IMG/VR virus record: IMGVR_UViG_2698536392_000015
Coordinates: 1 to 53,751 of that record
Length of the DNA: 53,751 nt
DNA from: a virus
Lineage: Duplodnaviria > Heunggongvirae > Uroviricota > Caudoviricetes
Direction: 5' to 3' (one strand)
How positions within the stretch are numbered: position 1 is the first letter of the stretch; every line of letters begins with the position of its first letter. The position numbers and the translations under genes were made by a program. The notes under the pieces are model-generated. The model saw only the letters and a list, made by a program, of their open reading frames with translations. It ran no database searches and was not told where the DNA came from. Shown piece after piece: positions 1 to 53,751 of this stretch.

Positions 1-1976
1 GGATCGAAAAATATTGCACCTATTGAGATAATCGGGGCATCAGGATTTTTTCCCATGGTTTCAAGGTCGATCATTAGATGGTCACACGTCCTGCTGGTGG
101 ATGTGATAATGCGATGACCGTTCACCGTAATTGAGGGATCTGCCGTCTCGCCAGTTTCACTATAGCTGGCGTGGTCCTGAGCGCTGCCAGCATTCTCCTT
201 GTGTGGATGTTCAGCGCCTTCCATTTTCTCCGAATCGTCTTCCTGAACTTCAACCAGGTTCTTGTCATCGAATGTTTCCTGGTATGTTGCGTCGCCCATC
301 ACCGCGCCACAATCAGGGCAGTTGCCGCCACTCCTCTGACCGCAGGCGGTGCAGATCTTTTCCGGTTCCTGTTGCACTACTGGTTCAGGTTGTTTCGTTT
401 CTGGCTCGTTTTGTTGCGTATTTGGGCTGTTCTGTTCCGCTTTCTGGTCGTTCTGTTCCGTTTCTGGCTGATTCTGGTACACAGAATCGCGGGTCTGGAT
501 CCCCTTAATCCATTTCGGATCATTCGGGTCGCTAATCCCTTCAACAAATTCTCCGCGAGAGGCAGCCAGTAATTTGTCTGCATCGACAGGATTTTGGGGC
601 GGAATGTTTTTCCGGGCTTCATGGAGTTCTGCCCGCAGTTTCTGATATTTCGCATCAACAGAATTTATCTGTGGCTGAGCATCCATCGACTGCGTGTCCT
701 GATTATGTTCAGTTGTATCCGGTTCCACTGCTTCAGTCGTTGCCTGTTCATCTGCCATTGCGCCAGATGGCTGCGGTTTTTCTTCATCATCCTGTTTTCC
801 TTCTTTTGTTACACGCTGCGGCATTGGAGCAGAGGAGCGACCGCAGGCAATATCCACGATTTCTGGATCAGGGTTGGCATGGTCGGTTTCGGTCAGTACT
901 TTGTTCAGATATTCGGTAACACGGTGGGGAGTAGCCTCGATACCAATTGGTGCTTCTTTCACGGACGCAACCACTATCGCGCGGGAATAATCCAGGTGAC
1001 CAGGCATGGCGATGAATTTGTCACGAAAAACAGAAAAGGGCGGCTTATTCTCTGAAACGATTTCTTCAATGCGTTTGGCGTGTGCCGGATGTGGATTGTA
1101 AATATCGATGTCCATTGAACGGGCCAGAACGCCAGCGGCAACGTCACGTTCCACTGACGCATCATCGTGGACAAAACCTTCACCGCGATCGGTAAGAATT
1201 CCTCCGCCAGCATTAGCGCCGGATGGCGTGCGGCTGATGCGTAAAACACGATTTCCTTTCATCCACTCTTTTGTCAGCAGACCTCGATCGGTATAGTCAG
1301 CGTCCAGGTATGCTTCGAAAAAAGCAGTCATTAACCCCAGACTGGAATTAACGGGATTAGGGAAAACTTTGTCTGTGTCGCGTACCAGTTTGTGAAGGTC
1401 GCGAATCTCCAGCGGGTCGAGCAGCTTTGTGTTGTGGGAAATAGCCAGGGCAGTAACAGCAGGCAGTTCTTCAGCTCGTGCGATATGTAATGCCTGAAGT
1501 TCTTCCCGTGAAACGTGCGTTACCGGTTTTTCGCTGCCATGTTGCGCAAGCCAGCGAATGGGCAGTTCCTGACCGGAAATCGGCAGGAGCATATTATCCT
1601 CAATCTCAGCCATGTCTTCGCCATTGACGTTGGTATTGTCAGTGCTGGCTGGTTTGTCCTGAACTGAGGGGGAAGGCGCTATAAATATCATTGTGATGCC
1701 ATCTTCTCCGCCTTTTTCATAGCGGTTGCAGAATTCAGTATCGAACACACCTTCAGGCGGCAGGTCATTAACAATGGGCAAATTCACGCGAACAGGTTTT
1801 TTGAAATCCTCTTCGTCAAATCCAGCATCGTCCATTGCGACAACACCCCGTGATATTGCAACCGATAATTTTTTTGCTGTGCGCCAGTAAAAACCGCCTT
1901 TAATCCCAAGGCGTTTTCTGACTTTGTCATTTTTGGCTTCGTAATACAGTGCAATTTCTTCTTTATCAGTGCTCAT
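1..1976 (-). CDS. Large prophage exonuclease-like protein, 3' end outside window; possible RecE (exonuclease VIII) homologue
   Basis: Manual translation from ATG at 1976 (RBS GAGG 7 nt upstream) stays open to position 1, so it is absent from the ORF track. Contains a CxxC-x7-CxxC zinc ribbon, a Q/E/P-rich low-complexity linker and a terminal MIDLETMG...[11 protein letters not shown] stretch resembling a DEDD exonuclease Exo I motif. Sits where recE lies in Rac-like prophages. Confidence 0.55.
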
Positions 1977-2068
1977 TGATAAACCTCATAACTATTTTAA
2001 GGTTGTACGAATCCCTGCTATTGCTGGCATGCTTAATCAACGGGTATGGCGTTAATACGGCTGGCGGG

Positions 2069-2257
2069 TTATCCAGCCGGTATTTCGTTATTCAGGTACA
2101 GCGATACTTTGTTTAACGGGAGACATTCACCGGAAATTTTTTGCTCGTCTCTTGCCTGATGGCAGGATTCTTTACTGGCATAAATTCCGGTAATCACATT
2201 CTGTGGCTCACCTGTTATAAGAAAAACCGTCATCATCAGTGCAAACGCTGAACTCAC
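2069..2257 (-). CDS. Small hypothetical protein (62 aa), hydrophobic N-terminus
   Basis: Track ORF; overlaps upstream gene by 4 nt, directly upstream of the exonuclease gene in the same leftward operon. Confidence 0.35.
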   Translation of the reverse strand: MSSAFALMMTVFLITGEPQNVITGIYASKESCHQARDEQKISGECLPLNKVSLYLNNEIPAG

Positions 2258-2442
2258 TGCTGCCCTCCGAAAATGCCAAGTTCAAGAAGGGCAATTCTGG
2301 AGAGTATGGAATTATCATTGAGAAGATAAGGCTCATATTTTCTCATCCTGATGGCGTCTTCAGTAAACTCCCGGTTACTGAGCAGAATACCAATATTAAA
2401 ACACCCTTCAGACGTATTAACGTTTGGTAGTGACGTTTCCAT
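2254..2442 (-). CDS. Small hypothetical protein (62 aa)
   Basis: Internal ATG at 2442 preceded by GAGGA; the track ORF 2254..2547 starts further upstream. Confidence 0.35.
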   Translation of the reverse strand: METSLPNVNTSEGCFNIGILLSNREFTEDAIRMRKYEPYLLNDNSILSRIALLELGIFGGQQ

Positions 2443-3005
2443 TATCGCGTCCTCAACAATGAATTTTGTGATGCGGTGCCTGGTGCCTCCAGGTGACGTT
2501 AACCAGTTAACAATTAACGCCGGATACAGAGAATCCACCCATAACACTGTTTTTGGTTTTAACTGTTCCGCGTGCGCTGAGCCGCATTCACCGCATCACA
2601 AAATTCACTTTAAAAAGGGCGGCAGAGCAGCCACGGAGTAAAACTGATACCGCCAAACGTCACCAGAAAATTGATAACAGAGGGCGTTGCAGCGGGGTTG
2701 TCACTTAAGCGTATGGTCAGCCTGACAACCCGGTGTCCTCAAGGGGAAGGAATAACCCCGCCATACTTACCGCCGCGCCATTTCGCGGATTGCCACAACC
2801 AGAAGCGCACGGTCGAAGAAATTTAACGACAAGACTTATATGCAAAGGGATCTCGCCGTGCGCTTTCGTGTTATGCCCTGACTTTTCAGGGAAATATCCT
2901 TTCAGTAAACTGTCAGTACCGGATTCTTATCCGTGTCCGGCGCACGACCACACGTGACAGCGTGTTGGTCTCCATTTTTAACCCAGAACCTCAATGGAGG
3001 ATAAA

Positions 3006-3215
3006 ATGCCAAACAAAAAAAGAAATCCGCTTATTGAAAAACAGATTGAATGCCTGGTAAATCAACTCAGGCAATCAGGGTTATTAAAAACTCATTCAGA
3101 GTTGAGGCTCACAGAATCAGCATTCGACGATAAATTAAATAATGTCCTTTATAATGGCATTATTGATTTTAATCGTTCTGTTGGTCGCCGCGGCCCTGCT
3201 GGTGTTTCCTTATAA
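3006..3215 (+). CDS. Small hypothetical protein (69 aa)
   Basis: ATG at 3006 with GGAGG 5 nt upstream; AT-rich; convergent with 3216..3854. Confidence 0.35.
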   Translation: MPNKKRNPLIEKQIECLVNQLRQSGLLKTHSELRLTESAFDDKLNNVLYNGIIDFNRSVGRRGPAGVSL

Positions 3216-3854
3216 TTACCAGTCAATCCAGAGTGGACCGTGTTCAGCGTAAATATAACTGTACACATCCAGATTATATTTGTGGTCTGTTAAGAACAGG
3301 CCGCAAATACATGCCGAAGCTTCCAGTGCAGCGGCTCTGTTACTGAATAACCATGTAGCAACATTCCAGCGTTTTTCTGCATCCCAGTCTTTCTCAAGGC
3401 CTGATACCATGAAGAAACCGTTAGTGTTGCCATCAAATAATTCTGTTTCCAAATTTTTAAGCAATGCCTGATGGACTCTTGCCAGGTATTCCGCCGGAAT
3501 TTCGCCACGAATTCTGATGAGATTGTCATAAACAAACATGTTCCCCGCATATGGCGATTTTTCTTTCTTGTTTTTTAAACCAGCATCATGAGCAAACTGA
3601 TCAATTTCTTCTTCCGTTGGTTTCGTATTGATGTTTTGCGCTGTCGTTTCTGCAATTTTATTTGCCACACTCTCTGAGTCGTGTTTATTTATAGACGCAC
3701 AGAAATACAATCCGGTAAACGCATCGCGCACATTACGAGCCATATTATCAGTGTCTTTTTTCGTTACCGATTCCAATTCAAGTTCGTTCAGACGATGACG
3801 AAGTGTGTGTGCTGCAATCTCCTGGATTGAAGGAGGTAAATCTTTAAATTCCAT
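3216..3854 (-). CDS. Hypothetical prophage protein (212 aa)
   Basis: Track ORF 3216..3866; start MEFKDLPP at 3854 with GAGG RBS; stop abuts the upstream gene. Confidence 0.5.
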   Translation of the reverse strand: MEFKDLPPSIQEIAAHTLRHRLNELELESVTKKDTDNMARNVRDAFTGLYFCASINKHDSESVANKIAETTAQNINTKPTEEEIDQFAHDAGLKNKKEKSPYAGNMFVYDNLIRIRGEIPAEYLARVHQALLKNLETELFDGNTNGFFMVSGLEKDWDAEKRWNVATWLFSNRAAALEASACICGLFLTDHKYNLDVYSYIYAEHGPLWIDW

Positions 3855-3865
3855 CGTCAACCTCA

Positions 3866-4105
3866 TCAGTCAGTGTTTCTGGCTAACCAGCGACGCGCGC
3901 CAGCTTCAGTTTTAAACGTTTTGCTTTTGGTATACGTCATCGCGGTGAACGTACCGTCCTGGTTGGGGAACACGCCACATACCAGAGATTCGTTGTTGCC
4001 AAGATTGAGCGTATCCATGTTGACCTCATTTCCCCTTAACGCCGGGGTAGCGGAACAAAAACCTGCTGCATAGTTATTAAAGTTGAACCCTGCCGTCATG
4101 TTCAT
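3866..4105 (-). CDS. Hypothetical prophage protein (79 aa)
   Basis: Track ORF in the leftward operon downstream of the toxin gene. Confidence 0.4.
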   Translation of the reverse strand: MNMTAGFNFNNYAAGFCSATPALRGNEVNMDTLNLGNNESLVCGVFPNQDGTFTAMTYTKSKTFKTEAGARRWLARNTD

Positions 4106-4309
4106 ACGCCTCGGGCTGGCTACTTAACCCCTGACCACTGCCGGGTAACTCGAAGTATTTCCCTGCGTTCTGTGGGGCGGGGTGGGTTGGTATTTTTAGT
4201 TTAATAAACATTAAACTTAAGTCAAGTAAAAACCAAACCGCGGGACATAACAAACACAACGCTTTTGATAAAGTCGTTGCGGTTGTTATGTTTCTATTGG
4301 TAGTGAAAG

Positions 4310-4588
4310 TTAGGGAAACTGGCGTCTTGCGTGGATCACGTTTACTACTTCAACGCTTGATGTTGTTACGCGGTATAGAATTATATAGTTAGGGTGGGCT
4401 ACAATCTCACGCAAGCCAGGTACTCTGTCGCTTGGTGGGTATAAATACGGATGTTCGGATAACGGCAGCACACAACCCCTTAATCGCTGCCATAAGCGTT
4501 CAGCCGCATCTATGTCGAAACGAGCAATATAACTAGTTATATCATCTAGGTCGGTATCTGCGCTTTCAAGCCATAACACGGGTAACAT
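4310..4588 (-). CDS. ParE/RelE-family type II toxin
   Basis: C-terminal ...NYIILYRVTTSSVEVVNVIHARR pattern typical of ParE/RelE toxins; ATG at 4588 lies 1 nt after the antitoxin stop. Confidence 0.7.
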   Translation of the reverse strand: MLPVLWLESADTDLDDITSYIARFDIDAAERLWQRLRGCVLPLSEHPYLYPPSDRVPGLREIVAHPNYIILYRVTTSSVEVVNVIHARRQFP

Positions 4589-4589
4589 T

Positions 4590-4781
4590 TTACTGCTTGC
4601 TCCGTTCCTTGCGCATCTTAGCAAAGCGTTCTGCCATTCTGCGCTCAACTTCGTCATGGGGAATTGCTGGGCGCGGATCTGCAAGGCTCGTTGCTACTTT
4701 CGCACGCAGCCATTCGTTGTAACTGTTTTCTTGTTCAATGGTTTCAAATTCAGAAACCATTGGTGAAAGGGCTCTATTCAT
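4590..4781 (-). CDS. Cognate antitoxin (ParD-like), 63 aa
   Basis: Start MNRALSP at 4781 preceded by GGAGGA; small, directly upstream of and coupled to the toxin. Confidence 0.6.
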   Translation of the reverse strand: MNRALSPMVSEFETIEQENSYNEWLRAKVATSLADPRPAIPHDEVERRMAERFAKMRKERSKQ

Positions 4782-4801
4782 GTTTCCTCCGGTTTTATAA
4801 C

Positions 4802-5173
4802 TCAGGCGCGGCGGCATTTTTGCGCCGCAATCCATCTCGCTATGAGATCTTCCATTGATTCTTTTTTCTGCTTTAACTCGCTGATTATCTGGCGTTGCTC
4901 ATCCTCAGGGAAGGCTGAAAAAATCTGCAATAATTCCAGTTGATTAGACGTTAACCCTGCATGTGGTGGAGAACCCCCCGGTTGTTCTGCGTATTCCGCA
5001 TCCAGATACCCTTCCGGCATCCCGTATGTTTGCTCTATTCTTCTGGCAGCCTTTTCTCCAAACGAGGCTCTCCCACTCATTAGTTGAGATAGGTAGCTCT
5101 TCTCTTTGGGTGGCAGAGTTTTATCTTTAAACCACTCCTTGAGACGTAAACGGCGAATTTCTTTTTTTTGCAT
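4802..5173 (-). CDS. Prophage immunity repressor, DicA-like HTH protein
   Basis: HTH region (SYLSQLMSGRASFGEKAARRIE) and C-terminal LELLQIFSAFPEDEQ resembling DicA as recalled; divergent from a Cro-like gene. Confidence 0.65.
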   Translation of the reverse strand: MQKKEIRRLRLKEWFKDKTLPPKEKSYLSQLMSGRASFGEKAARRIEQTYGMPEGYLDAEYAEQPGGSPPHAGLTSNQLELLQIFSAFPEDEQRQIISELKQKKESMEDLIARWIAAQKCRRA

Positions 5174-5270
5174 GTGGTAATTATCTTTAGTAATCACTAA
5201 ACAAGCAAATACTTGACTTAATGGTTTATCAAACACTAAACTCGCAAAAAAACACTAAACCGAGGAAGGT
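5174..5270. promoter_or_regulatory. Divergent promoter/operator region of the immunity switch
   Basis: Three CACTAAAC repeats (5193, 5232, 5250) and an inverted repeat TTTAGT-N4-ACTAAA (5179-5194) between divergent repressor and Cro-like genes. Confidence 0.5.
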
Positions 5271-5573
5271 ATGACATTAAAAGAGTTTATTAAATCATTA
5301 AGGGTTGGTGATGCTAAGAAATTCGCGGCCAGACTTGGTGTATCGCCATCTTACTTATCGCAAATGGCGTCTGGACGAACAGCTATATCTCCAACCCGCG
5401 CCCTTATGATCGAATCTGCGACGGAAGGCCAAGTAAGTAGGGCGGAGCTACGACCCCATGATTGGGAGCTTATTTGGCCTGAGTATGCGAGCGGCATTCG
5501 TTTGGGGCAAACACATGTAGTTCATGCTGAAGGTGATTGTAGTGCATGCTTATCTGATGGAGTTGATTCATGA
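5271..5573 (+). CDS. Cro/YdaS-like HTH regulator
   Basis: HTH motif (AARLGVSPSYLSQMASGR); divergent from repressor; RBS GAGGAAGG. Confidence 0.6.
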   Translation: MTLKEFIKSLRVGDAKKFAARLGVSPSYLSQMASGRTAISPTRALMIESATEGQVSRAELRPHDWELIWPEYASGIRLGQTHVVHAEGDCSACLSDGVDS

Positions 5574-5995
5574 AAATCAAGCATGAACACATCCGCATGG
5601 CGATGAATGTCTGGGCGCATCCGGACGGCGAAAAAGTACCGGCTGCGAAAATTACCAAAGCGTATTTCGAGCTGGGAATGACGTTCCCGGAACTGTACGA
5701 CGACAGCCATCCGGAAGCCCTGGCCCGTAATACCCAGAAAATTTTCCGCTGGGTGGAGAAGGACACCCCTGATGCTGTTGAAAAAATTCAGGCTCTGTTA
5801 CCGGCGATCGAAAAGGCGATGCCGCCTTTGCTGGTGGCCCGTATGCGCAGCCACAGTTCTGAATATTACCGTGAGATCGTCGAACGGAGGGATCGGCTGG
5901 TGAAGGATGTCGATGATTTTGTTGCGTCAGCGGTTGTTTTGTATGACCAGATGAATCGCGGCGGCCCGGCAGGGAATGCTGTGGTGATGCACTAA
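5570..5995 (+). CDS. YdaT-like prophage protein (141 aa)
   Basis: N-terminal MKIKHEH and size match my recollection of Rac YdaT; position after the Cro-like gene. Confidence 0.45.
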   Translation: MKIKHEHIRMAMNVWAHPDGEKVPAAKITKAYFELGMTFPELYDDSHPEALARNTQKIFRWVEKDTPDAVEKIQALLPAIEKAMPPLLVARMRSHSSEYYREIVERRDRLVKDVDDFVASAVVLYDQMNRGGPAGNAVVMH

Positions 5996-6002
5996 AAGCA
6001 CG

Positions 6003-6980
6003 GTGTTCGGGGGTTTTATGAGCAGCAAGCTTCATGGTCTTGTCTGGGAAGGGTGCGCCTTCACCGGCATGATCTTATCCAGGGTGGCGGTTATGGCCCG
6101 TCTTGCAGACTACAGCAATGACGAGGGCGTGTCATGGCCTGCCATTGAAACTATCCGGCGTCAGATCGGTGCAAGAAGTGAATCCACAGTGAAATCGGCT
6201 ATTGCAGAACTGGCGAAAGAGGGCTGGCTGACGAAGGAAGAGCGTAAGGTCGGTGGGCGTAATGTAAGCAATATCTATCGGCTTAATGTGGAAAAACTCG
6301 AAGCAGCTGCGGCGGCGGCGCGTGAGTCATATAAACCAAAAAGAAAAATTAGCCCGGCAAAAAATGACCCGTTAACAGTTGACCCGTCAAATATTGACCC
6401 CTCAACGGTTGACCCGTCAAATTTTGATGGATCAACTGTTGATAAAAAACTGCCGATTAGGGGGGCGATGATTGACCCCGATCCGTCAGTATTAAAACCT
6501 GATCCGTCAGATAAAAGATCTTCTTGTCCGGACGCTTCGCAACCGGACCCGCAGACGGCTGAACAGGATTTTTTAACCCGACACCCTGACGCGGTTGTGT
6601 TCAGTGCGAAAAAACGCCAGTGGGGAAGTCAGGAAGATTTGGTGTGCGCACAGTGGATCTGGGGACGAATCGTGAGTCTTTACGAGCAGGCGGCCAGCTA
6701 TGATGGCGAGATCACTAGACCGAAAGAACCCAACTGGACAGCATGGGCCAATGACGTTCGCACAATGCGGATGCTGGATGGCAGAACTCACAGACAAATT
6801 TGTGAAATGTTTGGGCGTCTCCAGCGGGATTCGTTCTGGGTAAAAAACATCATGAGTCCGGCAAAACTCCGGGAAAAATGGGATGAACTGGTTATCCGCC
6901 TGGGGCGTTCGCCTGCGCAGCGTTGCGTGAATCACATTTCTGAACCGGACACTGAAATTCCGCCGGGCTTCAGGGGGTAA
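6003..6980 (+). CDS. Putative replication initiator / replisome organiser (O-like)
   Basis: N-terminal winged-helix-like region; coding sequence contains iteron-like direct DNA repeats; lies in the replication-gene position. Confidence 0.5.
   Translation: MFGGFMSSKLHGLVWEGCAFTGMILSRVAVMARLADYSNDEGVSWPAIETIRRQIGARSESTVKSAIAELAKEGWLTKEERKVGGRNVSNIYRLNVEKLEAAAAAARESYKPKRKISPAKNDPLTVDPSNIDPSTVDPSNFDGSTVDKKLPIRGAMIDPDPSVLKPDPSDKRSSCPDASQPDPQTAEQDFLTRHPDAVVFSAKKRQWGSQEDLVCAQWIWGRIVSLYEQAASYDGEITRPKEPNWTAWANDVRTMRMLDGRTHRQICEMFGRLQRDSFWVKNIMSPAKLREKWDELVIRLGRSPAQRCVNHISEPDTEIPPGFRG
6362..6515. repeat. Iteron-like direct repeats (candidate replication origin) inside the replication gene
   Basis: TTGACCCGTCAA-like 12-13 bp units repeated at about 6378, 6393, 6408 and 6423, with degenerate copies to about 6510, followed by an A-rich stretch. 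Confidence 0.45.
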
Positions 6981-7020
6981 GTGTTAATTTCTGGTCATGA
7001 GGTAATTTTCAGGAGGGCTT

Positions 7021-7242
7021 GTGGCAAAAGTTTTTACACAAGAAGAGCGGGAAAAAATTAAAGGGCAGGTTGTTGAACTCGTACGCCAGAGTGGGCGCGA
7101 GACGTTACGACAACTGGAAACTAAAACTGGGGCAACAAGATATCTGATAAGCGTTCTGGCCAGAGAGCTGGTTGCCAGTGGCGATGTATACAACTCTGGT
7201 TACGGGTTATTCCCGTCTGAACAGGCGCGTAAGGACTGGTAA
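7021..7242 (+). CDS. Hypothetical small protein (73 aa)
   Basis: Track ORF; coding-like sequence continues in frame after the TAA stop. Confidence 0.3.
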   Translation: MAKVFTQEEREKIKGQVVELVRQSGRETLRQLETKTGATRYLISVLARELVASGDVYNSGYGLFPSEQARKDW

Positions 7243-7439
7243 AATGCCCGTAAAAAGCTCTCAAGGGCAAAGCCGAAGAAACCATCTGCGGTTGATCCGG
7301 ACCTTATCTGGTCATTACCAGATGGCGAAATACGCCGCTACGACAGGCGTCTGAACATAATCTGTCTCGAGTGCCGGAAGGGCGAAGTTATGCAGCGCGT
7401 ACTGGCGTTTTATCAGGGGAATTTTGAGGAGGTGGTGCG

Positions 7440-7694
7440 GTGAGTGAATCAAAATGCCAGGTTAATGGCAACAAGATAGAACCATGTGCAGCACTGGCAA
7501 AGTCCCTTGAGCATGATGCTGAATACACGATGCGAAAAGGTCTGTTGATATACAAAATCTGGAATGAGAGTTTAACTCGCGGTCCTGATTTTGTGATGTT
7601 GCGTTCCGGTGAATTTTCTAAATTACCAGTTCGGGTTTCATTTTGTCCGTTCTGTGGTGAAAGTCTGAAAACGTGGGAGAACAGAAATGAATGA
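7440..7694 (+). CDS. Hypothetical small Cys-containing protein (84 aa)
   Basis: Track ORF; C-terminal CPFCGE motif. Confidence 0.4.
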   Translation: MSESKCQVNGNKIEPCAALAKSLEHDAEYTMRKGLLIYKIWNESLTRGPDFVMLRSGEFSKLPVRVSFCPFCGESLKTWENRNE

Positions 7695-7998
7695 AATCAA
7701 AGAAATACCAGTAGTACGTGATGAATATGGCTGCTGGACGCATCCTGAATATGAAAAATTCTGTGACGGTCGGGAATATATTTCAACGGAAGAGTTTAAC
7801 GCCTGGATGGAGGAAAATAATCTTCAATACGTCCTCTGCTTCAGAGATGAAGGATGTGCTGACCTTGATGCGTGTGATGCTGATATTTCTGCATGGGAAC
7901 CGGAACGACCAGAGGGCAATGGATGGTTTATTGGTTCAATACATGACACCGAAGATGGCCCGGTTTGTGTATGGCTGAGAAATAAGGCCGAAGCATAA
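7687..7998 (+). CDS. Hypothetical nin-region protein (103 aa)
   Basis: Track ORF overlapping the previous stop. Confidence 0.4.
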   Translation: MNEIKEIPVVRDEYGCWTHPEYEKFCDGREYISTEEFNAWMEENNLQYVLCFRDEGCADLDACDADISAWEPERPEGNGWFIGSIHDTEDGPVCVWLRNKAEA

Positions 7999-8130
7999 AG
8001 GCTATAAACCGACTAACAACTAAATACTGAAGATTTAAATCAGAAACGATTTTTATTAAATCCTTAACCGGAGGGATTCCTGCACCCTCAAATCATCAGG
8101 AGGCCGCCCGAAAGGGCGGTGGAGATAATA

Positions 8131-8652
8131 ATGGGAATAACTAAAGAACGATTGTTGGAAATAGCAAACCTTAGTGATTGGGCATTAAGTGATGAGAGAA
8201 TTGTTTCTCCTCATGCTTATGAGTCAGTTACAAGTATAGAAATAACAACAATGGCTAGAATGCTGCTTGGTTATTTCAAAATAGAAAATAAAAAACAGAT
8301 GGATAGTAATGTTGATATATGTGAGATTTTAGACGATTGGGGGGCTTGGGTTGTGGCTGGTAATAGTTCTATTGATTGGCAGGAAATAGCTGATAAATAT
8401 AAAAATGTTGTTCCTCATGGTAAAAAATCACGTCGTCAGTGCAGCAATGATGAAGGGCGAATTATTGACATTAGTATCCTTAGGTTAGAAAGATATAAGC
8501 AACAAGAATATGAGTTAATTGTTGCTCATTTCGTGATTGGTTTATCTCTTCGTGCTATTGCAAAGCAACAAGGATGTTCAGATGGAACAATTCGTAAAAG
8601 ATTGCAAAAAGCCTTAGGTTTTTTGACTGGATATATAGCAATTACCAGTTAA
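8131..8652 (+). CDS. Late antiterminator Q-like protein
   Basis: WGAW motif, conserved RRQC stretch and C-terminal HTH-like ...SDGTIRKRLQKALG pattern resembling phage-82-type Q as recalled; ATG 8131 with GGTGGAG RBS. Confidence 0.6.
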   Translation: MGITKERLLEIANLSDWALSDERIVSPHAYESVTSIEITTMARMLLGYFKIENKKQMDSNVDICEILDDWGAWVVAGNSSIDWQEIADKYKNVVPHGKKSRRQCSNDEGRIIDISILRLERYKQQEYELIVAHFVIGLSLRAIAKQQGCSDGTIRKRLQKALGFLTGYIAITS

Positions 8653-9290
8653 GAGTCAGCGGTTTTTTTACCAGTGTAATGGTATAAGGATACTCCCATG
8701 TGTCTTACATGATATGGAAGCGCTGTTGCTGGATGCTTTGTGATACTCTTAAAGCGGAGGGGAGAGCCTTCCGCTTCAATTTCTGCGTCCGAAACGGTCG
8801 TAGAGAAAAATTCTTTCCATTCATTGAATTTTACTGCTGATTTGTCAGACTTTATATAAATTAGAATTCCTCCATGATCGTCACGTGACGTACCCGTGCC
8901 GTAACGTTCGGTTAGCTGAATCCAGCCATTATGAATAGATTTGGGGCCTCTCCATAATTTTGCTTCACCGATCCATTCGAATTTTCCGAATTGATGTTTA
9001 ACTAATAAATCAACGTGACCGCCATGTTGAGTATCATGTTCAACATCATAAAACCTACCTTTCAGGAAATTTTTGATCGACGCTGTTAGCTCGTCCTCTC
9101 CCCACTTAGCATCTTGATAGAAGTGTTTGTCATTTTCTAAATTCTGAATAGCGTCGTCTAAATCTTCATAGAGTTGCTTTACAAAAATATTTTTGTCTGC
9201 AGCTAATTTTCTTTGAACCATTCCCCTAAATTCAGGATCCATTCTAATTAATGATTGAAGGTCTGCAGTACAGATGTTTACATCACTCAT
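8649..9290 (-). CDS. Hypothetical protein with PD-(D/E)xK nuclease-like motif, gene 3 of a three-gene operon
   Basis: GHVDLL...GEAK spacing compatible with a PD-(D/E)xK core; start MSDVNIC at 9290 with GGAGAG RBS; overlaps the upstream gene stop. Confidence 0.5.
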   Translation of the reverse strand: MSDVNICTADLQSLIRMDPEFRGMVQRKLAADKNIFVKQLYEDLDDAIQNLENDKHFYQDAKWGEDELTASIKNFLKGRFYDVEHDTQHGGHVDLLVKHQFGKFEWIGEAKLWRGPKSIHNGWIQLTERYGTGTSRDDHGGILIYIKSDKSAVKFNEWKEFFSTTVSDAEIEAEGSPLRFKSITKHPATALPYHVRHMGVSLYHYTGKKTADS

Positions 9291-9711
9291 GCAGACTCTC
9301 CAAAAGACTCGAAGGAGTAAAGTATGGATAAAGATACTGGCTAAAATTATCAACCAATTCGCCAGTTTCTGGATGGTAAAAACTTCCTGTGTCTAAAGCA
9401 TAGGAAATAAGATCATCTTCAACTGGTATTGGTTCTTCCGTTAAATTATCAATGTATTGAAAATGCATATCCAATAGATGTGCTTTATAGCTAGATAAAT
9501 AATCAGTTGCTTTTATTAGCAGGATATAGTCATCTTTCGTATCAGTTAGATAGGTTAAACCATTGATAAGGGTTTTGTATGTAAAGTGATTGATATTTTT
9601 AGCATCTTTACTAACCAGAAAAAGAAAAAGATCACGACACACACTGCGAACAGGATCATTAAAATCCTGCTCTATTTGCGTGATAATGTCGTGATATATA
9701 CTCTTTTTCAT
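9283..9711 (-). CDS. Hypothetical protein (142 aa), gene 2 of the operon
   Basis: ATGA start/stop overlap with gene 1; AT-rich; no recognisable motif. Confidence 0.5.
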   Translation of the reverse strand: MKKSIYHDIITQIEQDFNDPVRSVCRDLFLFLVSKDAKNINHFTYKTLINGLTYLTDTKDDYILLIKATDYLSSYKAHLLDMHFQYIDNLTEEPIPVEDDLISYALDTGSFYHPETGELVDNFSQYLYPYFTPSSLLESLHE

Positions 9712-10799
9712 TTATGGCCTGATGATCTCGCTCTTCTTTTCTCTTCACAGGACTTAACAGAATCCAATATTTTTTCAACAATAAATATAATCGAATCAAT
9801 GTTGTTACAGTTCTTCGCAATTGCTTCATGCAACCTAATTCTAGGATTATCAAGCATTGTCCTTTTTCCTGGTAATATTAACTCTACTGATAAAATATGT
9901 GAAGAACTTTGTGGTAAATCCCAAATTTTTCCCAACTTAAACTTTGTCAATATTGGGCTTGCGGACTCTCCACTATGATGGTAAACATCTTGACGCAAAC
10001 ACTTTTGACTTGGTTTGAGTTTTAAAGAACTTGTATTGCCATCTGAGGTGATAAAAGATACATGAGAAATTCTGCCATCTACTTTTTCGTAAAGAACTTG
10101 TATTGAACCAAATAATTCAAGAGGATTGTTTAAAATAACGCCAGCTTCTTTTTTTATAAATTTAGCCACAAGGTATTGTTGAGGCTGTGATTCACTTCTT
10201 GGAAGGATAGATAAATCAATCGTAAGAATTAATATTTTTTCTGCAGGCATTAGCATGATGGTATTAAAGCATTGCGTGACTTGGCGTGTTTTGCATTTTA
10301 TTTCTCCACCATTAGCACGTAATTCCATACCCGCATCGCTAAGATGTGTTGGGTCAAGCTCTATCACTTCAGTGTAATACGCTTTGGATAAAAAAACAGC
10401 AGTGTCAATTTGTTTATCACGAATGATATCTTGACGTAGTTCAGCAAAATGCAGCTCAGTATCAGCAACTAACAGCTCCTCTCTGGATAAAGGAGTTGGG
10501 TATTTTTCTGAGAAGGGGCTATTGTCCTTTTTCTGATTTGTGAAAATTGTTTGTAATTTTGCTACGTCTTCATCGGTGATTCTATAAATAGAAAGTAATC
10601 GATTCCCGCTAAAAATTAAACCTTTCCAGAAATCGTCGATTCTGTCTTTTAGGTCGGGATTATGCTGAACTACACTATTTACACGTTCAATAAAAAGGGG
10701 TAATCCTTGGGCCGTTACACCCAGTGATGAACCAAGAAGCTTACGGGTGTTGCGCCAGCCAAAGCGTGAATTGATGTTTTTTACTGTTTGCTCAAGCAT
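9708..10799 (-). CDS. Hypothetical protein (363 aa), gene 1 of the operon
   Basis: ATG at 10799 with AGGAAG RBS 5 nt upstream; no nucleotide-binding or other recognisable motif. Confidence 0.5.
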   Translation of the reverse strand: MLEQTVKNINSRFGWRNTRKLLGSSLGVTAQGLPLFIERVNSVVQHNPDLKDRIDDFWKGLIFSGNRLLSIYRITDEDVAKLQTIFTNQKKDNSPFSEKYPTPLSREELLVADTELHFAELRQDIIRDKQIDTAVFLSKAYYTEVIELDPTHLSDAGMELRANGGEIKCKTRQVTQCFNTIMLMPAEKILILTIDLSILPRSESQPQQYLVAKFIKKEAGVILNNPLELFGSIQVLYEKVDGRISHVSFITSDGNTSSLKLKPSQKCLRQDVYHHSGESASPILTKFKLGKIWDLPQSSSHILSVELILPGKRTMLDNPRIRLHEAIAKNCNNIDSIIFIVEKILDSVKSCEEKRRARSSGHK

Positions 10800-11145
10800 T
10801 AACACTTCCTTAATTTTCCCTTAACAATTTAGGGTGCTAAACTTTTTTGCGCAGTTTACATAAAAAAATAGTGCGTACGCAAAAACTATCTAACATGATG
10901 AGCTTTAACCGGGAAATTTGTATATGTTGTGAGCATAAAGTTGGCTGAGAAATCTAAAACGGGTAGAATGACTGCGGGTGCTTGAGGCTATCTGTCTCAG
11001 GCATGAACACCAAAAGGCAGATAGAGAAAAGCCCCAGTTAACATTACGCGTCCGGCAAGACGCTTAACATTAATCTGAGGCCATATCTATGCTCTACACA
11101 CGTAGGTTAGCCTCTTACGTGCCGAAAGGCAAGGAGAAGCAGGCT

Positions 11146-11301
11146 ATGAAGCAGCAAAAGGCGATGTTAATCGCCCTGATCGTCATCTGTTTAACCGTCA
11201 TAGTGACGGCACTGGTAACGAGGAAAGACCTCTGCGAGGTACGAATCCGAACCGGCCAGACGGAGGTCGCTGTCTTCACAGCTTACGAACCTGAGGAGTA
11301 A
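11146..11301 (+). CDS. hokD: Hok-family membrane toxin
   Basis: Protein MKQQKAMLIALIVICLTVIVTALVTRKDLCEVRIRTGQTEVAVFTAYEPEE matches HokD/RelF as I recall it; AAGGAG RBS; upstream in-frame extension is mok-like. Confidence 0.85.
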   Translation: MKQQKAMLIALIVICLTVIVTALVTRKDLCEVRIRTGQTEVAVFTAYEPEE

Positions 11302-11370
11302 GAGACCCGGCGAGGGAGAAATCCCTCGCCACCTCTGATGTGGCAGGCATCCTCAACGCACCCGCACTTA

Positions 11371-11398
11371 ACCCGCTTCGGCGGGTTTTTGTTTTTAT
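11371..11398 (+). terminator. Rho-independent terminator after hokD
   Basis: Hairpin ACCCGCTTCGGCGGGT followed by a T-run. Confidence 0.6.
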
Positions 11399-11517
11399 TT
11401 TCAACGCGTTTGAAGTTCTGGACGGTGCCGGAATAGAATCAAAAATACTTAAGTAGCGCGCAGGGATAAGAGGGATGGTCCCTTAAAGGGGAGAGCTAAT
11501 TATCCGGAAGGATTCTG

Positions 11518-11769
11518 ATGATGAACATCGAAGAACTGCGTAAAATTTTTTGTGAAGATGGCCTCTATGCTGTGTGCGTTGAAAATGGAAATCTTGTTAG
11601 TCATTACCGCATTATGTGTTTGCGAAAGAATGGGGCTGCGTTAATTAATTTTGTGGATGCTCGGGTCACGGACGGATTTATCTTGCGCGAAGGTGAGTTT
11701 GTCACTTCATTACAGGCATTGAAAGAGATCGGAATAAAAGCTGGCTTTTCTGCTTTTTCAGGAGAATAA
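11518..11769 (+). CDS. Rem-like small protein (83 aa)
   Basis: Track ORF; size and position after hokD match rem of Qin-like prophages (positional inference only). Confidence 0.45.
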   Translation: MMNIEELRKIFCEDGLYAVCVENGNLVSHYRIMCLRKNGAALINFVDARVTDGFILREGEFVTSLQALKEIGIKAGFSAFSGE

Positions 11770-11835
11770 ACTCATCTACAATCTTGCGCGGGGCTGAACT
11801 CCCGCTGAGTAACACCGTGCCACCGGAGAAAACCG

Positions 11836-12114
11836 ATGGCACGCAACGCAAAATATTACAATTCTGATAATTCGCCCGTTCTTGCCTGCACGCACGGGCG
11901 GTATTCTCACGCATTCAAGTCTGAATGGTTCCAGCACCCTCCATGCACTGCAGAACAGGCCGAATGGCTGATTCATTCTTACCGCAGGCGCGGGTTCGAG
12001 GTTAAGAAAGCTCTCAGTCTCGACTATCGGCACTGGATAATCTCTGTCAGGCTGCCTTATTCCGACCGCCCACCACGTGCGTCCCGCACTTTCCAGCAAC
12101 GGATCTGGAGGTAA
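11836..12114 (+). CDS. Hypothetical ORF, possibly a frameshifted 5' part of the next coding region
   Basis: Coding-like for most of its length; overlaps 12077..12433 in another frame. Confidence 0.3.
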   Translation: MARNAKYYNSDNSPVLACTHGRYSHAFKSEWFQHPPCTAEQAEWLIHSYRRRGFEVKKALSLDYRHWIISVRLPYSDRPPRASRTFQQRIWR

Positions 12115-12430
12115 CGTGCGGGTATTACTTAGACCTGTTCTGGTGCCTGAGCTTGGGCTGGTGGTCCTTAAGCCGGGCCGTGAATCCATACAGATATTTC
12201 ATAATCCTCGAGTGCTGGTGGAACCGGAACCAAAAAGCATGCGTAATCTGCCATCCGGAGTCGTTCCTGCCGTTCGCCAGCCGCTGGCGGAAGACAAAAC
12301 ATTGCTGCCGTTTTTTAGTAACGAACGGGTGATTCGTGCTGCTGGCGGCGTTGGCGCATTGTCCGACTGGCTATTACGTCATGTTACATCCTGCCAGTGG
12401 CCTAATGGCGATTACCATCATGTAACCAAG
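12077..12430 (+). pseudogene. Coding-like ORF running into the Mu-like left end, probably a host prophage gene disrupted by the insertion
   Basis: ORF stays open up to the junction and stops just inside the Mu-like end; C-terminal region is protein-like. Confidence 0.35.
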
Positions 12431-12600
12431 TGAATCATTTGATACCGACAAGGGTTTTAGTGAAAGGAGGTGAAATCACCTGTAAGATGCTGAAATAAAA
12501 CAGGTGATGTATAGTTCGGACGGAAAACTCTTTTTGATACCGACTGCTCAACAAATAGTCAAAAGATCAAAAAACGGCGACACATTTGATACTGCTAATT
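12431..12600. repeat. Left-end transposase-binding repeats (attL, L1-L3 like)
   Basis: TTTGATACCGAC at 12438 and 12533, TTTGATACTGC at 12585; spacing resembles Mu L1/L2/L3. Confidence 0.6.
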
Positions 12601-12776
12601 TACCCTTAAAATCTTCTTCAAAACATCTTCAAACTGCCAAAATGCTCACATAATCGATCTAACTATAATCAGTATGATAATCATCATGAATTACTATTCA
12701 ATAGCGTGATTATCTTGGGATGAGTCATATGATCTCTATATGTATTTACAGCACCACCTCATGATAGCGATGGCGC

Positions 12777-13388
12777 TTAACCAACAACATTTTTCTTTAC
12801 TGTCACTGCCCCTGATTCCTGGGTGGCGTTATTGCTCGAGTTGTACTTCTCAATAACGCGCAAAATCTCTTTGTCTGTTTCTTCACTTCCCGCCATTCCT
12901 ATCTTTATTGCATTTTTTAGTACGGGACGTAATGGCAAGGCATCAATGATGCTTTCTACCGCATCCTGGCTGATTGTAGATGTATTCATTGCTGCCAGCC
13001 TGACAAGGTTGTTAGTACCTTCTCGCCTGATGAATGTAAGGATTAATTGCTTCTCTTGGGGGCTTAGAGAGCTAAGCGCCTGATCAATACCCGAACCTGA
13101 ATCGCAATTATTTTCGATTTTTCCGCATTCATCTTCGTTCTTGCCTGTGGCCAACCATTCGAGTGAACAATTACAGGCTTTAGCTATTAAGGCCAGTTTA
13201 TCCAAAGGAGGGAAGTTTTTCCCCTTCCTGTAATTTCTTACTGTGGCTTCAGATAGTCCACAAAGGGTCGCCAGTTCGACGTTTGTCATGTCTCCCATAG
13301 CCATAGCTAAGCGTTCTGAAAATCGGTTTATTCCTTCCATATCAATAAACCGTTCCGCACTGGATACGGTTTTTTCTGCCTTATCCAT
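12777..13388 (-). CDS. Mu-like prophage repressor (XRE-type HTH)
   Basis: HTH (MTNVELATLCGLSEATVRNYRKGK); leftward gene at the left end, divergent from ner. Confidence 0.7.
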   Translation of the reverse strand: MDKAEKTVSSAERFIDMEGINRFSERLAMAMGDMTNVELATLCGLSEATVRNYRKGKNFPPLDKLALIAKACNCSLEWLATGKNEDECGKIENNCDSGSGIDQALSSLSPQEKQLILTFIRREGTNNLVRLAAMNTSTISQDAVESIIDALPLRPVLKNAIKIGMAGSEETDKEILRVIEKYNSSNNATQESGAVTVKKNVVG

Positions 13389-13544
13389 ATAACCCCCTAT
13401 AAAACAAAGAAATTATCGATATCGCATTTAATTTCGATGCGCTCGCAAAAAACCGTTGATATCGAATTATTTTGCGATTATGATTTACCTAAATCGATAA
13501 CCGGTTTTGATTATCGGTTCAGGTAAACATGAGAGGATCACACA
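13389..13544. promoter_or_regulatory. Operator/early promoter region between repressor and ner
   Basis: Multiple CGATA/TATCG-centred repeats (ATCGATATCG, TTGATATCGAAT, AATCGATAACC, GATTATCGG). Confidence 0.5.
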
Positions 13545-13811
13545 ATGAGGGTATCCAGACAAGCATCGAATAATTTGTTTGTTCGAGAGGGGTGTGACTG
13601 GTCTGCTAAAGCGGTATATGCAGCCCTTGAAAACAAAGGCACAGACCTCCCTGAACTGGAAAGGGAGTTAGGATTAAAAAGCGGATCAATGCGCAATGTG
13701 TTTTACCGCCAGTGCCGTAAATACGAAGCCGCCATCGCCGAAAAAATAGGGGTTGAACCTGCTGTAATCTGGCCCAGCAGATACCAGGTGGACGCCAGAG
13801 AAGTGGCTTGA
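13545..13811 (+). CDS. ner: Ner-like DNA-binding protein
   Basis: C-terminal ...AVIWPSRYQ motif as in Mu Ner; position between repressor and transposase. Confidence 0.7.
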   Translation: MRVSRQASNNLFVREGCDWSAKAVYAALENKGTDLPELERELGLKSGSMRNVFYRQCRKYEAAIAEKIGVEPAVIWPSRYQVDAREVA

Positions 13812-13821
13812 TGGGGGATGT

Positions 13822-15912
13822 ATGTGGGTAACAGCAAAAGAATGTGTTGGTCTTCCTGATTTACCAATGATGGAACATAACATTCGCCATCGACTCACAA
13901 AAGCAGCTGCGGGAAATGCAGCCATGTTACGCAAACGTAAGGGGACAAAAGCAATCGAATTTAATATCGATTGTTTGCCTTCTGGCGCGCAACAAGTATT
14001 GCGTGAACGTTATGCCCTTCAACTGATGACGCAAAAAGCCGATGAATCACCGGCTCCGGTGGTGACAAAGGCCAGACGCTCGCCTGCCGTGGTTGATGCG
14101 GTGGAGGCATATCGCGGATCACCACAACTGATGGTTGAACGCCTTAATGCCCTGACTGAAAACCAGCGCCAGGTGGCTGATGCACGAATCGCGATCGTCA
14201 GCGAAGTGATGAAAGTCGCGCAACAACCCGGTTTCAGCTGTGCGAAAGCTATCCGGTTTATCGTTGACAACCTGGCACGTTCGCAGCTGGACGAGCGCAT
14301 TGTGGCAATGGTTGAGACGGCGAACGCCAAAAAGGGAAACAGCCGCGCGTTGAGTGAAATCACGCTGAAACGCTGGATTGCAGCCTTTAACAAGGCGCAG
14401 AACGCCGCCGAACGCCTGCTTTTACTGGCACCGGGTAAGCGCCAGGAAATAAAAGCCGAAGATATTAACTGGCTGCCCGAATTTCTGGCGCAGTATCGCC
14501 AGTCAAACGGCCGACCAATGACCGAGGCTTACGAGGATTTTGTCGCTGAATGGCAGCACCGGCACGCTGATGAGCCTTATATGCTCGATATCATGCCGTC
14601 TTATGACACCATTCGCCGCGCAATGAAGAAACTGCCGGAAGTGGTGAAACAAAAAGGCCGGGTGACCGGCAGTGAATACCGCCAGCTTGAGGGATTCACG
14701 CGCCGCGACTGGTCAAAAATGCCGGTGAATTATGTCTGGATTGGTGACGGTCACGGCATGAAGCTGAAATGCGCACACCCGGTTCACGGTCGGCCATTTG
14801 CACCGGAAGTGACCTTTGTTATCGACGGTGGCACGCGCTTTGTGGTGGGCTGGAGCCTTGACCTGGCTGAAAATGTTTTCGCCGTAGCCGGTGCCATACA
14901 GCACGGCATTCGCCATCACGGCAAACCGTTTCTGTATTACTCGGATAACGGCTCCGGGGAAACCGCCGACATCCTGGATAAGGAGGTTGTGGGGATACTG
15001 CCGCGACTGGGGATTAATCACCCGACCGGGATTGCCGGTAATCCGCAGGGACGAGGCATTATCGAACGGCTTAACCGCACATTACCGATGCGCATAGCCC
15101 GTAAATACCGCACCTATTTCGGGAAAGGTGCAGATCGCGAGACGTTACGCAAAACCAACCGCGATTTACGCTCGGCATTTACTGCCCTGCAACAGGGCAA
15201 ACGGCTGAACGCCCGGCAGCAGTCAGCGATGCGTGATTTACCGTCCTGGTCTGAACTGATTGATGCCATTCGTGACGGTGTTGAGTGGTACAACAACCGG
15301 CCGCACGATGAATTACCCATGAAGCCGAACGGGAAACATTACAGCCCGGCGGAGTTCAGAAAAAAACGCCTGGCGGAAGAGGACACTGAAATTGAATGGC
15401 TGTCCGATGTTGAGCTGCGGGATATGTTCCGGCCGATGGTGGAACGCCCTGTAAGACGCTGTGAAATACGCTGGCTGAATAATATTTACTACGCGCCCGA
15501 GCTGCGTGACGAGCATGGCCGCAAGGTGCTTATCAGCTATGACATTCATGATGCCGAACGAATTACCGTTCGTCGCCCGGATGGCAGCGTGATTTGCGAG
15601 GCGGTATGGGACGGCAATAAACGCGAAGCCTTCCCGGTCAGCGCGGAATACTACAAACAGCAGCAGCGCCTTAAAGGTATGCGTAAACGCGCAGAGGAAA
15701 AAATCCGTGATGCCGAGGATGAGGTTGTCAACGTGCTGGAGCACAAGCCGCAGGAGCCATGGCTGGAAAACATATACCGCCCTGTGGGTAATACGGTGAC
15801 CGTTCAGCGACCAGCCGTTGATGATGAACCTGATGAAGAATACGAGCGTAATTTCCAGCGGGGATTGCAGTTGCTGGAAGCGAAATTAAAAGAAAATGAC
15901 CCGCTGGCCTGA
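13822..15912 (+). CDS. Mu-type DDE transposase
   Basis: 696 aa; N-terminal WVTAKECVGLPDLP resembles the MuA N-terminus; position and size match MuA. Confidence 0.9.
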   Translation: MWVTAKECVGLPDLPMMEHNIRHRLTKAAAGNAAMLRKRKGTKAIEFNIDCLPSGAQQVLRERYALQLMTQKADESPAPVVTKARRSPAVVDAVEAYRGSPQLMVERLNALTENQRQVADARIAIVSEVMKVAQQPGFSCAKAIRFIVDNLARSQLDERIVAMVETANAKKGNSRALSEITLKRWIAAFNKAQNAAERLLLLAPGKRQEIKAEDINWLPEFLAQYRQSNGRPMTEAYEDFVAEWQHRHADEPYMLDIMPSYDTIRRAMKKLPEVVKQKGRVTGSEYRQLEGFTRRDWSKMPVNYVWIGDGHGMKLKCAHPVHGRPFAPEVTFVIDGGTRFVVGWSLDLAENVFAVAGAIQHGIRHHGKPFLYYSDNGSGETADILDKEVVGILPRLGINHPTGIAGNPQGRGIIERLNRTLPMRIARKYRTYFGKGADRETLRKTNRDLRSAFTALQQGKRLNARQQSAMRDLPSWSELIDAIRDGVEWYNNRPHDELPMKPNGKHYSPAEFRKKRLAEEDTEIEWLSDVELRDMFRPMVERPVRRCEIRWLNNIYYAPELRDEHGRKVLISYDIHDAERITVRRPDGSVICEAVWDGNKREAFPVSAEYYKQQQRLKGMRKRAEEKIRDAEDEVVNVLEHKPQEPWLENIYRPVGNTVTVQRPAVDDEPDEEYERNFQRGLQLLEAKLKENDPLA

Positions 15913-15983
15913 AATAAAAAAATAACCCGAGCGGCGACTCAGGTTATTTGATTAAACAAGGTATCAAATGAGAGGTTAATAAT

Positions 15984-16916
15984 ATGACTGATATTAACGA
16001 TGTAATCAAGACCATTGATGAACTTATTGATGGCGGCGTACTGACGCAGTATGCCATCGCCAGAGAGGCGGGAATTTCCGACGGCACATTATCGGCTTTC
16101 CGTAAGGGAAAATATAAAGGCGATAACGCTGCTGTGGCTGCTTCCCTGTGTTCCTGGTATGAGAACTGGAATAAACAAAGCGCACTGCCGGAACCGCCGC
16201 AGTTTGTGGAAACGCAGACAGTCCAGGAGCTGCGCGCGCTGTTTCAGGCGGTTCGCCTGATGGGCTGTATTAACGTTATTGTGGGCGTGCCGGGGGTAGG
16301 TAAAACGGCCACCGCCCGTAATTACTGCCAGGAGCAACCAAACACCTGGATGATCACCCTGTCTCCCGCGCATTCCAGCGTCACGGAGTGTCTGCTGGAG
16401 CTGGCCGATGCGCTGGGGATTGATTACACCCGCGCGAACAAGGGGGCATTATCCCGCGCCATCCGCCGTCGCCTGATGGGAACGCGTGGACTGGTGATTG
16501 TGGATGAGGCGGATCATCTTGGTATTGACGGTCTGGAGCAACTCCGGGCAATTCAGGACGCCACGGGGATCGGGATGGTGCTTATTGGTAACCCGCGCGG
16601 ATTGTTTAAAGGTGGACGCCGCGCCTTTGATGATTTATCGCGCCTGTTCAGCCGTCTTGCCCGTACAAAACAACTTCGCAAGGCCAAAAAGGCGGATGTG
16701 CTGGCCATTGCCAGGGCGTGGGGTATCAGTGGTGAGGCCGAGCTGGCTGTCATGCAGGCTATCGCTGAAAAACCGGGAGCATTACGTGTTTTGACGCATA
16801 CGCTTAACCAGGCGTGGATCACCGCCAGCGGTGAAGGTGCGGCGCTGACAGAAAAACATATTAATGCGGCTTTTAAAGAGGTTTACACCAACCCTGAATT
16901 ACTCTCGCAGGTGTGA
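15984..16916 (+). CDS. MuB-like AAA+ ATPase transposition protein
   Basis: Walker A GVPGVGKT, Walker B LVIVDEAD; follows the transposase gene. Confidence 0.9.
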   Translation: MTDINDVIKTIDELIDGGVLTQYAIAREAGISDGTLSAFRKGKYKGDNAAVAASLCSWYENWNKQSALPEPPQFVETQTVQELRALFQAVRLMGCINVIVGVPGVGKTATARNYCQEQPNTWMITLSPAHSSVTECLLELADALGIDYTRANKGALSRAIRRRLMGTRGLVIVDEADHLGIDGLEQLRAIQDATGIGMVLIGNPRGLFKGGRRAFDDLSRLFSRLARTKQLRKAKKADVLAIARAWGISGEAELAVMQAIAEKPGALRVLTHTLNQAWITASGEGAALTEKHINAAFKEVYTNPELLSQV

Positions 16917-17140
16917 TTATGGCGGTATTTAATATTCCTGATATTTACGGGCGCTTTTACCTGGTTAATTTCGATAACGTCAAAGCAGTCTCCATGTCTG
17001 ACAGTGAAGAATGTGGCGATTTACTCTTTGAATTTAATGATCGCACCCGAATGGCAATATCGGCAGGGCTTGATCGTGAAGGTGCGAAAGAAGCTTACAG
17101 CAATATTTGTCGCTTTATCGGTGCAAGACGGGTTAGTTAA
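16913..17140 (+). CDS. Hypothetical early protein (75 aa), in the position of Mu kil
   Basis: Track ORF overlapping MuB stop; positional inference only. Confidence 0.4.
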   Translation: MIMAVFNIPDIYGRFYLVNFDNVKAVSMSDSEECGDLLFEFNDRTRMAISAGLDREGAKEAYSNICRFIGARRVS

Positions 17141-17152
17141 ACGAGGTGTTAT

Positions 17153-17575
17153 ATGAATACGCAGATACAGCAGGAAATTAATGCTCTCCATCACTTTCAC
17201 AGGCAGAACGACAATGCCGGAGTGGTTTGTGATTATATCTGGACGTCGATAAACAGAAGCACTGGCGTATGTTTCCTGTGTCTGGACGTATATCAGTTGT
17301 ATGCCGACCTGCAACCTGAATCCATCCGGCGCCGTTTTAATGGTGAGTGCTTTAATGAGGATGTCTGGGAAGGCCTGCGCTTTGGTTTTCTGATTATGGA
17401 TGATTATCGCCAGGGGTGGCGACATAGTTACTCCATTCTTCGGGCAATCATGCGTGGCGAAACCCGAAAAATGCCGGGGATGGGTAAGGTTAATCGCGGC
17501 CTCCTGTTAGAGATAGCAGCAGCGCACATGAATCCATTACTGATACAACCGGAGTTTACTTATGAATTTGTTTGA
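17153..17575 (+). CDS. Hypothetical early-region protein (140 aa)
   Basis: Track ORF. Confidence 0.4.
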   Translation: MNTQIQQEINALHHFHRQNDNAGVVCDYIWTSINRSTGVCFLCLDVYQLYADLQPESIRRRFNGECFNEDVWEGLRFGFLIMDDYRQGWRHSYSILRAIMRGETRKMPGMGKVNRGLLLEIAAAHMNPLLIQPEFTYEFV

Positions 17576-17792
17576 TTCACTGAATAACGCCCGTCGCCTG
17601 ACCGAGCTTGCCGGTGCGGTACTGGAACGCAGTAAGCGCTATCCGCAACGTTTTGCACTGAAAACCACGCCGCCGGTAGGCGAGGTTCAGGGGAGTGGTG
17701 AAGAAATTGAAATCACCGTTAAGACCAACGGCCTGCGCCGCCGTGTGAAGGCCACCCGCATAAGCGGATGCACGGTTTACTGGGAAGTATGA
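17562..17792 (+). CDS. Hypothetical early-region protein (76 aa)
   Basis: Track ORF overlapping the previous stop. Confidence 0.35.
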   Translation: MNLFDSLNNARRLTELAGAVLERSKRYPQRFALKTTPPVGEVQGSGEEIEITVKTNGLRRRVKATRISGCTVYWEV

Positions 17793-17866
17793 AGTTACTT
17801 CATGGTTCGGCTCTGTCATCAGGCCAGACGCCGGGTCAGTTATCCGAACAAAACGAGGACCAGAGG

Positions 17867-18139
17867 ATGAGTAAAGTCGTACGCATTATTTTCGAATACA
17901 AGGAAGATGTTATCTGCAAAAACTCTGATGGCAGCACGCACAGAGGGGTAAGTCTGGATATACGTTCAACCGGAATAAAGAAGAAAGATAATGGACCCGC
18001 CATGATTTTTGGGGTGGTTATGCTGGCAGAAAGCAGAAACTTCGCAGAGCTTGTGGCAATGAAAGCCAGTGCATTCATGAAAGACAGGGGTATGGCTTCC
18101 GGGGTTATTAACGGTAATGAATTTAATCAGCAGGGGTAA
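17867..18139 (+). CDS. Hypothetical small protein (90 aa)
   Basis: ATG 17867 with GAGGA RBS; N-terminus MSKVVRIIFEY resembles the next gene. Confidence 0.4.
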   Translation: MSKVVRIIFEYKEDVICKNSDGSTHRGVSLDIRSTGIKKKDNGPAMIFGVVMLAESRNFAELVAMKASAFMKDRGMASGVINGNEFNQQG

Positions 18140-18143
18140 TTCC

Positions 18144-18437
18144 ATGAGCAAAGTACGCGTTATTTTTGAATTTGAGCATGTTTCGCATGACGAAAAGCTG
18201 GCAGGCAATGACTGTGTTGAAGTGCATGAAAAGATTGGAGTGAATGTGAAAACAGAACGTGATACGGAGAACAGCCCGACGTCACTCTGTGATGTTTATG
18301 CAAGTATTCTCCAGTATCACAGTCCTGTAATTATTCAGTTTCTCTCAGCGGAATTTCAGGCATCTGTACAGGCTTTTGGGGCGGATGCCATCATTAAACG
18401 CCACCGTGTGCATAAAGCATCAGGCACACTGCAATAA
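18144..18437 (+). CDS. Hypothetical small protein (97 aa), possible paralogue of the previous gene
   Basis: ATG 18144; N-terminus MSKVRVIFEFE. Confidence 0.4.
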   Translation: MSKVRVIFEFEHVSHDEKLAGNDCVEVHEKIGVNVKTERDTENSPTSLCDVYASILQYHSPVIIQFLSAEFQASVQAFGADAIIKRHRVHKASGTLQ

Positions 18438-18447
18438 GGAAAACAAA

Positions 18448-18978
18448 ATGGTTAAACGTGTTACAAAATTAAAGGCCGCAGCCGAGGCTGCACCGCAGAC
18501 CCGCGAAGAAGTCAGCCGCGATATCCGCACCCTGGGCGATATTCAGCGAGAGGCGCTGCGCCTGGAAACGGCAATGAATGATGAAGTGGCAGAAATCACC
18601 GCCCGTTATACGCCGCAGATTGAAAACCTTAAAAAAGAAATCAAAGTGCTTTTTAAAGGGATTCATGACTGGTGTAAAACCAACCGCAATGAGCTGACGA
18701 ACGGCGGCGAAACCAAAACTGCCAATCTGACCACCGGAACGGTGTCATGGCGGCTGGGAAATCCATCATGCAGCGTCAGTCGTGATGTGGAAGGTGTGAT
18801 TGAAATGCTGCGTCGTATGGGGCTTGAGCGCTTCATCCGCACGAAAGAGGAAGTGAATAAGCAAGCTGTCCTGGCAGAGCCGGATGCGGTGAAAGGGATT
18901 GCTGGTATTAAGGTGAATAAAGGCGCTGAAAGTTTTCATGTCGAGCCTTTTGAACAGGACGCCGGACTGAATAAATAA
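18448..18978 (+). CDS. gam: Host-nuclease inhibitor Gam (Mu-type)
   Basis: Strong resemblance to Mu Gam as recalled (GDIQREALRLETAMND, ELTNGGETKTANLTTGTVSWR, RFIRTKEEVNK); RBS AAGGAA. Confidence 0.85.
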   Translation: MVKRVTKLKAAAEAAPQTREEVSRDIRTLGDIQREALRLETAMNDEVAEITARYTPQIENLKKEIKVLFKGIHDWCKTNRNELTNGGETKTANLTTGTVSWRLGNPSCSVSRDVEGVIEMLRRMGLERFIRTKEEVNKQAVLAEPDAVKGIAGIKVNKGAESFHVEPFEQDAGLNK

Positions 18979-19050
18979 CACCGCATTAAATCTTTAAATA
19001 TCACATCGTTTTAATTATGGCGCTTGCGTCAGGGGACTGCTCGCGCCTGA

Positions 19051-19641
19051 ATGAGGCATATCATGAGTATAAAATATCGTTATTTTAAAATGAATGAGCG
19101 CGATTCCCGTCATTATCACAGGGAATGGCTTGATTGCGCTGGCAGGGAGCGCCAGAAATTGATTGATGATTTTCTCAGTAATCAGAATGCCAGAGGGTAT
19201 TGTTGTTCCTGGTATTGTGGGGATTTTTTTGTCAAATCAATACTGGTGCATGAGGATGTTGATGTCGGAAGAAATAAGCGGGTGCTGTCTGATAAATTTG
19301 ATGAAGATGGCCGCGTTTTATTTTCAGTTAAGCCCGACCGCAGATTCAGAGAGGGAAAAAAACTGAACAAAGCACTGAATATCTTAAACGAGAAGTTAAA
19401 ACAGCTTCCGTCATTCAGTACCTGGATGGTTAATAAACTGGACTGCTATTTTGAGGTTTTTGGTGTCAGCAACGGCCGCACAGTTATGGCGTGCTCTTCT
19501 GCCGGGTTCTATGGCGACAAAGGGGCTGTTGTGGTTCGTATTCCTGTCGGTGAATCAGATAATGCCTTTTCACCTGAAAAGCTGCATCCGTCATTGATGG
19601 CAATCAAGCATTCCGAATTCATCGCAATAACGGAGGAATAA
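19051..19641 (+). CDS. Hypothetical early-region protein (196 aa), AT-rich
   Basis: Track ORF. Confidence 0.4.
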   Translation: MRHIMSIKYRYFKMNERDSRHYHREWLDCAGRERQKLIDDFLSNQNARGYCCSWYCGDFFVKSILVHEDVDVGRNKRVLSDKFDEDGRVLFSVKPDRRFREGKKLNKALNILNEKLKQLPSFSTWMVNKLDCYFEVFGVSNGRTVMACSSAGFYGDKGAVVVRIPVGESDNAFSPEKLHPSLMAIKHSEFIAITEE

Positions 19642-19644
19642 TTC

Positions 19645-20178
19645 ATGATTGATGCAAAAGTGCTTGAAGGGGTTAAAAACTGGCTGCGTTTTTCTGGCCG
19701 TCTGACCAGTCGTTCTCTGGCTGAAAAAATGAATATGCCGCTATCCTCGATGGTTTATTTTCTGCGTGATGCGGTTGATGCCGGGGTGCTGACGGAATGT
19801 AACGGTTTTTATGATATTCCGCGTCCCCGCCCGGTGCAGCCGGTTCGTCGCAAATGCAGCCAGGAAGGTGCGGCTGATGATGTTCAGTGGTGCAGCTTCA
19901 GAAAATCCCTGCCGTGGATTGAAGGGCATGATATTCCGTCGATGGCGTGGGAATTTGCTCAGGGCGTACTGACCTGTGAAACCGTTTATGTGGTGGCTGA
20001 AGTTGATGAGCAGGCCATGAAAGAAGGCGTGCCCCAGTTTGTGATGGCGTATATCGACATTCGCCTGGGTGTCATTATCTGCGGTTTAAGCGGCTGGAAT
20101 ATCACCGAACATGTTCTGCGTTACCTGATTGTTGACCGGACGGCTGCGCCTGCCGGGATATCTGCGGAGGTGGCGTAA
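19645..20178 (+). CDS. Hypothetical early-region protein (177 aa)
   Basis: Track ORF. Confidence 0.45.
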   Translation: MIDAKVLEGVKNWLRFSGRLTSRSLAEKMNMPLSSMVYFLRDAVDAGVLTECNGFYDIPRPRPVQPVRRKCSQEGAADDVQWCSFRKSLPWIEGHDIPSMAWEFAQGVLTCETVYVVAEVDEQAMKEGVPQFVMAYIDIRLGVIICGLSGWNITEHVLRYLIVDRTAAPAGISAEVA

Positions 20179-20693
20179 TGTTCTTTAAAACATCAAACCC
20201 TTCCGCGCTGGCTGCGTGGCAAAAATACCAGCAGGACTACAAGAAAGTTAAGGATGAGGCAAAACGTCTTGAGGCCGTGCTGAATGTTGATTGTCGGTCG
20301 GTATTTGTATCCGGTATCAATGGTTTTTATTTTAAAGGACTGCGTTTTACGGATAACAAATATCCTTTTCATCGCGACTTATGGCGAAAACCGACCGCGT
20401 CGAATGGCTGGAGCTGCACGCCGCGCACATCGTGTATTCCCAAAGCCCTGTGCGCTGCCTCTGACGAACTTAACAGTCTGTGGCGTGAATATTCGCCCGT
20501 CACGTATGCCAGAACCGATGCACTGTTGTTCTGGCTGGGCATTGACTTCTCAGCAATATTGCATGGTCCCGTGAAGTGGTTCTGCGTTGATGATGTGATT
20601 TACCTTCAGTGTGGCGTACAACCTGAAAAACAGAGAATGACCGAAATTCTGTCTGATGAGTTTTATGCTGCTGAAAAGCGAGTCAGGGGGTGA
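20178..20693 (+). CDS. Hypothetical early-region protein (171 aa)
   Basis: Track ORF, start overlaps previous stop. Confidence 0.45.
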   Translation: MFFKTSNPSALAAWQKYQQDYKKVKDEAKRLEAVLNVDCRSVFVSGINGFYFKGLRFTDNKYPFHRDLWRKPTASNGWSCTPRTSCIPKALCAASDELNSLWREYSPVTYARTDALLFWLGIDFSAILHGPVKWFCVDDVIYLQCGVQPEKQRMTEILSDEFYAAEKRVRG

Positions 20694-20696
20694 TGT

Positions 20697-21248
20697 ATGA
20701 TGATTTTACAACCCATGGGGCGAAAAGGTCGTGCACCCGCTCATGTCCGTCCGTGGACACCTGAAGAAGATGCGCTGCTGATTGCGCTTTATCCATCCAC
20801 CCCGGTTAAGGATATTGCTGTCAGGGTAAAAAGAAGTTTCTGGGGTGTACATAACCGGATTGTTTTATTACGCGGTACTTACCCGGAGTTGCTCAAATGC
20901 AAACGCCTCAGATTTAAACCTGATGAAGATAAATTTATCCGAAAAAATGCCAGGACGATGACCGGTAAGCAAATAGGAGAATATCTGGGGCGAGACCGGG
21001 ACTCTGTCCACAATCGGGCGCGATATATTGGCGTAAGCATGAAAAAATACGGAGAGTTGCTGCCCTTCACCCGCATACCTGACGATGATGTTCGTCTTAT
21101 TCGTGAATTACGGGATGCTGAATCACCACGGCGTCTTACCTTTAGGGAAATCGGCGAGAAATTTGAATTATCCGAGGGCACGGTGAGTTTTATTTATCAC
21201 CGTCGTCGGACTGCCGAAGATGTTGTATTACGGGAGTTAATGTCATGA
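20697..21248 (+). CDS. Hypothetical protein with HTH-like repeats (183 aa)
   Basis: Two HTH-like segments (WTPEEDALLIALY; GKQIGEYLGRDRDSVHNRARYIG). Confidence 0.45.
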   Translation: MMILQPMGRKGRAPAHVRPWTPEEDALLIALYPSTPVKDIAVRVKRSFWGVHNRIVLLRGTYPELLKCKRLRFKPDEDKFIRKNARTMTGKQIGEYLGRDRDSVHNRARYIGVSMKKYGELLPFTRIPDDDVRLIRELRDAESPRRLTFREIGEKFELSEGTVSFIYHRRRTAEDVVLRELMS

Positions 21249-21577
21249 TAACGACATTATTTGTTGAATCAGATGAACCCCTTGTGTGTGCCGCCGGAAT
21301 GCCGGTCTGTGGCGGAACGCTGACCGGTGTTTATTTCGGGGATTTGCGCGGTTATCCCTGGCATTCACTGAATGATGCTTTCCCGCCTGATATGGAGGCT
21401 GTCGTGCTGATTGTTCAGTATGGTCACAGGCAGGAACTGCGCATCGGCCATATGGGGTATGAAGGCTTTTTTATTGATGAAGAAACTGGATCCTGCCTTG
21501 AAGATGAGGACGGACAGGTGACGCACTGGTGCCATATTTCAGCTTTACCGGAATTACAGGAGACGCCCAATGGATGA
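21245..21577 (+). CDS. Hypothetical protein (110 aa)
   Basis: Track ORF. Confidence 0.4.
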   Translation: MITTLFVESDEPLVCAAGMPVCGGTLTGVYFGDLRGYPWHSLNDAFPPDMEAVVLIVQYGHRQELRIGHMGYEGFFIDEETGSCLEDEDGQVTHWCHISALPELQETPNG

Positions 21578-21710
21578 TCAAATAGTTGAATGTCCCACCT
21601 GTGGAAATGAAGCCCCGGAGTATCTGAAAGAGTGCCCACATTGTGGTGAGGTAAAATGTAATCACTGCGATATGGGCGACGACACTGCATGTATGAATTG
21701 TGAGGATTAA
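21570..21710 (+). CDS. Small zinc-ribbon protein (46 aa), below the ORF-track cutoff
   Basis: Manual translation MDDQIVECPTCGNEAPEYLKECPHCGEVKCNHCDMGDDTACMNCED with four CxxC motifs. Confidence 0.35.
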   Translation: MDDQIVECPTCGNEAPEYLKECPHCGEVKCNHCDMGDDTACMNCED

Positions 21711-22002
21711 TAATATGGAAAAAGAAATCAAATTTGCGCCTAAAGATATCGACGAAGAACTGGCTAAAATCGGCATGCTTGAGCGTATGCGGGACATTAT
21801 CGAATATGCGATAAAAGAAAATCTTGCAGCCAGAGAAGCCCTTTTGATAATGGAGCGGGAGATTAACCTGATTAAGGATGCTGTATCTCTGGATAATAAA
21901 ATAGCCCGCGAGGAATACGTTCGCCGCAGGCTCGGTGTTGATGGTTCAGCAATTCTTACATCTGAACATTATGCAAAAATCTTTAATCTTTTTTCGCGGT
22001 AA
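21700..22002 (+). CDS. Hypothetical protein (about 95-100 aa)
   Basis: Track ORF; likely start MEKEIKF at 21715. Confidence 0.35.
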   Translation: MRINNMEKEIKFAPKDIDEELAKIGMLERMRDIIEYAIKENLAAREALLIMEREINLIKDAVSLDNKIAREEYVRRRLGVDGSAILTSEHYAKIFNLFSR

Positions 22003-22222
22003 TGCCCATGCAGGCCCGGAGATTGTCGAAATGCCAGTTTGTATTAATATATGAGCCATCCTGGTGTCCCTCTGCGCTTTGGGGTGCGGCACTTTTTTGA
22101 GCAATATTGATAATATGTGTTGCCTCCTCACGGGAAATAACCCCCTTATCGAACAGGGTTACCATAAGATTTCCAGCCATTGTGAATGCGGCAACATCAA
22201 GGGCATTTTTTATATCTGACAT
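21983..22222 (-). CDS. Hypothetical protein (79 aa) on the opposite strand within the Mu-like early region
   Basis: ATG preceded by AAGGAAAAA; convergent with the upstream plus-strand gene. Confidence 0.4.
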   Translation of the reverse strand: MSDIKNALDVAAFTMAGNLMVTLFDKGVISREEATHIINIAQKSAAPQSAEGHQDGSYINTNWHFDNLRACMGITAKKD

Positions 22223-22242
22223 AGATTTTTCCTTTTATGTTA

Positions 22243-22272
22243 ATTGACATGGCGGTGCGGTAACACCGCCCA
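22243..22272 (+). terminator. Hairpin plus T-run upstream of the GemA-like gene
   Basis: GGCGGTGCGGTAACACCGCC followed by CATTTTTTAT. Confidence 0.4.
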
Positions 22273-22292
22273 TTTTTTATGGAGCCACGATA

Positions 22293-22805
22293 ATGAATCG
22301 CGCTTCCCTGATTACCTTAATACATGTCGCAAAACGCGATCTACAGCTTGACCGGGAGACCTATATATCCGCGCTGCTGGCAGCCACCGGCAAAACCAGC
22401 TGCCGGGATATGTCACCGGATGAGTTATCCCGCGTGCTGGATGTTTTCAAAAAACGCGGTTTTAAAGTGCGCCAGAAGCCGGTTAACCGGGCCTTAAAAC
22501 CGGGTACGGTGACCGCCAAAATTCGTGCCATCTGGAAGGTAATGCACCGGCAGGGCTTTATCTCTGATGGTGCGGAAACCGCCCTTAACCGCTGGGTGAA
22601 ATCGCAGACGGCCGCGCAGAACGGCGGCGAAGGTGTGGCAAACTGGCAGTGGCTGGAGCAACACCCCGCCCTGGCCTCAGATGTGCTGGAGCGTCTCAAG
22701 CGATGGCACCGCCGCAAAATGCTGGCCGCGATGGGAATGCCCGAACGCACGCTGATGGGGTATGACGCCGTTTGCAGGCAGTATGAAAAATCACTTCCCC
22801 GTTAA
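22293..22805 (+). CDS. GemA-like regulatory protein
   Basis: N-terminal pattern (LITLIHVAKRDLQLDRETYISALL...TGKTSCRDMSPDEL) resembling Mu gp16/GemA as recalled. Confidence 0.6.
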   Translation: MNRASLITLIHVAKRDLQLDRETYISALLAATGKTSCRDMSPDELSRVLDVFKKRGFKVRQKPVNRALKPGTVTAKIRAIWKVMHRQGFISDGAETALNRWVKSQTAAQNGGEGVANWQWLEQHPALASDVLERLKRWHRRKMLAAMGMPERTLMGYDAVCRQYEKSLPR

Positions 22806-22874
22806 CCCCAAATCCCGCCACAACGCGGGATTTTTATTTTAAACTTACCGGGAACGCGAGAACCGGAGGCTGAT

Positions 22875-23300
22875 ATGGCAGAAACTCAGATGAGCATGTT
22901 TGGTGGTGACAGTGAGCAACAGCACGCCCTTATCGACCGCCTTGATGACATCCCTGATGATGTTCTCAAAAAGAACTGGCCGCGGACCCTGTCTGAACTG
23001 GTTGAAGTCACCGGCGCAGAACTTCAGCGTCAGGGGATTGAGCCGGTACTGGCCGGTAAACTGGCACGCAAGGTGGCTGCGGCTCAGGCAGCCTATATGG
23101 GCGGACGGGGTTATTACCTGCCGGTCGGGGAATCTCTCTTTGCCGAGCTGCGAAACAATGAGATATTTTCGCGCTGGGACCGGGGCGAGAAAATTGAATC
23201 CCTTCGCCGCCATTACCGGATGTCAGAAACCCAGATTTATACCGTCATACGCGAACAGCGCCGTCTGCATCTGGCAAGAACGCAACCGCCACTTTTCTGA
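22875..23300 (+). CDS. Mor/C-family transcriptional activator
   Basis: C-terminal HTH ...LRRHYRMSETQIYTVIREQRR and YYLPVGESLF pattern typical of the Mor/C family; GGAGG RBS. Confidence 0.7.
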   Translation: MAETQMSMFGGDSEQQHALIDRLDDIPDDVLKKNWPRTLSELVEVTGAELQRQGIEPVLAGKLARKVAAAQAAYMGGRGYYLPVGESLFAELRNNEIFSRWDRGEKIESLRRHYRMSETQIYTVIREQRRLHLARTQPPLF

Positions 23301-23371
23301 TATTCCGCAAAGCCTGCCGCCTTTCCTTCACCGTTACGCTGACTCAGAGAACATCATGAGACAGCGTAACA

Positions 23372-23872
23372 ATGCCAAAACTCCCCGCACCACTGCGTAA
23401 AAAGCTGATTGCCCTTGTTCTGGCCGGTGCCGGGACGTTCACGATTGCCACGCATTACACCGGTTACTGGGAAGGGAAAGAAAACTCCACGTATATCGAT
23501 CCCACCGGTACACCCACCATCTGTTACGGCCATACCGGCCCGGATGTGAAACCGGGTATGACCCTGACGGATGAAGAATGCCTGGAACTGCTGGAAAAGG
23601 ACATGAAATGGGCCTTTGCGGCCATTGATCGGCGTGTTCAGGTGCCGCTTACCCGTGGTCAGACGGTGGCGCTGGCTTCGTGGATCTTCTGGGCCGGTGA
23701 AACGAACTTTCGCAACTCCACGCTTCTGCGCCTGATCAATGCCGGGCAGATGCCCGCGTCCTGTAAGCAGTATATCCGCTGGATTTATTCAAAGGGGGTG
23801 AAACTCCCCGGCCTTGAGGCCCGCCGTTCGGCGGATGAATGGTTATGTCGATACGACTTGCCGAAAGTCTGA
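23372..23872 (+). CDS. Endolysin (lysozyme-like) with N-terminal signal-anchor
   Basis: Hydrophobic N-terminus, then WEG...IDP...GTPT...CYGHTG spacing like a T4-lysozyme-type catalytic triad. Confidence 0.65.
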   Translation: MPKLPAPLRKKLIALVLAGAGTFTIATHYTGYWEGKENSTYIDPTGTPTICYGHTGPDVKPGMTLTDEECLELLEKDMKWAFAAIDRRVQVPLTRGQTVALASWIFWAGETNFRNSTLLRLINAGQMPASCKQYIRWIYSKGVKLPGLEARRSADEWLCRYDLPKV

Positions 23873-23946
23873 ACCGCTTCTGGCGACCGCTCATGATAGC
23901 GCTGCTGTGTGCGGTACTGCTGTTACGGGGTGTCCTGTGGCTGCGG

Positions 23947-24335
23947 TGAATAATGCCTTACCGGCCCTGATTGCCGGGGCGTGCATGGCGGCGCTGGGGA
24001 TTATCGCTGTACTGGTTGCCGCGATATGGGGAATGCACCAGAAGACACAGCGCCTTGAAGACAATAATCAGGTGCTTGTGCGTGAGCGGGATGAGGCGCG
24101 TCAGGTGCTGGCAAATCAGCAGCACACCCTGCAACTCATTTCACAAATCAGTGAGGCGGCCACGAATGAAAAGCAACAGAACATTCAGCACAGCGAGGAG
24201 CAGCAGAGCGTTGTCCGCCGGTCGCTGGCAGCAGTGCCTGCGGCCTCTGTCCCTGTTCCTGATGATGTGGCTGACCGGGTGCGCCGGGCCGTCTGTGAAA
24301 TACGTGCCTGTGAAGCCGGTGCCGATCCCCGCTGA
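23947..24335 (+). CDS. Putative i-spanin (Rz-like); start uncertain
   Basis: TM segment ALPALIAGACMAALGIIAVLVAAIWG followed by Q/R-rich coiled-coil-like region; track ORF 23814..24335. Confidence 0.4.
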
Positions 24336-24537
24336 ATGGCTGGCTGACTGCCTGGTCCCTCCTGCGCCGGAGCCGTTCACGTTTGGGGCATCGGTCACTT
24401 ACAACCTGCAACTGCTGGCGGTGATCAAGAACTGCAACGTGGATAAGGCCAGTATTCGTCGTCTGGAGGCGCGGCGACAACATGAATTTACTGATATGGC
24501 CGGAACGCCTGCTGTTCCGGCAGGAAAGACGAAGTAA
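24166..24537 (+). CDS. Putative o-spanin lipoprotein (Rz1-like) overlapping the i-spanin in another frame
   Basis: Lipobox-like LTGC after a hydrophobic stretch, proline-rich mature region; track ORF 23971..24537. Confidence 0.4.
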   Translation: MKSNRTFSTARSSRALSAGRWQQCLRPLSLFLMMWLTGCAGPSVKYVPVKPVPIPAEWLADCLVPPAPEPFTFGASVTYNLQLLAVIKNCNVDKASIRRLEARRQHEFTDMAGTPAVPAGKTK

Positions 24538-24547
24538 GGAAAAAGGT

Positions 24548-24775
24548 ATGGATGATTCAGATCGTGCTCAGGCTGTGATGGAGCGGGGATCAGAACGCGC
24601 CCTTTGTAACCGGCTGACACGTAAGCGCCGGGCAGTGGATGCTCCGGGCAGACGTGTCTGCGCGGACTGTGGCGGAGAGATCCCCGCCGCACGTCTTGTT
24701 GCTGTGCCGGATGCCATCCGTTGTGTGAACTGCCAGAACATCATGGAGGCCCGTCATGTGGGTCAGCATCGTTAA
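24548..24775 (+). CDS. TraR/DksA-type C4 zinc-finger protein
   Basis: CADCGGEIP...CVNCQ motif; ATG 24548 after AAGGAAAAAGG. Confidence 0.6.
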   Translation: MDDSDRAQAVMERGSERALCNRLTRKRRAVDAPGRRVCADCGGEIPAARLVAVPDAIRCVNCQNIMEARHVGQHR

Positions 24776-25064
24776 AGATTATGTTGTGCCGATCCTTTCG
24801 GCGACGGCAACCGCTGGCGGGATATTCATGGCGCTGATGCGCAAAACGTTTGTCCCCCGCGAGGCCTTTGAAAAACTCTCCGACCGCGTTGAGAAGGTGG
24901 AAACCCGCCTGTCGTCACTGCCGACGGAAGCCGAGGTCAACCGTCTGAATGTGGAAATCGTGACCCTGCGGGGCGAACTGAAAACCACGAACGCCACGCT
25001 CCGCTCTGTCTCCTATCAGAACGAACTGCTGCTGGAGCAGGCTGTAAGGAAAAAAACGCAATGA
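24756..25064 (+). CDS. Small membrane protein (102 aa)
   Basis: ATG 24756 with GGAGG RBS; one predicted TM helix. Confidence 0.45.
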   Translation: MWVSIVKDYVVPILSATATAGGIFMALMRKTFVPREAFEKLSDRVEKVETRLSSLPTEAEVNRLNVEIVTLRGELKTTNATLRSVSYQNELLLEQAVRKKTQ

Positions 25065-25351
25065 GTGATTTCATTACTGAAGATCAGCGTCTGGTCATTC
25101 TGCGGTCGCTGGCAGATTACAACGGTGAACTGGGTGAATCCGTGCTCCAAGACTGTCTGGATGATTACGGCCACCGCGTGTCCCGCGACACCGTTCACAC
25201 CCACATTGCCTGGCTTGCCGAGCAGGGACTGGTGCGCAAACGCGTTCTGATTAACGGTTATTTCATCGCGGAACTGACCGGTCGTGGGCAGGATGTGGCG
25301 GAAGGCCGGGCCTGCGTTCCGGGTGTGAAGAAACCACGCGCAAGGGGGTAG
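25061..25351 (+). CDS. Hypothetical late protein (96 aa)
   Basis: Track ORF upstream of terminase genes. Confidence 0.45.
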   Translation: MSDFITEDQRLVILRSLADYNGELGESVLQDCLDDYGHRVSRDTVHTHIAWLAEQGLVRKRVLINGYFIAELTGRGQDVAEGRACVPGVKKPRARG

Positions 25352-25353
25352 CG

Positions 25354-25935
25354 ATGGACAAGCCGACGCGTGGCCGCGTGCGCAAGGTGGATTTGCTCCC
25401 CGACAGCATCCGTAAGCCGCTGCTGGAAATGCTGCGTGAAAAACGTCTGACGCAGGTCCAGATCCGCGAGGAAATCAACCGTCTGATCCGCGAGGCAGGC
25501 CTGCCGGAAGAGCAGCAGCTTTCACCGGCGGCCATCAGCCGGGAAGCCTCCCGTAATGAGCTGATTGCCCGTAACCTGCGTGATTTACGCGAGCAGACAA
25601 AAGCCATGATGGCCGAACTGGGGGACAAGCCGACCGGTGAAACCACGGCACTGATTCTGGAGATGTCCCGCGCCCTGATGTACCGCCGTCTGCGTGCCGC
25701 GACCGAATCCCTGAACAGTGACAGCGACGTGGATATGCGTCTTATTAAGGACATCCTCCTGTCAGCACAGCGTGCGGAAAGTGCCGCCGAGCGCAGCATT
25801 AAACGTGAAAAAGAAATCCGGGCTGCATTTGCTGAAGAGATGGCAAACGCCGTCACCGACGAGCTGCGCGGCGTGGACGGGATGAGTGAACAGCTTGAGT
25901 CCCGTATTAAGGGAATTCTGTTGGGTAAAGCCTGA
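25354..25935 (+). CDS. Putative terminase small subunit (Mu gp27-like)
   Basis: Position immediately upstream of the large terminase; charged helical protein. Confidence 0.5.
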   Translation: MDKPTRGRVRKVDLLPDSIRKPLLEMLREKRLTQVQIREEINRLIREAGLPEEQQLSPAAISREASRNELIARNLRDLREQTKAMMAELGDKPTGETTALILEMSRALMYRRLRAATESLNSDSDVDMRLIKDILLSAQRAESAAERSIKREKEIRAAFAEEMANAVTDELRGVDGMSEQLESRIKGILLGKA

Positions 25936-27599
25936 TGAATAACGCCGAAGAACTCTCCCCCTTACTGACGAATACCGTCTCCACCCGCAAAATTGATCTG
26001 GCCGGTGAAAAAGCCCTGCTGGGCGTGGATGTGCCGGACAGCCTTGATTTGCCCGGTGATATGCCGGTGTTTCTGGATTATCAGGCCCGCTGGTTTGAGG
26101 ATGAAAGTGAGGTCTGCATCGCGGAAAAATCCCGCCGCACCGGGCTTACCTGGGCGGAAGCCGGGCGTAACGTCATTACCGCTGCAAAACCGAAGCGGCG
26201 TGGTGGCCGTAATGTGTTTTATGTGGGGTCAAAGCAGGAGATGGCGCTGGAATATATTTCTGCCTGCGCACTGTTCTCCCGTGCCTTTAACCAGCTGGCC
26301 GATGCTGATGTGTATGAGCAGACCTTCTGGGATCGGGATAAAAAAGAAGAAATTCTGACCTACATGATCCGCTTTCCGAACAGTGGATTCAAAATTCAGG
26401 CACTGTCTTCCCGTCCGTCAAACCTGCGCGGCCTTCAGGGGGATGTGGTGATTGATGAAGCCGCGTTCCACGAGTCACTGGATGAGCTTCTCAAGGCGGC
26501 AATGGCGCTCACCATGTGGGGCGCGCGCGTGCGTATTATCTCCACGCATAACGGCGTCGATAATCTGTTTAATCAGTACATTCAGGAAGCCCGCGAGGGA
26601 CGCAAGGATTACAGTGTCCACCGCATAACCCTGGATGATGCCATTGCGGACGGGCTGTACCGTCGTATCTGTTATGTCACCGGCCGCGAATGGTCACCGG
26701 AAAGCGAGCAGAAGTGGCGTGATGATCTCTACAAAAACGCCCCGACCCGTGAGGATGCCGACGAGGAATACGGCTGTATCCCGAAAAAATCCGGCGGTGC
26801 CTATATTCCTCACGCGCTTATTGAAATGGCGATGATCCGCGACATCCCGATTCTGACGTTTGAAGCCCCGGACGACTTCATCAGCCGTGCCGCATGGCTG
26901 CGTGAATCGGAGGTTTTAACCTGGTGTGAAGAACATTTAAAACCGCTTTTAGAGGCGTTAAATCCCCGTTCCCGCTTCAGCTTCGGGGAAGACTTTGCCC
27001 GCACCGGTGACCTCTCCTGCTTTGTGCTGCTGGAAATCACTGAATCCCTGGCAAAACGCGAGGTGTTTCGCGTGGAGCTGCGCAACCTGCCGTTTGCCCA
27101 GCAGGAGCAGGTGATGATGTACATCCTGACCCGCGTTCCGGCGCTGGTCGGTGCGGCGTTCGACGCCACCGGTAACGGCGGCTATCTGGCCGAAGCCGCG
27201 CTGCTGGCCTTTGGCCCGGACATCATCGACTGCGTGATGTTATCGCCGAAGTGGTACGGCGAGTGGATGCCAAAACTGAAGGCCGAGTTTGAGGATCAGA
27301 ATATCCTCATCGCCCGCCATCAGACCACGCTTGATGATTTGCGCCATGTGAAGGTGGTGAACGGTATCCCGCAAATCGACAAGGGGCGCACGAAGGACCA
27401 GAACGCAACGGCTGTGAACGCCCGCCGCCATGGCGATTTTGCCGTGGCGCTCTGTATGGCAAACCGGGCGTCATACATGGAGGGCTTCATCCTGGATGAA
27501 TCAGCCTGTCAGGCGCTGCCGGAGCGGTCGCGGGCAATGGAGGGCGGTTATCGTGATGACGATGAGGCATATCATGAATTTGATCGGGGGTGCTGGTAG
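25935..27599 (+). CDS. Terminase large subunit (Mu gp28-like)
   Basis: 554 aa, position and size; Walker-B-like VVIDEAAF. Confidence 0.8.
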   Translation: MNNAEELSPLLTNTVSTRKIDLAGEKALLGVDVPDSLDLPGDMPVFLDYQARWFEDESEVCIAEKSRRTGLTWAEAGRNVITAAKPKRRGGRNVFYVGSKQEMALEYISACALFSRAFNQLADADVYEQTFWDRDKKEEILTYMIRFPNSGFKIQALSSRPSNLRGLQGDVVIDEAAFHESLDELLKAAMALTMWGARVRIISTHNGVDNLFNQYIQEAREGRKDYSVHRITLDDAIADGLYRRICYVTGREWSPESEQKWRDDLYKNAPTREDADEEYGCIPKKSGGAYIPHALIEMAMIRDIPILTFEAPDDFISRAAWLRESEVLTWCEEHLKPLLEALNPRSRFSFGEDFARTGDLSCFVLLEITESLAKREVFRVELRNLPFAQQEQVMMYILTRVPALVGAAFDATGNGGYLAEAALLAFGPDIIDCVMLSPKWYGEWMPKLKAEFEDQNILIARHQTTLDDLRHVKVVNGIPQIDKGRTKDQNATAVNARRHGDFAVALCMANRASYMEGFILDESACQALPERSRAMEGGYRDDDEAYHEFDRGCW

Positions 27600-29188
27600 T
27601 GGGACGCATAATTGATCTTGACGGAAAACCTTTCTCCTTTGACCCGGAGATGCAGAGTGCCGTGCTGGATATTCCGCAGATTGCCAGCCGTTATATTGAA
27701 CATCCGGCCTCGGGTATCACCCCGAACCGGGCGGCGCAGTGCCTTCGCGGGGATGAACGTGGCGATCTGATTGCCCAGTCCGATCTGGCGGCTGACATTG
27801 AAGAAAAGGATACCCACCTTTTTGCAGAGCTGGGCAAGCGACGTCTTGCCATTCAGGGCGTGCCCTGGAGTATTGAGCCGCCACCGAACGCCAGCGCGAA
27901 TGAGAAAAAGGACGCGGAAATGCTCGACGAATATCTGCATTCCGCCGACTGGTTTGATGCCATGCTGTTTGACGCCACGGATGCCATCCTGAAGGGCTAT
28001 TCCTGCATGGAGATTGAGCACGGGATGCTCGGTAAAATGCACATCATCCGCGCCATCCGCTGGCGTGACAGCGGGCATTTCTGCCTTAACCCGGATGATT
28101 TGAGCGAACTGCGGCTGCGTGACGGCAGCCATGCCGGGGTGGCGTTTCAGCCCTTTGGCTGGATAGTGCATCAGTCACGTTCACGCACCGGTTACGGCGG
28201 CGCAACAGGGCTTGTCAGAACGCTTATCTGGCCGTTCATTTTCAAAAACTATTCCGTGCGCGATCTGGCTGAATTTCTGGAGGTGTACGGCCTGCCGATG
28301 AAGGTCGGTAAATACCCCTCCGGGGCAACACCGGAGCAGAAAAGCGCCCTGATGCGGGCGGTGATGGATATCGGGCGACGTACAGGCGGGATCATCCCGG
28401 CCGGGATGTCGCTGGAGTTTCAGGCGGCCGCGAACGGTCAGGCCGATCCGTTTGAAACCATGATTTCGTGGGGGGAGCGTTCCATCTCCAAAGCTATCCT
28501 CGGCGGCACGCTGACCACGGAAGCCGGAGACAAGGGCGCGCGCTCGCTGGGTGAAGTGCATAACGAGGTGCGCCGGGAAATCAGGGATTCTGATTTACGT
28601 CAGCTGGCCGCCACGCTGAACCGCGATCTGGTGTATCCGCTGTATGCCCTGAACACCGCCCACGCCATAGATATCCGTCGCCTGCCGCGTATCTGTTTCC
28701 AGACAAAAGAACCGGGGGATATCACCAAAATCACCAGTGCGGTGATGCAGCTCAGTACGGGGATGGATATTCCTGATCCCTGGGTACGGGACCAGACCGG
28801 TATTCCACAGCCTGCCCCCGGTGAAGCCATCTTCCGTGTCCGTCAGAGTGGCAATGAACCTGCTCAGACAGACAAAGAGATGCCACCGGAAAAACAGGAA
28901 AAGACAGAGCAGACGGCGCTGTCAGCCCGACTGCCGGAAGCGAAAAGCAGCCCCCGTGATGAACTGGACGATATGGGGGATGCGGTGCCTGCCCGCCGGT
29001 TACAGGACGCTATCGACCCGCTGCTGGAGCCGGTCATTGATGCCATCAGAACGCGGGGGCTGGCGGATGCGCTGGCAGACCTGCCTGCCCTTTACCGTGA
29101 AATGGATGATTCCCGCCTGATGACGCTGCTCAGTGATGCCATGTTTGCTGCGGAAATGAAGGGGATGATGGATGGCACAGGGGATTGA
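27590..29188 (+). CDS. Portal protein (Mu gp29-like)
   Basis: 532 aa following terminase; size and order as in Mu-like phages. Confidence 0.8.
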   Translation: MLVVGRIIDLDGKPFSFDPEMQSAVLDIPQIASRYIEHPASGITPNRAAQCLRGDERGDLIAQSDLAADIEEKDTHLFAELGKRRLAIQGVPWSIEPPPNASANEKKDAEMLDEYLHSADWFDAMLFDATDAILKGYSCMEIEHGMLGKMHIIRAIRWRDSGHFCLNPDDLSELRLRDGSHAGVAFQPFGWIVHQSRSRTGYGGATGLVRTLIWPFIFKNYSVRDLAEFLEVYGLPMKVGKYPSGATPEQKSALMRAVMDIGRRTGGIIPAGMSLEFQAAANGQADPFETMISWGERSISKAILGGTLTTEAGDKGARSLGEVHNEVRREIRDSDLRQLAATLNRDLVYPLYALNTAHAIDIRRLPRICFQTKEPGDITKITSAVMQLSTGMDIPDPWVRDQTGIPQPAPGEAIFRVRQSGNEPAQTDKEMPPEKQEKTEQTALSARLPEAKSSPRDELDDMGDAVPARRLQDAIDPLLEPVIDAIRTRGLADALADLPALYREMDDSRLMTLLSDAMFAAEMKGMMDGTGD

Positions 29189-30503
29189 TTTAGGTTATGC
29201 CGCCACCCTTCCCTCAAAAGAGGCGGTGGCATACTTCCGCGCCAAAGGGGCGCGTATCAGCTGGAACTGGTTCGAAACAAACGCAGATGTTCATGCCCGA
29301 TCGTTCACGGCGGCAAAAGCGGCACGCCTGGACGTACTGACCACACTACAGGCGGAAGTGCAACGGGCCATTGATGAGGGGATTTCACAGAAAGCATTTA
29401 TCCGCACACTGACACCCCGCCTGCAAAAGCTGGGATGGTGGGGGAAGCAGATTGTGGTGGACAGAGCCGGTAACGCAGAAGAAGTACAGCTGGGCAGTCC
29501 CCGCCGTCTGGCGCTGATTTACAACGTGAACACCCGCGTGGCTTACAATGCCGGGCGTTACACGCAGATGATGAACAACACGGACACGCATCCGTTCTGG
29601 CAGTATGTGGCGGTCATGGACAGCCGTACCCGCCCGTCGCATTCCGCCCTTAACGGTCTGGTATTCCGCTATGATGATCCGTTCTGGAAAACACACTACC
29701 CACCCAATGGCTGGAACTGCCGCTGCCGTGTGCGGCCATTGTCTCAGGCCCGTCTGGATGCAATGGGGTTATCCGTTTCATCCGGTGAGGATCATCTCTC
29801 CACCCGCAATGTTGAGGCTGGCGTGGATAAACAGACCGGAGAAGTCAGAGAAATGCCGGTGACCACATATTCAGATGGCACCAGAACCATGACACCGGAT
29901 GTGGGCTGGTCATATAACCCCGGTTCGGCGGCGTTCGGCACAGACCAGGCGCTGATCCGTAAACTGATCGAGGTGAAAAGCCCGGCGTTACGGGAAATGG
30001 TGGTTCAGGAGATGAACAACAGCCCGGAGCGGCAGCTGGCGTTCCGCATCTGGGCAAAAAACATCATGAAAACCCGGCGAGGCGGTAACGATATCCGCAC
30101 GCTGGGCTTTATGACCGAAAGTATTGCGCAGGCGGTGGAAAGCCGGACAGGAACGCCACCGGCCCGCCTGCTGGCGATGAGCGGTAAAAATGTGCTCCAT
30201 GCGGACAGCATGAAACATCAGAATGACGGTATCGCCCTGACGCCGGAGGATTTCGGGCGATTACCGGCAATGCTGGCAACGCCAAAAGCGGTACTGTGGG
30301 ATAAACGCCACAACAATCTGATGTATATCGTGGAAAGTAAGGATGGCAGTGTGCAGATTGCCGTTAATGCGCCGTACAGCCTGAAGCGTCAGCCGGATAA
30401 ACTGGATGTGATTGTGAATGCTTACCGGGTTATCAATATGGATAAGCTGAAATCGGATATCCGGGGCGGAATGCTTGAGGTACTGGAAGGCGATATTGAT
30501 TAA
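29172..30503 (+). CDS. Head morphogenesis protein (Mu F-like)
   Basis: 443 aa after portal; conserved order. Confidence 0.75.
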   Translation: MAQGIDLGYAATLPSKEAVAYFRAKGARISWNWFETNADVHARSFTAAKAARLDVLTTLQAEVQRAIDEGISQKAFIRTLTPRLQKLGWWGKQIVVDRAGNAEEVQLGSPRRLALIYNVNTRVAYNAGRYTQMMNNTDTHPFWQYVAVMDSRTRPSHSALNGLVFRYDDPFWKTHYPPNGWNCRCRVRPLSQARLDAMGLSVSSGEDHLSTRNVEAGVDKQTGEVREMPVTTYSDGTRTMTPDVGWSYNPGSAAFGTDQALIRKLIEVKSPALREMVVQEMNNSPERQLAFRIWAKNIMKTRRGGNDIRTLGFMTESIAQAVESRTGTPPARLLAMSGKNVLHADSMKHQNDGIALTPEDFGRLPAMLATPKAVLWDKRHNNLMYIVESKDGSVQIAVNAPYSLKRQPDKLDVIVNAYRVINMDKLKSDIRGGMLEVLEGDID

Positions 30504-30624
30504 CGGTCAGTGGCGGGGGTCGAACCCGCATACATGATCCACCCGGAGGCAGGCACCGACTTTACCAGTTAAGCGTACACTGACCGCCTGTTTATTTTAT
30601 ATTCATCCTTTATGCGGAGGCAAT

Positions 30625-31098
30625 ATGTCATCCATTGATGCCGCTGTCGTTGTTGACGTTACGCGTCTCCAGCGGGTCTTTGCCCGGCTTCAGTTTGTGG
30701 GTGGCGGGAAAGACCTGGCCCGCAGTGTGGCGTCCAGCCTTCTGTCATCCTCAGAAATGGCGTTTGAACAGGAAAAAGAGCCGGACGGCGAACGCTGGCA
30801 TGACTGGTCAGATCCTTACCGCAAGTGGCGTACCCGTAAGGGATACATGCCCGGCAAAATCCTGACGCTGAACGGCGATCTGGCCCGACGCCTGACCACG
30901 GATTATGGCGATACCTGGGCGCTGATTGGATCAAATGAGCCTTATGCGGCCATTCATCAGTGGGGTGGCCTGCCAGGTATGCCGCCTGGACCGGCGGCCA
31001 TTGGTGCACGTCCGTATATGGGTTTTGATCAGGTGGCAGAGCAGGAGATCATGGACGAAATCAGAAAACGCTTTAAAAAGGCCACAGAAACACCTTAA
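30625..31098 (+). CDS. Virion morphogenesis protein (Mu G-like)
   Basis: 157 aa; position between F-like and I-like genes. Confidence 0.7.
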   Translation: MSSIDAAVVVDVTRLQRVFARLQFVGGGKDLARSVASSLLSSSEMAFEQEKEPDGERWHDWSDPYRKWRTRKGYMPGKILTLNGDLARRLTTDYGDTWALIGSNEPYAAIHQWGGLPGMPPGPAAIGARPYMGFDQVAEQEIMDEIRKRFKKATETP

Positions 31099-31273
31099 TT
31101 GTTTAAGGTATGCAAATGCATTACCTTACCCCCTTCAGGCGCGTGTCGTGATTTTCTAACCTGTATTTAACGGGCTTTAAAATCTGCGTGAAGCGCCTTT
31201 GCATTTTTCCCTGAAAATACTTCCTGAAATCCCGCAAAACCCGCCCTGAAAATTCCCGGCTTATGCTGCCGGT

Positions 31274-32407
31274 ATGAAGACAGAAAATCACCCAAAAGAC
31301 GCAAATCGCCCCTCTGGTTTAGCCGTGCTTTCAGCTTCGCTGACTGCATCCGGCGACGGATGGTGTCAGTTACTGCCAGCAGGCAGGGTAAAGGCCCGTG
31401 ACGGTCGCCCGGAAAAACCGGCTGAAGGCTGGCTGATTAACGAATCCGCCTGTAACCGGATGAAAGCCGGGCTTTCCGCCCTGAATCAGCCGTTACTGAT
31501 TGATTATGACCATCACTCCATGAATGCGCAGAAAAACGGATTCAAGGCCATTGCCGCAGGTTGGGTTAAGCCGGAAAACATCGAATGGCGTGAGGGGCAG
31601 GGGATTTTCATTAAACCTGAATGGACGCCGCAGGCCCAAAAACATATTGATGACCGTGAATATGCCTATCTGTCTGCGTATATGCATTATTTCGCTGACA
31701 CCGGGGAACCCTACCTGTTGCGCATGGCTTCCCTGACGAATGATCCAGGTATTACGGGTATGAACCCTGTCGCAGCACTCAGTGCTGACGATCTCTATGT
31801 AGTTTCCCCTTCTCAGGAGCAACACCCCATGAATGAGCAATTACGCCAGTTGCTGACGGCGCTCGGTCTGACCGTGGCTGACGGTGACGAATTTACGCCG
31901 GAGCTGGGCACGGCGGCGCTGTCTGCCCTCACCGGGATCAAAACCCGTGCGGATGCACACGACAACCTGAAAACACAGGTCGCCAGTCTGTCGGCAGAGC
32001 TGGAAACCGCAAAAGGCACACCGGCTGGCGGCAGTATTGATCTGACGAAATACGTGCCCGTTGAAACGTATAACGCCCTGCGTACCGAATACGTTGCACT
32101 GTCGGCGCAGCACGGCAGCACCACGCTGGAGCAGGTGCTGGACAAGGCTGAATCCGAAGGGCGCATCTTCAAAAGCGAACGCGGCTATCTGGAACAACTG
32201 GGTGGGCAGATTGGTGTTGCTGCACTTTCTGCACAGCTTGACGCCCGACAGCCGGTTGCGGCCCTGACCGGCCTTCAAACCGACACCGTGACCGTGCCGG
32301 ATAAAAAGACTGCCACCGCTGTGCTGTCGGCTGAAGATATCGCGGCCGCCAAACTGCTGGGTAAAACCGAAGCCGAGTTCCTGAAAATGAAAGAGGAAAT
32401 GCAATAA
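31274..32407 (+). CDS. Head protease/scaffold (Mu I-like)
   Basis: 377 aa directly upstream of the major head gene. Confidence 0.75.
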   Translation: MKTENHPKDANRPSGLAVLSASLTASGDGWCQLLPAGRVKARDGRPEKPAEGWLINESACNRMKAGLSALNQPLLIDYDHHSMNAQKNGFKAIAAGWVKPENIEWREGQGIFIKPEWTPQAQKHIDDREYAYLSAYMHYFADTGEPYLLRMASLTNDPGITGMNPVAALSADDLYVVSPSQEQHPMNEQLRQLLTALGLTVADGDEFTPELGTAALSALTGIKTRADAHDNLKTQVASLSAELETAKGTPAGGSIDLTKYVPVETYNALRTEYVALSAQHGSTTLEQVLDKAESEGRIFKSERGYLEQLGGQIGVAALSAQLDARQPVAALTGLQTDTVTVPDKKTATAVLSAEDIAAAKLLGKTEAEFLKMKEEMQ

Positions 32408-33354
32408 TGCCTACCCCGATTACACCGGCGATGATCACCGCCCTGATGACGGGCTACCGTTCTGATTTTCAGGCCGGGATGTCCATGGCCCCGTCGCAGT
32501 ACAAAAAAATTGCGATGACCGTGCCCTCCACATCGAAATCCAACACCTACGGCTGGCTGGGGCATGCGCCTCATTTTCGTGAGTGGATTGGTTCTCGTGT
32601 GATCCAGAAAATGAAAGCGCACGGTTATTCCATTGTAAACAAGACCTGGGAAGATACCGTCCCTGTTAATCGTGATGATTTTGAGGACGATAATCTCGGT
32701 ATTTACTCGCCTTTATTTCAGGAGCTTGGTCGTGCCGCTGCTGTTCAGCCGGATGAGCTTGTATTTGCTGCTCTGCGTGATGGTCTGAAAAGTGCGTGTT
32801 ACGACGGTCAGAACTTCTTTGATACCGAACACCCCGTCTACCCAAATGTGGATGGTACCGGTGATGTGGCGCTGGTCAGCAACATGTTTGTGGCAAAAAC
32901 CGGCTCTGTCGGTGCACAGGCGGATTACAGCGGACCGGCCTGGTATCTGCTCGACTGCTCCCGTGCAATAAAACCCATCATCTATCAGAGCCGCCGCAAG
33001 GTTGAACTGGTTGCACAGACCAAAATTGATGAAGGTCGCGCATTCACTGATAACGAGTTTGTGTTCGGTGCATCCGTTCGTCACAACGTGGGCTACGGCT
33101 TCTGGCAGATGGCCTACATGATGCAGTCACCGCTGACGCTGGATGCGCTGTGGCATGGCTGGTCCGCCATGCGTGAGTTTACCGCTGACGGTGGCCGCAA
33201 ACTCGGCATCAAACCTACCCATATTGTTGTCCCCACCTCGCTGGAAAAACAGGCGGTGCAGCTGCTGGAGCGTGAACTGTTCGCAGACGGTAACGCCACC
33301 GTCTCTAACGAGATGAAGGGCAAGCTGGAGCTGGTTGTCGCGGATTATCTGTAA
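32407..33354 (+). CDS. Major head subunit (Mu T-like)
   Basis: 315 aa; position after protease/scaffold. Confidence 0.8.
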   Translation: MPTPITPAMITALMTGYRSDFQAGMSMAPSQYKKIAMTVPSTSKSNTYGWLGHAPHFREWIGSRVIQKMKAHGYSIVNKTWEDTVPVNRDDFEDDNLGIYSPLFQELGRAAAVQPDELVFAALRDGLKSACYDGQNFFDTEHPVYPNVDGTGDVALVSNMFVAKTGSVGAQADYSGPAWYLLDCSRAIKPIIYQSRRKVELVAQTKIDEGRAFTDNEFVFGASVRHNVGYGFWQMAYMMQSPLTLDALWHGWSAMREFTADGGRKLGIKPTHIVVPTSLEKQAVQLLERELFADGNATVSNEMKGKLELVVADYL

Positions 33355-33397
33355 ACGGTGAGCCGGGCTTACGGCCCGGCCCCTGCGGAGGGCAAAT

Positions 33398-33781
33398 ATG
33401 AATGAACATCACACTGTGGCAGCAACAGATGATTCAGGTCTTCAGGTCAGTGGTGACAATTCTGTCACGGTGCTGGCAGAAGTGCGTTGCAGTCGTTCGG
33501 CGTTTCGTCGTGCGGGGTTCCTGTTCACGCGTGGACGTCAGCAGGTTGAGGTCACCCCGGAGCAGCTTGCCCGACTGGAGGCGGAGCCATGCCTCACTGT
33601 GCGAATACTACAGACGCCTGCTGATGATGCGGGGAGCGTGGCGGGTGTGGTTCATGCAGTGGCCGGTACAGATTTAGCCGAAGCCGAAGCCGAAGCCGAA
33701 GCCGAAGCCGAAGCCGGACAGGATGCTCCCCGGAAAAAGACCGGTAACAAAGCGAAACAGGCGAAAAAGGCCCGCGCATGA
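33398..33781 (+). CDS. Hypothetical head-region protein with (AE)n repeat and basic C-terminus
   Basis: Track ORF containing a GCCGAA hexanucleotide repeat tract. Confidence 0.5.
   Translation: MNEHHTVAATDDSGLQVSGDNSVTVLAEVRCSRSAFRRAGFLFTRGRQQVEVTPEQLARLEAEPCLTVRILQTPADDAGSVAGVVHAVAGTDLAEAEAEAEAEAEAGQDAPRKKTGNKAKQAKKARA
33677..33718. repeat. Hexanucleotide tandem repeat (GCCGAA) x6 plus one imperfect unit
   Basis: Direct reading of 33677-33718; encodes AEAEAE... in frame. Confidence 0.9.
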
Positions 33782-34197
33782 ATTACGCCACTGAAACCGA
33801 TATGCGGGCGCGTTACCGCGAGGATTTGCTCAGGCCGTTACTGGCTGTGCCCCGTTCGGATGAGCCGGACACGCGCAAGCTGAACCGGGCGCTGACAGAT
33901 GCGTCAGCTCTTATCGACAGCTATCTGTCCGCCCGTTACACGCTGCCGCTGGAGGTTATTCCGGCCGTTCTTGTTCAGCACTGTTGCGCGATTGCCTTTT
34001 ATTACCTGTGCGATCAGCGAGCCTCCGATCAGGCGCGTGACCGTTACCGTGAAGCGCTGGCCTGGCTGAAAGATGTCATGAACGGCAATGTGCCGGTCGG
34101 TGTGGATACGAACGGTGCGGCCCCTGAATCCGGGGATTTACCGCAGGTTCAGTCTGATGCAGCGGTATTCGGGCGCAACCAGAAGGGCTTCGTATGA
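33778..34197 (+). CDS. Head-tail joining region protein (Mu gp36-like)
   Basis: Position and size. Confidence 0.55.
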   Translation: MNYATETDMRARYREDLLRPLLAVPRSDEPDTRKLNRALTDASALIDSYLSARYTLPLEVIPAVLVQHCCAIAFYYLCDQRASDQARDRYREALAWLKDVMNGNVPVGVDTNGAAPESGDLPQVQSDAAVFGRNQKGFV

Positions 34198-34757
34198 TTA
34201 CGGAAACCGAACAGGCATACATCGCCCGTATCCGTGAGTATTTCGGGAATGAACTGGTGTCTGTTGACACGCATCCCGGCGACTGGAGCGACAGCGTACT
34301 GCGCACCATGCTGATTAACGCCCCGGCGATCTACGTTGCCTGGCTGGGTGCCGGTGAAGGCCGTACCCGTGGTCGCCTGGTCAGTCACTGGGTGTTCTAC
34401 GTCATCGGCGACATGCTCAACGGGCGTGAGGCCAGCCGTCCCGGACTGTATCAGATTGTGGCCCGGCTGATTGCCGTGCTTAACGGCTTCAGAACAGAAA
34501 AAACCTCACCGCTTTACTTTGAAAAGGCGGTCAACGGTTACACCGAAACCCAGGCAGACAGTGGTGCGGTGATGTATGCGCTTTATTTCTCCTGCGAGGA
34601 AATGATCGCACCGCTGACCGATATCAGCTCGCTGGATGATTTCCTGCGCCATTACGAAACCTTCACCGAACCGGAAGGTACACCGGCATTTGAGGCACAC
34701 ATCAGCCTGCCTGGTGCAACCGCCGCCGGTGAAAAAGCCGGACCGTCAGAGGAATAA
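34194..34757 (+). CDS. Mu gp37-like virion protein
   Basis: Position and size. Confidence 0.55.
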   Translation: MITETEQAYIARIREYFGNELVSVDTHPGDWSDSVLRTMLINAPAIYVAWLGAGEGRTRGRLVSHWVFYVIGDMLNGREASRPGLYQIVARLIAVLNGFRTEKTSPLYFEKAVNGYTETQADSGAVMYALYFSCEEMIAPLTDISSLDDFLRHYETFTEPEGTPAFEAHISLPGATAAGEKAGPSEE

Positions 34758-34760
34758 CAG

Positions 34761-34991
34761 ATGACAACCATTTTTATCAAACCCGCGCCGGGATGCCTGA
34801 TTCGTGATCCCGACACAATGCGCCCGCTGGCACAGGAGGGGGAGGAAAAGCCCTTCACGCCGTTCTGGTGTCGGCGTCTTGATGACGGCGATGTGATTGA
34901 GATTGAAAAAACAGCCGGTTCTGCGGATGCACCGGCAGAAAAACCCGCAGCGACTGTAAAACCCGTGGCATCTGACAAGGAGGCTTCCTGA
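34761..34991 (+). CDS. Mu gp38-like small protein
   Basis: Position upstream of sheath. Confidence 0.5.
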   Translation: MTTIFIKPAPGCLIRDPDTMRPLAQEGEEKPFTPFWCRRLDDGDVIEIEKTAGSADAPAEKPAATVKPVASDKEAS

Positions 34992-36472
34992 TGATCAACT
35001 TTGATTCCATCAGTAATACAAACCGTATTCCGCTTTTTCAGGCGGAATTCAATAACTCCATGGCGGTAACCGGTACTCCGCCACAGCGTCAGTGTGTCCT
35101 GTTGTTCGGACAGAGAAGTTCTTCTGTTGGTGGTGCTATTAACGTTCCGTACCGTATCACAAGGGCAGAACAGGCCGCCGAGCGCTGGGGAAGAGGCTCC
35201 ATGATTGCCCGCATGGTGGCTGAATTTATTGCCATCAATCCTGATACAGAACTGTATGCCATCGCACAGGATAACGGGACAGGCAAAAACGACGCCGGAA
35301 CGATTACGATGAGCGGAACATCCGTTGTTGACGGTGTGCTCAGTATTTATATCGCCGGTAAGGGGTATCCGGTGGCTGTCAGCAAAGGAGAAAAAGCGGC
35401 GGATGTTGCCGGAAAACTGGCTCTGCTCATAAATCAGGATCTGGATGCGCCTGTTGCTGCTGTGGCAAACGCCCCGTCAGACAATAGTGATGCCACAAAA
35501 AAAGTTATCGCACTGTCAGCAAAGTTCGTCAGCGAGTGTGACCATGATGTCCGGCTGAATTATTACCCGGAGGATGTTACTCCGCTTGGGATTACCGTGA
35601 TCATCTCCGGTCGCTCAGCCGTCCCAAAAAACCCGGATATCACCCGCAGCGTGGCTGCGATGGGAGATCGGCAGTACAACTATATCGTCATGCCGTATAA
35701 AGATGCAGCCAATCTGAAGATTCTGGCGAACGAACTGCTGACGCGCTGGGGACCGGAAAAAATGAATGATGGTATGGTCTGGATGGCGCATACCGGTACG
35801 TTTGGTAATGTGTCCAGCTTCGGGGAGTCCAGAAATGATTTTCTGTTTACCTGTACCGCGATCCCAAAAGCACCGGAACCGGATTATATCTGGGCAGTCA
35901 CCCTGTGCGCCACCTGTGCGCCGTCTTTATCAGTCGATCCGGCACGACCTCTGCAATCTCTGGCATTGCCTTCCCGACTGGCTCCGGCATTGTCTGCCCG
36001 CCTTACAAATGAGGAACGAAACAGTCTGTTGTATACGGGTATTTCCACGGTAACGGTGGGAGCCGGTGATGTGATGCAGATTGAGCGTCAGGTAACCATG
36101 TATCGCCAGAACGCATACGGCGAAAGCGATCCCAGCTATCTGGATGTGGAAACCATCTACACCCTGTCATATCTGCGTTACTCCCTGCGGGTATTCATTA
36201 CACAGCGTTTCCCCCGCCATAAGCTGGCAGATGACGGAACGCCTGTTGGTCCCGGACAGTTCATTGTGACACCGCAGATCATGAAGCTCCAGTTGATTGC
36301 TCTGGGTGAAGAGTGGATTGAACAGGGGCTGGTCGAGAATATGGAGGTATTTAAAAACAATCTGCTTGTGGAGCGTAACGCAACTGATCGTAACCGTCTG
36401 GATGTGATGTGTACACCGGACCTGGTTAACCAGTTCCGCTTCATGGCAGCGCAGATCCGTTTCATTTTGTGA
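34991..36472 (+). CDS. Contractile tail sheath protein
   Basis: 493 aa followed by a small tube gene. Confidence 0.85.
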   Translation: MINFDSISNTNRIPLFQAEFNNSMAVTGTPPQRQCVLLFGQRSSSVGGAINVPYRITRAEQAAERWGRGSMIARMVAEFIAINPDTELYAIAQDNGTGKNDAGTITMSGTSVVDGVLSIYIAGKGYPVAVSKGEKAADVAGKLALLINQDLDAPVAAVANAPSDNSDATKKVIALSAKFVSECDHDVRLNYYPEDVTPLGITVIISGRSAVPKNPDITRSVAAMGDRQYNYIVMPYKDAANLKILANELLTRWGPEKMNDGMVWMAHTGTFGNVSSFGESRNDFLFTCTAIPKAPEPDYIWAVTLCATCAPSLSVDPARPLQSLALPSRLAPALSARLTNEERNSLLYTGISTVTVGAGDVMQIERQVTMYRQNAYGESDPSYLDVETIYTLSYLRYSLRVFITQRFPRHKLADDGTPVGPGQFIVTPQIMKLQLIALGEEWIEQGLVENMEVFKNNLLVERNATDRNRLDVMCTPDLVNQFRFMAAQIRFIL

Positions 36473-36480
36473 GGTAAGAC

Positions 36481-36846
36481 ATGAGCGGAAAACAGTATCA
36501 GGGCACGGCCACTATCCGTGTGAACGGTCAGGAATACTCCACCCTTGAGGGGGCCACGTTCTCCCCGTCCGGCTTTGAGCGTGAAGTGGTGAAAGGCGCA
36601 AAAGTCTATGGCTATCGCGAGAAACCACGTGAAGCGACGCTGGACTGCAAATTTCCGGCAGGCGGAGACGGTTCACCGGCCGCTGATGAAATCAACACTT
36701 GGACTGCGGTCACTATCGAGTTTGTGGCGGACACCGGCGAAGTCCACATGATGACGAAGGCCTGGAGCAGTGAACCGGCCTCACTTGACGGTGGCGGGGA
36801 GATCTCCGCGAAGTTCGCCAGTGCCACCAGTACCCGTGTCCAGTAA
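36481..36846 (+). CDS. Tail tube protein
   Basis: 121 aa directly after sheath. Confidence 0.8.
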   Translation: MSGKQYQGTATIRVNGQEYSTLEGATFSPSGFEREVVKGAKVYGYREKPREATLDCKFPAGGDGSPAADEINTWTAVTIEFVADTGEVHMMTKAWSSEPASLDGGGEISAKFASATSTRVQ

Positions 36847-36860
36847 TCAGGAAAAATAAA

Positions 36861-37337
36861 ATGACCACACGTAAGAAAAAAACAGCGGTTTCTGACGAAG
36901 CCGTTATTGAGGCTATCCGTGATGCACTTGAGGACGGCGATCCACGCACCGCCGGTCTGGCTGAACAACTGGCGAAAGGCTATGTGGATCTGCTCGACGG
37001 TCTGCCGTTCGGGGAATCCCGTGAATACCGCGTCACCTTCCGTGAACTGACGGCGAAAGACAGCATTGATGCGGAAACCGATGCTGAACGTCTTATGGAA
37101 ACCCGAAATGGCCCGGTTCTGGTGGCATCACCGGCCCTGCGCGGTATTGCGCTGCTGCGTCGCCAGATTGCCGCTGTCGGTGACATTCAGGGGCCGTTGT
37201 CACAACGCCAGATTGGACAGTTAAGCGAGCGCGATCTCTCCCGTCTGATGGCAGCGGTCAGCCTGCTGGATACAGCACTTGCCGGAAAGCTGGCGGCTGA
37301 ACGGGGGCGAGCAGGCGCAGTGTCGGGCGCAGATTGA
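36861..37337 (+). CDS. Tail assembly chaperone-like protein (Mu gp41-like)
   Basis: Position between tube and tape measure; an open +1 frame overlaps its 3' end. Confidence 0.55.
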   Translation: MTTRKKKTAVSDEAVIEAIRDALEDGDPRTAGLAEQLAKGYVDLLDGLPFGESREYRVTFRELTAKDSIDAETDAERLMETRNGPVLVASPALRGIALLRRQIAAVGDIQGPLSQRQIGQLSERDLSRLMAAVSLLDTALAGKLAAERGRAGAVSGAD

Positions 37338-37464
37338 AGAAGCGGCAATAGTGCTGGGGATGGTGACCAGAAGCGGCCCGGAATGGGCACTTAACCTCCC
37401 CTTATCGCAACTTTACCGGCACTGCCAACAAACGGAAAAAATTCTCAGAACGAAGCAGTAATCC

Positions 37465-39519
37465 ATGGCAAAAAACCTGAAAGCCTCCCTGATTGTCGAT
37501 TTACTCGGCAATGTTTCCGCCAAATCCCGCCAGTGGTCACAGGAGCTGGGAGCGTTCTCCCGCGTCGGCAGGACGGGGCTGGGTGGTATTGGAAATGCAG
37601 CCCGCCGTGCCGGTCAGGAGACAGAGCTTGTCGGCTCCCGTATGCAGCGTACGCTTGCCGGTGTCCGTGGCAGTATCCGCACGGTAACGTCGGATTTTGA
37701 CCGTCTTCAGGGCAGTATTACCGGCACACTGGGACGTCTCAGCAACCTTTACGGGATGCTGGCAGGAGGGGCTGCGGTCTACGGTTTTAATAAAGCCTTT
37801 ATCCGCCCGGCCGCAGAGATGGAGAACTATATTCTGCGTCTCAATGCCATTAATCATGGCGATACGGCAAAAACGGAAGCAGTGAAAGCCTGGGCGGTAC
37901 AGAACGCAAAGGAAACCACCTGGGGGCTGGCGGGGGTTATGCAGGAATACGCCTCCAGTCGCGGGTTCGGTATGAGTGACAGGGAAGCCCGCCGCTTTAT
38001 TACCATGCTTCAGGATCAGGGCGGCTATCACGGCTGGTCACTGTCAGATGCACAGGGTGCGTCCCTGCAACTCAAACAGATGTTTTCCCGCCAGAGTATC
38101 CAGGCCGCAGACGCCAATATCCTGACCGGATACGGGATAAACGTTTACCAGTTGCTGGCCGATAAACTGGGTGTAAACCAGAAGATCATCCGTGAGAAAG
38201 GCGAGAAAGGAAAACTGGGATCGGACAGCATTCGGCTGTTATTTCAGGTGATGGCCGAACAGGCAAAAGGTGCCCAGAAAAACGCCATGAACTCATGGAC
38301 AGGGATGACATCCATGATGGGCGACGTCTGGGACGGATTTGCCCGTGAAGTAATGGCAAAAGGGCCATTTGACAGCCTGAAAAAGAGCCTGAAAGGCTTC
38401 CTGGATTATGCCGATGCGGCACAGAAAAGCGGCTTACAGGACAAGCTGGCCACACAAACAGCCTCAGCCCTGAATCAGGGGTTTGAGTATGCCAGAGACG
38501 CAGCGACGGGTTTTTACCGGGCCATTCAGAAAGTCAGGGAAACGCTTCAGGCATTGCGTGACGCTGGTTATGGCGATGCGCTGAATCGCATTGGTCAGGG
38601 CGCACAGACCGCCGCGAAATATCTCCTGTATATGTATCTCGCCACCCGTGCGCTGAAGGCTGTCCGCGCCATAGGTCTTGGGGTGCTGCGACCGGGGGCG
38701 GTATTGTTGGGGTACGGGTTATCCACGGCCGCTGTGCTGACCTCACCTTTTCGTAAACCGCAGACCACCGTTCCGGGCACGCAGCCAGGACGTGGCCAGC
38801 GTTTTATGAACTTTCTTACCGGGGTAAATCCTGCTGCCGTTCAGCCCGTACTGGTCACCAACTGGCCTGCGGGTGGTCTGGCATCAGGTGGCGGGGATGT
38901 GCTGGTCAGCGGTGACGGCAAAACCGTGCGCGGTCGTAAAAAACGCGGCCCCGGACGTGGGCGGGGTGTTTCGACCGTTGTGACCGCAGGCGAACAACTG
39001 GCAGAGAGTGCCGGTAAACAGGGCTTCTTCGGTCGAATGATGAGCCGTGCCGGTGGTCTGCTTTCGGCTGCCGGAAACCGCATGGGACTGGGGCGTTTTG
39101 CCGGGCTTTTCCGTGGTGCTGGTCGGCTGGGTGGTGGTGCCCTGTGGGCCGGTGCCATGGCGGCTCCTGTACTGCTGGACAGCAGTGCCAGTGCCGTTGA
39201 TAAAGCCGGTGCCGTGGGTTCCCTTGCCGGAAGTATCGCCGGTGGTGCGCTGGGGGCTGCCGCCGGTCCGGTCGGGGTTGCCATTGGTTCCACGGTGGGC
39301 AGTTATCTCGGTGATTATCTGGGGGGATGGCTGACCGAAGCCTGGCAGAAATTACGGGGCAGTGATGAAAATGGCGGACAGGCCACCGCGAAAACCGCCG
39401 CACGGGTGGAGCTTGTGGCCCCTGAAGGCTGGCGGGCACGCAGTATTGATGTGGATGATACCGCACAGCATGGCCTGGATGTGAACGTCTGGAACGGAGG
39501 GAACTATGGCCTCTACTGA
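37465..39519 (+). CDS. Tail tape measure protein
   Basis: 684 aa, Gly/Ala-rich C-terminal region, position after the chaperone. Confidence 0.8.
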   Translation: MAKNLKASLIVDLLGNVSAKSRQWSQELGAFSRVGRTGLGGIGNAARRAGQETELVGSRMQRTLAGVRGSIRTVTSDFDRLQGSITGTLGRLSNLYGMLAGGAAVYGFNKAFIRPAAEMENYILRLNAINHGDTAKTEAVKAWAVQNAKETTWGLAGVMQEYASSRGFGMSDREARRFITMLQDQGGYHGWSLSDAQGASLQLKQMFSRQSIQAADANILTGYGINVYQLLADKLGVNQKIIREKGEKGKLGSDSIRLLFQVMAEQAKGAQKNAMNSWTGMTSMMGDVWDGFAREVMAKGPFDSLKKSLKGFLDYADAAQKSGLQDKLATQTASALNQGFEYARDAATGFYRAIQKVRETLQALRDAGYGDALNRIGQGAQTAAKYLLYMYLATRALKAVRAIGLGVLRPGAVLLGYGLSTAAVLTSPFRKPQTTVPGTQPGRGQRFMNFLTGVNPAAVQPVLVTNWPAGGLASGGGDVLVSGDGKTVRGRKKRGPGRGRGVSTVVTAGEQLAESAGKQGFFGRMMSRAGGLLSAAGNRMGLGRFAGLFRGAGRLGGGALWAGAMAAPVLLDSSASAVDKAGAVGSLAGSIAGGALGAAAGPVGVAIGSTVGSYLGDYLGGWLTEAWQKLRGSDENGGQATAKTAARVELVAPEGWRARSIDVDDTAQHGLDVNVWNGGNYGLY

Positions 39520-40864
39520 CACGCCGGGGCGTGGCTCCTTTCGTGGTGTACCGTTTCTGGTTTATCAGGAACAACGGGAACGGGGCGGACGTAACATTGT
39601 ACGCCGTGAATATCCTCTGCGGGAAAGCGGCGGCGCGGATGATTTGGGGCCAAAACTCCCGGAGTTTACATTCACGGCTCTTGTGATCGGCGATGATCTT
39701 CAGACGCAGCGAAGCCGCCTGCGGGATGCGCTGCGGGCACCCGGTGCCGGTGAACTGATGCACCCGGATTACGGCACCTTAAACGTGCTGATAAACAGCT
39801 TTGAAAGCCGTTATAACGCCAGCGAACAGGGAACGGTTGAGTTCACAATCAACGTGATCCCCGCCTGTGATGATACCGCACCGGCGGTGGCTGAAGACAC
39901 GGCTGCCGTTCTGGAGCAGAAAAGCGGTTCAGCAATGAATCAGTTGTTTAACACGCTTTCAGACGGCTGGACAGTGATTTCAGACGGCCTGCATGATGTG
40001 CAGGCCATGACCGACACCATCAGCGATAAAATTGATGCGCTGGAGAATGCAGTTTCGGGAATGGGGATTGTGCAGGATATCAGTGCCTTTACGGCCAGTT
40101 TCACTGCCCTGAAAGGGAATGCTGCCGCCCTGATTAATTCGCCCCATCGCATGGCTGAATCTCTGGCCGGAATGTTTGCGGTGCTGACGGGACTGCCCGG
40201 CGATCCTTCCCTGTCACTGACCGGGAAGGCCGCAACGCCGTCCGGCAGCCTGACCACAAACCGTGACAGCATGACAGAGCAGGCAATGCCGCAACTGTAC
40301 CGCACACTTTCTTCCCTGCGTTATACCCTCAGCGGGCAGGATGATCCGCAGATCCTGATTGGTCTGACGCCTGCGGCACAGAAAAATATCTGTCTTCTGC
40401 GGACAGTCATGCAGAGCGCAACCCTGGTGTCACAGGCGCAGACGGTAGGAAAACTGCTGGATCAGGTCGTCCGGCAGAGTGCGACGCACGTTCAGGATAC
40501 TGACCGGGAGGGCGGACTGGCCTGGCTGGAAAGTTCTGCCGATGTGCAGCGGCTCAACCGGGATTTGAGTGATGCCCTGGAACAACAGGTGCTGGATTTG
40601 TCCGCACAGGGCCATACCGGAACCGCCCTTGCATTACGTGATGCCAGGCTTGCGCTGACAGAGGATTTAACAACGCGTAGCGTTCATCTTCCCGGCGCTT
40701 CTCAGGTCATGGTGCGAACCACCGAACCGGCACTGGTCACACTGTACCGTGCCACCGGCAACAGCCGCCGCTGGCAGTATTTTGTCCGCAGGAACAACAT
40801 CCCTGATCCGGTTTTTGTTCCTGGTGGTCGCAGTGTGGAGGTGATCAGTGAGCAGCATGATTGA
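39506..40864 (+). CDS. DNA circulation protein (Mu N-like)
   Basis: 452 aa after tape measure. Confidence 0.7.
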   Translation: MASTDTPGRGSFRGVPFLVYQEQRERGGRNIVRREYPLRESGGADDLGPKLPEFTFTALVIGDDLQTQRSRLRDALRAPGAGELMHPDYGTLNVLINSFESRYNASEQGTVEFTINVIPACDDTAPAVAEDTAAVLEQKSGSAMNQLFNTLSDGWTVISDGLHDVQAMTDTISDKIDALENAVSGMGIVQDISAFTASFTALKGNAAALINSPHRMAESLAGMFAVLTGLPGDPSLSLTGKAATPSGSLTTNRDSMTEQAMPQLYRTLSSLRYTLSGQDDPQILIGLTPAAQKNICLLRTVMQSATLVSQAQTVGKLLDQVVRQSATHVQDTDREGGLAWLESSADVQRLNRDLSDALEQQVLDLSAQGHTGTALALRDARLALTEDLTTRSVHLPGASQVMVRTTEPALVTLYRATGNSRRWQYFVRRNNIPDPVFVPGGRSVEVISEQHD

Positions 40865-41972
40865 GCTGTATATTGGTGGCAGTATTTTTTCCGGCTGGCT
40901 GACAGTAAGCGTCCGTCGTTCTCTGGAGCATCTGGCCGGGTCGTTTGAACTGGGGCTGATGCTGCCCGGTGAGCGCATCCCCTCAGCCCTGCGGACCGGT
41001 CAGTCCCTGACGCTCAGAATTAACGGGCAGACGGTCATCAGTGGCTGGCTGGATCAGGTCAGTCAGCGGATCAGTGCAACCCGTCATCAGATCAGCATCA
41101 GCGGTCGGGATAAAACCGGCGACCTGGTGGACTGTGCCGCCATCCATCCCGGCAGTCAGTGGCGAAACCGGACGCTGGCACAGATTGCCGCAGATTTATG
41201 TGCGCCCTTCGGAATAGCCGTGCGCTGGCAGGTTAACGACGACACGGCTGCACGCCCCTTCAGCTCTTTTACCCTGGAAAACTCAGAAACCGTGGCGGAT
41301 GCGCTGACCCGTGCGGCCCGGCATCGTGGGGTGCTGGTGACCAGTAATGCTGACGGCGATCTGGTGTTCACCCAGGCAGGAAATCAGCAGACGGACAGAC
41401 TGGTGCTGGGGGAAAACCTGCTTGATGCCGATTACAACACGGACTGGCGCGGACGATACAGCGAATACCGTGTCCGGGGGCATGGACGCGGTGGTGGCAA
41501 ACGGGGAGACAGCGAATCCGCCGCCCGGCTGGCGGCCCCTGTGGGTGTCATCAGTGATGATCAGATCGGTCGCTACCGGCCGAAAATCATCCTCGCCGAT
41601 CAACAGACAGACACCTCCGGTGCACGGCAGCGCGCCCTGCGGGAGATGCGCCGTGCGGTTGCCCGTTCAGAACGGTTTTCCGCCACCGTGCGTGGCTGGT
41701 TCCGGGATGATGGCCGGTTATGGGATGTCAATCTGCTGACCGGTGTTTCGGCCCTGCGTTTCGGTATCGAACAGACTGAACTTCTGGTCTGCCAGGTGGA
41801 GTTTTTACTGGATGAGCAGAACGGGGAAGTCACCCGGCTGGTACTGGCACCGCGTGACGGCTTTATCGTTCCGGCAGAGCCGGACAGTAAGGGGCGTGGT
41901 GGTTCCGGTGATGATGTTGATGCCTTTATTCGCCAGCAGATGAAAAAACAGGGGATCAGCTTTGATGAATGA
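40848..41972 (+). CDS. Baseplate/tail protein (Mu P-like)
   Basis: 374 aa; conserved order. Confidence 0.7.
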   Translation: MSSMIELYIGGSIFSGWLTVSVRRSLEHLAGSFELGLMLPGERIPSALRTGQSLTLRINGQTVISGWLDQVSQRISATRHQISISGRDKTGDLVDCAAIHPGSQWRNRTLAQIAADLCAPFGIAVRWQVNDDTAARPFSSFTLENSETVADALTRAARHRGVLVTSNADGDLVFTQAGNQQTDRLVLGENLLDADYNTDWRGRYSEYRVRGHGRGGGKRGDSESAARLAAPVGVISDDQIGRYRPKIILADQQTDTSGARQRALREMRRAVARSERFSATVRGWFRDDGRLWDVNLLTGVSALRFGIEQTELLVCQVEFLLDEQNGEVTRLVLAPRDGFIVPAEPDSKGRGGSGDDVDAFIRQQMKKQGISFDE

Positions 41973-42576
41973 TGAAGTGTTCAGCCGCCTGATTGCCCCG
42001 GTAACTCGCGGCATTCGCCTGCTGTTTGGCCGCGGCGTTCTGACCGGCACACATGACGAACTGAAAATGCAGAATGTGCAGCTTACCGGCATGGACGGCG
42101 AAACCTTTGATGATGTGGAGCGTCCCCAGCAGTACGGGCAGATCAGCGTTCCCCTGCCGGGTGCGGAAACCTTTTTTGCCTGTCTGGGCGGGCAGCGTGA
42201 TCAGACCGTGGTGCTTGTGGTGGAAGACCGCCGCAGTCGCCCGACCGGACTCACTTCCGGAGATACCGGCGTGTATCACCATGAGGGGCACCGTATACGT
42301 CTTACCCGCGACGGGAGGATCATCGTGACCTGTAAGACGCTGGAGATTTACGCCGATGAAGGTGTTCAGGTGGATACACCGGAAGCCACTTTTACGGGCA
42401 ATGTCACGGTGGATAAAAACCTGCATATCAAAGGTAATCTGACCATTGACGGCACAGGAAAATCACAGGGTACGTTCACGATGTCCGAGGCTGTTATTGC
42501 CGGAATCACCTATTCCGGCCATGTACATCATGATAACGGTGAAGGCAGTAAGACAGGAGCGCCGGAGAATGGCTGA
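41962..42576 (+). CDS. Baseplate spike/assembly protein (Mu gp45-like)
   Basis: 204 aa; position. Confidence 0.65.
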   Translation: MMNDEVFSRLIAPVTRGIRLLFGRGVLTGTHDELKMQNVQLTGMDGETFDDVERPQQYGQISVPLPGAETFFACLGGQRDQTVVLVVEDRRSRPTGLTSGDTGVYHHEGHRIRLTRDGRIIVTCKTLEIYADEGVQVDTPEATFTGNVTVDKNLHIKGNLTIDGTGKSQGTFTMSEAVIAGITYSGHVHHDNGEGSKTGAPENG

Positions 42577-43006
42577 TATTGCAATTGTGTGGGATAAGGG
42601 ATGCGGTTCGCTGCAACTGAACGGTGCAGACCTGCTGACAGATGACAGCCTGATGACAGCGGTTCTGATTTCACTGTTCACTGACCGCCGGGCACTGACG
42701 TCGGATGAAATCCCTGATGGCACTCGTGACCGCCGGGGATGGTGGGGAGACAGCTTTCGCCAGCGTCCCATTGGCTCCCGTCTGTGGCTTCTCAGCCGGG
42801 AAAAAACGCTGGCCTCTGTGATAAGCCGTGCCCGTGCCTACGCGGATGAGGCGCTGGGCTGGCTCAGTCAGGATGGCGTGGCGTCATCCGTGGTCTGTCA
42901 TGCAGAACGTGTGGGGCACGCGCGGCTGGCGCTTTCGGTGCGCATAACCCTGCCTGATGGTTCGGTAAGACCCATGATTTTTTATGCTGATCTTAAGGGG
43001 GAGTAA
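42569..43006 (+). CDS. Baseplate protein (gp25/GpW-like)
   Basis: Start MADIAIVW at 42569; track ORF 42446..43006. Confidence 0.65.
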   Translation: MADIAIVWDKGCGSLQLNGADLLTDDSLMTAVLISLFTDRRALTSDEIPDGTRDRRGWWGDSFRQRPIGSRLWLLSREKTLASVISRARAYADEALGWLSQDGVASSVVCHAERVGHARLALSVRITLPDGSVRPMIFYADLKGE

Positions 43007-44088
43007 TGCCTTATCAGCCTTTACCGCTGGCACAGTTAATCACGCAGACACAGCAGGATATCAGCCAGCGTCTTCCCGGTTCGCAGCCGGGCGTGAATGA
43101 AACCACCCTGAATGCCATTGCGTATGCTCAGGCAGGATTGTCTGCACAGGAGCATGAACATCTGGCCTGGATTGCACGTCAGATCATCCCGACAGAAGCC
43201 GATGAAGCCGAGTTGCTGAAGCACTGCGCTTTCTGGGGTGTCATGCGTAAACCCGCCTCACGGGGTGACGGGCCGGTTCAGCTGATGCTGACCACGGATG
43301 CGGGGATCACGGAAGGTGTGCTTCTCCAGCGCAGTGACGGCGTGGTTTACCGCATCACCTCCTCACTGACCGGTAAAGCCGGTACGCTGAATGTCAGTGT
43401 GGAGGCCGAAAGTGCCGGTCGTGCGGGAAATGCCCCGGCAGGGACGAAACTGACGTTTGTCACTCCGCAGGCGGGGATCAACCAGACGGCCACGGTGACC
43501 GGAACAGGGATCACCGGTGGTGCGGATGTGGAAACGGTGCCGGAGCTGCTTTCCCGTCTGGTTTTCCGGGTGCAGAATCCGCCGTCCGGCGGTACACAGT
43601 ACGATTTTGAACGCTGGGCGCGTGAAGTGCCGGGGGTGACGCGGGCATGGTGCCGCCCGGAATGGCCGCAGGCGGGCTGCGTGGGGGTGACGTTCGTTCA
43701 GGACAACAACCCGGACATTTTTCCCGGTGAAGGTGATGTGAAACGTGTGGCGGATTATATCCGCAGTCATGATGATCCGGCGACCGGTCAGCCTGTCGGT
43801 CAGCCGCTGGGGCCGACGGTGACCGTGTTTAAACTGACCAATAAGCCAGTGCCCTTCAGTATCAGGATCATCCCGAAAACACCGGAGAATCAGGCGGCAG
43901 TAAAACAGGCACTGACCGACCTGTTATACAACGAATCCCGCCCCGGCGGTCTGGTTCTGGCGTCGTCTTTCTGGCGTGCCGTGGCGGGGGTGAAAAATCT
44001 GGAGGATTTTGAAGTGCGCAGCCCGCTGACGTCGGTTCAGGCGGGAGACAGCGAGCTGCTGACAGTGGGGGAAATCACATGGCTGTAA
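43006..44088 (+). CDS. Baseplate J-like protein
   Basis: 360 aa; position between gp25-like and tail fibre genes. Confidence 0.75.
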   Translation: MPYQPLPLAQLITQTQQDISQRLPGSQPGVNETTLNAIAYAQAGLSAQEHEHLAWIARQIIPTEADEAELLKHCAFWGVMRKPASRGDGPVQLMLTTDAGITEGVLLQRSDGVVYRITSSLTGKAGTLNVSVEAESAGRAGNAPAGTKLTFVTPQAGINQTATVTGTGITGGADVETVPELLSRLVFRVQNPPSGGTQYDFERWAREVPGVTRAWCRPEWPQAGCVGVTFVQDNNPDIFPGEGDVKRVADYIRSHDDPATGQPVGQPLGPTVTVFKLTNKPVPFSIRIIPKTPENQAAVKQALTDLLYNESRPGGLVLASSFWRAVAGVKNLEDFEVRSPLTSVQAGDSELLTVGEITWL

Positions 44089-44639
44089 CCCTCACTCCGC
44101 ATCAGCGCGCCCTGTTGCAGTTGCTGCCTGACGGACTGGCCTGGGACAAGCGGCCGTCATCCGTACTGGCTGCGTTATGCCTTGGCCTCAGCCATTCCAC
44201 CGAACGTGTTGCATGGACGGGAAAACAACTGCTGGCAGAACGTTTCCCTGACAGTTCCCGTCTGCTTCTGGAAGACTGGGAGCGTTATCTCGGCCTTCCC
44301 GAGTGTGATATGGCCGGAGCCACCATCACAGAACGACAGCGTTATGCCGGGAATAAATACCGGATGAAGCCTTCGCTGAACCGTGAATTTTATATCAGGT
44401 TTGCGGCAGAGTTTGGTTATGAAATAGATATTCAGCCATCACCGGATTCACAGTGGGTCAGTATTGTCACGATAAACAGTGAAACCGGCTACCGGAATAT
44501 GAATGTGCTGGATGATATTCTCACGCCGCTGCGTATTTATGAGGGCGGTGCGCTGGAATGTATTCTGAATCGTTATAAGCCTGCATGGCAGACGTTTATT
44601 TACGTGTATGCAAACAGTCACGAAGAGGAGAATATTTAA
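44079..44639 (+). CDS. Tail protein (Mu gp48-like)
   Basis: 186 aa between baseplate J and fibre. Confidence 0.65.
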
Positions 44640-45550
44640 TGTTCCATGTTGATAATAATTCCGGCGTGGCGAATATGCCTGAACTGGCTCCGGCGCAGAG
44701 TAATACCACCACCTGGTTTACCGAGGGGGACGGACAAAAAGGTATCAGCTGGATTGGTCAGGACTGGCTGAATATTCTCCAGGCCGAACTGCTGAATATC
44801 CTGGATGAAGCCAGTATTCAGCCGGATAAGGCGCAGTTAAACCAGCTTACGCTGTCTATTAAAGCCATTATCGCTGCGAATGCTTTTTCCCGGAAAAATA
44901 ACCTGAAAGAAATTGCTGATGCCGGTGCGGAGGCCCAGCGTCTGGCCCGTGGTTATCTTGGTCTGGGGACGCTTGCCACAAAAAACAGTCTTGGTCCCGG
45001 TGACGTTAATGCCCTGGCGAAGGATCAGAATCTCGCCGACCTGGAGAATAAGGAAACCGCCCGTAATAATCTTGATGTTTACAGCAAGAGCGAAGGTGAT
45101 AACCGTTACCTGCGCAGGGAACAGAATGGTAAAGATATTGCGAACAAAAGTGCCTTTATCGATAACCTCGGTTTACGGGAAACGGTAAACAGGGCTGCAA
45201 ATGCCCTGCCATCGAATGGTACAGCCGTAGCGGCAAACAAGCTGTCTGCGGCACGTAAAATTAACGGTGTTGCGTTCGATGGCACAAAGGACATCACTAT
45301 TACATCCGGGATGACCCAGACTACAGCAGACGGCAGATATGTTCGTAATGTGCAACTTGGTGCTCAGAGCCGCCACTCTCCTGCGGGTAATGAAGTCACC
45401 TGGGATTATAAAACGCCAGCAGGTTGTATGCTTTCCGGTATTCATGTACAGGATACCGGCTCCCGGTCTGCGGATAATATCGGTGGGGTCTATTATCGCC
45501 CGGTTCAGATTTATATTAATAATGCCTGGAGAACGGTGAGTTCAGTGTAA
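44639..45550 (+). CDS. Tail fibre protein S (constant part plus expressed variable part)
   Basis: ATG overlaps upstream stop (TAATG); C-terminal part lies inside the invertible segment and is paralogous to the minus-strand cassette. Confidence 0.75.
45157..45190. repeat. Left recombination site of the invertible segment (gix-like)
   Basis: AACCTCGGTTTACGGGAAAC, matching the gix core as recalled; inverted copy at 46524-46556. Confidence 0.7.
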
Positions 45551-45584
45551 ACCACAGAAAAGGGTGCTGAATGCACCCTCTGAA

Positions 45585-46109
45585 TTATTCCGGTTTTTCC
45601 GGCCAGGAAATCGCCTGGTAATGCCCCTCACTGGCAATATCATTAAGGTGCATTTCTTTAAGCTGTCGGATATACGCCATCCAGCGCGTCAGCTGTAATT
45701 TATTTTCATCGCTAATCATGTCCAGTTTTAATTCCGTTTTCCAGTCATCCACAGTTTCGTTGGCTTCCTGGAGCAGCGATGAGCGGCGCTTTTCAGCAAC
45801 CGTATTCCAGTTTACCGGCACCTTTGATATCAGGCCATCAGAAAACTGCCAGTTACCGTCAATATTCACACCTTCTGGCAGTTCGTCCACTTCAACAACA
45901 GTAAAACCTGCCGGATATAAAGCAGAGACATCTTCAGCAACAGAGCAGATAATACCCGTTACAGGCGAAATACAGAGTTTGTATTTCTTTGTGAAAAGCG
46001 GGATAGATTCATAAAAATCCCTTCCGTCCTCACTCTGGAAATACTGAACATCCTCACCATAGGGTTTGTGTTCCGGGTAATATCGTTTTACGTTAATAAG
46101 CTCCATCAT
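45585..46109 (-). CDS. Tail fibre assembly protein (Tfa/U-like)
   Basis: Start MMELINVKRYY at 46109 with AAGGTGA RBS; conserved Tfa-like C-terminus (...WMAYIRQLKEMHLNDIASEGHYQAISWPEKPE). Confidence 0.75.
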   Translation of the reverse strand: MMELINVKRYYPEHKPYGEDVQYFQSEDGRDFYESIPLFTKKYKLCISPVTGIICSVAEDVSALYPAGFTVVEVDELPEGVNIDGNWQFSDGLISKVPVNWNTVAEKRRSSLLQEANETVDDWKTELKLDMISDENKLQLTRWMAYIRQLKEMHLNDIASEGHYQAISWPEKPE

Positions 46110-46185
46110 TTCACCTTGTTTTTGTTGAAAAGACAAAATCATCATATATTTATTCAGATAATCTGTTTTTTGAACTACTGCACTT

Positions 46186-46546
46186 TTATGCGCTGGAAGC
46201 TGTTTTCCACGAACCATCTATCAGAAACTGAACAGGTCGATAATATGCGGTTACCGTTGCATTACCATCACCAGCGACATCAAGCCCTGTAAGTACGCAT
46301 CCGTCAGGAACTTCAAAAATATTATATTGCATTCCAATCGTTGACCTTGAACCTCTTCGAATGCTTTGAACATAACGTAAGTCAGCCACAGACTGCGTCA
46401 TCCCCGATGTAATATTTATATCCTGCGTTCCGTCGAAAGGAACGCCATTAATATTTCTTGGTGTGGCGAGTCTGTTTGCTGCCACGGCGGTTCCATCCGA
46501 TGGCAGGGCATCAGCAGCCTTATTTACCGTATCCCGTAAACCGAGG
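46186..46546 (-). CDS. Promoterless alternative tail-fibre C-terminal cassette (S'v)
   Basis: Paralogous to the S C-terminus (...NGVPFDGTQDINITSGMTQ vs ...[19 protein letters not shown]); open frame runs up to the inverted repeat. Confidence 0.65.
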
Positions 46547-46556
46547 TTTCAGGGAT
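46524..46556. repeat. Right recombination site of the invertible segment (gix-like, inverted)
   Basis: Reverse complement reads AACCTCGGTTTACGGGATAC. Confidence 0.7.
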
Positions 46557-46610
46557 GCCGTATATCTGCTTTAAAAAGCATTTCCACCTCTTTTTAAGGA
46601 AGGTAAATAC

Positions 46611-47171
46611 ATGCTGATTGGCTATATACGCGTATCAACAAATGACCAGAACACCGGTTTACAAAGAAATGCGCTGGAATGTGCAGGATGTGAGCAGATT
46701 TTTGAAGACAAAATGAGCGGAAAAACAACGCAGCGGCCGGGACTGAAGCGGGCACTGAAGAAACTAAAACCCGGTGACACACTGATGGTCTGGAAACTGG
46801 ACAGGCTGGGGCGCAGTATGCGCCACCTTGTTGCGCTGACAGATGAATTACAGCAACAGGGGATAAATTTTCGTAGTCTTACTGACAACATTGATACGTC
46901 AACCCCCATGGGGCGCTTCTTTTTTCACATAATGGGTGCGCTGGCAGAAATGGAGCGTGAATTAATTGTCGAACGGACACGGGCTGGTCTTGCAGCTGCC
47001 CGTGAAAGGGGACGAACCGGCGGCAGACCCCGCCGTCTCACGCAGGAACAATACGAGCAGGTTGGGCGTTTACTGGCCGGGGGTGTCAGTCGAAGACAGG
47101 TGGCACTTATTTTTGATATCGGCCTTTCAACCCTTTATCGTTATTATCCTGCGAGCGTTTCGGAAAAATAA
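46611..47171 (+). CDS. gin: Serine DNA invertase (Gin/Hin/Pin/Cin family)
   Basis: N-terminal MLIGYIRVSTNDQNT...RNALECAGCEQIFEDK and C-terminal HTH match Mu Gin as recalled; adjacent to the invertible segment. Confidence 0.9.
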   Translation: MLIGYIRVSTNDQNTGLQRNALECAGCEQIFEDKMSGKTTQRPGLKRALKKLKPGDTLMVWKLDRLGRSMRHLVALTDELQQQGINFRSLTDNIDTSTPMGRFFFHIMGALAEMERELIVERTRAGLAAARERGRTGGRPRRLTQEQYEQVGRLLAGGVSRRQVALIFDIGLSTLYRYYPASVSEK

Positions 47172-47270
47172 GACGCTCCCTTTGTTGGGCCTTTACTGAA
47201 TTAACGCAAAATGGCGTTTATCGGTCTGTGGATATGATAATTCTGTTTATTCAGGAACAGGCTGATTATT

Positions 47271-49313
47271 ATGACGTCCAAATGGGTTCAACTATCATCA
47301 ATGCCCGGAAACTTTACCGTTAAAGTTTCCGGTGGTACAGCGGCATTTCTTGAGGCTCCCTTTCCTCCGGCCGAAACAAAAGGAGGAATGACATTTGCTG
47401 ACTGTCTCATCAGTTTTAATACACGGGATTGCCTGTGGGTAAGGCCAGTATCCGGTGATCCGAGTGTGGAAATTACCGGAGCGGGTATCGGTGCGGTCAT
47501 TCCGTTAAGTGCTGATGTTGCCGGTACTGCTGAACCGTCAGACTGGGATAATGCTGAAACACATACCCGTCCGTCAGGAAATGAAACTGCTTCCAGCTCC
47601 CCTTCCTGGTATTACGTGGTGGTTCTTGCTGGTCAGTCAAACGGTATGGCTTACGGTGAAGGTCTGCCACTGCCGGAGACATATGATCGCCCCGAACCGC
47701 GTATTATGCAGTTAGCCCGTCGCAGTACTGTCACGCCGGGAGGTAAAGTCTGTCAGTATAACGACATCATTCTGGCCGACCACTGTCTGCATGATGTGCA
47801 GGATATGAGTGGAAAAAATCACCCGAAAGCGGATGTGGCTAAAGGGCAATATGGCACCGTGGGTCAGGGGCTTCACATTGCCAAAAAACTGCTGCCGTTT
47901 ATTCCGGCAGATGCGGGGATTCTGCTGGTTCCCTGCTGCCGTGGTGGTTCTGCATTCACGGCGGGTGCTGACGGCACGTACAGTGACAGCATGGGTGCTT
48001 CAGAGGACTCAGCCCGATGGGGTGTGGATAAGCCGCTGTATAAGGACTTAATCAGCCGGACAAAAGCGGCACTGGCGAAGAACCCGAAAAACCGCCTGCT
48101 TGCTGTGGTGTGGATGCAGGGCGAGTTTGATATTGATGCGAAGCCGACGGAGCATTCTGCGCTGTTTCTGGCGATGGTGGAAAAATTCCGCGCAGACCTG
48201 GCTGAACAGGCGGAACAGTGTACCGGTGGCAGTGCTGCTGGCGTTCCGTGGATTTGTGGCGATACCACGTATTTCTGGAAACAGAAAAATGAACCGGCAT
48301 ACCAGGCAATCTATGGCGGCTACAAAAACAAAACAGATAAAAACATTCATTTCGTCCCATTAATGACAGATGAAAATGGCGCGAATGTACCTACCAACAA
48401 TCCGACAGAAGACCCGGATATTGAATCCATTGGTTATTACGGCTCAACGTGGCGTAACAATGCTGCCACCTGGACATCTGCGGACCGGGCCAGTCATTTC
48501 AGTGCCTGGGCGCGCCGTGGGATTATTTCCGACCGTCTGGCCACGGCTGTTCTGACTCACGCAGGGCGAACCACAGTAAAAGCCGATGTTCCATCTTCTG
48601 AAACTGATGCGCCAACGCCGTCACCTTCAGAAGCTGAAACAGTAACCACAACAACACTGCTGTCTTACCGTGCCAGTGAGTCTGAAGGGAAGCTGACCGA
48701 ACAGGGCTGGAGTGCAGGTGGAGGTAAAGCGGAAATTGTTGCCGATGAAGGTGCAACTGGTGGAACCGCGATGAAGCTGAGCAAGGAGACGGGTAAAGGA
48801 TCATGGCATCTGGAGCATGATGCCGGTACTGGCGCTGAACTGCTGAAAAATGGCGGCTTAATCAGTTGCCGCTTTAAGGCATCCGGTGAACTGGTGGCAA
48901 ATCAGTATGTCATTGCACTTTACTGGCCGGTTTCCTCTCTGCCGCAGGGTGTCACCCTGACAGGGGATGCAGGGAATAATCTGCTGGCAGCGTTCTACAT
49001 CCAGACAGACGCAAAAGACCTGAATGTGATGTACCACAATGCAAAAGTGGCGACAAATAACCTTAAGCTGGGAACCTTTGGCGCATTTGATAATGAGTGG
49101 CATACGCTGGCCTTCCGCTTTGCCGGGAATAACAGCCTTCAGGTGACGCCGGTTATTGATGGTCAGGACAGTACACCGTTCACGCTGACGCAGTCACCGG
49201 TCAGTGCATTTGCGGCGGATAAACTGCATGTGACAGACATTACCAAAAATGCGACTTACCCGGTGCTGATTGACAGCATTGTGGTGGAAGTGAAAAAAGC
49301 GGTAACAGAATAA
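47271..49313 (+). CDS. SGNH/sialate-O-acetylesterase-like hydrolase with C-terminal lectin-like domain (680 aa)
   Basis: VVLAGQSNGMAYGEG resembles the GQSN motif of carbohydrate acetylesterases; Thr/Ser/Pro linker then a beta-rich C-terminal domain. Confidence 0.65.
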   Translation: MTSKWVQLSSMPGNFTVKVSGGTAAFLEAPFPPAETKGGMTFADCLISFNTRDCLWVRPVSGDPSVEITGAGIGAVIPLSADVAGTAEPSDWDNAETHTRPSGNETASSSPSWYYVVVLAGQSNGMAYGEGLPLPETYDRPEPRIMQLARRSTVTPGGKVCQYNDIILADHCLHDVQDMSGKNHPKADVAKGQYGTVGQGLHIAKKLLPFIPADAGILLVPCCRGGSAFTAGADGTYSDSMGASEDSARWGVDKPLYKDLISRTKAALAKNPKNRLLAVVWMQGEFDIDAKPTEHSALFLAMVEKFRADLAEQAEQCTGGSAAGVPWICGDTTYFWKQKNEPAYQAIYGGYKNKTDKNIHFVPLMTDENGANVPTNNPTEDPDIESIGYYGSTWRNNAATWTSADRASHFSAWARRGIISDRLATAVLTHAGRTTVKADVPSSETDAPTPSPSEAETVTTTTLLSYRASESEGKLTEQGWSAGGGKAEIVADEGATGGTAMKLSKETGKGSWHLEHDAGTGAELLKNGGLISCRFKASGELVANQYVIALYWPVSSLPQGVTLTGDAGNNLLAAFYIQTDAKDLNVMYHNAKVATNNLKLGTFGAFDNEWHTLAFRFAGNNSLQVTPVIDGQDSTPFTLTQSPVSAFAADKLHVTDITKNATYPVLIDSIVVEVKKAVTE

Positions 49314-49459
49314 AAAAATCCCGCCGGTCATGATACGGCTGGCGGGAGCTACCTAACCCATAAAGGAAAATAAAAATACTACCGAAGGAGTAGTTATCAG
49401 TCGCTTCGATGTTTTTACCCGATAACGAATTATGTAGTCAATATCAAAGGTAAGGTTAT

Positions 49460-49642
49460 ATGACATTCGTTCATACAATGCTGCTTTATTTCTGCGCAGT
49501 GGTCAGTGCGTTATATCTGGTGAGCGGCGGTTATAAGGTCATCAGAAATTATATTCGCCGTAAAATTGATGATGCGGCAGCTGAAAAACTCAGTAAAACA
49601 GCACAGGCACCGTCATCCCCAAACGACCCGACCCCGCTCTGA
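49460..49642 (+). CDS. Small membrane protein (60 aa)
   Basis: ATG with AAGGTAAGG RBS; one hydrophobic helix. Confidence 0.4.
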   Translation: MTFVHTMLLYFCAVVSALYLVSGGYKVIRNYIRRKIDDAAAEKLSKTAQAPSSPNDPTPL

Positions 49643-49677
49643 TAACGGGGCAATATACCTGCAAAAGGAGAATATTC

Positions 49678-49923
49678 ATGCCAGAGATTAAAGGCACGGT
49701 TACTGAAGAGCTTGTCAAACAGGCACTTTATTCTGAAGAAGTGAACCGCGTGCTGAAGGCGCAGGTTCGCAAGGATTTTGAGGCACAAATCGACGCATAT
49801 GTTGATGAAGTGCTGGCCCGAATGGTTGGCCGTTCTCCGGCTGAAAACAGCACGGAAAATGAGCCTCAACCCGTAGAGCAACCAGAGCCGGTTCAGCCCG
49901 GAACTGACGGTACTATGATGTAA
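49678..49923 (+). CDS. Hypothetical small protein (81 aa)
   Basis: ATG with AAGGAG RBS. Confidence 0.45.
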   Translation: MPEIKGTVTEELVKQALYSEEVNRVLKAQVRKDFEAQIDAYVDEVLARMVGRSPAENSTENEPQPVEQPEPVQPGTDGTMM

Positions 49924-49961
49924 CAATACCGACCGGCAGGTTTCCCTGCCGGGTGAATTTG

Positions 49962-50132
49962 TTAATGCACGTTTTGTGTATTTTCCCTCCGGGGAGAACA
50001 GGCAGGACATATCAGCATCCTGAAACAGGAAGCATTTTTTGGTTTGTATGTCTTGCCATTTTGAGATCGAGAACGGCGATAGATGAGCTGTAAGGGAGTC
50101 TTACAGGCAGGGCAAACAGGCTCTTTATCCAT
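49962..50132 (-). CDS. Small zinc-ribbon protein (56 aa), divergent from the com/methyltransferase operon
   Basis: MDKEPVCPAC...CPAC; ATG preceded by AAGGAG. Confidence 0.45.
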   Translation of the reverse strand: MDKEPVCPACKTPLQLIYRRSRSQNGKTYKPKNASCFRMLICPACSPRRENTQNVH

Positions 50133-50541
50133 GATAAAGATCTCCTTTTTATGCATCTCTGCTTTACAGGAGACCGGGGAATATCATAGGATACGCCACG
50201 AGCTCGAAGTAAAGCATTGATGCAAAATTGTCTAAATCGGCCCAGAATAGTTCGCGCTATCTGGGTCGCCCTTTATGTATGTAGTATCCTGTTGATTTGA
50301 AACATACTACATATACGCGCGATCCTACCTTCACTGTATAAAAAGTCAATAAAATGATCATTTTATGATCGTTTTCACCACCTAACTCTTCGTTTTCTTT
50401 AAGTAAATAATCACCTCCCTGAATCATTGTTGATGACTTTTCAATCTATTTGTTGTATCAATTAAACAAATCGAATCGATCGTTTTTGTCGATCGATTGC
50501 ATGAGAAAGGCATCAACAACAAAGCAGGAGGTTATGCGGCC
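50133..50541. promoter_or_regulatory. AT-rich divergent control region with GATC cluster and palindrome upstream of com
   Basis: GATC at 50320, 50356, 50367, 50478, 50491; perfect 9-bp inverted repeat AATCGATCG-N7-CGATCGATT (50474-50498). Confidence 0.5.
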
Positions 50542-50727
50542 ATGTATCGAAACATACGGTGCCGACACTGCAATAAGCTACTGGCACGGGCCAGTTTCAG
50601 TTATCTGGAAGTAAAATGTCCGCGCTGCAAAACCCTCAATCAAATCACATCTCAGAGCGCCACAGAGCACCCCACATACACAAGGAAATCCTGCCGTGGG
50701 GAACAAGAAACATTACTTTCAGTCTGA
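50542..50727 (+). CDS. com: Com-like zinc-finger translational regulator
   Basis: MYRNIRCRHCNKLLARASFSYLEVKCPRCK aligns with Mu Com (MKSIRCKNCNKLLFKADSFDHIEIRCPRCK) as recalled; AGGAGG RBS; overlaps the downstream gene start. Confidence 0.8.
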   Translation: MYRNIRCRHCNKLLARASFSYLEVKCPRCKTLNQITSQSATEHPTYTRKSCRGEQETLLSV

Positions 50728-51748
50728 TAAGTCACTAACCTATGGTTCAGTATGCAGTGGTATTGAAGCTGCGACAGTAGCCTGGAGCAATCTTGGCTGG
50801 AAAGCCAGTTGGTTCAGTGAAATAGAGGACTTCCCGTCAACACTTCTTTCATATCGCTGGCCCCATATACCAAATCTTGGTGATATGGCTTTGCTTGCGC
50901 CTCGTATCAGGGATGGGCTTATTGAAGCACCAGATATTCTTGTAGGTGGAACTCCGTGTCAGGCATTCAGTATGTCAGGCAAACGAAAAGGCCTTTCAGA
51001 TCCACGGGGGCAGTTAACACTGTCTTTTGTTGAACTGGCGAATCAGATAGATACCGTTCGGGCATCGCTCAATAAATCCCCCTCAATAATCGTATGGGAA
51101 AACGTCACAGGAGTTTTAAGTAGCCATGACAATGCATTCGGTCATTTTCTTGGTGCGCTGGCCGGAGCAGGTTGCGCATTACAGCCAGCAAGGAAAAGAT
51201 GGGCAAACGCTGGTGTTGTGTCTGGACCATCGCGTATCGTCGCCTGGCGAGTACTTGATGCCCAATATTTCGGAGTCGCCCAGGCTCGCAGAAGAGTGTT
51301 TGTTGTGGCAAGTGCTGGAAAAAGGCTCGATCCCGGAAAGGTATTATTTGAGTTCCCGCCTGTGTCGCAGGGCGATAAAAACTATTACGGAAAGAAGAAA
51401 AAATCCGAATCCCTTCTTGATCAAGGCATTGAAGGAAAATTGCACCGATATTGCCTTGAAGCATTGCCAAAACGAACAGGCACAGTAATAGCTGGCTATA
51501 ACGGAACAACTAACCAGGACATGACTATGTCTGGTGGGCTCATAGTTGAAAGAGCGCCATATTCAAGGGTTCGTAGGTTGACGCCAACCGAATGCGAGAG
51601 GCTACAAGGTTTTCCCGATGGATATACAGATATTCCATGGAAAAATTCATCTCCAGCTCATCGTTATAAGGCCATTGGAAATTCAATGCCTGTACCGGTC
51701 ATGAAATGGATTGGTCGAAGAATACAGGAAGCGTTAAACGAAGTTTAA
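50696..51748 (+). CDS. DNA (cytosine-5)-methyltransferase
   Basis: C5-MTase motifs: GSVCSGIEA (I-like), GGTPCQAFSMSGKRKG (IV), IIVWENVTGVLS (VI), AQARRRVFVVA (VIII), RRLTPTECERLQGFPDGY (C-terminal); GTG start overlapping com. Confidence 0.85.
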   Translation: MGNKKHYFQSDKSLTYGSVCSGIEAATVAWSNLGWKASWFSEIEDFPSTLLSYRWPHIPNLGDMALLAPRIRDGLIEAPDILVGGTPCQAFSMSGKRKGLSDPRGQLTLSFVELANQIDTVRASLNKSPSIIVWENVTGVLSSHDNAFGHFLGALAGAGCALQPARKRWANAGVVSGPSRIVAWRVLDAQYFGVAQARRRVFVVASAGKRLDPGKVLFEFPPVSQGDKNYYGKKKKSESLLDQGIEGKLHRYCLEALPKRTGTVIAGYNGTTNQDMTMSGGLIVERAPYSRVRRLTPTECERLQGFPDGYTDIPWKNSSPAHRYKAIGNSMPVPVMKWIGRRIQEALNEV

Positions 51749-51824
51749 ACCTAAGCAAAAGACATTATGAAGTTGGTTTTTGTGCCGTTAAAAGATGTCT
51801 TTAAGGAGTGCAAAGGAAAGCGCC

Positions 51825-51918
51825 AATTTAGTATCAAAAAAGATGCTTATCGGCGCTTTTCATCGGTATCAAATGAAATGCAAATCGGTATCAAAAAAAT
51901 CGCCGCGCTATAATCACA
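51825..51918. repeat. Right-end transposase-binding repeats (attR, R1-R3 like)
   Basis: GTATCAAA at 51831, CGGTATCAAA at 51864 and 51886, inverted relative to the left-end motifs. Confidence 0.6.
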
Positions 51919-51953
51919 CTGAAACAGTCATTCACCGTTATGGTACCGGCGCA

Positions 51954-52661
51954 ATGGTGTTGTGCTGGCACTGCGACAACCAGCTGCGCGACCAGACATC
52001 TGATTCACTGGCGCAACTTGCTCAGCAGAATCTGGTTGCCTGGATGATTGACGTCATCCGTCACGCAATAAGCGGTACGCAGGAGAGGGAGTTATCGCTG
52101 GCCGAATTATCCTGGTGGGCGGTCTGCAATCAGGTGGTGGATGCACTACCTGAGGCAGTAGCGCGTCGTTCGCTGGGATTACCAGCGGAAAAAATCCGCT
52201 CAGTATACCGTGAGAGCGACATCGTACCGGGAGAGCAGACCGCCACCAGCATACTGAATCAGCGCACAAAAAATCTTGCGCCGTTGCCTCACGTCCACCA
52301 GCAACAACCCTCACCACAGGAAAAGGCGGTGGTCAGCATTGCCGTTGATCCGGAGTCTCCGGAATCTTTCATGAAGCGGCCTAAACGTCGCCGTTGGGTA
52401 AATGAGAAATACACGCGCTGGGTAAAGACACAGCCGTGCGCGTGTTGTGGAAAGCCAGCCGACGATCCCCATCACCTGATCGGCCATGGTCAGGGCGGCA
52501 TGGGGACAAAAGCCCACGATATTTTCACGCTACCGCTGTGTCGGGAGCATCACAACGAGCTTCATGCGGATCCGCTGGCGTTCGAAGAAAAGTATGGTTC
52601 CCAGGTTGATTTGATTTTTCGTTTTCTTGATCACGCCTTTGCAACAGGCGTACTTGGGTAA
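51954..52661 (+). CDS. DUF968-type (YdfU-like) prophage protein, probably the 3' portion of a gene disrupted by the Mu-like insertion
   Basis: C-terminal CACCGKPADDPHHLIGHGQGGMGTKAHD...PLCREHHNELH motif; track ORF start 51795 lies inside the Mu-like end repeats. Confidence 0.45.
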   Translation: MVLCWHCDNQLRDQTSDSLAQLAQQNLVAWMIDVIRHAISGTQERELSLAELSWWAVCNQVVDALPEAVARRSLGLPAEKIRSVYRESDIVPGEQTATSILNQRTKNLAPLPHVHQQQPSPQEKAVVSIAVDPESPESFMKRPKRRRWVNEKYTRWVKTQPCACCGKPADDPHHLIGHGQGGMGTKAHDIFTLPLCREHHNELHADPLAFEEKYGSQVDLIFRFLDHAFATGVLG

Positions 52662-52673
52662 AGGAGGTGACTG

Positions 52674-53033
52674 ATGCGTACAGAGTTTGTTTTGCCCTGG
52701 CCGCCGACGGTGAACACTTACTGGCGACGTCGTGGCAGCACATATTTTGTATCAAAAACCGGTGAGCGTTATCGCCGGGATGTGGCGCTAATTGTTCGCC
52801 AGCAGCGCCTGCAATTACATCTGTCCGGAAGGCTGGCGATAAAGATTATTGCCGAGCCACCGGATAAGCGTCGCCGTGACCTGGACAATATTCTGAAAGC
52901 GTTGCTGGATGCGCTGACGCATGCGGGAGTACTCATTGATGATGAGCAGTTTGATGAAATCAATATTGTACGTAGTCAGCTTGTTCCTGGTGGTCGGTTG
53001 GGTGTGAAGATTTACAAAATTGAGAGTGAGTGA
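52674..53033 (+). CDS. rusA: Holliday junction resolvase RusA
   Basis: VLPWPPTVNTYWRRRG...KRRRDLDNILKALLDALTHAGVLIDDEQ matches RusA family as recalled. Confidence 0.85.
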   Translation: MRTEFVLPWPPTVNTYWRRRGSTYFVSKTGERYRRDVALIVRQQRLQLHLSGRLAIKIIAEPPDKRRRDLDNILKALLDALTHAGVLIDDEQFDEINIVRSQLVPGGRLGVKIYKIESE

Positions 53034-53572
53034 GCGTAAATATGATATATCCGGAAATGACAGGCAAAAGCGGCGAACATTTACGCCTGAACACGCTGGA
53101 AGCAGTCTGGATCCAGGGGAAATTACGGATGTGGGGGCGGTGGTCGTATATCGGTGGGGGTAAATCCGGAAATATGTTTAACCGGTTACTGGTTTCGAAA
53201 AAGCTGACGAAAACAGCAGTTAATGAGGTTTTACGCAGAATGAAGAAATCCGGGCTGGAAAAACCGGAACTTGAGGCATTTTTTCGGGATATGACCAGAG
53301 GGAAGCAGAAGAGCTGGTTGTCACATTGTACAGACACAGAGGCGTTGATTATTGATCGCGTTATCAGTGAGGTGCTTGGGGAATATCCCGGGCTAATCAA
53401 TATTCTCCGGCAAAGGTACGAAGGACGGGGAATGAGTAAGAGAAAAATGGCAGAATGTTTAAATCGTACTCACCCGGAATGGTGTTTCAGCACATGTGAG
53501 AAACGTATTGCAGGTTGGTTAGCCGTGGCTGAACACATGCTTTATGTACCTATGCACGATTCATTTCGATAA
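53030..53572 (+). CDS. Putative late antiterminator (Q-like)
   Basis: Position after rusA and before a terminator; WGRW motif; family not recognised with certainty. Confidence 0.45.
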   Translation: MSVNMIYPEMTGKSGEHLRLNTLEAVWIQGKLRMWGRWSYIGGGKSGNMFNRLLVSKKLTKTAVNEVLRRMKKSGLEKPELEAFFRDMTRGKQKSWLSHCTDTEALIIDRVISEVLGEYPGLINILRQRYEGRGMSKRKMAECLNRTHPEWCFSTCEKRIAGWLAVAEHMLYVPMHDSFR

Positions 53573-53668
53573 AAAAGCTTGCTTTTTTACGCAGAAACAG
53601 CTTTAATTCCCGTAAGCTTCGCAAAGCTGTATCGCGAGGCGAAACGCAAGTTTTTTTCGCACAAGGAA

Positions 53669-53692
53669 GCCACCTGAAGGTGGTTTTTTTTG
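53669..53692 (+). terminator. Rho-independent terminator downstream of the Q-like gene (tR'-like)
   Basis: CCACCTGAAGGTGG hairpin followed by TTTTTTTT. Confidence 0.65.
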
Positions 53693-53751
53693 TGTCTGCA
53701 ATATACAGCAGCGCCATAAATTCGCTGGTGGTTATTAATACCGTTCTTTCA

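Follow-up and report, generated by a model that had tools for sequence, protein, structure and literature searches.

The window, by which we mean the whole 53,751-nucleotide (53.7-kb) stretch of phage DNA analysed here, begins inside a leftward gene (Table 1). Re-translation of the minus strand from ATG 1976 to position 1 yields 658 codons without a stop, as the original prediction had it. The left edge cuts the gene, leaving its 5' 81% inside the window. As was also predicted, the gene was missed by the ORF list because the tool used leaves out any ORF that extends beyond the source. The antisense ORFs within the gene (such as 594-1055 and 171-572, both on the plus strand) lie opposite this strongly supported coding frame.

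The 658 residues encoded in the window match the start of an 814-aa database protein (P0008) with 100% identity; P0008 carries the names "exonuclease" or "3'-5' exoribonuclease". Judged at the level of sequence, an exact match between a 658-codon frame and a known 814-aa protein is far beyond chance. The RefSeq CDS WP_000102181.1, annotated as 'exonuclease', has 99.9% DNA identity to the window gene, differs from the window part by two substitutions, and also has ATG 1976 as its annotated start. The proposed extension past the window edge succeeded: contigs L011-L013, which are 99.98% identical to window positions 1-7976, provide the remaining 469 nt and complete the gene, in agreement with the database protein that starts with the window protein. 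It is from these contigs (7,976 nt of 99.98% identical sequence), and not from the contig of the window, that the nuclease domain was read beyond its first 26 residues. Within the collection of complete E. coli genomes, none was collinear with the first 14 kb of the window at a coverage of at least 80%.

Table 1. Features of the exonuclease gene and its upstream neighbours (window coordinates; residues are those of the exonuclease unless stated)
Feature	Position	Strand	Details
Exonuclease gene, 5' part	1..1976	-	codons 1-658 and 2 nt of codon 659; 814 codons in all
Start of DEDDh domain, residues 633-658 (full domain 633-804)	3..80	-	PF16473; Exo I
Acidic linker, residues 561-632	81..296	-	predicted disordered; D 12%, E 12%, T 11%
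RecE-homologous segment, residues 58-617 (K-12 RecE 50-592)	126..1805	-	BLASTP, 75% identical
Cys4 putative zinc ribbon, C542, C545, C553, C556	309..356	-	CTAC...CPDC; pLDDT ~68
Q/E/P/N-rich linker, residues 498-538	363..485	-	predicted disordered; 7-residue (21-nt) tandem units
Folded N-terminal region, residues 1-390	807..1976	-	alpha/beta lobe 1-100 and helical lobe 120-390
PF06630, 'Enterobacterial exodeoxyribonuclease VIII' N-terminal domain, residues 56-189	1410..1811	-	E 4.7e-34, 118.5 bits, cut-off 25
Shine-Dalgarno-like GAGG	1984..1987	-	8-11 nt 5' of ATG 1976; read from sequence, consensus only
DUF1482 (YdfD-like) gene, same leftward operon	2069..2257	-	PF07358, E 1.8e-14
DicB cell-division inhibitor homologue, same operon	2254..2442	-	PF05358, E 3e-33, residues 36-97 of ORF 2254-2547

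The genes of the operon are ordered YdaS/YdaT, DUF1391, DicB, DUF1482, exonuclease, xis and int. The order of the DUF1482 gene and the exonuclease gene is the same in all reference loci, and the window-identical contigs continue beyond the exonuclease gene with a DUF1233 excisionase and then an integrase. This Rac/Qin-like early-left gene order bears out the original placement of the gene in the recE position of Rac-like prophages. DnaQ-type nucleases located near int in lambdoid early-left operons have been reported (PMC12315714).

No recombinase partner accompanies the gene. Neither RecT nor RecE residues 593-866 had a tblastn match in the window, in L001, in L011 or in the complete phage HannyBb, and a scan of all early-left ORFs found no SSAP, SSB or Gam. 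Where RecE nuclease-domain DNA occurs in E. coli genomes, 11 of the 12 matches listed overlap a CDS for a recE-type nuclease together with recT; the twelfth is a partial (16%) match over a hypothetical protein and recT.

The RecE-type front end and its linkers

AlphaFold2 modelled the folded region, residues 1-390, with a mean pLDDT of 88.9. Comparison of this fold with solved and predicted structures gave no significant match (best E 0.87 in the PDB and 0.54 in BFVD), and a search of PDB sequences with the window protein matched nothing meaningful. The Pfam match in this region, PF06630, represents an N-terminal domain that is distinct from the nuclease domain. In RecE itself, the nuclease domain comprises residues 564-866 and the function of the N-terminal domain is unknown (PMC11611040).

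The similarity to K-12 RecE is extensive and stops abruptly. BLASTP gave no alignment past RecE residue 592, and at the DNA level recE homology extends over window positions 135-1638 (83.5% by blastn) and ends at ~135. Consistent with this, both the window fragment (1093 bits) and P0008 (1092 bits) fall below the cut-off of 1269 bits for the RecE equivalog model NF007259 (NCBIfam) and match only model positions 1-603 of 877; the control, K-12 RecE, reaches 1830 bits over positions 1-877. PHROG 607 (RecE) is matched by residues 1-598. Thus, of the homology to RecE/exonuclease VIII that was to be checked, the part covering the ~590 non-catalytic N-terminal residues of RecE stands (75%, BLASTP) and the part covering its nuclease domain does not. 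Similarity to exonucleases as such is present.

A central stretch (residues 391-632) connects the front end to the C-terminus and consists of disordered acidic and Q/E/P-repeat linkers, a conserved helix and the Cys4 ribbon. Tandem Repeats Finder reports a repeat at 391-476 (period 21, 4.1 copies, 75% matches) made of in-frame 7-residue units, confirming the repeat-encoded Q/E/P-rich linker that had been proposed at ~378-480. Residues 498-538 are composed of 24% Q, 17% E, 15% P and 12% N, and have a pLDDT of ~30. The four cysteines that follow are kept in 6/6 homologues inspected; RecE and the two DEDD-type variants all conserve them. Because the Pfam zinc-ribbon (DZR) score is below threshold (E 0.05), the ribbon is plausible only; of the predicted zinc ribbon, it is the Cys4 motif that is clearly present. 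In the acidic linker pLDDT is <50 over residues 562-627, and it is inside this linker that RecE-type sequence gives way to DEDD-type sequence (at ~residue 617, nt 126-135).

The C-terminal DEDDh domain and its likely substrate

The last residues encoded in the window enter a nuclease domain of a different kind. The window fragment matches PF16473 over profile positions 2-27 (E 7e-8, 32.8 bits, cut-off 27), and WP_000102181.1 matches profile positions 2-177 of 177 (E 2e-67, 226.7 bits); the precomputed Pfam annotation of P0008 gives PF16473 as well. The DEDD-like motif at which the protein was said to end in the window is a genuine Exo I motif (D637-x-E639, nt 60-68). D737 (Exo II) and H787 and D792 (Exo III, H-x4-D) are found in P0008, past the window edge. 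The catalytic pentad is conserved in 11 of 12 full-length C-terminal domains of fusion representatives that share <50% identity; one fusion representative has a dead active site (DLKT/SFAN).

The best PDB sequence match to this domain is T4 DexA (8KEL; E 9e-8, phmmer alignment). DexA is also the top Foldseek match (E 1.3e-7, TM 0.63-0.68) to the AlphaFold2 model of residues 633-810, a moderately confident model with pLDDT ~70-90. All of the top 50 Foldseek matches are DEDD enzymes (DexA, RNase T, Cas2-DnaQ, Orn and REXO2), each with a probability of 1.00. By sequence and predicted structure, the complete domain is a DEDDh domain of the DnaQ fold that is Rv2179c/DexA-like, and 3'-5' polarity is expected.

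In the alignments, the DEDDh domain sits exactly at the position of the PD-(D/E)XK domain of RecE. Because RecE homology stops before the nuclease, the C-terminus belongs to the DEDDh superfamily and there is no RecT, the protein is assigned as something other than exonuclease VIII. A canonical RecE, which would degrade dsDNA 5'-3' in partnership with RecT for single-strand-annealing recombination as in Rac, would account for the operon position of recE, the 75% identity over ~560 residues, the PF06630 match and the PHROG 607 match. It would also agree with the NCBI name 'RecE family exodeoxyribonuclease, partial', given to many truncated copies at contig edges. However, the homology ends at RecE 592, before the structured nuclease domain, and neither a PD-(D/E)XK domain nor RecT is present in the window or in identical contigs. 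The sub-threshold equivalog score of P0008 and the full DEDDh domain at its C-terminus point the same way. This reading is refuted at the sequence level and we regard it as extremely improbable. The gene is already known and annotated; it is a very common E. coli prophage gene, ordinary and easily mislabelled as RecE.

Very probably, this gene is the last one in the early leftward operon of a lambdoid E. coli prophage of the Rac/Qin type, and encodes a modular DEDDh exonuclease and not a RecET-type recombinase. We anticipate that the protein is made upon prophage derepression or infection. It would then trim 3'-OH ends nucleotide by nucleotide through two-metal DEDDh catalysis, with DNA as the most probable substrate, as for DexA. 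By way of the long flexible linkers, the RecE-type part may tether or target the nuclease either to a DNA end or to a partner from the host. Removal in the 3'-5' direction would leave no RecE-like 3' single-stranded tails for RecT, and the enzyme would therefore not act as a RecET-type recombinase. Candidate roles include the trimming of 3' tails in recombination-dependent replication that relies on host RecBCD/RecA, DNA scavenging, and attack on incoming foreign DNA. The window has five Chi sites on the plus strand and two on the minus strand, a count that seems not to be enriched relative to the E. coli average and that says little, as the window may include non-phage DNA. Chi enrichment is expected for lambdoids with 'no Rec module' (PMC12315714).

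Alternatively, the enzyme could act on RNA as the phage develops, for example on small RNAs, RNA primers or oligoribonucleotides. The best Pfam family, PF16473, is named '3'-5' exoribonuclease Rv2179c-like', and some NCBI names agree with it. Furthermore, the strong structural matches include RNase T, oligoribonuclease and REXO2, the first two nearly as good as DexA, and the operons of relatives use RNA-based regulation (in Qin, the DicF sRNA is located upstream of dicB). Yet DexA, which of the characterised relatives is nearest in sequence as well as in structure, is a DNA exonuclease, the domain stands in for a DNA exonuclease on a DNA-recombination scaffold, and RNase T also trims DNA (PDB complexes with DNA). 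We consider an exoribonuclease unlikely.

Distribution, selection and possible roles

DNA of the DEDD module is present in 4,089 of 5,426 complete E. coli genomes (~75%), often in several copies, and DNA of the RecE nuclease domain in 1,736 of the same genomes. The DEDDh form is the commonest version in E. coli. Intact genes of 813-823 aa in the layout dicB-ydfD-exonuclease-xis-int were found at three different att sites. The RecE-N::DEDD fusion also occurs in isolated phages, and lytically viable phages have retained the gene. Among 80 long representatives of the RecE-type front end, 19 have a PD-(D/E)XK domain, 13 have a DEDDh domain, many have nothing recognisable and one has RecT; the last, a RecE-N::RecT fusion, looks like a deletion product. 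The fusion architecture is common to 13 clusters with <50% identity. Standalone homologues of PF16473 (30-56% identity) are encoded by hundreds of phages, including those of Klebsiella, Vibrio, Pseudomonas and Rhodobacter.

Sequence comparison indicates that the gene is a mosaic that is mostly under purifying selection. Values of dN/dS are 0.05-0.5 in most comparisons of alignable segments (range 0.00-0.76), and the DEDD module has been swapped almost unchanged among otherwise divergent genes. Two K-12 genes were considered as relics of this gene and rejected. DLP12 exoD has no blastn or tblastn similarity to the DEDD module. Qin ydfE has no similarity to P0008; it corresponds to the first 256 residues of the Qin-type N-terminal variant, and K-12 ydfE (b1577) is a remnant of that variant cut by IS2.

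Such truncated relatives, along with the representative that has a dead active site and the RecE-N::RecT fusion, might suggest that the window gene is itself a decaying remnant, a functionless chimeric pseudogene that arose within a defective prophage through a deletion or an illegitimate fusion. Defects are frequent among O157 prophages, which is in line with this view. On the other hand, many loci, and isolated phages too, carry intact full-length genes, and the same architecture recurs across 13 divergent clusters with conserved catalytic residues. In addition, most alignable comparisons give a dN/dS well under 1 and the 658 codons in the window have no stop. Decay is a very improbable explanation.

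Another reading gives the gene a main role in prophage defence, in which the DEDDh domain, like the E. coli DexA homologue EcD ('HREX'), would degrade incoming phage DNA with modified cytosines and thereby protect the lysogen. Its closest solved relative is T4 DexA, and the gene is prophage-borne, present in ~75% of E. coli genomes and often multicopy. The exchange of an almost unchanged DEDD module among divergent genes is as expected of selected cargo, and for an E. coli DexA homologue that stands alone, leaky expression is reported to suffice for protection against T4 (PMC12153337). Nevertheless, the gene lies at the far end of a repressor-controlled early-left operon and is retained in lytically viable phages, and PADLOC returned no defined defence system, only a generic DEDDh model (E 1.7e-5). 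The early-left operon of Rac is silent in lysogens (recET, sbcA), which likewise counts against defence. EcD also appears, judged solely by residue numbering (A78 aligned with DexA D90), to be a standalone protein. EcD has Ala at the position of DexA D90, a tetramer-forming Asp, and DexA W152 is the Trp that recognises 5hmC (PMC12153337). In our alignment with T4 DexA, which at ~20% identity is unreliable per residue, D90 pairs with Asp, unlike in EcD, and W152 pairs with Tyr in a column that varies among Y, C, V and W across the family. We consider defence to be a doubtful primary function, about as improbable as an RNA substrate.

Returning to the modular DEDDh exonuclease, a broader and tentative possibility, which we rate below even odds though above the alternatives just discussed, is that the RecE-type front end serves lambdoid phages generally as a scaffold for delivering interchangeable C-terminal 'warheads', and that the DEDDh form has an annealase-independent job distinct from that of RecET. 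If so, the DEDDh form could destroy incoming or competitor DNA, or could act as a 3'-end-trimming cofactor for phages that use host RecBCD/Chi without a recombinase of their own.

There is also a lesson for annotation. On truncated copies the name "RecE family exodeoxyribonuclease" implies a 5'-3' recombination nuclease that is paired with RecT; the complete protein behind these truncated 'RecE' copies has a 3'-5' DEDDh domain and no partner. Roughly 75% of the complete E. coli genomes carry the gene, which is more widespread than recE. We found no biochemical or genetic data in the literature for P0008 or close relatives, and literature on ydfE/Qin and on Rv2179c with phage contained nothing on function. 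RecE is used in direct-cloning technology, and its N-terminal two thirds have long been unexplained. A role for the DEDDh form, if worked out, be it in conflict between phages or in recombination-dependent replication that lacks a phage recombinase, would bear on this region of RecE.

Comparison with known systems

Like K-12 Rac RecE, the window protein is encoded in the early-left operon slot of a Rac-like prophage, and the two share the PF06630 domain, the helical lobe, a 'DPNDPKW' segment, the repeat linker, the Cys4 ribbon and the acidic linker. They differ in the first ~57 residues and in the repeat linker, which is two 7-residue units longer in the window protein (14 residues shorter in K-12 RecE). 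The 5'-3' PD-(D/E)XK nuclease of RecE (~593-866) is missing in the window-type protein, which has the DEDDh domain in its place. Rac recT, ralR and rcbA are absent here, and the exonuclease gene is followed directly by xis and int.

For the C-terminal domain, the nearest solved relative is T4 DexA (8KEL/8KEN), with which it has the Exo I, II and III motifs in common. Identity is ~20-23%, and DexA is a standalone protein of 227 aa with extra loops, in contrast to the C-terminal fifth of an 814-aa protein here. The residue that aligns with the 5hmC-recognition Trp of DexA (W152) is a Tyr here, at a position that is not conserved in the family of the window protein. Within PF16473, whose namesake is Mycobacterium tuberculosis Rv2179c, the window protein is a full-length, high-scoring member, but is fused to a RecE-type scaffold; the RNase activity of Rv2179c is one that we take from the family description.

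The DnaQ-type nucleases and 'RecE-2' proteins of lambdoid phages match the window protein in position and in modular family, and a RecE-N::DnaQ fusion is not described as such in the available part of the main text of that study (PMC12315714). The Qin-type exonuclease (823 aa) occupies the same dicB-ydfD-exonuclease-xis-int slot and shares the central region from ~residue 299. Its N-terminal ~270 residues are wholly unlike those of the window-type protein and lack PF06630, whereas its DEDD domain is 100% identical to the window-type domain at the amino-acid level (dS 0.034).

Gene identity, contig break and operon

Minus-strand translation from ATG 1976 to the window edge gave 658 sense codons with no stop, in keeping with the original prediction of a long, open exonuclease-like frame, and the ORF track had indeed missed the gene, since its ORF lister leaves out ORFs that run off the source. 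This start codon, with GAGG 8-11 nt upstream, was also chosen by RefSeq annotators for a 99.9% identical copy. The 658 residues are the exact prefix of an 814-aa database protein (P0008) that is present on 46 contigs under the names 'exonuclease', '3'-5' exoribonuclease' and, rarely, 'exodeoxyribonuclease VIII'. Window positions 1-7976 are 99.98% identical to three P0008-carrying contigs (L011-L013), which supply 469 more nt of the gene, followed by a DUF1233 excisionase and an integrase. In the window the exonuclease gene is the last of a leftward operon (Table), in the recE position of the original prediction. Directly after the integrase, L011 (10257-12257) encodes three tandem NleG-family T3SS effectors and the tail fibre of a neighbouring prophage; as these genes occupy this place in L011-L013, the window's prophage adjoins an effector-carrying element.

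Cut short by the contig end, this prophage exonuclease gene is ordinary and very common. Public resources already contain the identical protein, its Pfam domain layout and a PHROG of matching length (phrog_2082, profile length 823), so that it is known both as a sequence and as an annotated gene; a literature search found no experimental work on P0008-type exonucleases. The contig ends within the DEDD module, which is 95-100% identical among up to seven prophages per genome. Since O157:H7 genomes carry 5-7 copies of the exonuclease region and dozens of database entries are 'partial' proteins of varied lengths at contig ends, the window is most likely a draft contig broken within a repeated prophage module. 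Short-read E. coli assemblies seem to break repeatedly within this gene, and its fragments bear the misleading name 'RecE family exodeoxyribonuclease'.

Features of the window around the exonuclease gene
Feature	Position	Strand	Remarks
Exonuclease gene	1-1976	-	first 658 of 814 codons
DEDD module at contig end	1-135
Chi octamer GCTGGTGG	93-100	+	within exonuclease gene, about 30 nt from RecE/DEDD junction
recE DNA homology	135-1638		no further
21-nt tandem repeat	391-476		4.1 copies (Tandem Repeats Finder)
DUF1482 gene			leftward operon, between DicB gene and exonuclease
DicB gene			leftward operon, after 216-aa ORF
216-aa ORF	3216-3866	-	no Pfam match; only PHROG 2151 (function unknown), E 1.9e-147
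DUF1391 gene			leftward operon, after PaaA2-ParE
PaaA2-ParE type II toxin-antitoxin pair	4310-4835	-	PF21217 E 1.7e-19, PF05016 E 4.8e-16
Repressor-like gene	4802-5236		leftward operon
Antiterminator-Q gene	8119-8652	+
234-aa ORF	8649-9353	-	no Pfam match; PHROG 9664 (unknown)

The PaaA2-ParE pair is inserted between the repressor-like and DUF1391 genes of this early-left operon and is present too in L011-L013; in other copies of the same prophage the 216-aa ORF is conserved as a 212-aa gene call. Opposite the operon lie YdaS/Cro-like, YdaT and replication genes. No annealase, SSB or Gam was found among the operon's ORFs, and tblastn with RecT and the RecE nuclease domain gave no match in the whole window, the reference loci or the complete phage HannyBb. 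Just after the antiterminator-Q gene, a 234-aa ORF has a weak PADLOC match to candidate system PDC-S54 (E 0.002) and, by eye, a D...(D/E)xK-like motif (HVDLLV...GEAKLW), which suggests a nuclease-fold moron.

A RecE-type front end and a DEDDh nuclease

The proposed homology to RecE held for the front part and stopped there: BLASTP aligned residues 58-617 with residues 50-592 of K-12 RecE at 75% identity, with no alignment beyond. Pfam places 'Exonuc_VIII' (PF06630) at residues 56-189, and the NCBIfam RecE equivalog model matched only over positions 1-603 of 877, scoring 1092 bits against a cut-off of 1269 (1830 bits for the K-12 RecE control). Judged by sequence, the similarity is confined wholly to the non-nuclease part, and the swap point lies in an acidic, predicted disordered linker just ahead of RecE's structured nuclease domain. 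Residues 1-390 are predicted to fold confidently into an alpha/beta and a helical lobe (pLDDT 88.9); structure searches of PDB and BFVD gave no significant match.

The anticipated linker, zinc ribbon and terminal DEDD-like motif all have counterparts in the protein. The in-frame 21-nt repeat encodes 7-residue units (residues 498-538 are 24% Q, 17% E, 15% P and 12% N), a Cys4 motif (C542, C545, C553, C556) follows this segment, and the last 26 window residues match the start of the Rv2179c-like DEDD domain (PF16473) and contain Exo I D637-x-E639. PF16473, also the precomputed Pfam domain of P0008, is full-length in the near-identical RefSeq protein WP_000102181.1 (residues 633-804, E 2e-67), and P0008 has, besides the Exo I pair, D737 (Exo II), H787 and D792 (Exo III). 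In the AlphaFold2 model (mean pLDDT 73.6; about 70-90 in the DEDD domain), residues 393-437, 491-537 and 562-627 are predicted to be disordered and are separated by a helix (439-456) and by the small Cys4 element. Together these data show an intact DEDDh domain attached to a RecE-type scaffold by linkers that are long and flexible.

A sequence search for solved structures returned only 8KEL/8KEN (E 9e-8). The best Foldseek match of the model was T4 exonuclease A, DexA (E 1.3e-7, TM 0.63-0.68), followed by RNase T, a Cas2-fused DnaQ domain and oligoribonucleases. The substrate is probably DNA, by analogy with DexA; given RNase T and the oligoribonucleases among the matches, it may instead be RNA.

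Distribution and mosaic history

Megablast, whose genome counts are lower bounds, found DEDD module DNA in at least 4,089 of 5,426 complete E. coli genomes (at least 8,157 places) and RecE nuclease-domain DNA in at least 1,736; this nuclease-swapped relative thus occurs in more E. coli genomes than does recE. Among the RecE nuclease-domain matches listed, 11 of 12 cover a recE-type nuclease CDS and recT, and the twelfth is partial (16%), over a hypothetical protein and recT. In three randomly sampled single-copy genomes the order dicB-ydfD-exonuclease (813-823 aa)-xis-int occupies three different attachment sites; isolated phages vB_EcoS-689R5 and HannyBb share this layout.

The DEDD exonuclease has two N-terminal variants, the RecE-type of the window and a Qin-type, whose alignment with P0008 begins only at about residue 299. 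Other E. coli carry the gene for an intact 823-aa Qin-type protein at their rspB site (L008 2605-5076), and HannyBb has it too. The K-12 pseudogene ydfE (b1577; L010 3079-3999), which is cut by IS2, matches residues 1-256 of this 823-aa protein with 100% identity, so that it is a remnant of the second variant.

Exhaustive search with the non-DEDD part gave only 237 clusters at 50% identity. By C-terminus, 80 long representatives comprised 19 with a RecE-type nuclease, 13 with a DEDD domain and 48 with neither. None of ten Pfam-scanned members of the last group had a C-terminal nuclease domain; one, P0123 (703 aa, outside the window), is a RecE-N::RecT fusion (PF06630 and PF03837) that probably arose by a deletion joining recE to recT. 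One of the 13 fusion representatives is truncated; among the other 12, whose C-terminal domains are full-length, 11 keep the DEDDh residues. In P0169, a DEDD-type fusion outside the window, the active site is degenerate, with DLKT and SFAN for DLET and NFDN.

The DEDD segment is near-identical (dS 0.017-0.034) between genes with very divergent or unrelated front parts, and identity over residues 120-390 is 88% with K-12 RecE but only 62% with another DEDD-type gene; dN/dS was 0.05-0.5 in most alignable segment comparisons (range 0.00-0.76). At the level of sequence, these comparisons show the gene to be a mosaic. Seven Chi sites occur in the 53.7 kb (93, 5830, 12157, 12214 and 53724, plus strand; 52243 and 52295, minus strand), a number that we judge not enriched relative to the E. 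coli average, and the closeness of one to the mosaic boundary is probably chance.

Proposed action and relation to known systems

The exonuclease would be expressed on prophage derepression or on infection, its front end targeting or tethering the nuclease and its DEDDh domain hydrolysing from 3'-OH ends by two-metal catalysis. As the 3' tails that RecE makes are removed by 3'-5' exonucleases, it should not act as a RecET-type recombinase. A 2025 Genome Research paper (PMC12315714) describes DnaQ-like nucleases in lambdoid Rec modules and sporadic ones near int, remarks that 3'-5' nucleases of this kind usually inhibit recombination, and further describes RecE relatives without a nuclease domain and many lambdoids that, having no Rec module, rely on RecBCD/Chi. 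According to a 2025 NAR paper (PMC12153337), a DexA homologue that E. coli encodes as a standalone protein degrades 5hmC DNA and so gives protection against T4, and a similar defence role is conceivable here; as the position tentatively paired with DexA W152 carries a non-conserved Tyr and PADLOC found no defined defence system, it is a lead and not a finding.

The main value of the analysis is a correction: the protein is a nuclease-swapped, modular RecE relative and not exonuclease VIII. It has the RecE front end in common, but three defining features of RecE, a score above the model cut-off, the nuclease domain and a RecT partner, are absent. The K-12 Rac order is recE-recT-ralR-rcbA-xisR-intR, unlike this locus, where xis and int come next and RecT is missing. 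All testable features of the DexA/Rv2179c subfamily of DEDDh exonucleases are present, and the protein is predicted, from its motifs and model, to work like an enzyme of that subfamily.

Follow-up and report, generated by a model that had tools for sequence, protein, structure and literature searches.

The system closest to the locus studied here is paaR2-paaA2-parE2 of the cryptic prophage CP-933P from Escherichia coli O157:H7 EDL933, which is identical to Sp12 of the Sakai strain. Its name dates from 2010; the structures and the regulation were elucidated from 2012 to 2023. [quoted passage not shown] An O157:H7 paralogue, paaR1-paaA1-parE1 of CP-933M, has the same three-component architecture and protein families, and the same account of Hallez 2010 (PMC4803016) states that the antitoxins do not cross-neutralize.

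The regulation of the locus was described by Jurenas 2021 (PMC8630535). The CI analogue is PaaR2, which has no S24 autocleavage domain and is produced from a leaderless mRNA; the Cro analogue is YdaS. The footprints of PaaR2 and YdaS fall on overlapping operators spanning PRM and PR, and PL is repressed by both proteins as well. The immunity region is bistable. YdaT switches on a PRE-like promoter; this promoter, PRE933P, yields an alternative paaR2-paaA2-parE2 transcript (PMC8630535, PMC9986795). As for the TA proteins, PaaA2 is degraded by ClpAP and ClpXP, overexpression of ParE2 induces SOS, and the toxin co-localizes with the nucleoid, although its target "remains to be uncovered" (PMC8630535). 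Neither of the two transcriptional states showed ParE2 activity, and SOS was absent at steady state (PMC8630535). In the literature, stabilization of the immunity region by the pair has the status of a proposal: Jurenas 2021 suggest that the region becomes addictive through the pair, which would also restrain rearrangements within it (PMC8630535). According to Prolic-Kalinsek 2023, paaA2-parE2 "replace rexA and rexB" and PaaR2 replaces CI (PMC9986795).

We analyzed a stretch of 53,751 nucleotides, positions 1 to 53,751 of the IMG/VR virus record IMGVR_UViG_2698536392_000015, which is called the window hereafter. Its minus strand carries three closely packed ORFs within 4310..5173, in the paaR-paaA-parE order of a three-component system: paaR2 (4802..5173; CI-analogous repressor, 123 aa), paaA2 (4590..4781; antitoxin, 63 aa and a TAA stop), and parE2 (4310..4588; ParE-family toxin, 92 aa and a stop). 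The preliminary description had placed a toxin-antitoxin pair at 4310-4781, with a spacing of 1 nt, directly downstream of a repressor gene on the same strand. Both ORFs are present there on the minus strand, nucleotide 4589 alone lies between the paaA2 TAA and the parE2 ATG, and paaR2, on the same strand, ends 20 nt ahead of the paaA2 start. The antitoxin size of 63 aa was also right; the toxin, given as 93 aa, has 92 residues and reaches 93 codons only with the stop. A GGAGG Shine-Dalgarno sequence is located 5 nt 5' of the paaA2 ATG, and within the operon such a sequence precedes paaA2 only. For parE2 and paaA2 there are also longer in-frame versions, one of 124 aa beginning with TTG and one of 81 aa beginning with ATG; both are upstream extensions, and the crystallized ParE2 and PaaA2 begin at the ATGs used here.

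The two small proteins were compared with structure and profile databases. Residues 2-63 of PaaA2 are identical to the PDB entries 3ZBE_A/5CW7, "PaaA2" (E 5.5e-37), and the protein scored 70.7 bits (1e-19) against Pfam PF21217, with a cut-off of 27. This was the only Pfam match at E<=0.01, and no DNA-binding domain was found. ParE2 matches 5CW7_B/5CZE, "Plasmid stabilization protein ParE" (E 7e-60), at 100% identity across its 92 aa and is also identical to the crystallized 5CZF; its further, weaker PDB matches, 3KXE (C. crescentus ParE1, 3.6e-5), 6X0A, and 5CEG, are all ParE proteins. Against Pfam ParE_toxin PF05016 it scored 60.9 bits (cut-off 23; E 1.9e-16) over profile positions 1-89 of 89. 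The pair had been assigned from the letters to a ParE-type toxin and its cognate antitoxin, and the family profiles and the identity to the crystallized PaaA2-ParE2 complex bear this out; the expected ParE/RelE fold has been solved experimentally for the exact toxin sequence (5CW7_B, 5CZE, 5CZF). Judged by PDB identity and by Pfam scores above the gathering cut-offs, the ORF pair is a real feature, far beyond chance.

On sequence identity, the pair is paaA2-parE2 of the O157:H7 prophage CP-933P, located behind the repressor gene paaR2. ParE2, PaaA2, and PaaR2 are the same proteins as those of CP-933P, and exact identity makes them the "2" versions rather than those of CP-933M; no second copy or paralogue (paaR1-paaA1-parE1) was found within the window by tblastn. 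The identification is firm because the sequences are identical, and nothing contradicts it. We thus assign a probability of about 0.95 to the reading that the locus is a three-component type II TA operon, paaR2-paaA2-parE2, inside a CP-933P-type lambdoid immunity region. The earlier reading was largely right but not new, and a named and characterized system went unrecognized in it. The locus is an ordinary, already explained feature of little importance as a discovery, and its value lies in annotation: RefSeq names the genes "RelB family antitoxin", "RelE/ParE family toxin", and "hypothetical protein", and parE2 of phage Evi is unannotated.

Classical parDE systems (RK2, Caulobacter crescentus ParDE1 3KXE, and Vibrio cholerae ParDE2) share with the window the ParE fold, PF05016, and an antitoxin that wraps the toxin. 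However, PaaA2 lacks their ribbon-helix-helix DNA-binding domain. In the classical systems, transcription is controlled by conditional cooperativity, whereas in the window it is controlled by a separate repressor and the phage switch; gyrase poisoning is also not demonstrated for ParE2. The omega-epsilon-zeta system of pSM19035 is another three-component type II TA system in which, as here, a separate regulator gene precedes an antitoxin without a DNA-binding domain. Its toxin and regulator folds are unrelated and it is plasmid-borne, whereas the regulator in the window doubles as the prophage immunity repressor.

PDB 7NKV/8C3K, titled "Phage repressor protein CI", contains the N-terminal domain of PaaR2; residues 1-66 are identical to it (E 5e-41), and the remainder of that chain is a tag. 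The N-terminus MQKKE agrees with the N-terminal sequencing reported in PMC8630535, and the published transcription start coincides with the ATG of paaR2, here at 5173 (PMC8630535). The repressor had been called DicA-like. This term holds for its place in the cI/dicA slot and for its C-terminal 50-70 residues or so, which resemble DicA, but not for its score, which is far below the DicA family cut-off. BLASTP against K-12 DicA gave 29% identity over 70 C-terminal residues only (E 4e-7), and the NCBIfam DicA model NF007257 gave 28.1 bits over residues 72-119 only, with a cut-off of 101. Full DicA family membership was rejected on this partial match, and the 123-aa PaaR2 had no Pfam match. By these comparisons, PaaR2 is a positional DicA analogue with a related C-terminal (oligomerization) segment, outside the DicA family.

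All the hallmarks of a CP-933P-type immunity region were found, namely the 97-bp operator region, ydaS-ydaT, the YdaT operator, and PL hexamers equal to those of PR; gene order and spacing are also as in CP-933P. The OR region (5174..5270) has the published length of 97 bp, and the EMSA primers FL1 and FL2 match its intergenic ends exactly at 5270..5251 and 5174..5195 (PMC8630535). Two promoters diverge within it, PRM933P to the left and PR933P to the right, and it also contains inverted repeats of the GTTTAGTAA type, for example IR1 at 5185..5202 and IR3 at 5225..5242; matches to the GTTTAGTAA half-site were found. The promoter scan returned a rightward PR-like promoter, TTGACT-18-TAAACT, at 5213..5242, and a minus-strand PL933P-like promoter, TTGACT-16-TAAACT, at 4198..4225, which lies downstream of parE2 among OL-type repeats. 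The PL and PR hexamers are identical in the window, and the -35 and -10 elements of PL933P are described as identical to those of PR933P (PMC8630535). Conservation of the PL-like sequence extends to O157 TR01 and phage Evi. We infer PRM to be TTGCTT (5208..5203) and GATAAT (5185..5180), separated by 17 nt and ending 6 nt before the paaR2 ATG, a position that fits the published leaderless start.

To the right of OR, ydaS (5271..5573, plus strand; Cro analogue, 100 aa) matched Pfam YdaS_toxin (3.3e-12) and HTH_3 (6e-7), with zero nucleotide differences from O157:H7 TR01. It is followed by ydaT (5570..5995, plus strand; CII analogue, 141 aa), which matched the crystallized CP-933P YdaT, PDB 8BT1_A (E 2.7e-91), and Pfam YdaT_toxin, and then by an O-like replication gene. 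The YdaT operator motif TTGATTN6AATCAA, published in PMC9986795, has a sole match in the window, with 0 mismatches, at 5563..5580. This site, OM (TTGATTCATGAAAATCAA), lies at the ydaS/ydaT junction and adjoins PRE933P.

At the other end of the operon, a stable minus-strand hairpin was detected at 4245..4291, 19 nt past the parE2 stop (-25.6 kcal/mol, z = -4.0; equalled by 0 of 200 shuffles). It is not a canonical intrinsic terminator, since its U-rich run begins about 8 nt past the stem, and the consensus terminator scan missed it and returned no minus-strand terminator after parE2. The hairpin is a candidate end of the immunity transcript and may terminate it. Co-transcription of the pair with the repressor, proposed in the preliminary description, agrees with the same-strand geometry observed here and with the transcript published for the identical operon (PMC8630535; Hallez 2010 as recounted in PMC4803016).

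Based on the published work, the following mechanism is proposed. PaaR2 would be translated from the leaderless PRM933P mRNA, and the same transcript would run on into paaA2 and parE2. YdaS, encoded divergently, would compete with PaaR2 for the overlapping operators in the 97-bp region, and also at PL, giving a bistable switch, while YdaT bound to TTGATTN6AATCAA would activate PRE and open a second transcription route for the operon. PaaA2, which is intrinsically disordered and without a DNA-binding domain, would wrap ParE2 and neutralize the toxin. If the cassette were lost, degradation of PaaA2 by ClpAP and ClpXP would leave free ParE2, which would harm DNA metabolism and trigger SOS; a topoisomerase is the suspected target. 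The net outcome would be addiction: cells losing or swapping the immunity region would be killed, and the cassette would be stabilized. Sequence identity, gene order, and regulatory sites in this scheme come from the present analysis, and operon structure, toxicity, proteolysis, and post-segregational killing come from the literature on the identical proteins. The published mechanism would be expected to hold in the present host and prophage backbone. The preliminary description had suggested that the pair could stabilize the prophage, a role with a published counterpart: the identical locus matches ccdAB in its ability to stabilize an unstable mini-F plasmid, and does so by post-segregational killing (PMC8630535).

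The distribution of the locus was surveyed with a 1101-bp core (4200..5300), which was carried by 633 of 5426 complete E. coli genomes, with an identity of at least 99% in 565 of the 633. Many of these genomes are labelled O157:H7, and the copies are almost all chromosomal. The core is 99.8% identical to O157:H7 chromosomes, CP-933P included, and the best matches differ at two positions, 4234 and 5230. Both are T-to-C changes (plus strand) relative to O157:H7 TR01 and to phage Evi, which carries the common base at each position. Among about 580 complete cassette-carrying E. coli genomes, no perfect short-query match to the window base at 4234 or 5230 was found. Position 5230 is non-coding and belongs to the left arm of IR3, the 18-bp inverted repeat that overlaps PR; on the minus strand, the change there reads GTTTAGTGTTTAATAAAC to ..TTTGATAAAC. 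Position 4234, also non-coding, lies in the GTTTAG motif of OL, 9 nt upstream of the PL -35. The substitutions could alter regulation; their placement in operators is not statistically remarkable, as most non-coding sequence here is operator.

The immunity cassette (4029..~5990) sits in a mosaic prophage backbone unlike that of CP-933P. Among complete E. coli genomes, none contained 80% or more of the window's first 12 kb. Homology to CP-933P-type prophages extends from 4029 to 6978 only, with three differences up to 5697 and a mosaic O gene to the right. The left flank (1185..4184) matches, at 94% identity, another EDL933 prophage, one with an S24-type repressor, and the two homologies overlap at 4029..4184. 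Homology to phage Evi (LR597642) stops at 4029 as well, the same left edge, which lies just upstream of a ydfA-like start at 4018. Judged from these alignments, the cassette has a recurrent recombination boundary at 4029 and behaves as an exchangeable lambdoid module, which is expected of lambdoid phages and fits, but does not prove, addiction. As a near-identical cassette occurs both in this different backbone and in an isolated coliphage, the locus is a modest data point for the published idea of addictive immunity. Compared with CP-933P, the window thus differs in the substitutions at 4234 and 5230, in its O gene, in a Mu-like insertion, and in the backbone left of 4029, where the ydfA-like gene and a gene for a 216-aa protein are arranged as in another EDL933 prophage.

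Three other readings of the locus were weighed. The pair could be a RelBE-type mRNA-interferase module, as the RefSeq labels imply; the antitoxin passes NCBIfam NF050103, "RelB family antitoxin" (84 bits; cut-off 50), and the ParE and RelE folds are shared. However, the toxin, well above the Pfam ParE cut-off, reached only 21.4 bits with TIGR02385 RelE_StbE, whose cut-off is 27.9, and RelBE membership was rejected on this score. Its relatives in the PDB all being ParE proteins, and SOS induction with nucleoid co-localization pointing to a DNA-directed rather than a translation-directed activity (PMC8630535), this reading is extremely improbable. The conflict between the NCBIfam name and the Pfam name, PaaA2, is a naming difference. 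An inert remnant, hitch-hiking in a decaying, mosaic, and interrupted prophage, would agree with the mosaic host prophage and its Mu-like insertion, and also with the toxin activity undetectable at steady state (PMC8630535). Against this, the three intact ORFs are 100% identical to experimentally active proteins, their roughly 850 nt of coding sequence contain no substitution, compared with a divergence of at least 6% in the flanks, and the same cassette is found in the isolated coliphage Evi. We consider inertness very unlikely.

Many TA systems, some of prophages among them, defend against phage. The main role of the pair might be Rex-like superinfection exclusion or abortive infection: an incoming phage would block host transcription or provoke degradation of PaaA2, and the ParE2 set free would cause cell death ahead of phage maturation. 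Several observations are in line with such a role: the pair occupies the rexA-rexB slot of lambda and is co-transcribed with the repressor (PMC9986795), PaaA2 is labile (PMC8630535), and phage defence by TA systems is a theme of PMC10440598. The likeness to lambda cI-rexA-rexB is one of arrangement: in both, accessory genes directly follow a leaderless repressor gene, lie between the repressor gene and PL/OL, and are expressed in the lysogen from PRM and PRE. The proteins are unrelated: RexAB excludes phages by depolarizing the membrane, PaaA2-ParE2 is an addiction module gated by proteolysis, and PaaR2, in contrast to CI, has no S24 autocleavage domain. Moreover, the demonstrated phenotype is addiction (PMC8630535), and PADLOC-DB 2.0 gave no match at E<=0.01 for ParE2, PaaA2, PaaR2, or two downstream proteins. 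No phage-defence assay of PaaA2 is reported in the examined literature that mentions it, and the abortive-infection role raised in the preliminary description found no support. Exclusion as the main role is therefore unlikely, although less so than the two readings above. We consider similarly doubtful a combined scheme in which the pair in the rexAB slot is also a phage-exclusion module, the changes at 4234 (OL) and 5230 (PR IR3) shift the PaaR2/YdaS switch and with it the timing of the TA genes, and the addictive cassette spreads by recombination, with the same 4029 edge in three backbones. The three-component TA operon in a CP-933P-type immunity region remains the preferred reading.

Additional observations were made in phage Evi and around the cassette. 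Coliphage Evi was isolated from infant faeces (PMC10910852). In Escherichia phage Evi (LR597642.1), positions 3586..3864 encode a ParE2 100% identical to that of the window that is unannotated in GenBank, and the record names PaaA2 only as "hypothetical protein" and PaaR2 only as "putative regulator". In the window, a DUF1391 ORF of 79 aa (3866..4105, minus strand) aligns from Met30 with K-12 YdfA (51 aa, 88% identity), so the ydfA-like gene is probably 3866..4018 rather than the 79-aa ORF; as in the Qin prophage, no other gene lies between it and the upstream PL. The 216-aa protein (3216..3866, minus strand) occurs with its exact sequence in EDL933 (AE005174.2), in the same place after the DUF1391 gene, and had no match in Pfam, NCBIfam, or PADLOC.

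Farther along the window, about 7.6 kb downstream, a transposable Mu-like prophage roughly 39.5 kb long (12421..51907) is inserted in a DUF968 gene of the lambdoid prophage, with junctions at ~12420/12421 and ~51907/51908. An exact 35-nt pattern spanning the insertion junction had no match in the genome or viral contig sets (genome_contigs, viral_contigs). It encodes a c-repressor-like HTH protein (12777..13388, minus strand), a MuA-like transposase (13822..15912), a MuB-like ATPase (15984..16916), and a C5 cytosine methylase (50696..51748), along with Mu-type head and contractile-tail genes. The uninterrupted target is present in O157:H7 TR01, ATCA flanks both junctions, and both ends of the Mu-like prophage carry TTTGATACCGA repeats.

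Follow-up and report, generated by a model that had tools for sequence, protein, structure and literature searches.

Replication origins that lie inside an O-like initiator gene are known from phages phi80, 82, 434 and 21 and from gene 18 of P22, the repeats being specific to each phage and matching the N-terminal half of its initiator. In the lambda paradigm, iterons and an AT-rich tract in the central part of the gene for O constitute the origin, and the number of iterons differs between phages; lambda ori comprises four 18-bp dyad iterons together with an AT-rich tract, and there are six iterons in the origins of the Stx phages 933W and P27 (PMC7466680). A further origin, oriJ of the Rac prophage in E. 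coli K-12, has been reported to be active (PMC3945230). In prophage CP-933P/Sp12 of E. coli O157:H7, which has an immunity region matching the one described here, this gene has been referred to only as 'a homolog of the o gene' (PMC8630535).

The stretch of DNA analysed here (53,751 nucleotides in total, referred to below as the window) includes an initiator gene with an internal array of short repeats, and the host element of the putative origin is a lambdoid (Rac/CP-933P-like) prophage. From sequence comparison and analogy with lambda, it is likely that the array is the iteron part of a lambda-type intragenic origin and that it would be bound by the N-terminal winged-helix domain of the protein encoded by the same gene. 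No prior description of these repeats was found in the literature on lambdoid iterons, Sp12/CP-933P, SfII, SfIV, ST64B or phi80, a weak negative as subscription journals were mostly outside the search, and TGACCCGTCA was not found in a phage context in the literature searched.

The initiator gene and its product

The gene is currently annotated only as encoding a 'helix-turn-helix domain-containing protein'. The ORF finder placed its start at a GTG codon (6003; 325 aa), but as relatives begin MSSKL the true start is probably the ATG at 6018. With an E value of 2e-115 the product matched phrog_391 ('replication initiation O-like'), and aa 30-76 of the 325-aa ORF matched Pfam HTH_36 (E 2e-6). 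The protein was 99% identical to a protein cluster with 3163 member sequences. The gene and the domains of its product are as follows:

6018-6980, + strand: replication initiator gene, 320 aa from the ATG at 6018 (phrog_391, HTH_36)
6018-6332, + strand: predicted N-terminal winged-helix DNA-binding domain, aa 1-105 (AlphaFold2 model)
6339-6545, + strand: predicted disordered linker holding all of the sites, aa 108-176 (AlphaFold2 pLDDT <50)
6549-6908, + strand: lambda-O-like C-terminal domain, aa 178-297 (BLASTP against lambda O; AlphaFold2)

In the AlphaFold2 model, which was computed with a 40-sequence alignment, the N-terminal domain consists of helices followed by a beta-hairpin wing (mean pLDDT of 75-90 in 10-residue blocks), and the C-terminal domain is confident over most of its range (block means of about 70-91). 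The best PDB fold matches were weak (E 5e-3) and were to winged-helix regulators of the MarR/PadR/ArsR type; the fold search with the whole model therefore supports a winged helix but gives no more precise assignment.

The C-terminal domain shares homology with that of lambda O (residues about 170-280): in a BLASTP alignment of 119 columns, residues 182-300 of the window protein were 39% identical to lambda O residues 171-277 (E 5e-26). However, the N-terminal domain is of a different type, HTH_36 rather than Phage_rep_O (PF04492). Lambda O matched PF04492 with an E value of 6e-36, whereas the window protein had no PF04492 match, and no N-terminal alignment between the two proteins was found using BLASTP.

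The last ~20 residues of the initiator (aa 300-320; window 6915-6977) weakly resemble the C-terminal tail of DnaT, with marginal matches to PDB entries 2ru8, 6aep and 9zbt in a PDB sequence search (E 0.01-0.03). This DnaT-like tail may be the source of the 'primosomal protein I' annotations of relatives, and the resemblance hints at a contact with the host primosome.

An array of dyad repeats within the linker-coding region

Direct reading of the sequence identified five TTGA-N4-TCAA dyads at 6364-6435 with a period of exactly 15 bp. Positions 6364-6449 read ATGACCCGTTAAcag TTGACCCGTCAAata TTGACCCCTCAAcgg TTGACCCGTCAAatt TTGATGGATCAActg TTGATAAAAAA, and the 12-bp repeat cores, with the half-site that follows them, are:

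6364-6375, unstranded: iteron 1, degenerate (ATGACCCGTTAA)
6379-6390, unstranded: iteron 2, TTGA-N4-TCAA dyad (TTGACCCGTCAA)
6394-6405, unstranded: iteron 3 (TTGACCCCTCAA)
6409-6420, unstranded: iteron 4 (TTGACCCGTCAA)
6424-6435, unstranded: iteron 5, half-sites retained and spacer different (TTGATGGATCAA)
6439-6449, unstranded: terminal half-site and A6 tract (TTGATAAAAAA), inside the low-stability 30-mer 6419-6448

The start-to-start distance of the cores is 15 bp throughout, and Tandem Repeats Finder reported 5 copies with a period of 15, together with a 30-bp super-period (score 101). The array is repeated far beyond chance, four exact TGA-N4-TCA sites falling within 60 bp when the biggest cluster in 2000 block shuffles of the window was two. 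A search of the rest of the 53.7-kb window for the 12-mer with up to two mismatches gave a single chance-level match at 46891 and no second motif cluster. In relatives, the arrays likewise end in a half-site followed by an A-tract (A5-6).

A preliminary description of this DNA had recorded direct repeats spaced at about 15 bp inside the initiator gene (6362-6515) and encoding a peptide repeat of the DPxxVDPS type. Both features are borne out, the spacing being exact and the units lying in frame within the initiator ORF, where they encode NDPLT VDPSN IDPST VDPSN FDGST VDKKL, a series of xDPSx units. Overlooked at that stage were the dyad symmetry of each unit and the presence of two more related sites (GATCCGTCAG) downstream of the array, with which the locus has five TTGA-N4-TCAA and two CTGA/GGA-TCCG-TCAG sites.

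As in lambda ori, the repeats have internal dyad symmetry and lie in the central part of the initiator gene. The annotated iterons of lambda are at O codons 117-144 and are followed by an A-rich tract, and the repeats in the window are at codons 116-145; with the downstream sites included they occupy codons 116-165, in the predicted linker (aa 108-176) between the N-terminal DNA-binding and C-terminal domains. The dimensions differ, as the lambda iterons are 18 bp long and spaced at 20-24 bp, whereas those in the window are 12 bp long with a strict 15-bp period, so that half-sites alternate with hardly a break and each period spans a whole number of codons. The result is a near-continuous ladder of alternating TTGA and TCAA half-sites, 8 and 7 bp apart from centre to centre.

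Conservation of the repeats in related loci

A scan of one genome per species identified 80 loci encoding a related N-terminal domain, in Escherichia, Shigella, Enterobacter, Kosakonia, Yersinia, Providencia, Proteus, Erwinia, Edwardsiella, Morganella and other genera. All intact loci were found to carry 15-bp units at the equivalent place and in the same frame, and two subfamilies were distinguished.

In the larger, phiNP-like subfamily (301 units from 64 non-redundant loci, with N-terminal domains that are 68-100% identical pairwise), the unit is TCTGAC-NNN-TCAAAA. Its three synonymous third positions are T, A and A at frequencies of 0.90, 0.91 and 0.86 (1.4-1.55 bits), compared with an average of 0.62 bits for the third positions of amino-acid columns conserved at 90% or more in the part of these genes that encodes the N-terminal domain. 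Of the two Ser residues in the unit, the first is encoded by TCT and the second by TCA, codons that make up 10% and 18%, respectively, of the Ser codons in the rest of these ORFs, and invariant Ser columns in the N-terminal domain use four to six different codons. The middle codon, which forms the spacer of the dyad, is free (Ala, Pro, Thr, Gly, Val or Arg).

In the subfamily to which the window belongs, 33 units from 8 loci fit TTGA-N4-TCAA with no more than one mismatch. Fourteen of these units have the spacer CCCC and nine have its complement, GGGG, so that one dyad is present in both orientations, TTGACCCCTCAA encoding DPS and TTGAGGGGTCAA encoding EGS. Altogether, the units encode 16 different pentapeptides (DPS, DPP, EGS, EGL, GVS and others), and only the EGS form was found in Morganella. 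As both orientations occur and the peptide shifts, it is the DNA that is conserved; on comparison of these units, inversion of a protein-binding DNA dyad explains their variation and a peptide motif cannot. The encoded linker peptide, from both the alignments and the structural model, looks like a tolerated by-product.

Alternatively, the repeats might belong to the protein, whose linker, flexible or functional, would have a DPS-type repeat that the DNA merely mirrors. The units are indeed in frame, they read xDPSx in the window, and a single frame is used in all relatives. However, synonymous positions are more conserved than non-synonymous ones, the two Ser residues use different fixed codons, the peptide shifts to EGS, EGL or GVS while the DNA dyad is kept, and copy number varies in this region, for which disorder is predicted, making a protein-level explanation very improbable. 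The possibility that homologues conserve the repeats only at the protein level, raised in the preliminary description as the observation that would count against an origin, is contradicted by the retention of the DNA, synonymous positions included, in the face of a varying peptide. The suggestion made there that DNA and protein function may be coupled was not supported, given a peptide of predicted disorder in which both the sequence and the number of copies vary.

Close relatives in E. coli have two to five units, and the lengths of their proteins change in steps of five residues. Units can be gained or lost without a frameshift because the 15-bp period is a multiple of three (five codons). 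In lambda and the Stx phages 933W and P27, too, the number of iterons varies between relatives, and protein residues are added or removed with them. Enlarged arrays of about 9-12 units were found in Edwardsiella anguillarum (locus L013) and in a Providencia metagenome-assembled genome (locus L064), and in both the expansion involved duplicated 45-bp or 75-bp blocks of units.

Variation in copy number among close relatives is also what would be expected of a neutral minisatellite generated by slippage and lacking any function. However, the register and the core persist from Escherichia to Providencia, Yersinia and Erwinia, over distances at which the synonymous sites of the adjoining domain are saturated, and this explanation has the least to recommend it of all those considered.

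GATC-bearing sites downstream of the array

Two conserved sites related to the iterons follow the array:

6472-6489, unstranded: first conserved downstream site, a TTGACCCC half-site adjoining GATCCGTCAG (6480-6489); carries GATC
6499-6510, unstranded: second conserved downstream site, CTGATCCGTCAG, also written cTGATCCGTCAg, a perfect CTGA-N4-TCAG dyad with its GATCCGTCAG part at 6501-6510; carries GATC

The first was found as GATCC(G/A)T(C/T)A at the equivalent place in 69 of 69 relatives, its Asp codon always being GAT. The second directly precedes a mosaic breakpoint detected using megablast (gene position 511, corresponding to window position 6513). Lambda ori has no counterpart of these two added sites.

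The window has four GATC (Dam) sites within 91 bp (6430, 6480, 6501 and 6517), its densest GATC cluster. The GAT codon for Asp that creates GATC at the two downstream sites is present in 69 and ~60 of the 69 relatives, respectively, and the Asp codon inside the array is mostly GAC. The cluster and the fixed GAT codons suggest either control by Dam/SeqA or a distinct type of site. Clusters of GATC are located near the opening site in P1 oriR and in oriC.

Modular inheritance of the N-terminal domain and repeats

Breakpoints were found using megablast at gene positions 478 and 511, just past the repeats, and gene positions 1-510 (N-terminal domain and sites) and 478/511-978 (C-terminal domain) have separate histories. 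The C-terminal part alone is common to many phages and prophages (73-92% identity). On these comparisons, the repeats are passed on with the N-terminal domain as a single mosaic module, and other N-terminal types are accompanied by other repeats at the same place. In lambda too, a single specificity module is made up of the N-terminal domain and its iterons.

Repeats were also found in the genes for more distant O-like initiators:

L093, 1844-1917: Qin-like initiator, prophage in DH5alpha; 23-bp repeats, 3.2 copies
L089, 1738-1801: O of Stx phage Min27
L091, 1722-1820: gp14 of Pectobacterium phage ZF40
L092, 1712-1778: initiator of Vibrio phage D67

The Qin-like initiator has the same C-terminus as the window protein and an unrelated N-terminus, and its own repeats are in the same position. 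The initiators of Min27, ZF40 and D67 are distant HTH_36 proteins, each with different 22-24-bp tandem repeats that start no more than about 20 bp beyond the winged-helix domain. By sequence, all four sets of repeats are candidate origins.

Covariation between the iterons and the N-terminal domain was considered as an argument for specificity within the close family and was set aside, the differences between subfamilies being too small. The two subfamilies share the TGA/TCA core and differ mainly at one flanking base (TTGA versus CTGA) and in the composition of the spacer; in the sequences compared, covariation is weak within the close family and clear only against the distant relatives.

The mosaic breakpoints directly after the GATCCGTCAG sites, together with the GATC cluster (the densest in the window, four sites in 91 bp) and the GAT codon fixed in 69 of 69 relatives, raise the question of whether the sites are recognised by something other than the initiator (a host protein, Dam/SeqA or the Cro/CII-like regulators, for instance) or are linker DNA that promotes modular recombination among lambdoid phages. 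However, the repeat type changes with the N-terminal type across distant initiators, as expected if the sites are the initiator's own, and a recombination linker has no need of five phased dyads. Dam/SeqA may act additionally at the GATC sites, but this would leave TTGA-N4-TCAA unexplained, and another factor or a recombination linker is accordingly a poor candidate for the main role of the sites.

Stability of the DNA around the array

The three least stable 30-mers of the gene (6323-6352, 6419-6448 and 6490-6519) flank the array. The first of these is:

6323-6352, unstranded: A-rich segment of low stability flanking the array on its left (TGAGTCATATAAACCAAAAAGAAAAATTAG), the second least stable 30-mer in 5200-7500

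Its dG is -32.2, compared with a mean of -41.3 (sd 3.3) for 30-mers in 5200-7500. In the other subfamily this segment is not conserved. A lambda-like AT-rich block of ~40 bp was sought and not found, the gene having instead a short A6 tract and the three low-stability 30-mers, and the AT-rich element near the array is weak. The preliminary description had placed an A-rich tract after the repeats; such a tract is present but is short, consisting of A6 at 6444-6449. If the array is an origin, 6323-6352 could be its unwinding element, though the exact place at which the DNA would open is a guess.

The weakness of the AT-rich element would also fit a role of the sites in autoregulation, with the bound initiator acting as a roadblock to or repressor of its own transcript or of downstream genes and the true origin being elsewhere in the prophage. 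Intragenic operator arrays can regulate, and all that follows from the dyad symmetry and the conservation of the DNA is that something binds here. However, the 53.7-kb window has no second cluster of the motif, the array matches lambda ori in position and architecture, the corresponding sites form the origin in lambda (PMC7466680), and the C-terminal domain is a homologue of that of lambda O. Autoregulation in place of an origin is therefore considered unlikely, and an autoregulatory role is in any case compatible with an origin role.

Genetic context and distribution

Genes for YdaS (Cro-like) and YdaT (CII-like) are located between the PaaR2/RacR-like repressor locus and the initiator gene. 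The repressor locus is part of a group of minus-strand genes encoding a ParE2-like toxin (4310-4684), a PaaA2-like antitoxin (4590-4835) and a PaaR2/RacR-like regulator (4802-5236), and the order at 4310-5236 is that of the paaR2-paaA2-parE2 locus of CP-933P.

The neighbourhood is of the same type as that of oriJ in the Rac prophage of E. coli K-12, in which a racR-like repressor gene, ydaS, ydaT, the initiator gene and ydaV are found. Identity with oriJ was nevertheless rejected, as the K-12 initiator, YdaU, is a DUF1376 protein unrelated to the HTH_36 domain and O-like C-terminus found here. By sequence comparison, the array in the window belongs to a replication module different from that of K-12 Rac at the same position.

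No helicase-loader gene was found 3' of the initiator gene in the window (6980-7440), which, unlike lambda, has no P gene. Relatives use a DnaC-type loader, and at the equivalent place in two of them (L001 and L002) are ydaV, encoding a DnaC-type ATPase, a DUF1627 gene and a full DUF977 gene. In the window, the initiator gene is followed by a 73-aa ORF (7021-7242) whose match covers only the first half of DUF977. This loader-less layout is common to 136 E. coli genomes.

A Mu-like prophage extends from 12777. It opens with a minus-strand repressor gene (12777-13388), which is followed by genes for a transposase of the MuA type (13822-15912) and a protein of the MuB type (15984-16916). The lambdoid element with the array seems to be a short remnant adjoining, or interrupted by, this Mu-like (transposable) prophage, and for this reason this copy of the origin may be inactive or silent. 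Just past a Q-like antiterminator gene (8119-8652) are three adjacent minus-strand ORFs (8649-10805; 234, 142 and 365 aa) that match PHROGs of unknown function (9664, 11490 and 12777) and could be cargo or defence genes.

Of 5426 complete E. coli genomes, 1514 had at least 80% of the initiator gene, and relatives of the initiator were found in the Shigella phages SfII and SfIV and in Klebsiella and Yersinia phages.

Discussion

The similarity to lambda ori within gene O proposed in the preliminary description is supported by the position of the repeats, their dyads, the mosaic module that they form with the N-terminal domain, the homology of the C-terminal domains and conservation at the DNA level. 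In the iteron plasmids (pPS10 RepA, R6K pi and P1 RepA), direct repeats are bound by a winged-helix initiator. However, their iterons, usually of 17-22 bp and in helical phasing, are not part of the rep gene, whereas the repeats in the window are intragenic, and a Rep_3-type domain was not detected in the window initiator in a Pfam search.

By analogy with lambda, we infer that the initiator is the protein that binds the array and that replication starts here. Dimers of its N-terminal winged-helix domain would bind the TTGA-N4-TCAA dyads, and the five closely packed 15-bp sites and the two GATC-bearing sites downstream would nucleate a multimeric initiator-DNA complex. This complex would destabilise the flanking low-stability A-rich stretch, and the lambda-O-like C-terminal domain would bring in the host helicase, which would be loaded by the DnaC-type loader in relatives and presumably by host DnaC in the case of the window. 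As the sites are written in a stretch that encodes a disordered linker, the constraint on the DNA would be cheap for the protein.

More speculatively, and with a low chance of being correct, the initiator may form a continuous filament with ~1.4 helical turns per dimer, a geometry unlike that of the lambda O-some; firing may be controlled by Dam/SeqA via the fixed downstream GATC sites; and the frame-neutral gain and loss of units may allow the strength of the origin to evolve quickly with no harm to the protein.

The design is that of the textbook, and the understanding of phage replication is unchanged by it. Particular to this family are the motif, the strict 15-bp period that is compatible with codons, the HTH_36 N-terminal domain and the fixed GATC sites. 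The genes are a clean case of overlapping codes, in which conservation is stronger at third codon positions than in the amino acids. The analysis provides a candidate origin and candidate recognition motifs, TTGA-N4-TCAA in the subfamily of the window and TCTGAC-N3-TCAAAA in the sister subfamily, for an initiator family that is very common in the prophages of Enterobacterales. These should be useful for annotation and for predicting replication incompatibility between prophages, and they call for caution when such genes are recoded or codon-optimised.

What the first reader, a model, noticed from the sequence alone, without database searches (positions are those of the whole stretch)
11089..11400. 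Orphan hokD-like toxin locus without upstream relBE
The Hok protein is recognisable, with a mok-like upstream in-frame extension and a strong terminator. In E. coli K-12 Qin, hokD follows relB-relE; here the upstream neighbour is the unrelated three-gene operon on the other strand, suggesting replacement by recombination.
Basis: partly seen in the sequence, partly recalled or inferred. Interest (0 to 1): 0.35.

Follow-up and report, generated by a model that had tools for sequence, protein, structure and literature searches.

The report
Complete prophage hokD/sok toxin-antitoxin cassette
This is an ordinary, complete copy of a well-known small toxin gene (hokD/hokW) with its antisense-RNA antidote, carried by a lambda-like prophage. 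The laboratory strain K-12, where relBE sits in front of hokD, has the truncated and less common arrangement.

Summary
A 51-aa Hok protein (11146-11301) is identical to K-12 HokD. It has an in-frame 70-codon mok extension starting at 11089 and a strong terminator (11370-11387).

The interpretation has the direction reversed. The locus is not an orphan left after relBE was replaced. It is the full hok/mok/sok cassette (about 10941-11397), with:
- a hok promoter
- a 5' tac element that pairs with a 3' fbi element
- a mok ribosome-binding site
- a 71-nt antisense Sok RNA with its own promoter

K-12 matches the window only from 11132 onward. It therefore lacks the promoter, tac, the mok start and sok, yet keeps an fbi with no partner, so K-12 is the derived form. 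No relBE remnant exists anywhere in the window.

The full cassette occurs in 4014 of 5426 complete E. coli genomes; the relE-hokD junction occurs in 1164. The cassette is 93% identical to hokW-sokW of phages 933W and Sp5, which is annotated and experimentally characterised.

The cassette is a sharply bounded mosaic module. Its upstream flank falls into 47 sequence clusters among the window plus 110 viral contigs.

One possibly new point: a hypervariable 20-nt patch coincides with the 5' tail of Sok. Overall this is already known and of low interest.

The parts
10941..10969 (+). hok/mok mRNA promoter: TTGGCT (-35), 17-nt spacer, TAGAAT (-10)
   Evidence: Consensus scan, 9 of 12 matches. The -10 lies 6 nt upstream of the conserved mRNA 5' end. 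The -10 is conserved in related loci, while sequence further upstream diverges.
10976..11393 (+). Full-length hok mRNA, from the 5' end (by homology) to the terminator
   Evidence: The Rfam RF01794 model starts at 10976. The fold gives MFE -171.1 kcal/mol and z=-7.46 against shuffles.
10976..10987 (+). tac (translational activator) element, GGGUGCUUGAGG
   Evidence: It pairs with 11351-11363 in the MFE of the full-length RNA. 99% of cells are paired across 91 unique related sequences.
11029..11037 (+). ucb / anti-SD box (AAGCCCCAG)
   Evidence: In the full-length MFE, 11035-11037 pair with the mok SD region 11075-11077. In the RNA truncated at 11348, tac pairs with 11029-11035 instead. The Rfam consensus structure shows the same tac stem.
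11027..11097 (-). Sok antisense RNA (71 nt): 15-nt single-stranded 5' tail, long hairpin, U-rich 3' end
   Evidence: Coordinates transferred from the sokW misc_RNA annotated in phage 933W, AF125520. The hairpin folds at -28.6 to -30.1 kcal/mol, z=-5.1. 99% of cells are paired, with 3 compensatory pairs.
11104..11132 (-). sok promoter: TTGCCT (-35, 11132->11127), 17-nt spacer, TAACCT (-10, 11109->11104)
   Evidence: Read directly from the sequence. This is the same hexamer that was mutated to abolish sokW expression in PMC8621323 (primers YO-421/422). It is invariant in 105 of 109 related loci. It was not picked up by the consensus scan because the -10 matches only 3 of 6.
11077..11080 (+). mok Shine-Dalgarno sequence, GAGG
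   Evidence: Read from the sequence; nearly invariant across related loci.
11089..11301 (+). mok reading frame (70 codons), in frame with hok
   Evidence: ORF list. 65 of 70 residues are identical to the annotated MokW of 933W. The ATG has zero diversity in 91 unique sequences.
11082..11102 (.). Hypervariable patch: the Sok 5' tail, which overlaps the mok SD-AUG spacer and the first mok codons
   Evidence: Nucleotide diversity is 0.37-0.39, against 0.042 at hok third codon positions and 0.05 in the rest of the leader. Seven major classes differ at 2-8 of 15 nt.
11146..11301 (+). hok toxin gene (51 aa, identical to HokD); GGAG SD at 11133-11136
   Evidence: Pfam PF01848. 51 of 51 residues identical to K-12 HokD and 47 of 51 to HokW.
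11309..11330 (+). 3' UTR stem-loop GGCGAGGGA-GAAA-UCCCUCGCC. Inferred to be the protective 3' end of the processed, translatable mRNA
   Evidence: Present in the MFE. 99% of cells are paired, with 4 compensatory pairs. The role is inferred from the R1 model as described in PMC9841398.
11351..11363 (+). fbi (fold-back inhibitory) element, CCUCAACGCACCC
   Evidence: Pairs with tac at 12 pairs with one bulge at 11357. The only common variant, C->U, falls on the bulged base. The element is also retained in K-12, where tac is missing.
11370..11397 (+). Intrinsic terminator and right boundary of the cassette
   Evidence: Terminator scan. Homology with most related loci ends at 11390-11400, and diversity jumps from about 0.1 to 0.36-0.5 after 11390.

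Best explanation
Window 10941-11397 is a complete hok/mok/sok type I toxin-antitoxin cassette of the prophage hokD/hokW lineage. It sits in the early-right (nin/Q) region of a lambdoid prophage.

Inferred mechanism, by homology with R1 hok/sok and Sp5 hokW-sokW:
1. A stable full-length hok mRNA is made from the promoter at 10941-10969. It is kept untranslatable and unable to bind Sok by the tac-fbi 5'-3' pairing and by sequestration of the mok SD.
2. Slow 3' trimming back to the 11309-11330 stem-loop removes fbi.
3. tac then pairs with the anti-SD box, the mok ribosome-binding site opens, and translation of mok is coupled to that of hok.
4. The unstable 71-nt Sok RNA, transcribed convergently from TTGCCT-17-TAACCT, pairs through its 5' tail and stem with the mok ribosome-binding site of the trimmed mRNA and triggers RNase III cleavage.
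5. When Sok synthesis stops (loss of the prophage, prophage induction, or host shut-off), the membrane toxin HokD is made.

Shown here: all sequence elements, their conservation, and the tac-fbi pairing in the predicted fold.
Inferred: expression, mRNA processing, toxicity in this host, and biological role.

The missing relBE is simply the ancestral and commoner state. K-12 has a relBE-bearing segment that replaced everything upstream of the hok SD.
For: Identity of the parts:
- Pfam Hok/Gef E=2.9e-23.
- The protein is identical to HokD.
- Rfam RF01794 scores 117 bits (cut-off 59) over 10976-11151 on the hok-sense strand.
- A promoter and a terminator are found.

RNA structure:
- tac-fbi pairing appears in the MFE, z=-7.46.
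- The Sok hairpin has z=-5.1.
- The helices are 97-99% paired, with compensatory changes, across 91 unique homologues.

Homology with a characterised locus:
- The cassette is 93% identical to the 933W locus, where mokW, hokW and sokW are annotated.
- hokW-sokW of Sp5 was shown experimentally to be a type I TA system that depends on the sok promoter, RNase III and Hfq (PMC8621323). The mutated -10 hexamer in that work is identical to the one here.

Relation to K-12:
- K-12 homology starts only at 11132.
- The full cassette is in 4014 of 5426 E. coli genomes and the relE-hokD junction in 1164.
- PMC6379469 states that relBE integration shortened the ancestral hokD ORF of about 70 codons.

Spread: more than 594 relatives are found in IMG/VR viral contigs.
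Against: - No expression or toxicity data exist for this copy.
- The sok -10 (TAACCT) is a weak consensus match and was not found by the generic scan.
- The predicted tac/anti-SD switch appears only when the RNA is cut at 11348, not at 11333 or 11340, so the processing step is modelled only loosely.
- According to the bioRxiv survey, earlier work found that chromosomal hokA, hokB and hokC loci did not mediate post-segregational killing, so functionality cannot be assumed for every intact copy.
Confidence: 0.88

Rival explanations
1. hokD was originally the third gene of a relB-relE-hokD operon, and here relBE was replaced by recombination with an unrelated three-gene operon. This would leave an orphan toxin gene.
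For: K-12 does have relB-relE-hokD. A mosaic boundary does lie upstream of hok in most related loci. The three-gene operon is shared with only a minority of loci: 6 of 111 sequences (the window plus 5 viral loci), and 6 E. coli genomes.
Against: - The window has 156 nt of hok-family leader upstream of the K-12 junction (10976-11131), including the tac partner of fbi, the mok start and sok. K-12 lacks all of these.
- K-12 retains a functionless fbi.
- No relBE remnant is found by blastn or tblastn.
- The relBE-less form is 3.4 times more frequent.
- The literature states that relBE integrated into hokD.
Confidence: 0.04
2. The cassette is structurally intact but functionally silent: a relic like the inactivated chromosomal hok loci of K-12, carried along passively by the prophage.
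For: According to the bioRxiv survey, earlier work found that the chromosomal hokA, hokB and hokC loci did not mediate killing. The prophage here is itself disrupted by a Mu-like insertion 1.1 kb downstream.
Against: - Every element is intact and under visible constraint: diversity is 0.00-0.05 over most of the cassette, and the mok ATG is invariant.
- There are compensatory changes in stems.
- The 93%-identical hokW-sokW is functional.
- The HokD peptide was toxic as a control in the bioRxiv survey.
Confidence: 0.12
3. The parts are the same, but the main role is not prophage addiction. Instead the cassette acts as a lysis-timing helper or an abortive-infection module. Sok is lost when the prophage is induced or when a superinfecting phage shuts off host transcription, and HokD then permeabilises the membrane early.
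For: hokW-sokW speeds growth arrest and doubles Sp5 release after mitomycin C, with Sok lost in a RecA-dependent way (PMC8621323). R1 hok/sok is reported to exclude T4 (cited in PMC10305079). The cassette is co-oriented with rightward early prophage transcription, which would collide with the convergent sok promoter; this last point is my inference.
Against: None from this window. The tools cannot distinguish between these roles, and the roles are not mutually exclusive.
Confidence: 0.4

Closest known systems
hokW-mokW-sokW of Stx phages 933W and Sp5 (VT2-Sakai)
   Same: Same cassette architecture and boundaries. 93% nucleotide identity over 411 nt. Identical sok -35 and -10 hexamers, a 71-nt Sok, a 70-codon in-frame mok, and identical tac and fbi elements. 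The locus has been experimentally validated as a type I TA system (PMC8621323).
   Different: The Hok C-terminus differs at 4 of 51 residues (TAYEPEE versus VDYESEK). The target of the Sok 5' tail differs at 5 of 15 nt. 933W lacks the same terminator sequence and has different flanks.
hokD (relF) of E. coli K-12 Qin prophage, in the relB-relE-hokD operon
   Same: Identical 51-aa toxin. 99.9% nucleotide identity from 11132 through rem to 11920. The 3' stem-loop, fbi, terminator and downstream rem gene are the same.
   Different: K-12 lacks the hok promoter, tac, the anti-SD, the mok SD and ATG, the Sok RNA and the sok -10. relE ends 71 nt upstream of hokD, and hokD is co-transcribed with relBE. 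The window has the full regulatory leader and no relBE.
hok/sok (parB) of plasmid R1, the family archetype
   Same: Same set of elements: tac, fbi, ucb, mok, a Sok with a 5' tail and a hairpin, and a sok promoter placed between the mok and hok starts. The leader matches the Rfam family built on these loci. The mechanism is as described in PMC9841398.
   Different: About 44% protein identity, as reported for HokW against Hok in PMC8621323. From my memory of the R1 sequence (not tested here), mok is out of frame with hok in R1 but in frame here. R1 is plasmid-borne, whereas this locus is prophage-borne.

Membership tests
hok/sok (Hok/Gef) type I toxin-antitoxin family | Small Hok/Gef membrane toxin (about 50 aa, PF01848) | tested here: met
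   PF01848 E=2.9e-23, 81.6 bits against a cut-off of 22. NCBIfam Hok family models hit below their cut-offs. PHROG 251 E=7.8e-33.
hok/sok (Hok/Gef) type I toxin-antitoxin family | Overlapping upstream mok reading frame with its own SD | tested here: met
   70-codon ORF 11089-11301 with GAGG 8 nt upstream. The ATG is invariant in 91 unique homologues. Translational coupling itself cannot be tested here.
hok/sok (Hok/Gef) type I toxin-antitoxin family | Cis-encoded antisense Sok RNA with its own promoter, complementary to the mok translation-initiation region | tested here: met
   The promoter TTGCCT-17-TAACCT and a 71-nt hairpin RNA at 11097->11027 are homologous to the annotated and mutated sokW. 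Transcription was not measured.
hok/sok (Hok/Gef) type I toxin-antitoxin family | Long-range tac-fbi pairing between the mRNA 5' and 3' ends | tested here: met
   12 pairs, 10976-10987 with 11351-11363, in the MFE. 99% of cells are paired in homologues; there is no covariation because both sides are nearly invariant.
hok/sok (Hok/Gef) type I toxin-antitoxin family | Refolding after 3' trimming: tac pairs with ucb and frees the mok SD | tested here: inconclusive
   Predicted for a 3' end at 11348 but not for 11333 or 11340. The Rfam consensus structure contains the tac-ucb stem.
hok/sok (Hok/Gef) type I toxin-antitoxin family | Leader matches the curated covariance model RF01794 | tested here: met
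   117.1 bits against a gathering score of 59, E=4.2e-27, over the full model 1-157.
K-12-type relB-relE-hokD (relBEF) operon | relE immediately upstream of hokD, which lacks its own leader | tested here: not met
   No RelB or RelE is found by tblastn in the window. Homology with K-12 starts at 11132.
K-12-type relB-relE-hokD (relBEF) operon | HokD toxin sequence | tested here: met
   51 of 51 residues identical.

The most novel reading that the evidence does not exclude
The 15-nt single-stranded 5' tail of Sok, together with the mok SD-AUG spacer and first codons that it covers (11082-11102), may be a specificity determinant under diversifying selection. Prophage hok cassettes that are otherwise more than 95% identical fall into at least 7 classes that differ at 2-8 of these 15 nt. 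This could keep the Sok RNAs of co-resident prophages (up to 9 copies per genome) from cross-silencing each other's toxins, much like plasmid incompatibility groups.
Probability: 0.3. Interest if true: 0.4.

Novelty: already known. Interest (0 to 1): 0.1.

Why it matters
It matters little for discovery. The result corrects an annotation-by-K-12 bias: the reference-strain arrangement (relBE-hokD) is the truncated exception, and the 'orphan' hokD is the complete, widespread prophage cassette.

There are two practical lessons. The functional unit begins about 150 nt upstream of the reported start. And absence of relBE next to hokD should not be flagged as unusual.

The one lead worth keeping is the hypervariable Sok recognition tail. 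If it defines non-cross-reacting classes, it would explain how many nearly identical hok/sok cassettes coexist in polylysogenic E. coli.

Tried and rejected
- relBE remnants: blastn (word size 7) of 10401-12500 against K-12 relB-relE-hokD-rem, and tblastn of RelB and RelE against the window and 200 related loci. Nothing was found upstream of 11132.
- Generic promoter scan: it did not report the sok promoter because the -10 matches only 3 of 6. The promoter was accepted on homology and published mutagenesis instead.
- Truncated-mRNA folds ending at 11333 and 11340 did not give the expected tac-ucb stem; only 11348 did.
- The long-range pairing of the patch (11080-11095) seen in the MFE is not conserved: 72% of cells paired. 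No column elsewhere in the mRNA shows mutual information above 0.45 bit with the patch. I found no covarying structural partner, so structural covariation does not account for the variability.
- Co-residence test of Sok classes: only 4 same-genome pairs were available, of which 3 differ. About 86% are expected to differ by chance, so the test is uninformative.
- Three-gene upstream operon: no Pfam, NCBIfam or PDB sequence match. PADLOC gave only one weak hit for the 234-aa ORF (PDC-S54, E=0.002). The only clear hits are PHROGs of unknown function.
- The Rfam isrK and rsmX hits in the 3' UTR are far below the gathering scores and were treated as chance.
- Literature search for cross-talk among prophage hok/sok alleles found nothing relevant.

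Full report
**What is there.** The region holds a 70-codon ORF at 11089-11301 on the + strand. Its last 51 codons (ATG at 11146) match Pfam PF01848 Hok/Gef (E=2.9e-23). The 51-aa product is identical at every position to K-12 HokD and at 47 of 51 positions to HokW of phage 933W. A canonical intrinsic terminator (AACCCGC-TTCG-GCGGGTT plus a T-run) lies at 11370-11387.

**The unit is larger than reported.** Rfam RF01794 (named 'sok') matches 10976-11151 at 117.1 bits against a gathering score of 59. The match is on the hok-sense strand and runs from the mRNA 5' end to the hok start codon, so in practice the model describes the hok leader.
- A sigma-70-type promoter, TTGGCT-17-TAGAAT (10941-10969), ends 6 nt upstream of G10976.
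- On the minus strand I read TTGCCT (11132->11127), a 17-nt spacer, then TAACCT (11109->11104).
- Phage 933W (AF125520) is 93% identical over 411 nt. It annotates mokW, hokW and a 71-nt sokW antisense RNA.
- Transferred through the alignment, Sok corresponds to window 11097->11027, starting 7 nt after TAACCT.
- It folds into a 15-nt free 5' tail followed by a long hairpin and a U-rich end (-28.6 to -30.1 kcal/mol, z=-5.1).
- In the experimental study of hokW-sokW from Sakai prophage Sp5 (PMC8621323), the 'promoter-less' mutant was made with primers YO-421/YO-422. These primers change exactly this hexamer (TAACCT to GAGCCG on the sok strand). The mutation unmasked HokW toxicity, and Sok supplied in trans partially restored growth.

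**RNA architecture.** The full-length transcript 10976-11393 folds with MFE -171.1 kcal/mol, z=-7.46 against dinucleotide shuffles.
- In that fold the 5' GGGUGCUUGAGG (10976-10987, tac) pairs with CCUCAACGCACCC (11351-11363, fbi): 12 pairs and one bulge.
- The anti-SD box at about 11029-11037 partly covers the mok SD region.
- When the RNA is cut at 11348, removing fbi, the MFE shifts. tac then pairs with 11029-11035 and the GAGG at 11077-11080 becomes mostly unpaired. This is the switch described for R1 hok (PMC9841398).
- Cuts at 11333 and 11340 give a different fold, so I treat this step as consistent with the model but not demonstrated.
- Across 91 unique homologous sequences from IMG/VR, 97-99% of cells are paired in the tac-fbi helix, the 5' hairpin, the Sok-stem hairpin, the hok-SD hairpin and the 3' stem-loop 11309-11330.
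- Compensatory double changes occur in the Sok stem (3 pairs), the 3' stem-loop (4) and the terminator (5).

**Relation to K-12.** In MG1655 the order is relB-relE-hokD-rem-ydfU-Q. Homology between the window and K-12 is 99.9% from 11132 to 11920 and absent upstream. The junction falls inside the sok -35 hexamer, 14 nt before the hok ATG.
- K-12 has therefore lost the hok promoter, tac, the anti-SD, the mok SD and ATG, Sok and the sok -10.
- K-12 still carries fbi and the 3' stem-loop, which have no function without tac. This settles the polarity: the window has the ancestral, complete form and K-12 has a derived truncation.
- The displaced 5' leader is not found elsewhere in K-12-type records. 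They show a single match place that covers only query positions 170-438. The K-12 event was therefore a replacement, not a simple insertion.
- The literature agrees. PMC6379469 states that the ancestral hokD ORF of about 70 codons is reduced to 51 codons in K-12 by integration of a plasmid-derived relBE.
- No RelB or RelE coding potential exists anywhere in the window or in 200 related viral loci.

**Frequency and modularity.**
- A place covering at least 80% of the full cassette (10963-11400) is present in 4014 of 5426 complete E. coli genomes, with up to 9 places per genome.
- The K-12 relE-hokD junction is present in 1164 genomes.
- 79 deposited phage genomes carry the cassette, variously annotated MokW, HokD, 'host killer' or RelF.
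- IMG/VR holds more than 594 relatives.
- Among the 80 closest viral loci, homology with the window ends on the left at about 10940-10963 in 73 loci. It ends on the right at about 11390-11400 in most.
- Per-column diversity in 109 independently sampled loci is 0.00-0.10 inside 10960-11390 and 0.3-0.5 outside.
- Clustering the 800 nt upstream of the cassette in 111 sequences (the window plus 110 viral loci) gives 47 clusters. The window's three-gene operon cluster has 6 members.
- So the cassette is a sharply bounded mosaic module next to a hypervariable cargo slot. The three-gene operon, and relBE-ydfV-flxA in K-12, are two of many alternative occupants.
- In the window the cassette lies between an extra Q-like gene plus that operon (99.4% identical to E2348/69 over 5559-11396) and rem-ydfU (100% identical to several E. 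coli genomes). No complete genome in the collection combines both sides.

**How it most likely works.** See the best explanation. The mechanism is inferred by homology with R1 hok/sok and Sp5 hokW-sokW. What is shown here is the presence, integrity and conservation of every required element. The biological role cannot be decided here. The candidates are prophage addiction, early membrane permeabilisation on induction (as shown for hokW), or abortive infection (as reported for R1 against T4). My own inference is that rightward early prophage transcription, which is co-oriented with hok, would collide with the convergent sok promoter. That could account for the RecA-dependent loss of Sok reported in PMC8621323.

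**One feature I did not find described in the papers I could search.** Inside the otherwise conserved cassette, positions 11082-11102 are hypervariable.
- Nucleotide diversity is 0.37 in the mok SD-AUG spacer and 0.39 in 11092-11102.
- This compares with 0.042 at hok third codon positions, 0.052 in the rest of the leader and 0.007 in 11103-11145.
- The mok ATG in the middle of the patch has zero diversity.
- The patch coincides with the single-stranded 5' tail of Sok. As I recall from the R1 literature (not re-checked here), that tail initiates target recognition.
- Sequences fall into about 7 major classes that differ at 2-8 of 15 positions. The window belongs to the most common class.
- The rate far exceeds that of synonymous sites. 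I found no covarying partner: no mutual information above 0.45 bit, and the predicted long-range pairing of this segment is only 72% conserved.
- Diversifying selection on antisense specificity is therefore plausible, but relaxed constraint together with recombination is not excluded.
- A co-residence test was underpowered: 4 same-genome pairs, 3 discordant, about 86% expected by chance.
- The accessible literature, including a 2026 survey of Hok diversity that deliberately left Sok and Mok aside, does not mention it.

**Verdict.** Its central inference is wrong: the locus is not an orphan, and it is not the product of relBE replacement. The locus is a standard, already annotated and experimentally characterised kind of prophage type I toxin-antitoxin cassette. 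Interest is low.

Noticed in passing
window 12421-51908 (approximate right end): A Mu-like prophage of about 39.5 kb is inserted in the ydfU-like DUF968 gene of the lambdoid prophage, 1.1 kb downstream of hokD. Its genes include a c-repressor-like gene at 12777-13388(-), a Ner-like gene at 13545-13811, a MuA-like gene at 13822-15912 (PF09299), a MuB-like gene at 15984-16916 (PF09077) and a C5-cytosine methylase at 50696-51748 next to the right end. Both ends carry TTTGATACCGA repeats, and the flanks share ATCA. No complete E. coli genome in the collection has this junction.
   Followed up: partly
window 8649-10805 (-): The three-gene operon upstream of hok encodes ORFs of 365, 142 and 234 aa (about 198 aa from the start annotated in E2348/69). 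They match PHROGs 12777, 11490 and 9664, all of unknown function. There is no Pfam, NCBIfam or PDB sequence match, and PADLOC gives only one weak hit for the 234-aa ORF (PDC-S54, E=0.002). By eye, that last protein has a PD-(D/E)xK-like motif (HVDLLV...GEAKLW). The operon occupies the variable cargo slot next to the hok cassette and is shared with E2348/69 and a few viral contigs, so it is a candidate moron or defence module.
   Followed up: partly
window 11082-11102: A hypervariable patch coincides with the Sok 5' tail and the mok SD-AUG spacer plus first codons. Diversity is about 9 times that of hok synonymous positions, with an invariant ATG in the middle. There are about 7 allele classes among prophage cassettes.
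   Followed up: partly
window 8119-8652 (+) and 53030-53572 (+): The same prophage has two antiterminator-Q-family genes. One is a small Q-like protein (PF06530, with a sigma-70 region 4-like C-terminus) just upstream of the three-gene operon. The other is a DUF1133/Q protein downstream of rusA. E2348/69 has the same duplication.
   Followed up: no
window 11397-11818: The rem gene (11518-11769) and its promoter-like site (11410-11439) form an indel relative to E2348/69. That strain goes directly from the hok terminator to the 279-nt gene. The window thus combines an E2348/69-type left side with a 55989/K-12-type right side.
   Followed up: partly
window 11284-11287: The Tyr47 codon of hokD is UAC followed by G. 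UACG is, from memory, the TadA recognition motif. A bioRxiv survey says hokD mRNA undergoes A-to-I recoding of a Tyr to the second Cys, as hokB does. HokW has the same UACG.
   Followed up: no
window 11310-11391: A sub-threshold Rfam match to isrK, a Salmonella prophage Hfq-binding sRNA (25.7 bits against a gathering score of 50, E=0.014), covers the hok 3' stem-loop and terminator. It is probably generic hairpin-plus-terminator similarity.
   Followed up: no

Follow-up and report, generated by a model that had tools for sequence, protein, structure and literature searches.

Analysis of the 53,751-nucleotide stretch of DNA studied here (the window) indicates that, almost certainly, an Sp18-group transposable phage of Escherichia coli sits in the ydfU (DUF968) gene of a resident lambdoid prophage, which it entered by DDE transposition. 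The element extends from position 12421 to position 51912 (forward strand; 39,492 bp). Its ends read 5'-TGTAACC...GCGCTATA-3', and its limits were set by the empty site together with 10 other insertions that have identical termini. Judged from the sequence, the element is Mu-like in organisation and distinct from phage Mu itself. The nested insertion is real but ordinary, since such nesting has already been documented in Shiga-toxin-producing E. coli.

The interrupted ydfU gene and its host prophage

An uninterrupted ydfU allele was found in E. coli 90-3040 (WP_106888090.1). The joined flanks of the element aligned with this allele at 99.4% identity with no other gap, and the same level of identity to an intact ydfU was found in two complete genomes. 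Positions 10964-12420 of the window align to positions 11332-12788 of the 90-3040 locus (L001), and positions 51913-53751 align to L001 12785-14623; the two alignments overlap on L001 by exactly 4 bp. The sequence at the empty site is ...GATTACCATCA/CACTGAAAC...; at the element it is ...CCATCA/TGTAACC across the left junction and ...GCGCTATA/ATCACACTG across the right one. The sequence ATCA, single in the empty site, is present on both sides of the element, at 12417-12420 and at 51913-51916. Because a near-identical uninterrupted allele matches the joined flanks, the flanks are exactly contiguous, and their contiguity apart from the 4-bp duplication identifies the event as a simple insertion and not a rearrangement.

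The initial annotation had described a complete Mu-like prophage nested in a lambdoid prophage and interrupting a DUF968 gene. Both statements were confirmed, the first by the Mu-type gene set and the lambdoid genes around it, the second by the match of the flanks to an annotated intact ydfU. It had also placed the element at 12421-51918, had found no 5-bp duplication, had therefore suspected that the boundaries were approximate or the flanks rearranged, and had proposed alignment to an uninterrupted homologue. In that alignment the left end was correct and the true right end (...GCGCTATA) lay 6 bp further in, at 51912; the flanks proved to be unrearranged. The 5-bp duplication is indeed missing, because Sp18-type phages duplicate 4 bp of their target, here ATCA.

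The N-terminal part of ydfU occupies positions 12116-12420 on the forward strand and aligns to the annotated gene of E. coli 90-3040 (L001 12484-12788). The insertion point is codon 102. The truncated frame continues across the junction into phage sequence, with a stop codon at 12431-12433 (...GDYHH-VTK-stop). The C-terminal part is found at 51917-52661, also on the forward strand, and is 99.9% identical to L001 from position 12785 onward. A junction-spanning query did not detect the same ydfU insertion in the complete E. coli genomes of the collection.

The host prophage codes for YdaS/YdaT, a Q-antiterminator-like protein, RusA and DUF1133. The genes for RusA and the DUF1133/Q-like protein are located downstream from the insertion (52674-53572, forward strand; Pfam RusA and DUF1133), in the order annotated in L001. 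The host part of the window shares 95-99.9% identity with the 90-3040 prophage, where genes for holin, lysozyme, terminase and portal follow. By its gene content and this synteny the host prophage is lambdoid; it is Qin/Rac-like and has ydfU in its nin region. A low-GC cassette at 8649-10805 gave no match with PADLOC, NCBIfam or Pfam, and the 365-aa 'beta family protein' that fills this slot in strain 90-3040 shows no relationship to the cassette's own 365-aa ORF.

Gene content and state of the element

The element carries a Mu-type set of genes: repressor, Ner-like protein, Mu-type transposase, MuB, Gam, Mor, lysis, head, contractile tail, invertase and Com. The genes are on the forward strand unless stated otherwise.

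The repressor, a CI-type helix-turn-helix protein (12777-13388, reverse strand; Pfam Phage_CI_repr and HTH_3), is a heteroimmune variant: it is 26% identical to the repressor of the related element in strain 90-3040, and the DNA of the region is 97% identical to the copy in JE86-ST05. A Ner-like early regulator is encoded at 13545-13811 (Pfam HTH_35, E = 1.7e-20). The 696-aa transposase (13822-15912) matched Pfam Mu-transpos_C (E = 2e-17) and HTH_Tnp_Mu_1, both past their cut-offs, and gave weak rve matches. Its identity to the transposases of Sp18-group copies is 93.5-94.8%, the lower value being that for the 90-3040 copy. Direct BLASTP comparison with MuA yielded a colinear alignment at 22% identity (E = 2e-13), and a phmmer search of PDB sequences returned retroviral integrase cores only, with no MuA chain. 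Adjoining the transposase gene is the gene for a MuB-type AAA+ transposition ATPase (15984-16916; Pfam Phage-MuB_C, E = 5e-25, and AAA_22), whose product is 48% identical to Mu B. The element thus pairs a transposase divergent from MuA with a conserved MuB.

The Gam host-nuclease inhibitor (18448-18978) shares 96.6% identity with the Gam that RefSeq annotates in the 90-3040 copy, and the late-transcription activator Mor (22875-23300) is 99.3% identical to a RefSeq-annotated Mor. The lysis genes, for a lysozyme, an endopeptidase and an Rz1-like protein (23372-24537), are 98-100% identical to annotated homologues. The packaging and head genes (25354-33354) code for a Gp27-like small terminase, the large terminase (25935-27599), a DUF935 portal, a MuF-like protein, gpG, a protease and the major head protein gpT; all are full length, uninterrupted by stop codons, and share 76-100% identity with annotated homologues. 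Head-completion genes and then the contractile tail genes, for sheath, tube, tape measure, gpN, baseplate and tail fibre, follow at 33398-45550; these too are full length, and their identity to annotated homologues is 69-100%.

A probable invertible host-range segment was located at 45164-46548. Its 181-nt inverted repeats (45164-45344 and 46368-46548) enclose a tail-fibre assembly gene (45588-46106, reverse strand; Pfam Caudo_TAP) and an alternative tail-fibre C-terminal fragment. The gene for a Gin-type serine DNA invertase is found at 46611-47171 (Pfam Resolvase, E = 1e-51; HTH_7), followed by that for a 680-aa accessory protein with an SASA carbohydrate-esterase domain (47271-49313; Pfam SASA, E = 8e-12; DUF6645, E = 2e-72). 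At the right end, the ORF of the zinc-ribbon regulator Com (50542-50727; Pfam Zn_ribbon_Com, E = 6e-13; 100% identical to a RefSeq-annotated Com) overlaps the start of a C5 cytosine DNA methyltransferase gene in the mom position (50696-51748; Pfam DNA_methylase, E = 2e-42). ARAGORN detected no tRNA gene in the window, although the RefSeq annotation of relatives includes a 'tRNA-OTHER'.

The prophage is probably still capable of transposition and packaging. Counterparts of 53 of the 57 annotated proteins of the 90-3040 relative are present in the window element, none with a stop, and they align at or near full length except for the divergent immunity and early proteins. It is unlikely that the element is a cryptic, immobile remnant that merely looks complete. 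Such a remnant would be in line with the four small early ORFs of the 90-3040 relative that lack a counterpart in the window, and with the repressor and Ner, which are unlike those of this relative and of Sp18. Against it, the genes for transposase, MuB, Gam, Mor, lysis, head and tail, invertase, Com and methyltransferase are all full length and free of stops. In addition, copies at other loci match the last 996 bp of the right end with 100% identity, and copies at 10 or more other loci match the left end with the repressor region at 99.1-99.8%. Since near-identical ends occur elsewhere, this variant of the element appears to have been mobile recently.

Termini and target duplication across independent insertions

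Junctions of the window element were compared with those of 10 other insertions, located in comEC, ttdB, dacD, a glycosyltransferase gene, flgK, sorM (Sp18 of strain Sakai), vasI/tagO, ybbA, phsC and a Stx1a phage. The same termini and a 4-bp duplication were found in 11 of the 11 independent insertions, a match expected by chance once in 256 per insertion. The fifth base differs between the two junctions in 9 of the 11, which excludes a 5-bp duplication. In every copy examined the left terminus is TG and the right terminus is ...GCGCTATA, giving 5'-TG...TA-3' ends. The bases that follow ...GCGCTATA vary from copy to copy (AATT, AGAG, TCTT, GATA, TAAA, AGCA, GATC), and in each copy its own 4 bp also stand directly before TG at the left junction. 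Because the bases beyond the terminus vary in this way, and ATCA occurs once in the empty site, the ATCA in the window is target DNA.

A right end at ...TATAATCA was also considered, because many BLAST matches continued into ATCA and two other copies read alike; BLAST ranking at the right end was enriched for flanks resembling the query. This end was rejected, since the left flanks of other copies show ATCA, AGCA and GATC as target duplications. The 5-bp models, with TG...CA ends at 51916 or 51918, a right end at ...GCTAT or a duplication including the T of TG, all failed over the 11 junction pairs.

A Mu-type insertion of the canonical kind, with TG...CA ends (12421-51916 or 12421-51918) and a 5-bp duplication that was later mutated or lost by rearrangement of the flanks, is very improbable. 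The right junction of the window happens to read ...TATAATCA/CA, so that a CA is available, and several other insertions likewise read TATAATCA. However, the bases after GCGCTATA vary and each set matches its own left junction, ATCA is single in the empty site, the fifth base disagrees in most insertions and the flanks are exactly contiguous; the 11 junction pairs refute this model. The 5-bp and TG...CA signature assumed by the initial annotation is therefore inapplicable to Sp18-type phages, which show 4 bp and TG...TA. That the nested arrangement is an assembly chimera of a Mu-like phage contig and prophage contigs is hardly credible: multi-copy Mu-like phages can mislead assemblers, and strain 8479 has the two ends of one insertion on separate records, but a chimera would not produce two junctions at exact phage termini with a matching 4-bp duplication of a sequence that is single in the empty site.

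As the initial annotation had noted, three inverted copies of a motif are present at each end with Mu-like spacing. These putative transposase binding sites have the sequence TTTGATACYG. At the left end (12438-12594, forward strand) they start at 12438, 12533 and 12585, all exact, at 18, 113 and 165 nt from the terminus, a layout that resembles Mu L1-L3. At the right end (51829-51895, reverse strand) the motifs at 51895, 51873 and 51838 lie 18, 40 and 75 nt from the terminus; the copies at 51886-51895 and 51864-51873 are exact and the copy at 51829-51838 has one mismatch. Only a right end at 51912 places the outermost motif at the same distance, 18 nt, from each terminus. With up to one mismatch allowed, the motif was found 22 times in the window, compared with 6.5 matches expected. 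Its position, copy number and conservation suggest that it is bound by the transposase.

In the simple insertion proposed here, the transposase would bind these subterminal sites and cleave the left end after ...TG(CA) and the right end after ...TA, and the 3' ends would be joined to target phosphates staggered by 4 bp. Non-replicative integration after infection would leave such a simple insertion. YdfU would be truncated, with 39.5 kb now lying between the early/nin genes of the host prophage and its RusA, Q-like and late genes, and the insertion probably cripples the host prophage.

Searches of the literature turned up no paper reporting that Sp18-type phages duplicate 4 bp; the only record found is the annotation of GenBank LC727895.1, in which the depositors mark a 4-bp 'duplication due to insertion' (AGAG) and TG...TATA ends for a Mu-like phage in a Stx1a phage. 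A review-style statement (PMC8705779, 2021) gives 5 or 6 bp as the only duplication lengths of transposable phages, and the same source gives TG-CA ends for all Mu and B3-like phages so far described. It is likely that the Sp18 group represents a mechanistically distinct branch of Mu-type transposition, in which a transposase only 22% identical to MuA works with a MuB 48% identical to that of Mu, and which appears to have a 4-bp stagger and asymmetric TG...TA ends.

The value of these results is mainly for annotation, in the correct placement of the right ends of Sp18-type phages: a search for 5 bp and TG...CA misplaces this end by 4-6 bp and may lead to rearrangement being wrongly suspected. 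The annotation of Sp18 in the Sakai genome is also off by a few bases. The window adds one more case to those on record, in Shiga-toxin-producing E. coli, of Mu-like phages disrupting resident prophages, which bears on prophage inducibility and genome typing. For specialists, and as a modest point, the 4-bp stagger together with a highly divergent transposase and a conserved MuB could be a natural case for comparing how the stagger depends on transpososome geometry.

Comparison with Sp18, Mu and other transposable phages

Of 5,426 complete E. coli genomes, 232 contain Sp18-type left ends, and the insertions lie in a wide range of genes. Sp18 itself, inserted in sorM of E. coli O157:H7 Sakai (NC_002695.2), shares with the window element the termini TGTAACC...GCGCTATA, the gene order and a 4-bp duplication (TAAA). 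By blastn the two elements are 77-97% identical in colinear mosaic blocks over about 33 of the 39.5 kb; the block from tail sheath to baseplate is only about 78-80% identical, and the immunity region, some early genes and the insertion site differ. Sp18 has com-mom, whereas the window element has com and a C5 methyltransferase gene, and the homology to the com-mom of Sp18 ends about 10 nt past a shared GTG start. Sp18 has been described as intact, packaged and not circularised, with an invertible host-specificity region (PMC2669165).

Another relative, Mu_JNE122137 (LC727895.1), is also nested in a lambdoid prophage and has a transposase 94.8% identical to that of the window. Its target is the Stx1a-converting phage Stx1_JNE122137, while that of the window element is ydfU of a Qin/Rac-like prophage. 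Among CC119 STEC, 6 of 10 Mu-like phages were reported inside mobile elements, with Mu-like insertions in prophages including Stx phages (PMC10132054).

When the transposase was used in a tblastn search of the phage collection, no Escherichia record was among the organisms listed. The closest transposase among isolated phages is that of Haemophilus phage SuMu (43% identity over about 90% of the length); those of the Pseudomonas D3112/JBD-type phages are about 29-30% identical over about 90% of the length. The hosts of both SuMu and the Pseudomonas phages differ from that of the window element. Phages B3, FluMu and Pnm1 carry at the right end a Com homologue and then a DNA methyltransferase instead of Mom (PMC3299994), as the window element does, although theirs are adenine methyltransferases and that of the window is a C5 cytosine methyltransferase.

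Phage Mu (NC_000929.1, genus Muvirus) has the same organisation, with c, ner, A, B, gam, mor, lysis, head, contractile tail, an invertible segment with gin, and com at the right end, as well as three subterminal sites per end with similar spacing. The two phages are less alike in the transposase than in MuB. Mu makes a 5-bp duplication and has a CA right terminus, whereas the window element shows 4 bp and TA; Mu has com-mom, whereas in the window element, which lacks mom, Com is followed by the C5 DNA methyltransferase. None of the features that characterise the genus Muvirus (5-bp duplication, TG...CA ends, close relationship to Mu, com-mom) was found in the window element. It has all of those of the Sp18 group: a Mu-type DDE transposase with a MuB partner, inverted subterminal sites (their binding being putative), occurrence at many loci with short duplications, and synteny with Sp18.

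Insertion site in the lambdoid host prophage

The ORF on the left flank reads ...SCQWPNGDYHH before passing into foreign sequence and stopping three codons later. To the right of about position 51917, ...TETVIHRYGTGAMVLCWHCDNQ... leads into a DUF968-type C-terminus. The flanks (800 bp of each) were joined and searched against all 5,426 complete E. coli genomes; at least 80% of this query was covered in 3,488 of them. In strains 90-3040 and 2013C-3492 the joined flanks matched at 99.4% under ydfU, annotated as "DUF968 domain-containing protein" and preceded by rem and followed by RusA, which confirmed the proposal of the initial annotation that a gene of a resident prophage had been interrupted.

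Blastn aligned positions 10964-12420 with 11332-12788 of the 90-3040 locus carrying the intact ydfU (L001), and positions 51913-53751 with 12785-14623 of the same locus. The empty site reads ...GGCGATTACCATCA/CACTGAAACAGTC...; the left junction of the insertion reads ...CCATCA(12420)/TGTAACCAAGTGAATC... and the right junction ...CGCCGCGCTATA(51912)/ATCA(51916)CACTGAAAC.... The alignments share exactly 4 bp, indicating that ATCA, and nothing longer, occurs at both junctions and that the flanks are contiguous. The comparison with an uninterrupted homologue, which had been recommended as a check, thus defined both ends and the duplication and refuted the suggestion that the flanks might be rearranged.

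The genes around the insertion code for YdaS/YdaT, a Q-antiterminator-like protein, RusA and a DUF1133/Q-like protein. The host region is 95-99.9% identical in blocks to the prophage of 90-3040, which runs on into holin, lysozyme, terminase and portal genes. The host element belongs to the lambdoid prophages of the Qin/Rac type. YdfU would be truncated after residue 102, and the host nin region would be parted from RusA, the Q-like gene and the late genes by 39.5 kb.

An ATG at 51795, within the right end of the phage, shares its reading frame with the C-terminal part of ydfU; the resulting fusion ORF (51795-52661, 288 aa) is probably fortuitous. Between a Q-like gene and hokD/rem, the host prophage also contains a low-GC cassette (34-38% GC; 8649-10805, minus strand) with three ORFs (234, 142 and 365 aa) that gave no match in Pfam, PADLOC or NCBIfam. 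The same slot in 90-3040 is occupied by unrelated genes annotated as 'sce7726 family' and 'beta family protein', and may be a position at which accessory or defence genes vary.

Termini and target duplication

The left end sequence of the element is present in 232 complete genomes and the right end sequence in 215, lying under many different genes; this family has inserted at many different loci. Both junctions were gathered for ten further independent insertions. The duplications were AATT in comEC, AGAG in ttdB, TCTT in dacD, GATA in a glycosyltransferase gene, ATCA in flgK, TAAA in sorM (Sakai Sp18), ATCA at vasI/tagO, AGCA in ybbA, GATC in phsC and AGAG in an Stx1a phage. In all insertions compared the termini were identical, starting with TGTAACC and finishing with GCGCTATA, and the four bases before the TG were the same as the four bases after the TATA. 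A 5-bp duplication was rejected, since in 9 of the 11 insertions the fifth upstream base and the element's terminal A did not match.

The element therefore occupies 12421-51912 (39,492 bp); its ends are TG...TA, and the duplicated 4 bp lie at 12417-12420 and 51913-51916. The start at 12421 had been placed exactly, and the end at 51918 lay 6 bp too far, as established by the 11 junction pairs. The failure to find a 5-bp duplication at TG...CA ends was correct and is explained by the 4-bp ATCA duplication and the TG...TA ends; that puzzle is solved.

Placing the right end at 51912 puts the outermost TTTGATACYG motif 18 nt from the terminus on both sides. The motifs are located 18, 113 and 165 nt from the left and 18, 40 and 75 nt from the right terminus, a layout resembling that of the left end of phage Mu.

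Sp18 is annotated in Sakai (L011, NC_002695.2) at locus positions 472-39230, starting 1 bp inside the left end and finishing 5 bp beyond the right end; the termini defined here are 471-39225. In strain 8479, an Sp18-type right end with a phsC flank is found on the chromosome record (NZ_CP074994.1, L008), and its left counterpart, likewise flanked by phsC and GATC, on a 167-kb 'plasmid' record (NZ_CP074995.1, L014). Either a misassembly at a repeated phage or a rearrangement mediated by the phage would account for this.

At the sequence level, the analysis demonstrates a simple insertion with a 4-bp duplication and with transposase, MuB and both ends intact. By the established course of Mu transposition, the transposase would bind six putative subterminal sites and nick the 3' ends, MuB would bring the target DNA, the 3' ends would be joined to target phosphates with a 4-nt stagger, and gap repair would generate the duplication. 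A simple insertion between contiguous flanks would be expected of integration after infection rather than of intramolecular replicative transposition.

Gene content of the element

Genes run on the plus strand from about 13.5 to 51.7 kb, at 52-60% GC over most of this length, and the flanks differ in composition. Pfam assigned a repressor (CI-type helix-turn-helix), a Ner-like protein (HTH_35), the transposase (Mu-transpos_C and HTH_Tnp_Mu_1), an ATPase (Phage-MuB_C), an invertase (Resolvase), Com (Zn_ribbon_Com) and a methyltransferase (C5 DNA_methylase). When the 57 RefSeq-annotated proteins of the 90-3040 copy were compared with the window, 53 had a counterpart, with no internal stops. Most counterparts were full length and 75-100% identical, including all packaging, head, tail and lysis genes, Gam and Mor. 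With its Mu-type transposase and MuB, this bears out the description of a complete Mu-like prophage. The 90-3040 copy differs in four small early ORFs, which have been replaced here, and in the repressor and Ner, of which the element carries heteroimmune variants.

Beside the gene for the Gin-type invertase, two inverted repeats of 181 nt (76% complementary; 45164-45344 and 46368-46548) enclose a gene for tail-fibre assembly and a C-terminal fragment of a tail fibre; 45164-46548 is probably a host-range segment that can invert, its arrangement unlike that of the Mu G segment. The product of the gene between gin and com (47271-49313; 680 aa) combines DUF6645 with a SASA (sialate O-acetylesterase-type) domain, and an annotated SASA family carbohydrate esterase is also encoded in the related lambdoid prophage of 90-3040 (L001 16538-18391). 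Between the MuF-like and gpG genes of several relatives, RefSeq annotates a minus-strand 'tRNA-OTHER' (L002 19519-19598, about 30505-30585 here); ARAGORN found no tRNA in the whole window.

Comparison with known Mu-like phages

The MuB of the element is 48% identical to Mu B, whereas its transposase is only 22% identical to MuA, yet colinear, and a phmmer search with this transposase did not retrieve MuA structures. Among isolated phages the nearest transposase is that of SuMu (43% identity), and D3112/JBD-type Pseudomonas phages (about 30%) are also among the nearest. On these comparisons, the element is not phage Mu in the strict sense. Its DNA is related to that of Sakai Sp18 in a mosaic fashion, colinear blocks being 77-97% identical.

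At 50480-51748, com is followed by a C5 cytosine DNA methyltransferase gene, which takes the place of mom. Com and its upstream region are nearly identical to those of Sakai Sp18, and homology ends about 10 nt past the shared GTG start of the downstream gene, beyond which Sp18 carries mom and the element the methyltransferase. The start region under translational control by Com seems to have been kept and the modification enzyme swapped. This right end occurs at 99.8% identity or more in ten complete genomes. Com followed by adenine methyltransferases is known in B3, FluMu and Pnm1 (PMC3299994).

Sp18 has long been described as a Mu-like prophage that is intact and is packaged without being circularised (PMC2669165), and O157 strains carry Mu-like prophages at strain-specific sites (PMC7430833). 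The nested arrangement is also documented: of 10 Mu-like phages in CC119 STEC, 6 were located within mobile elements, and Mu-like phages were carried by several Stx phages (PMC10132054). The Mu-like prophage nested in a lambdoid prophage and splitting a DUF968 gene is real, as first read, and the exact ydfU insertion was absent from all complete E. coli genomes of the collection. For a phage that inserts at random, a new site is no new kind of thing, and the nested insertion is an ordinary, already known kind of event.

According to a 2021 paper, transposable phages produce target duplications of 5 or 6 bp, and TG-CA ends are shared by all Mu and B3-like phages described to that date (PMC8705779). 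The 4-bp detail is already in the public record, since a 4-bp "duplication due to insertion of Mu_JNE122137", with the same ends, is annotated by the depositors of GenBank LC727895.1. With its 4-bp duplication and TG...TA ends, the Sp18 group goes slightly beyond the papers searched.
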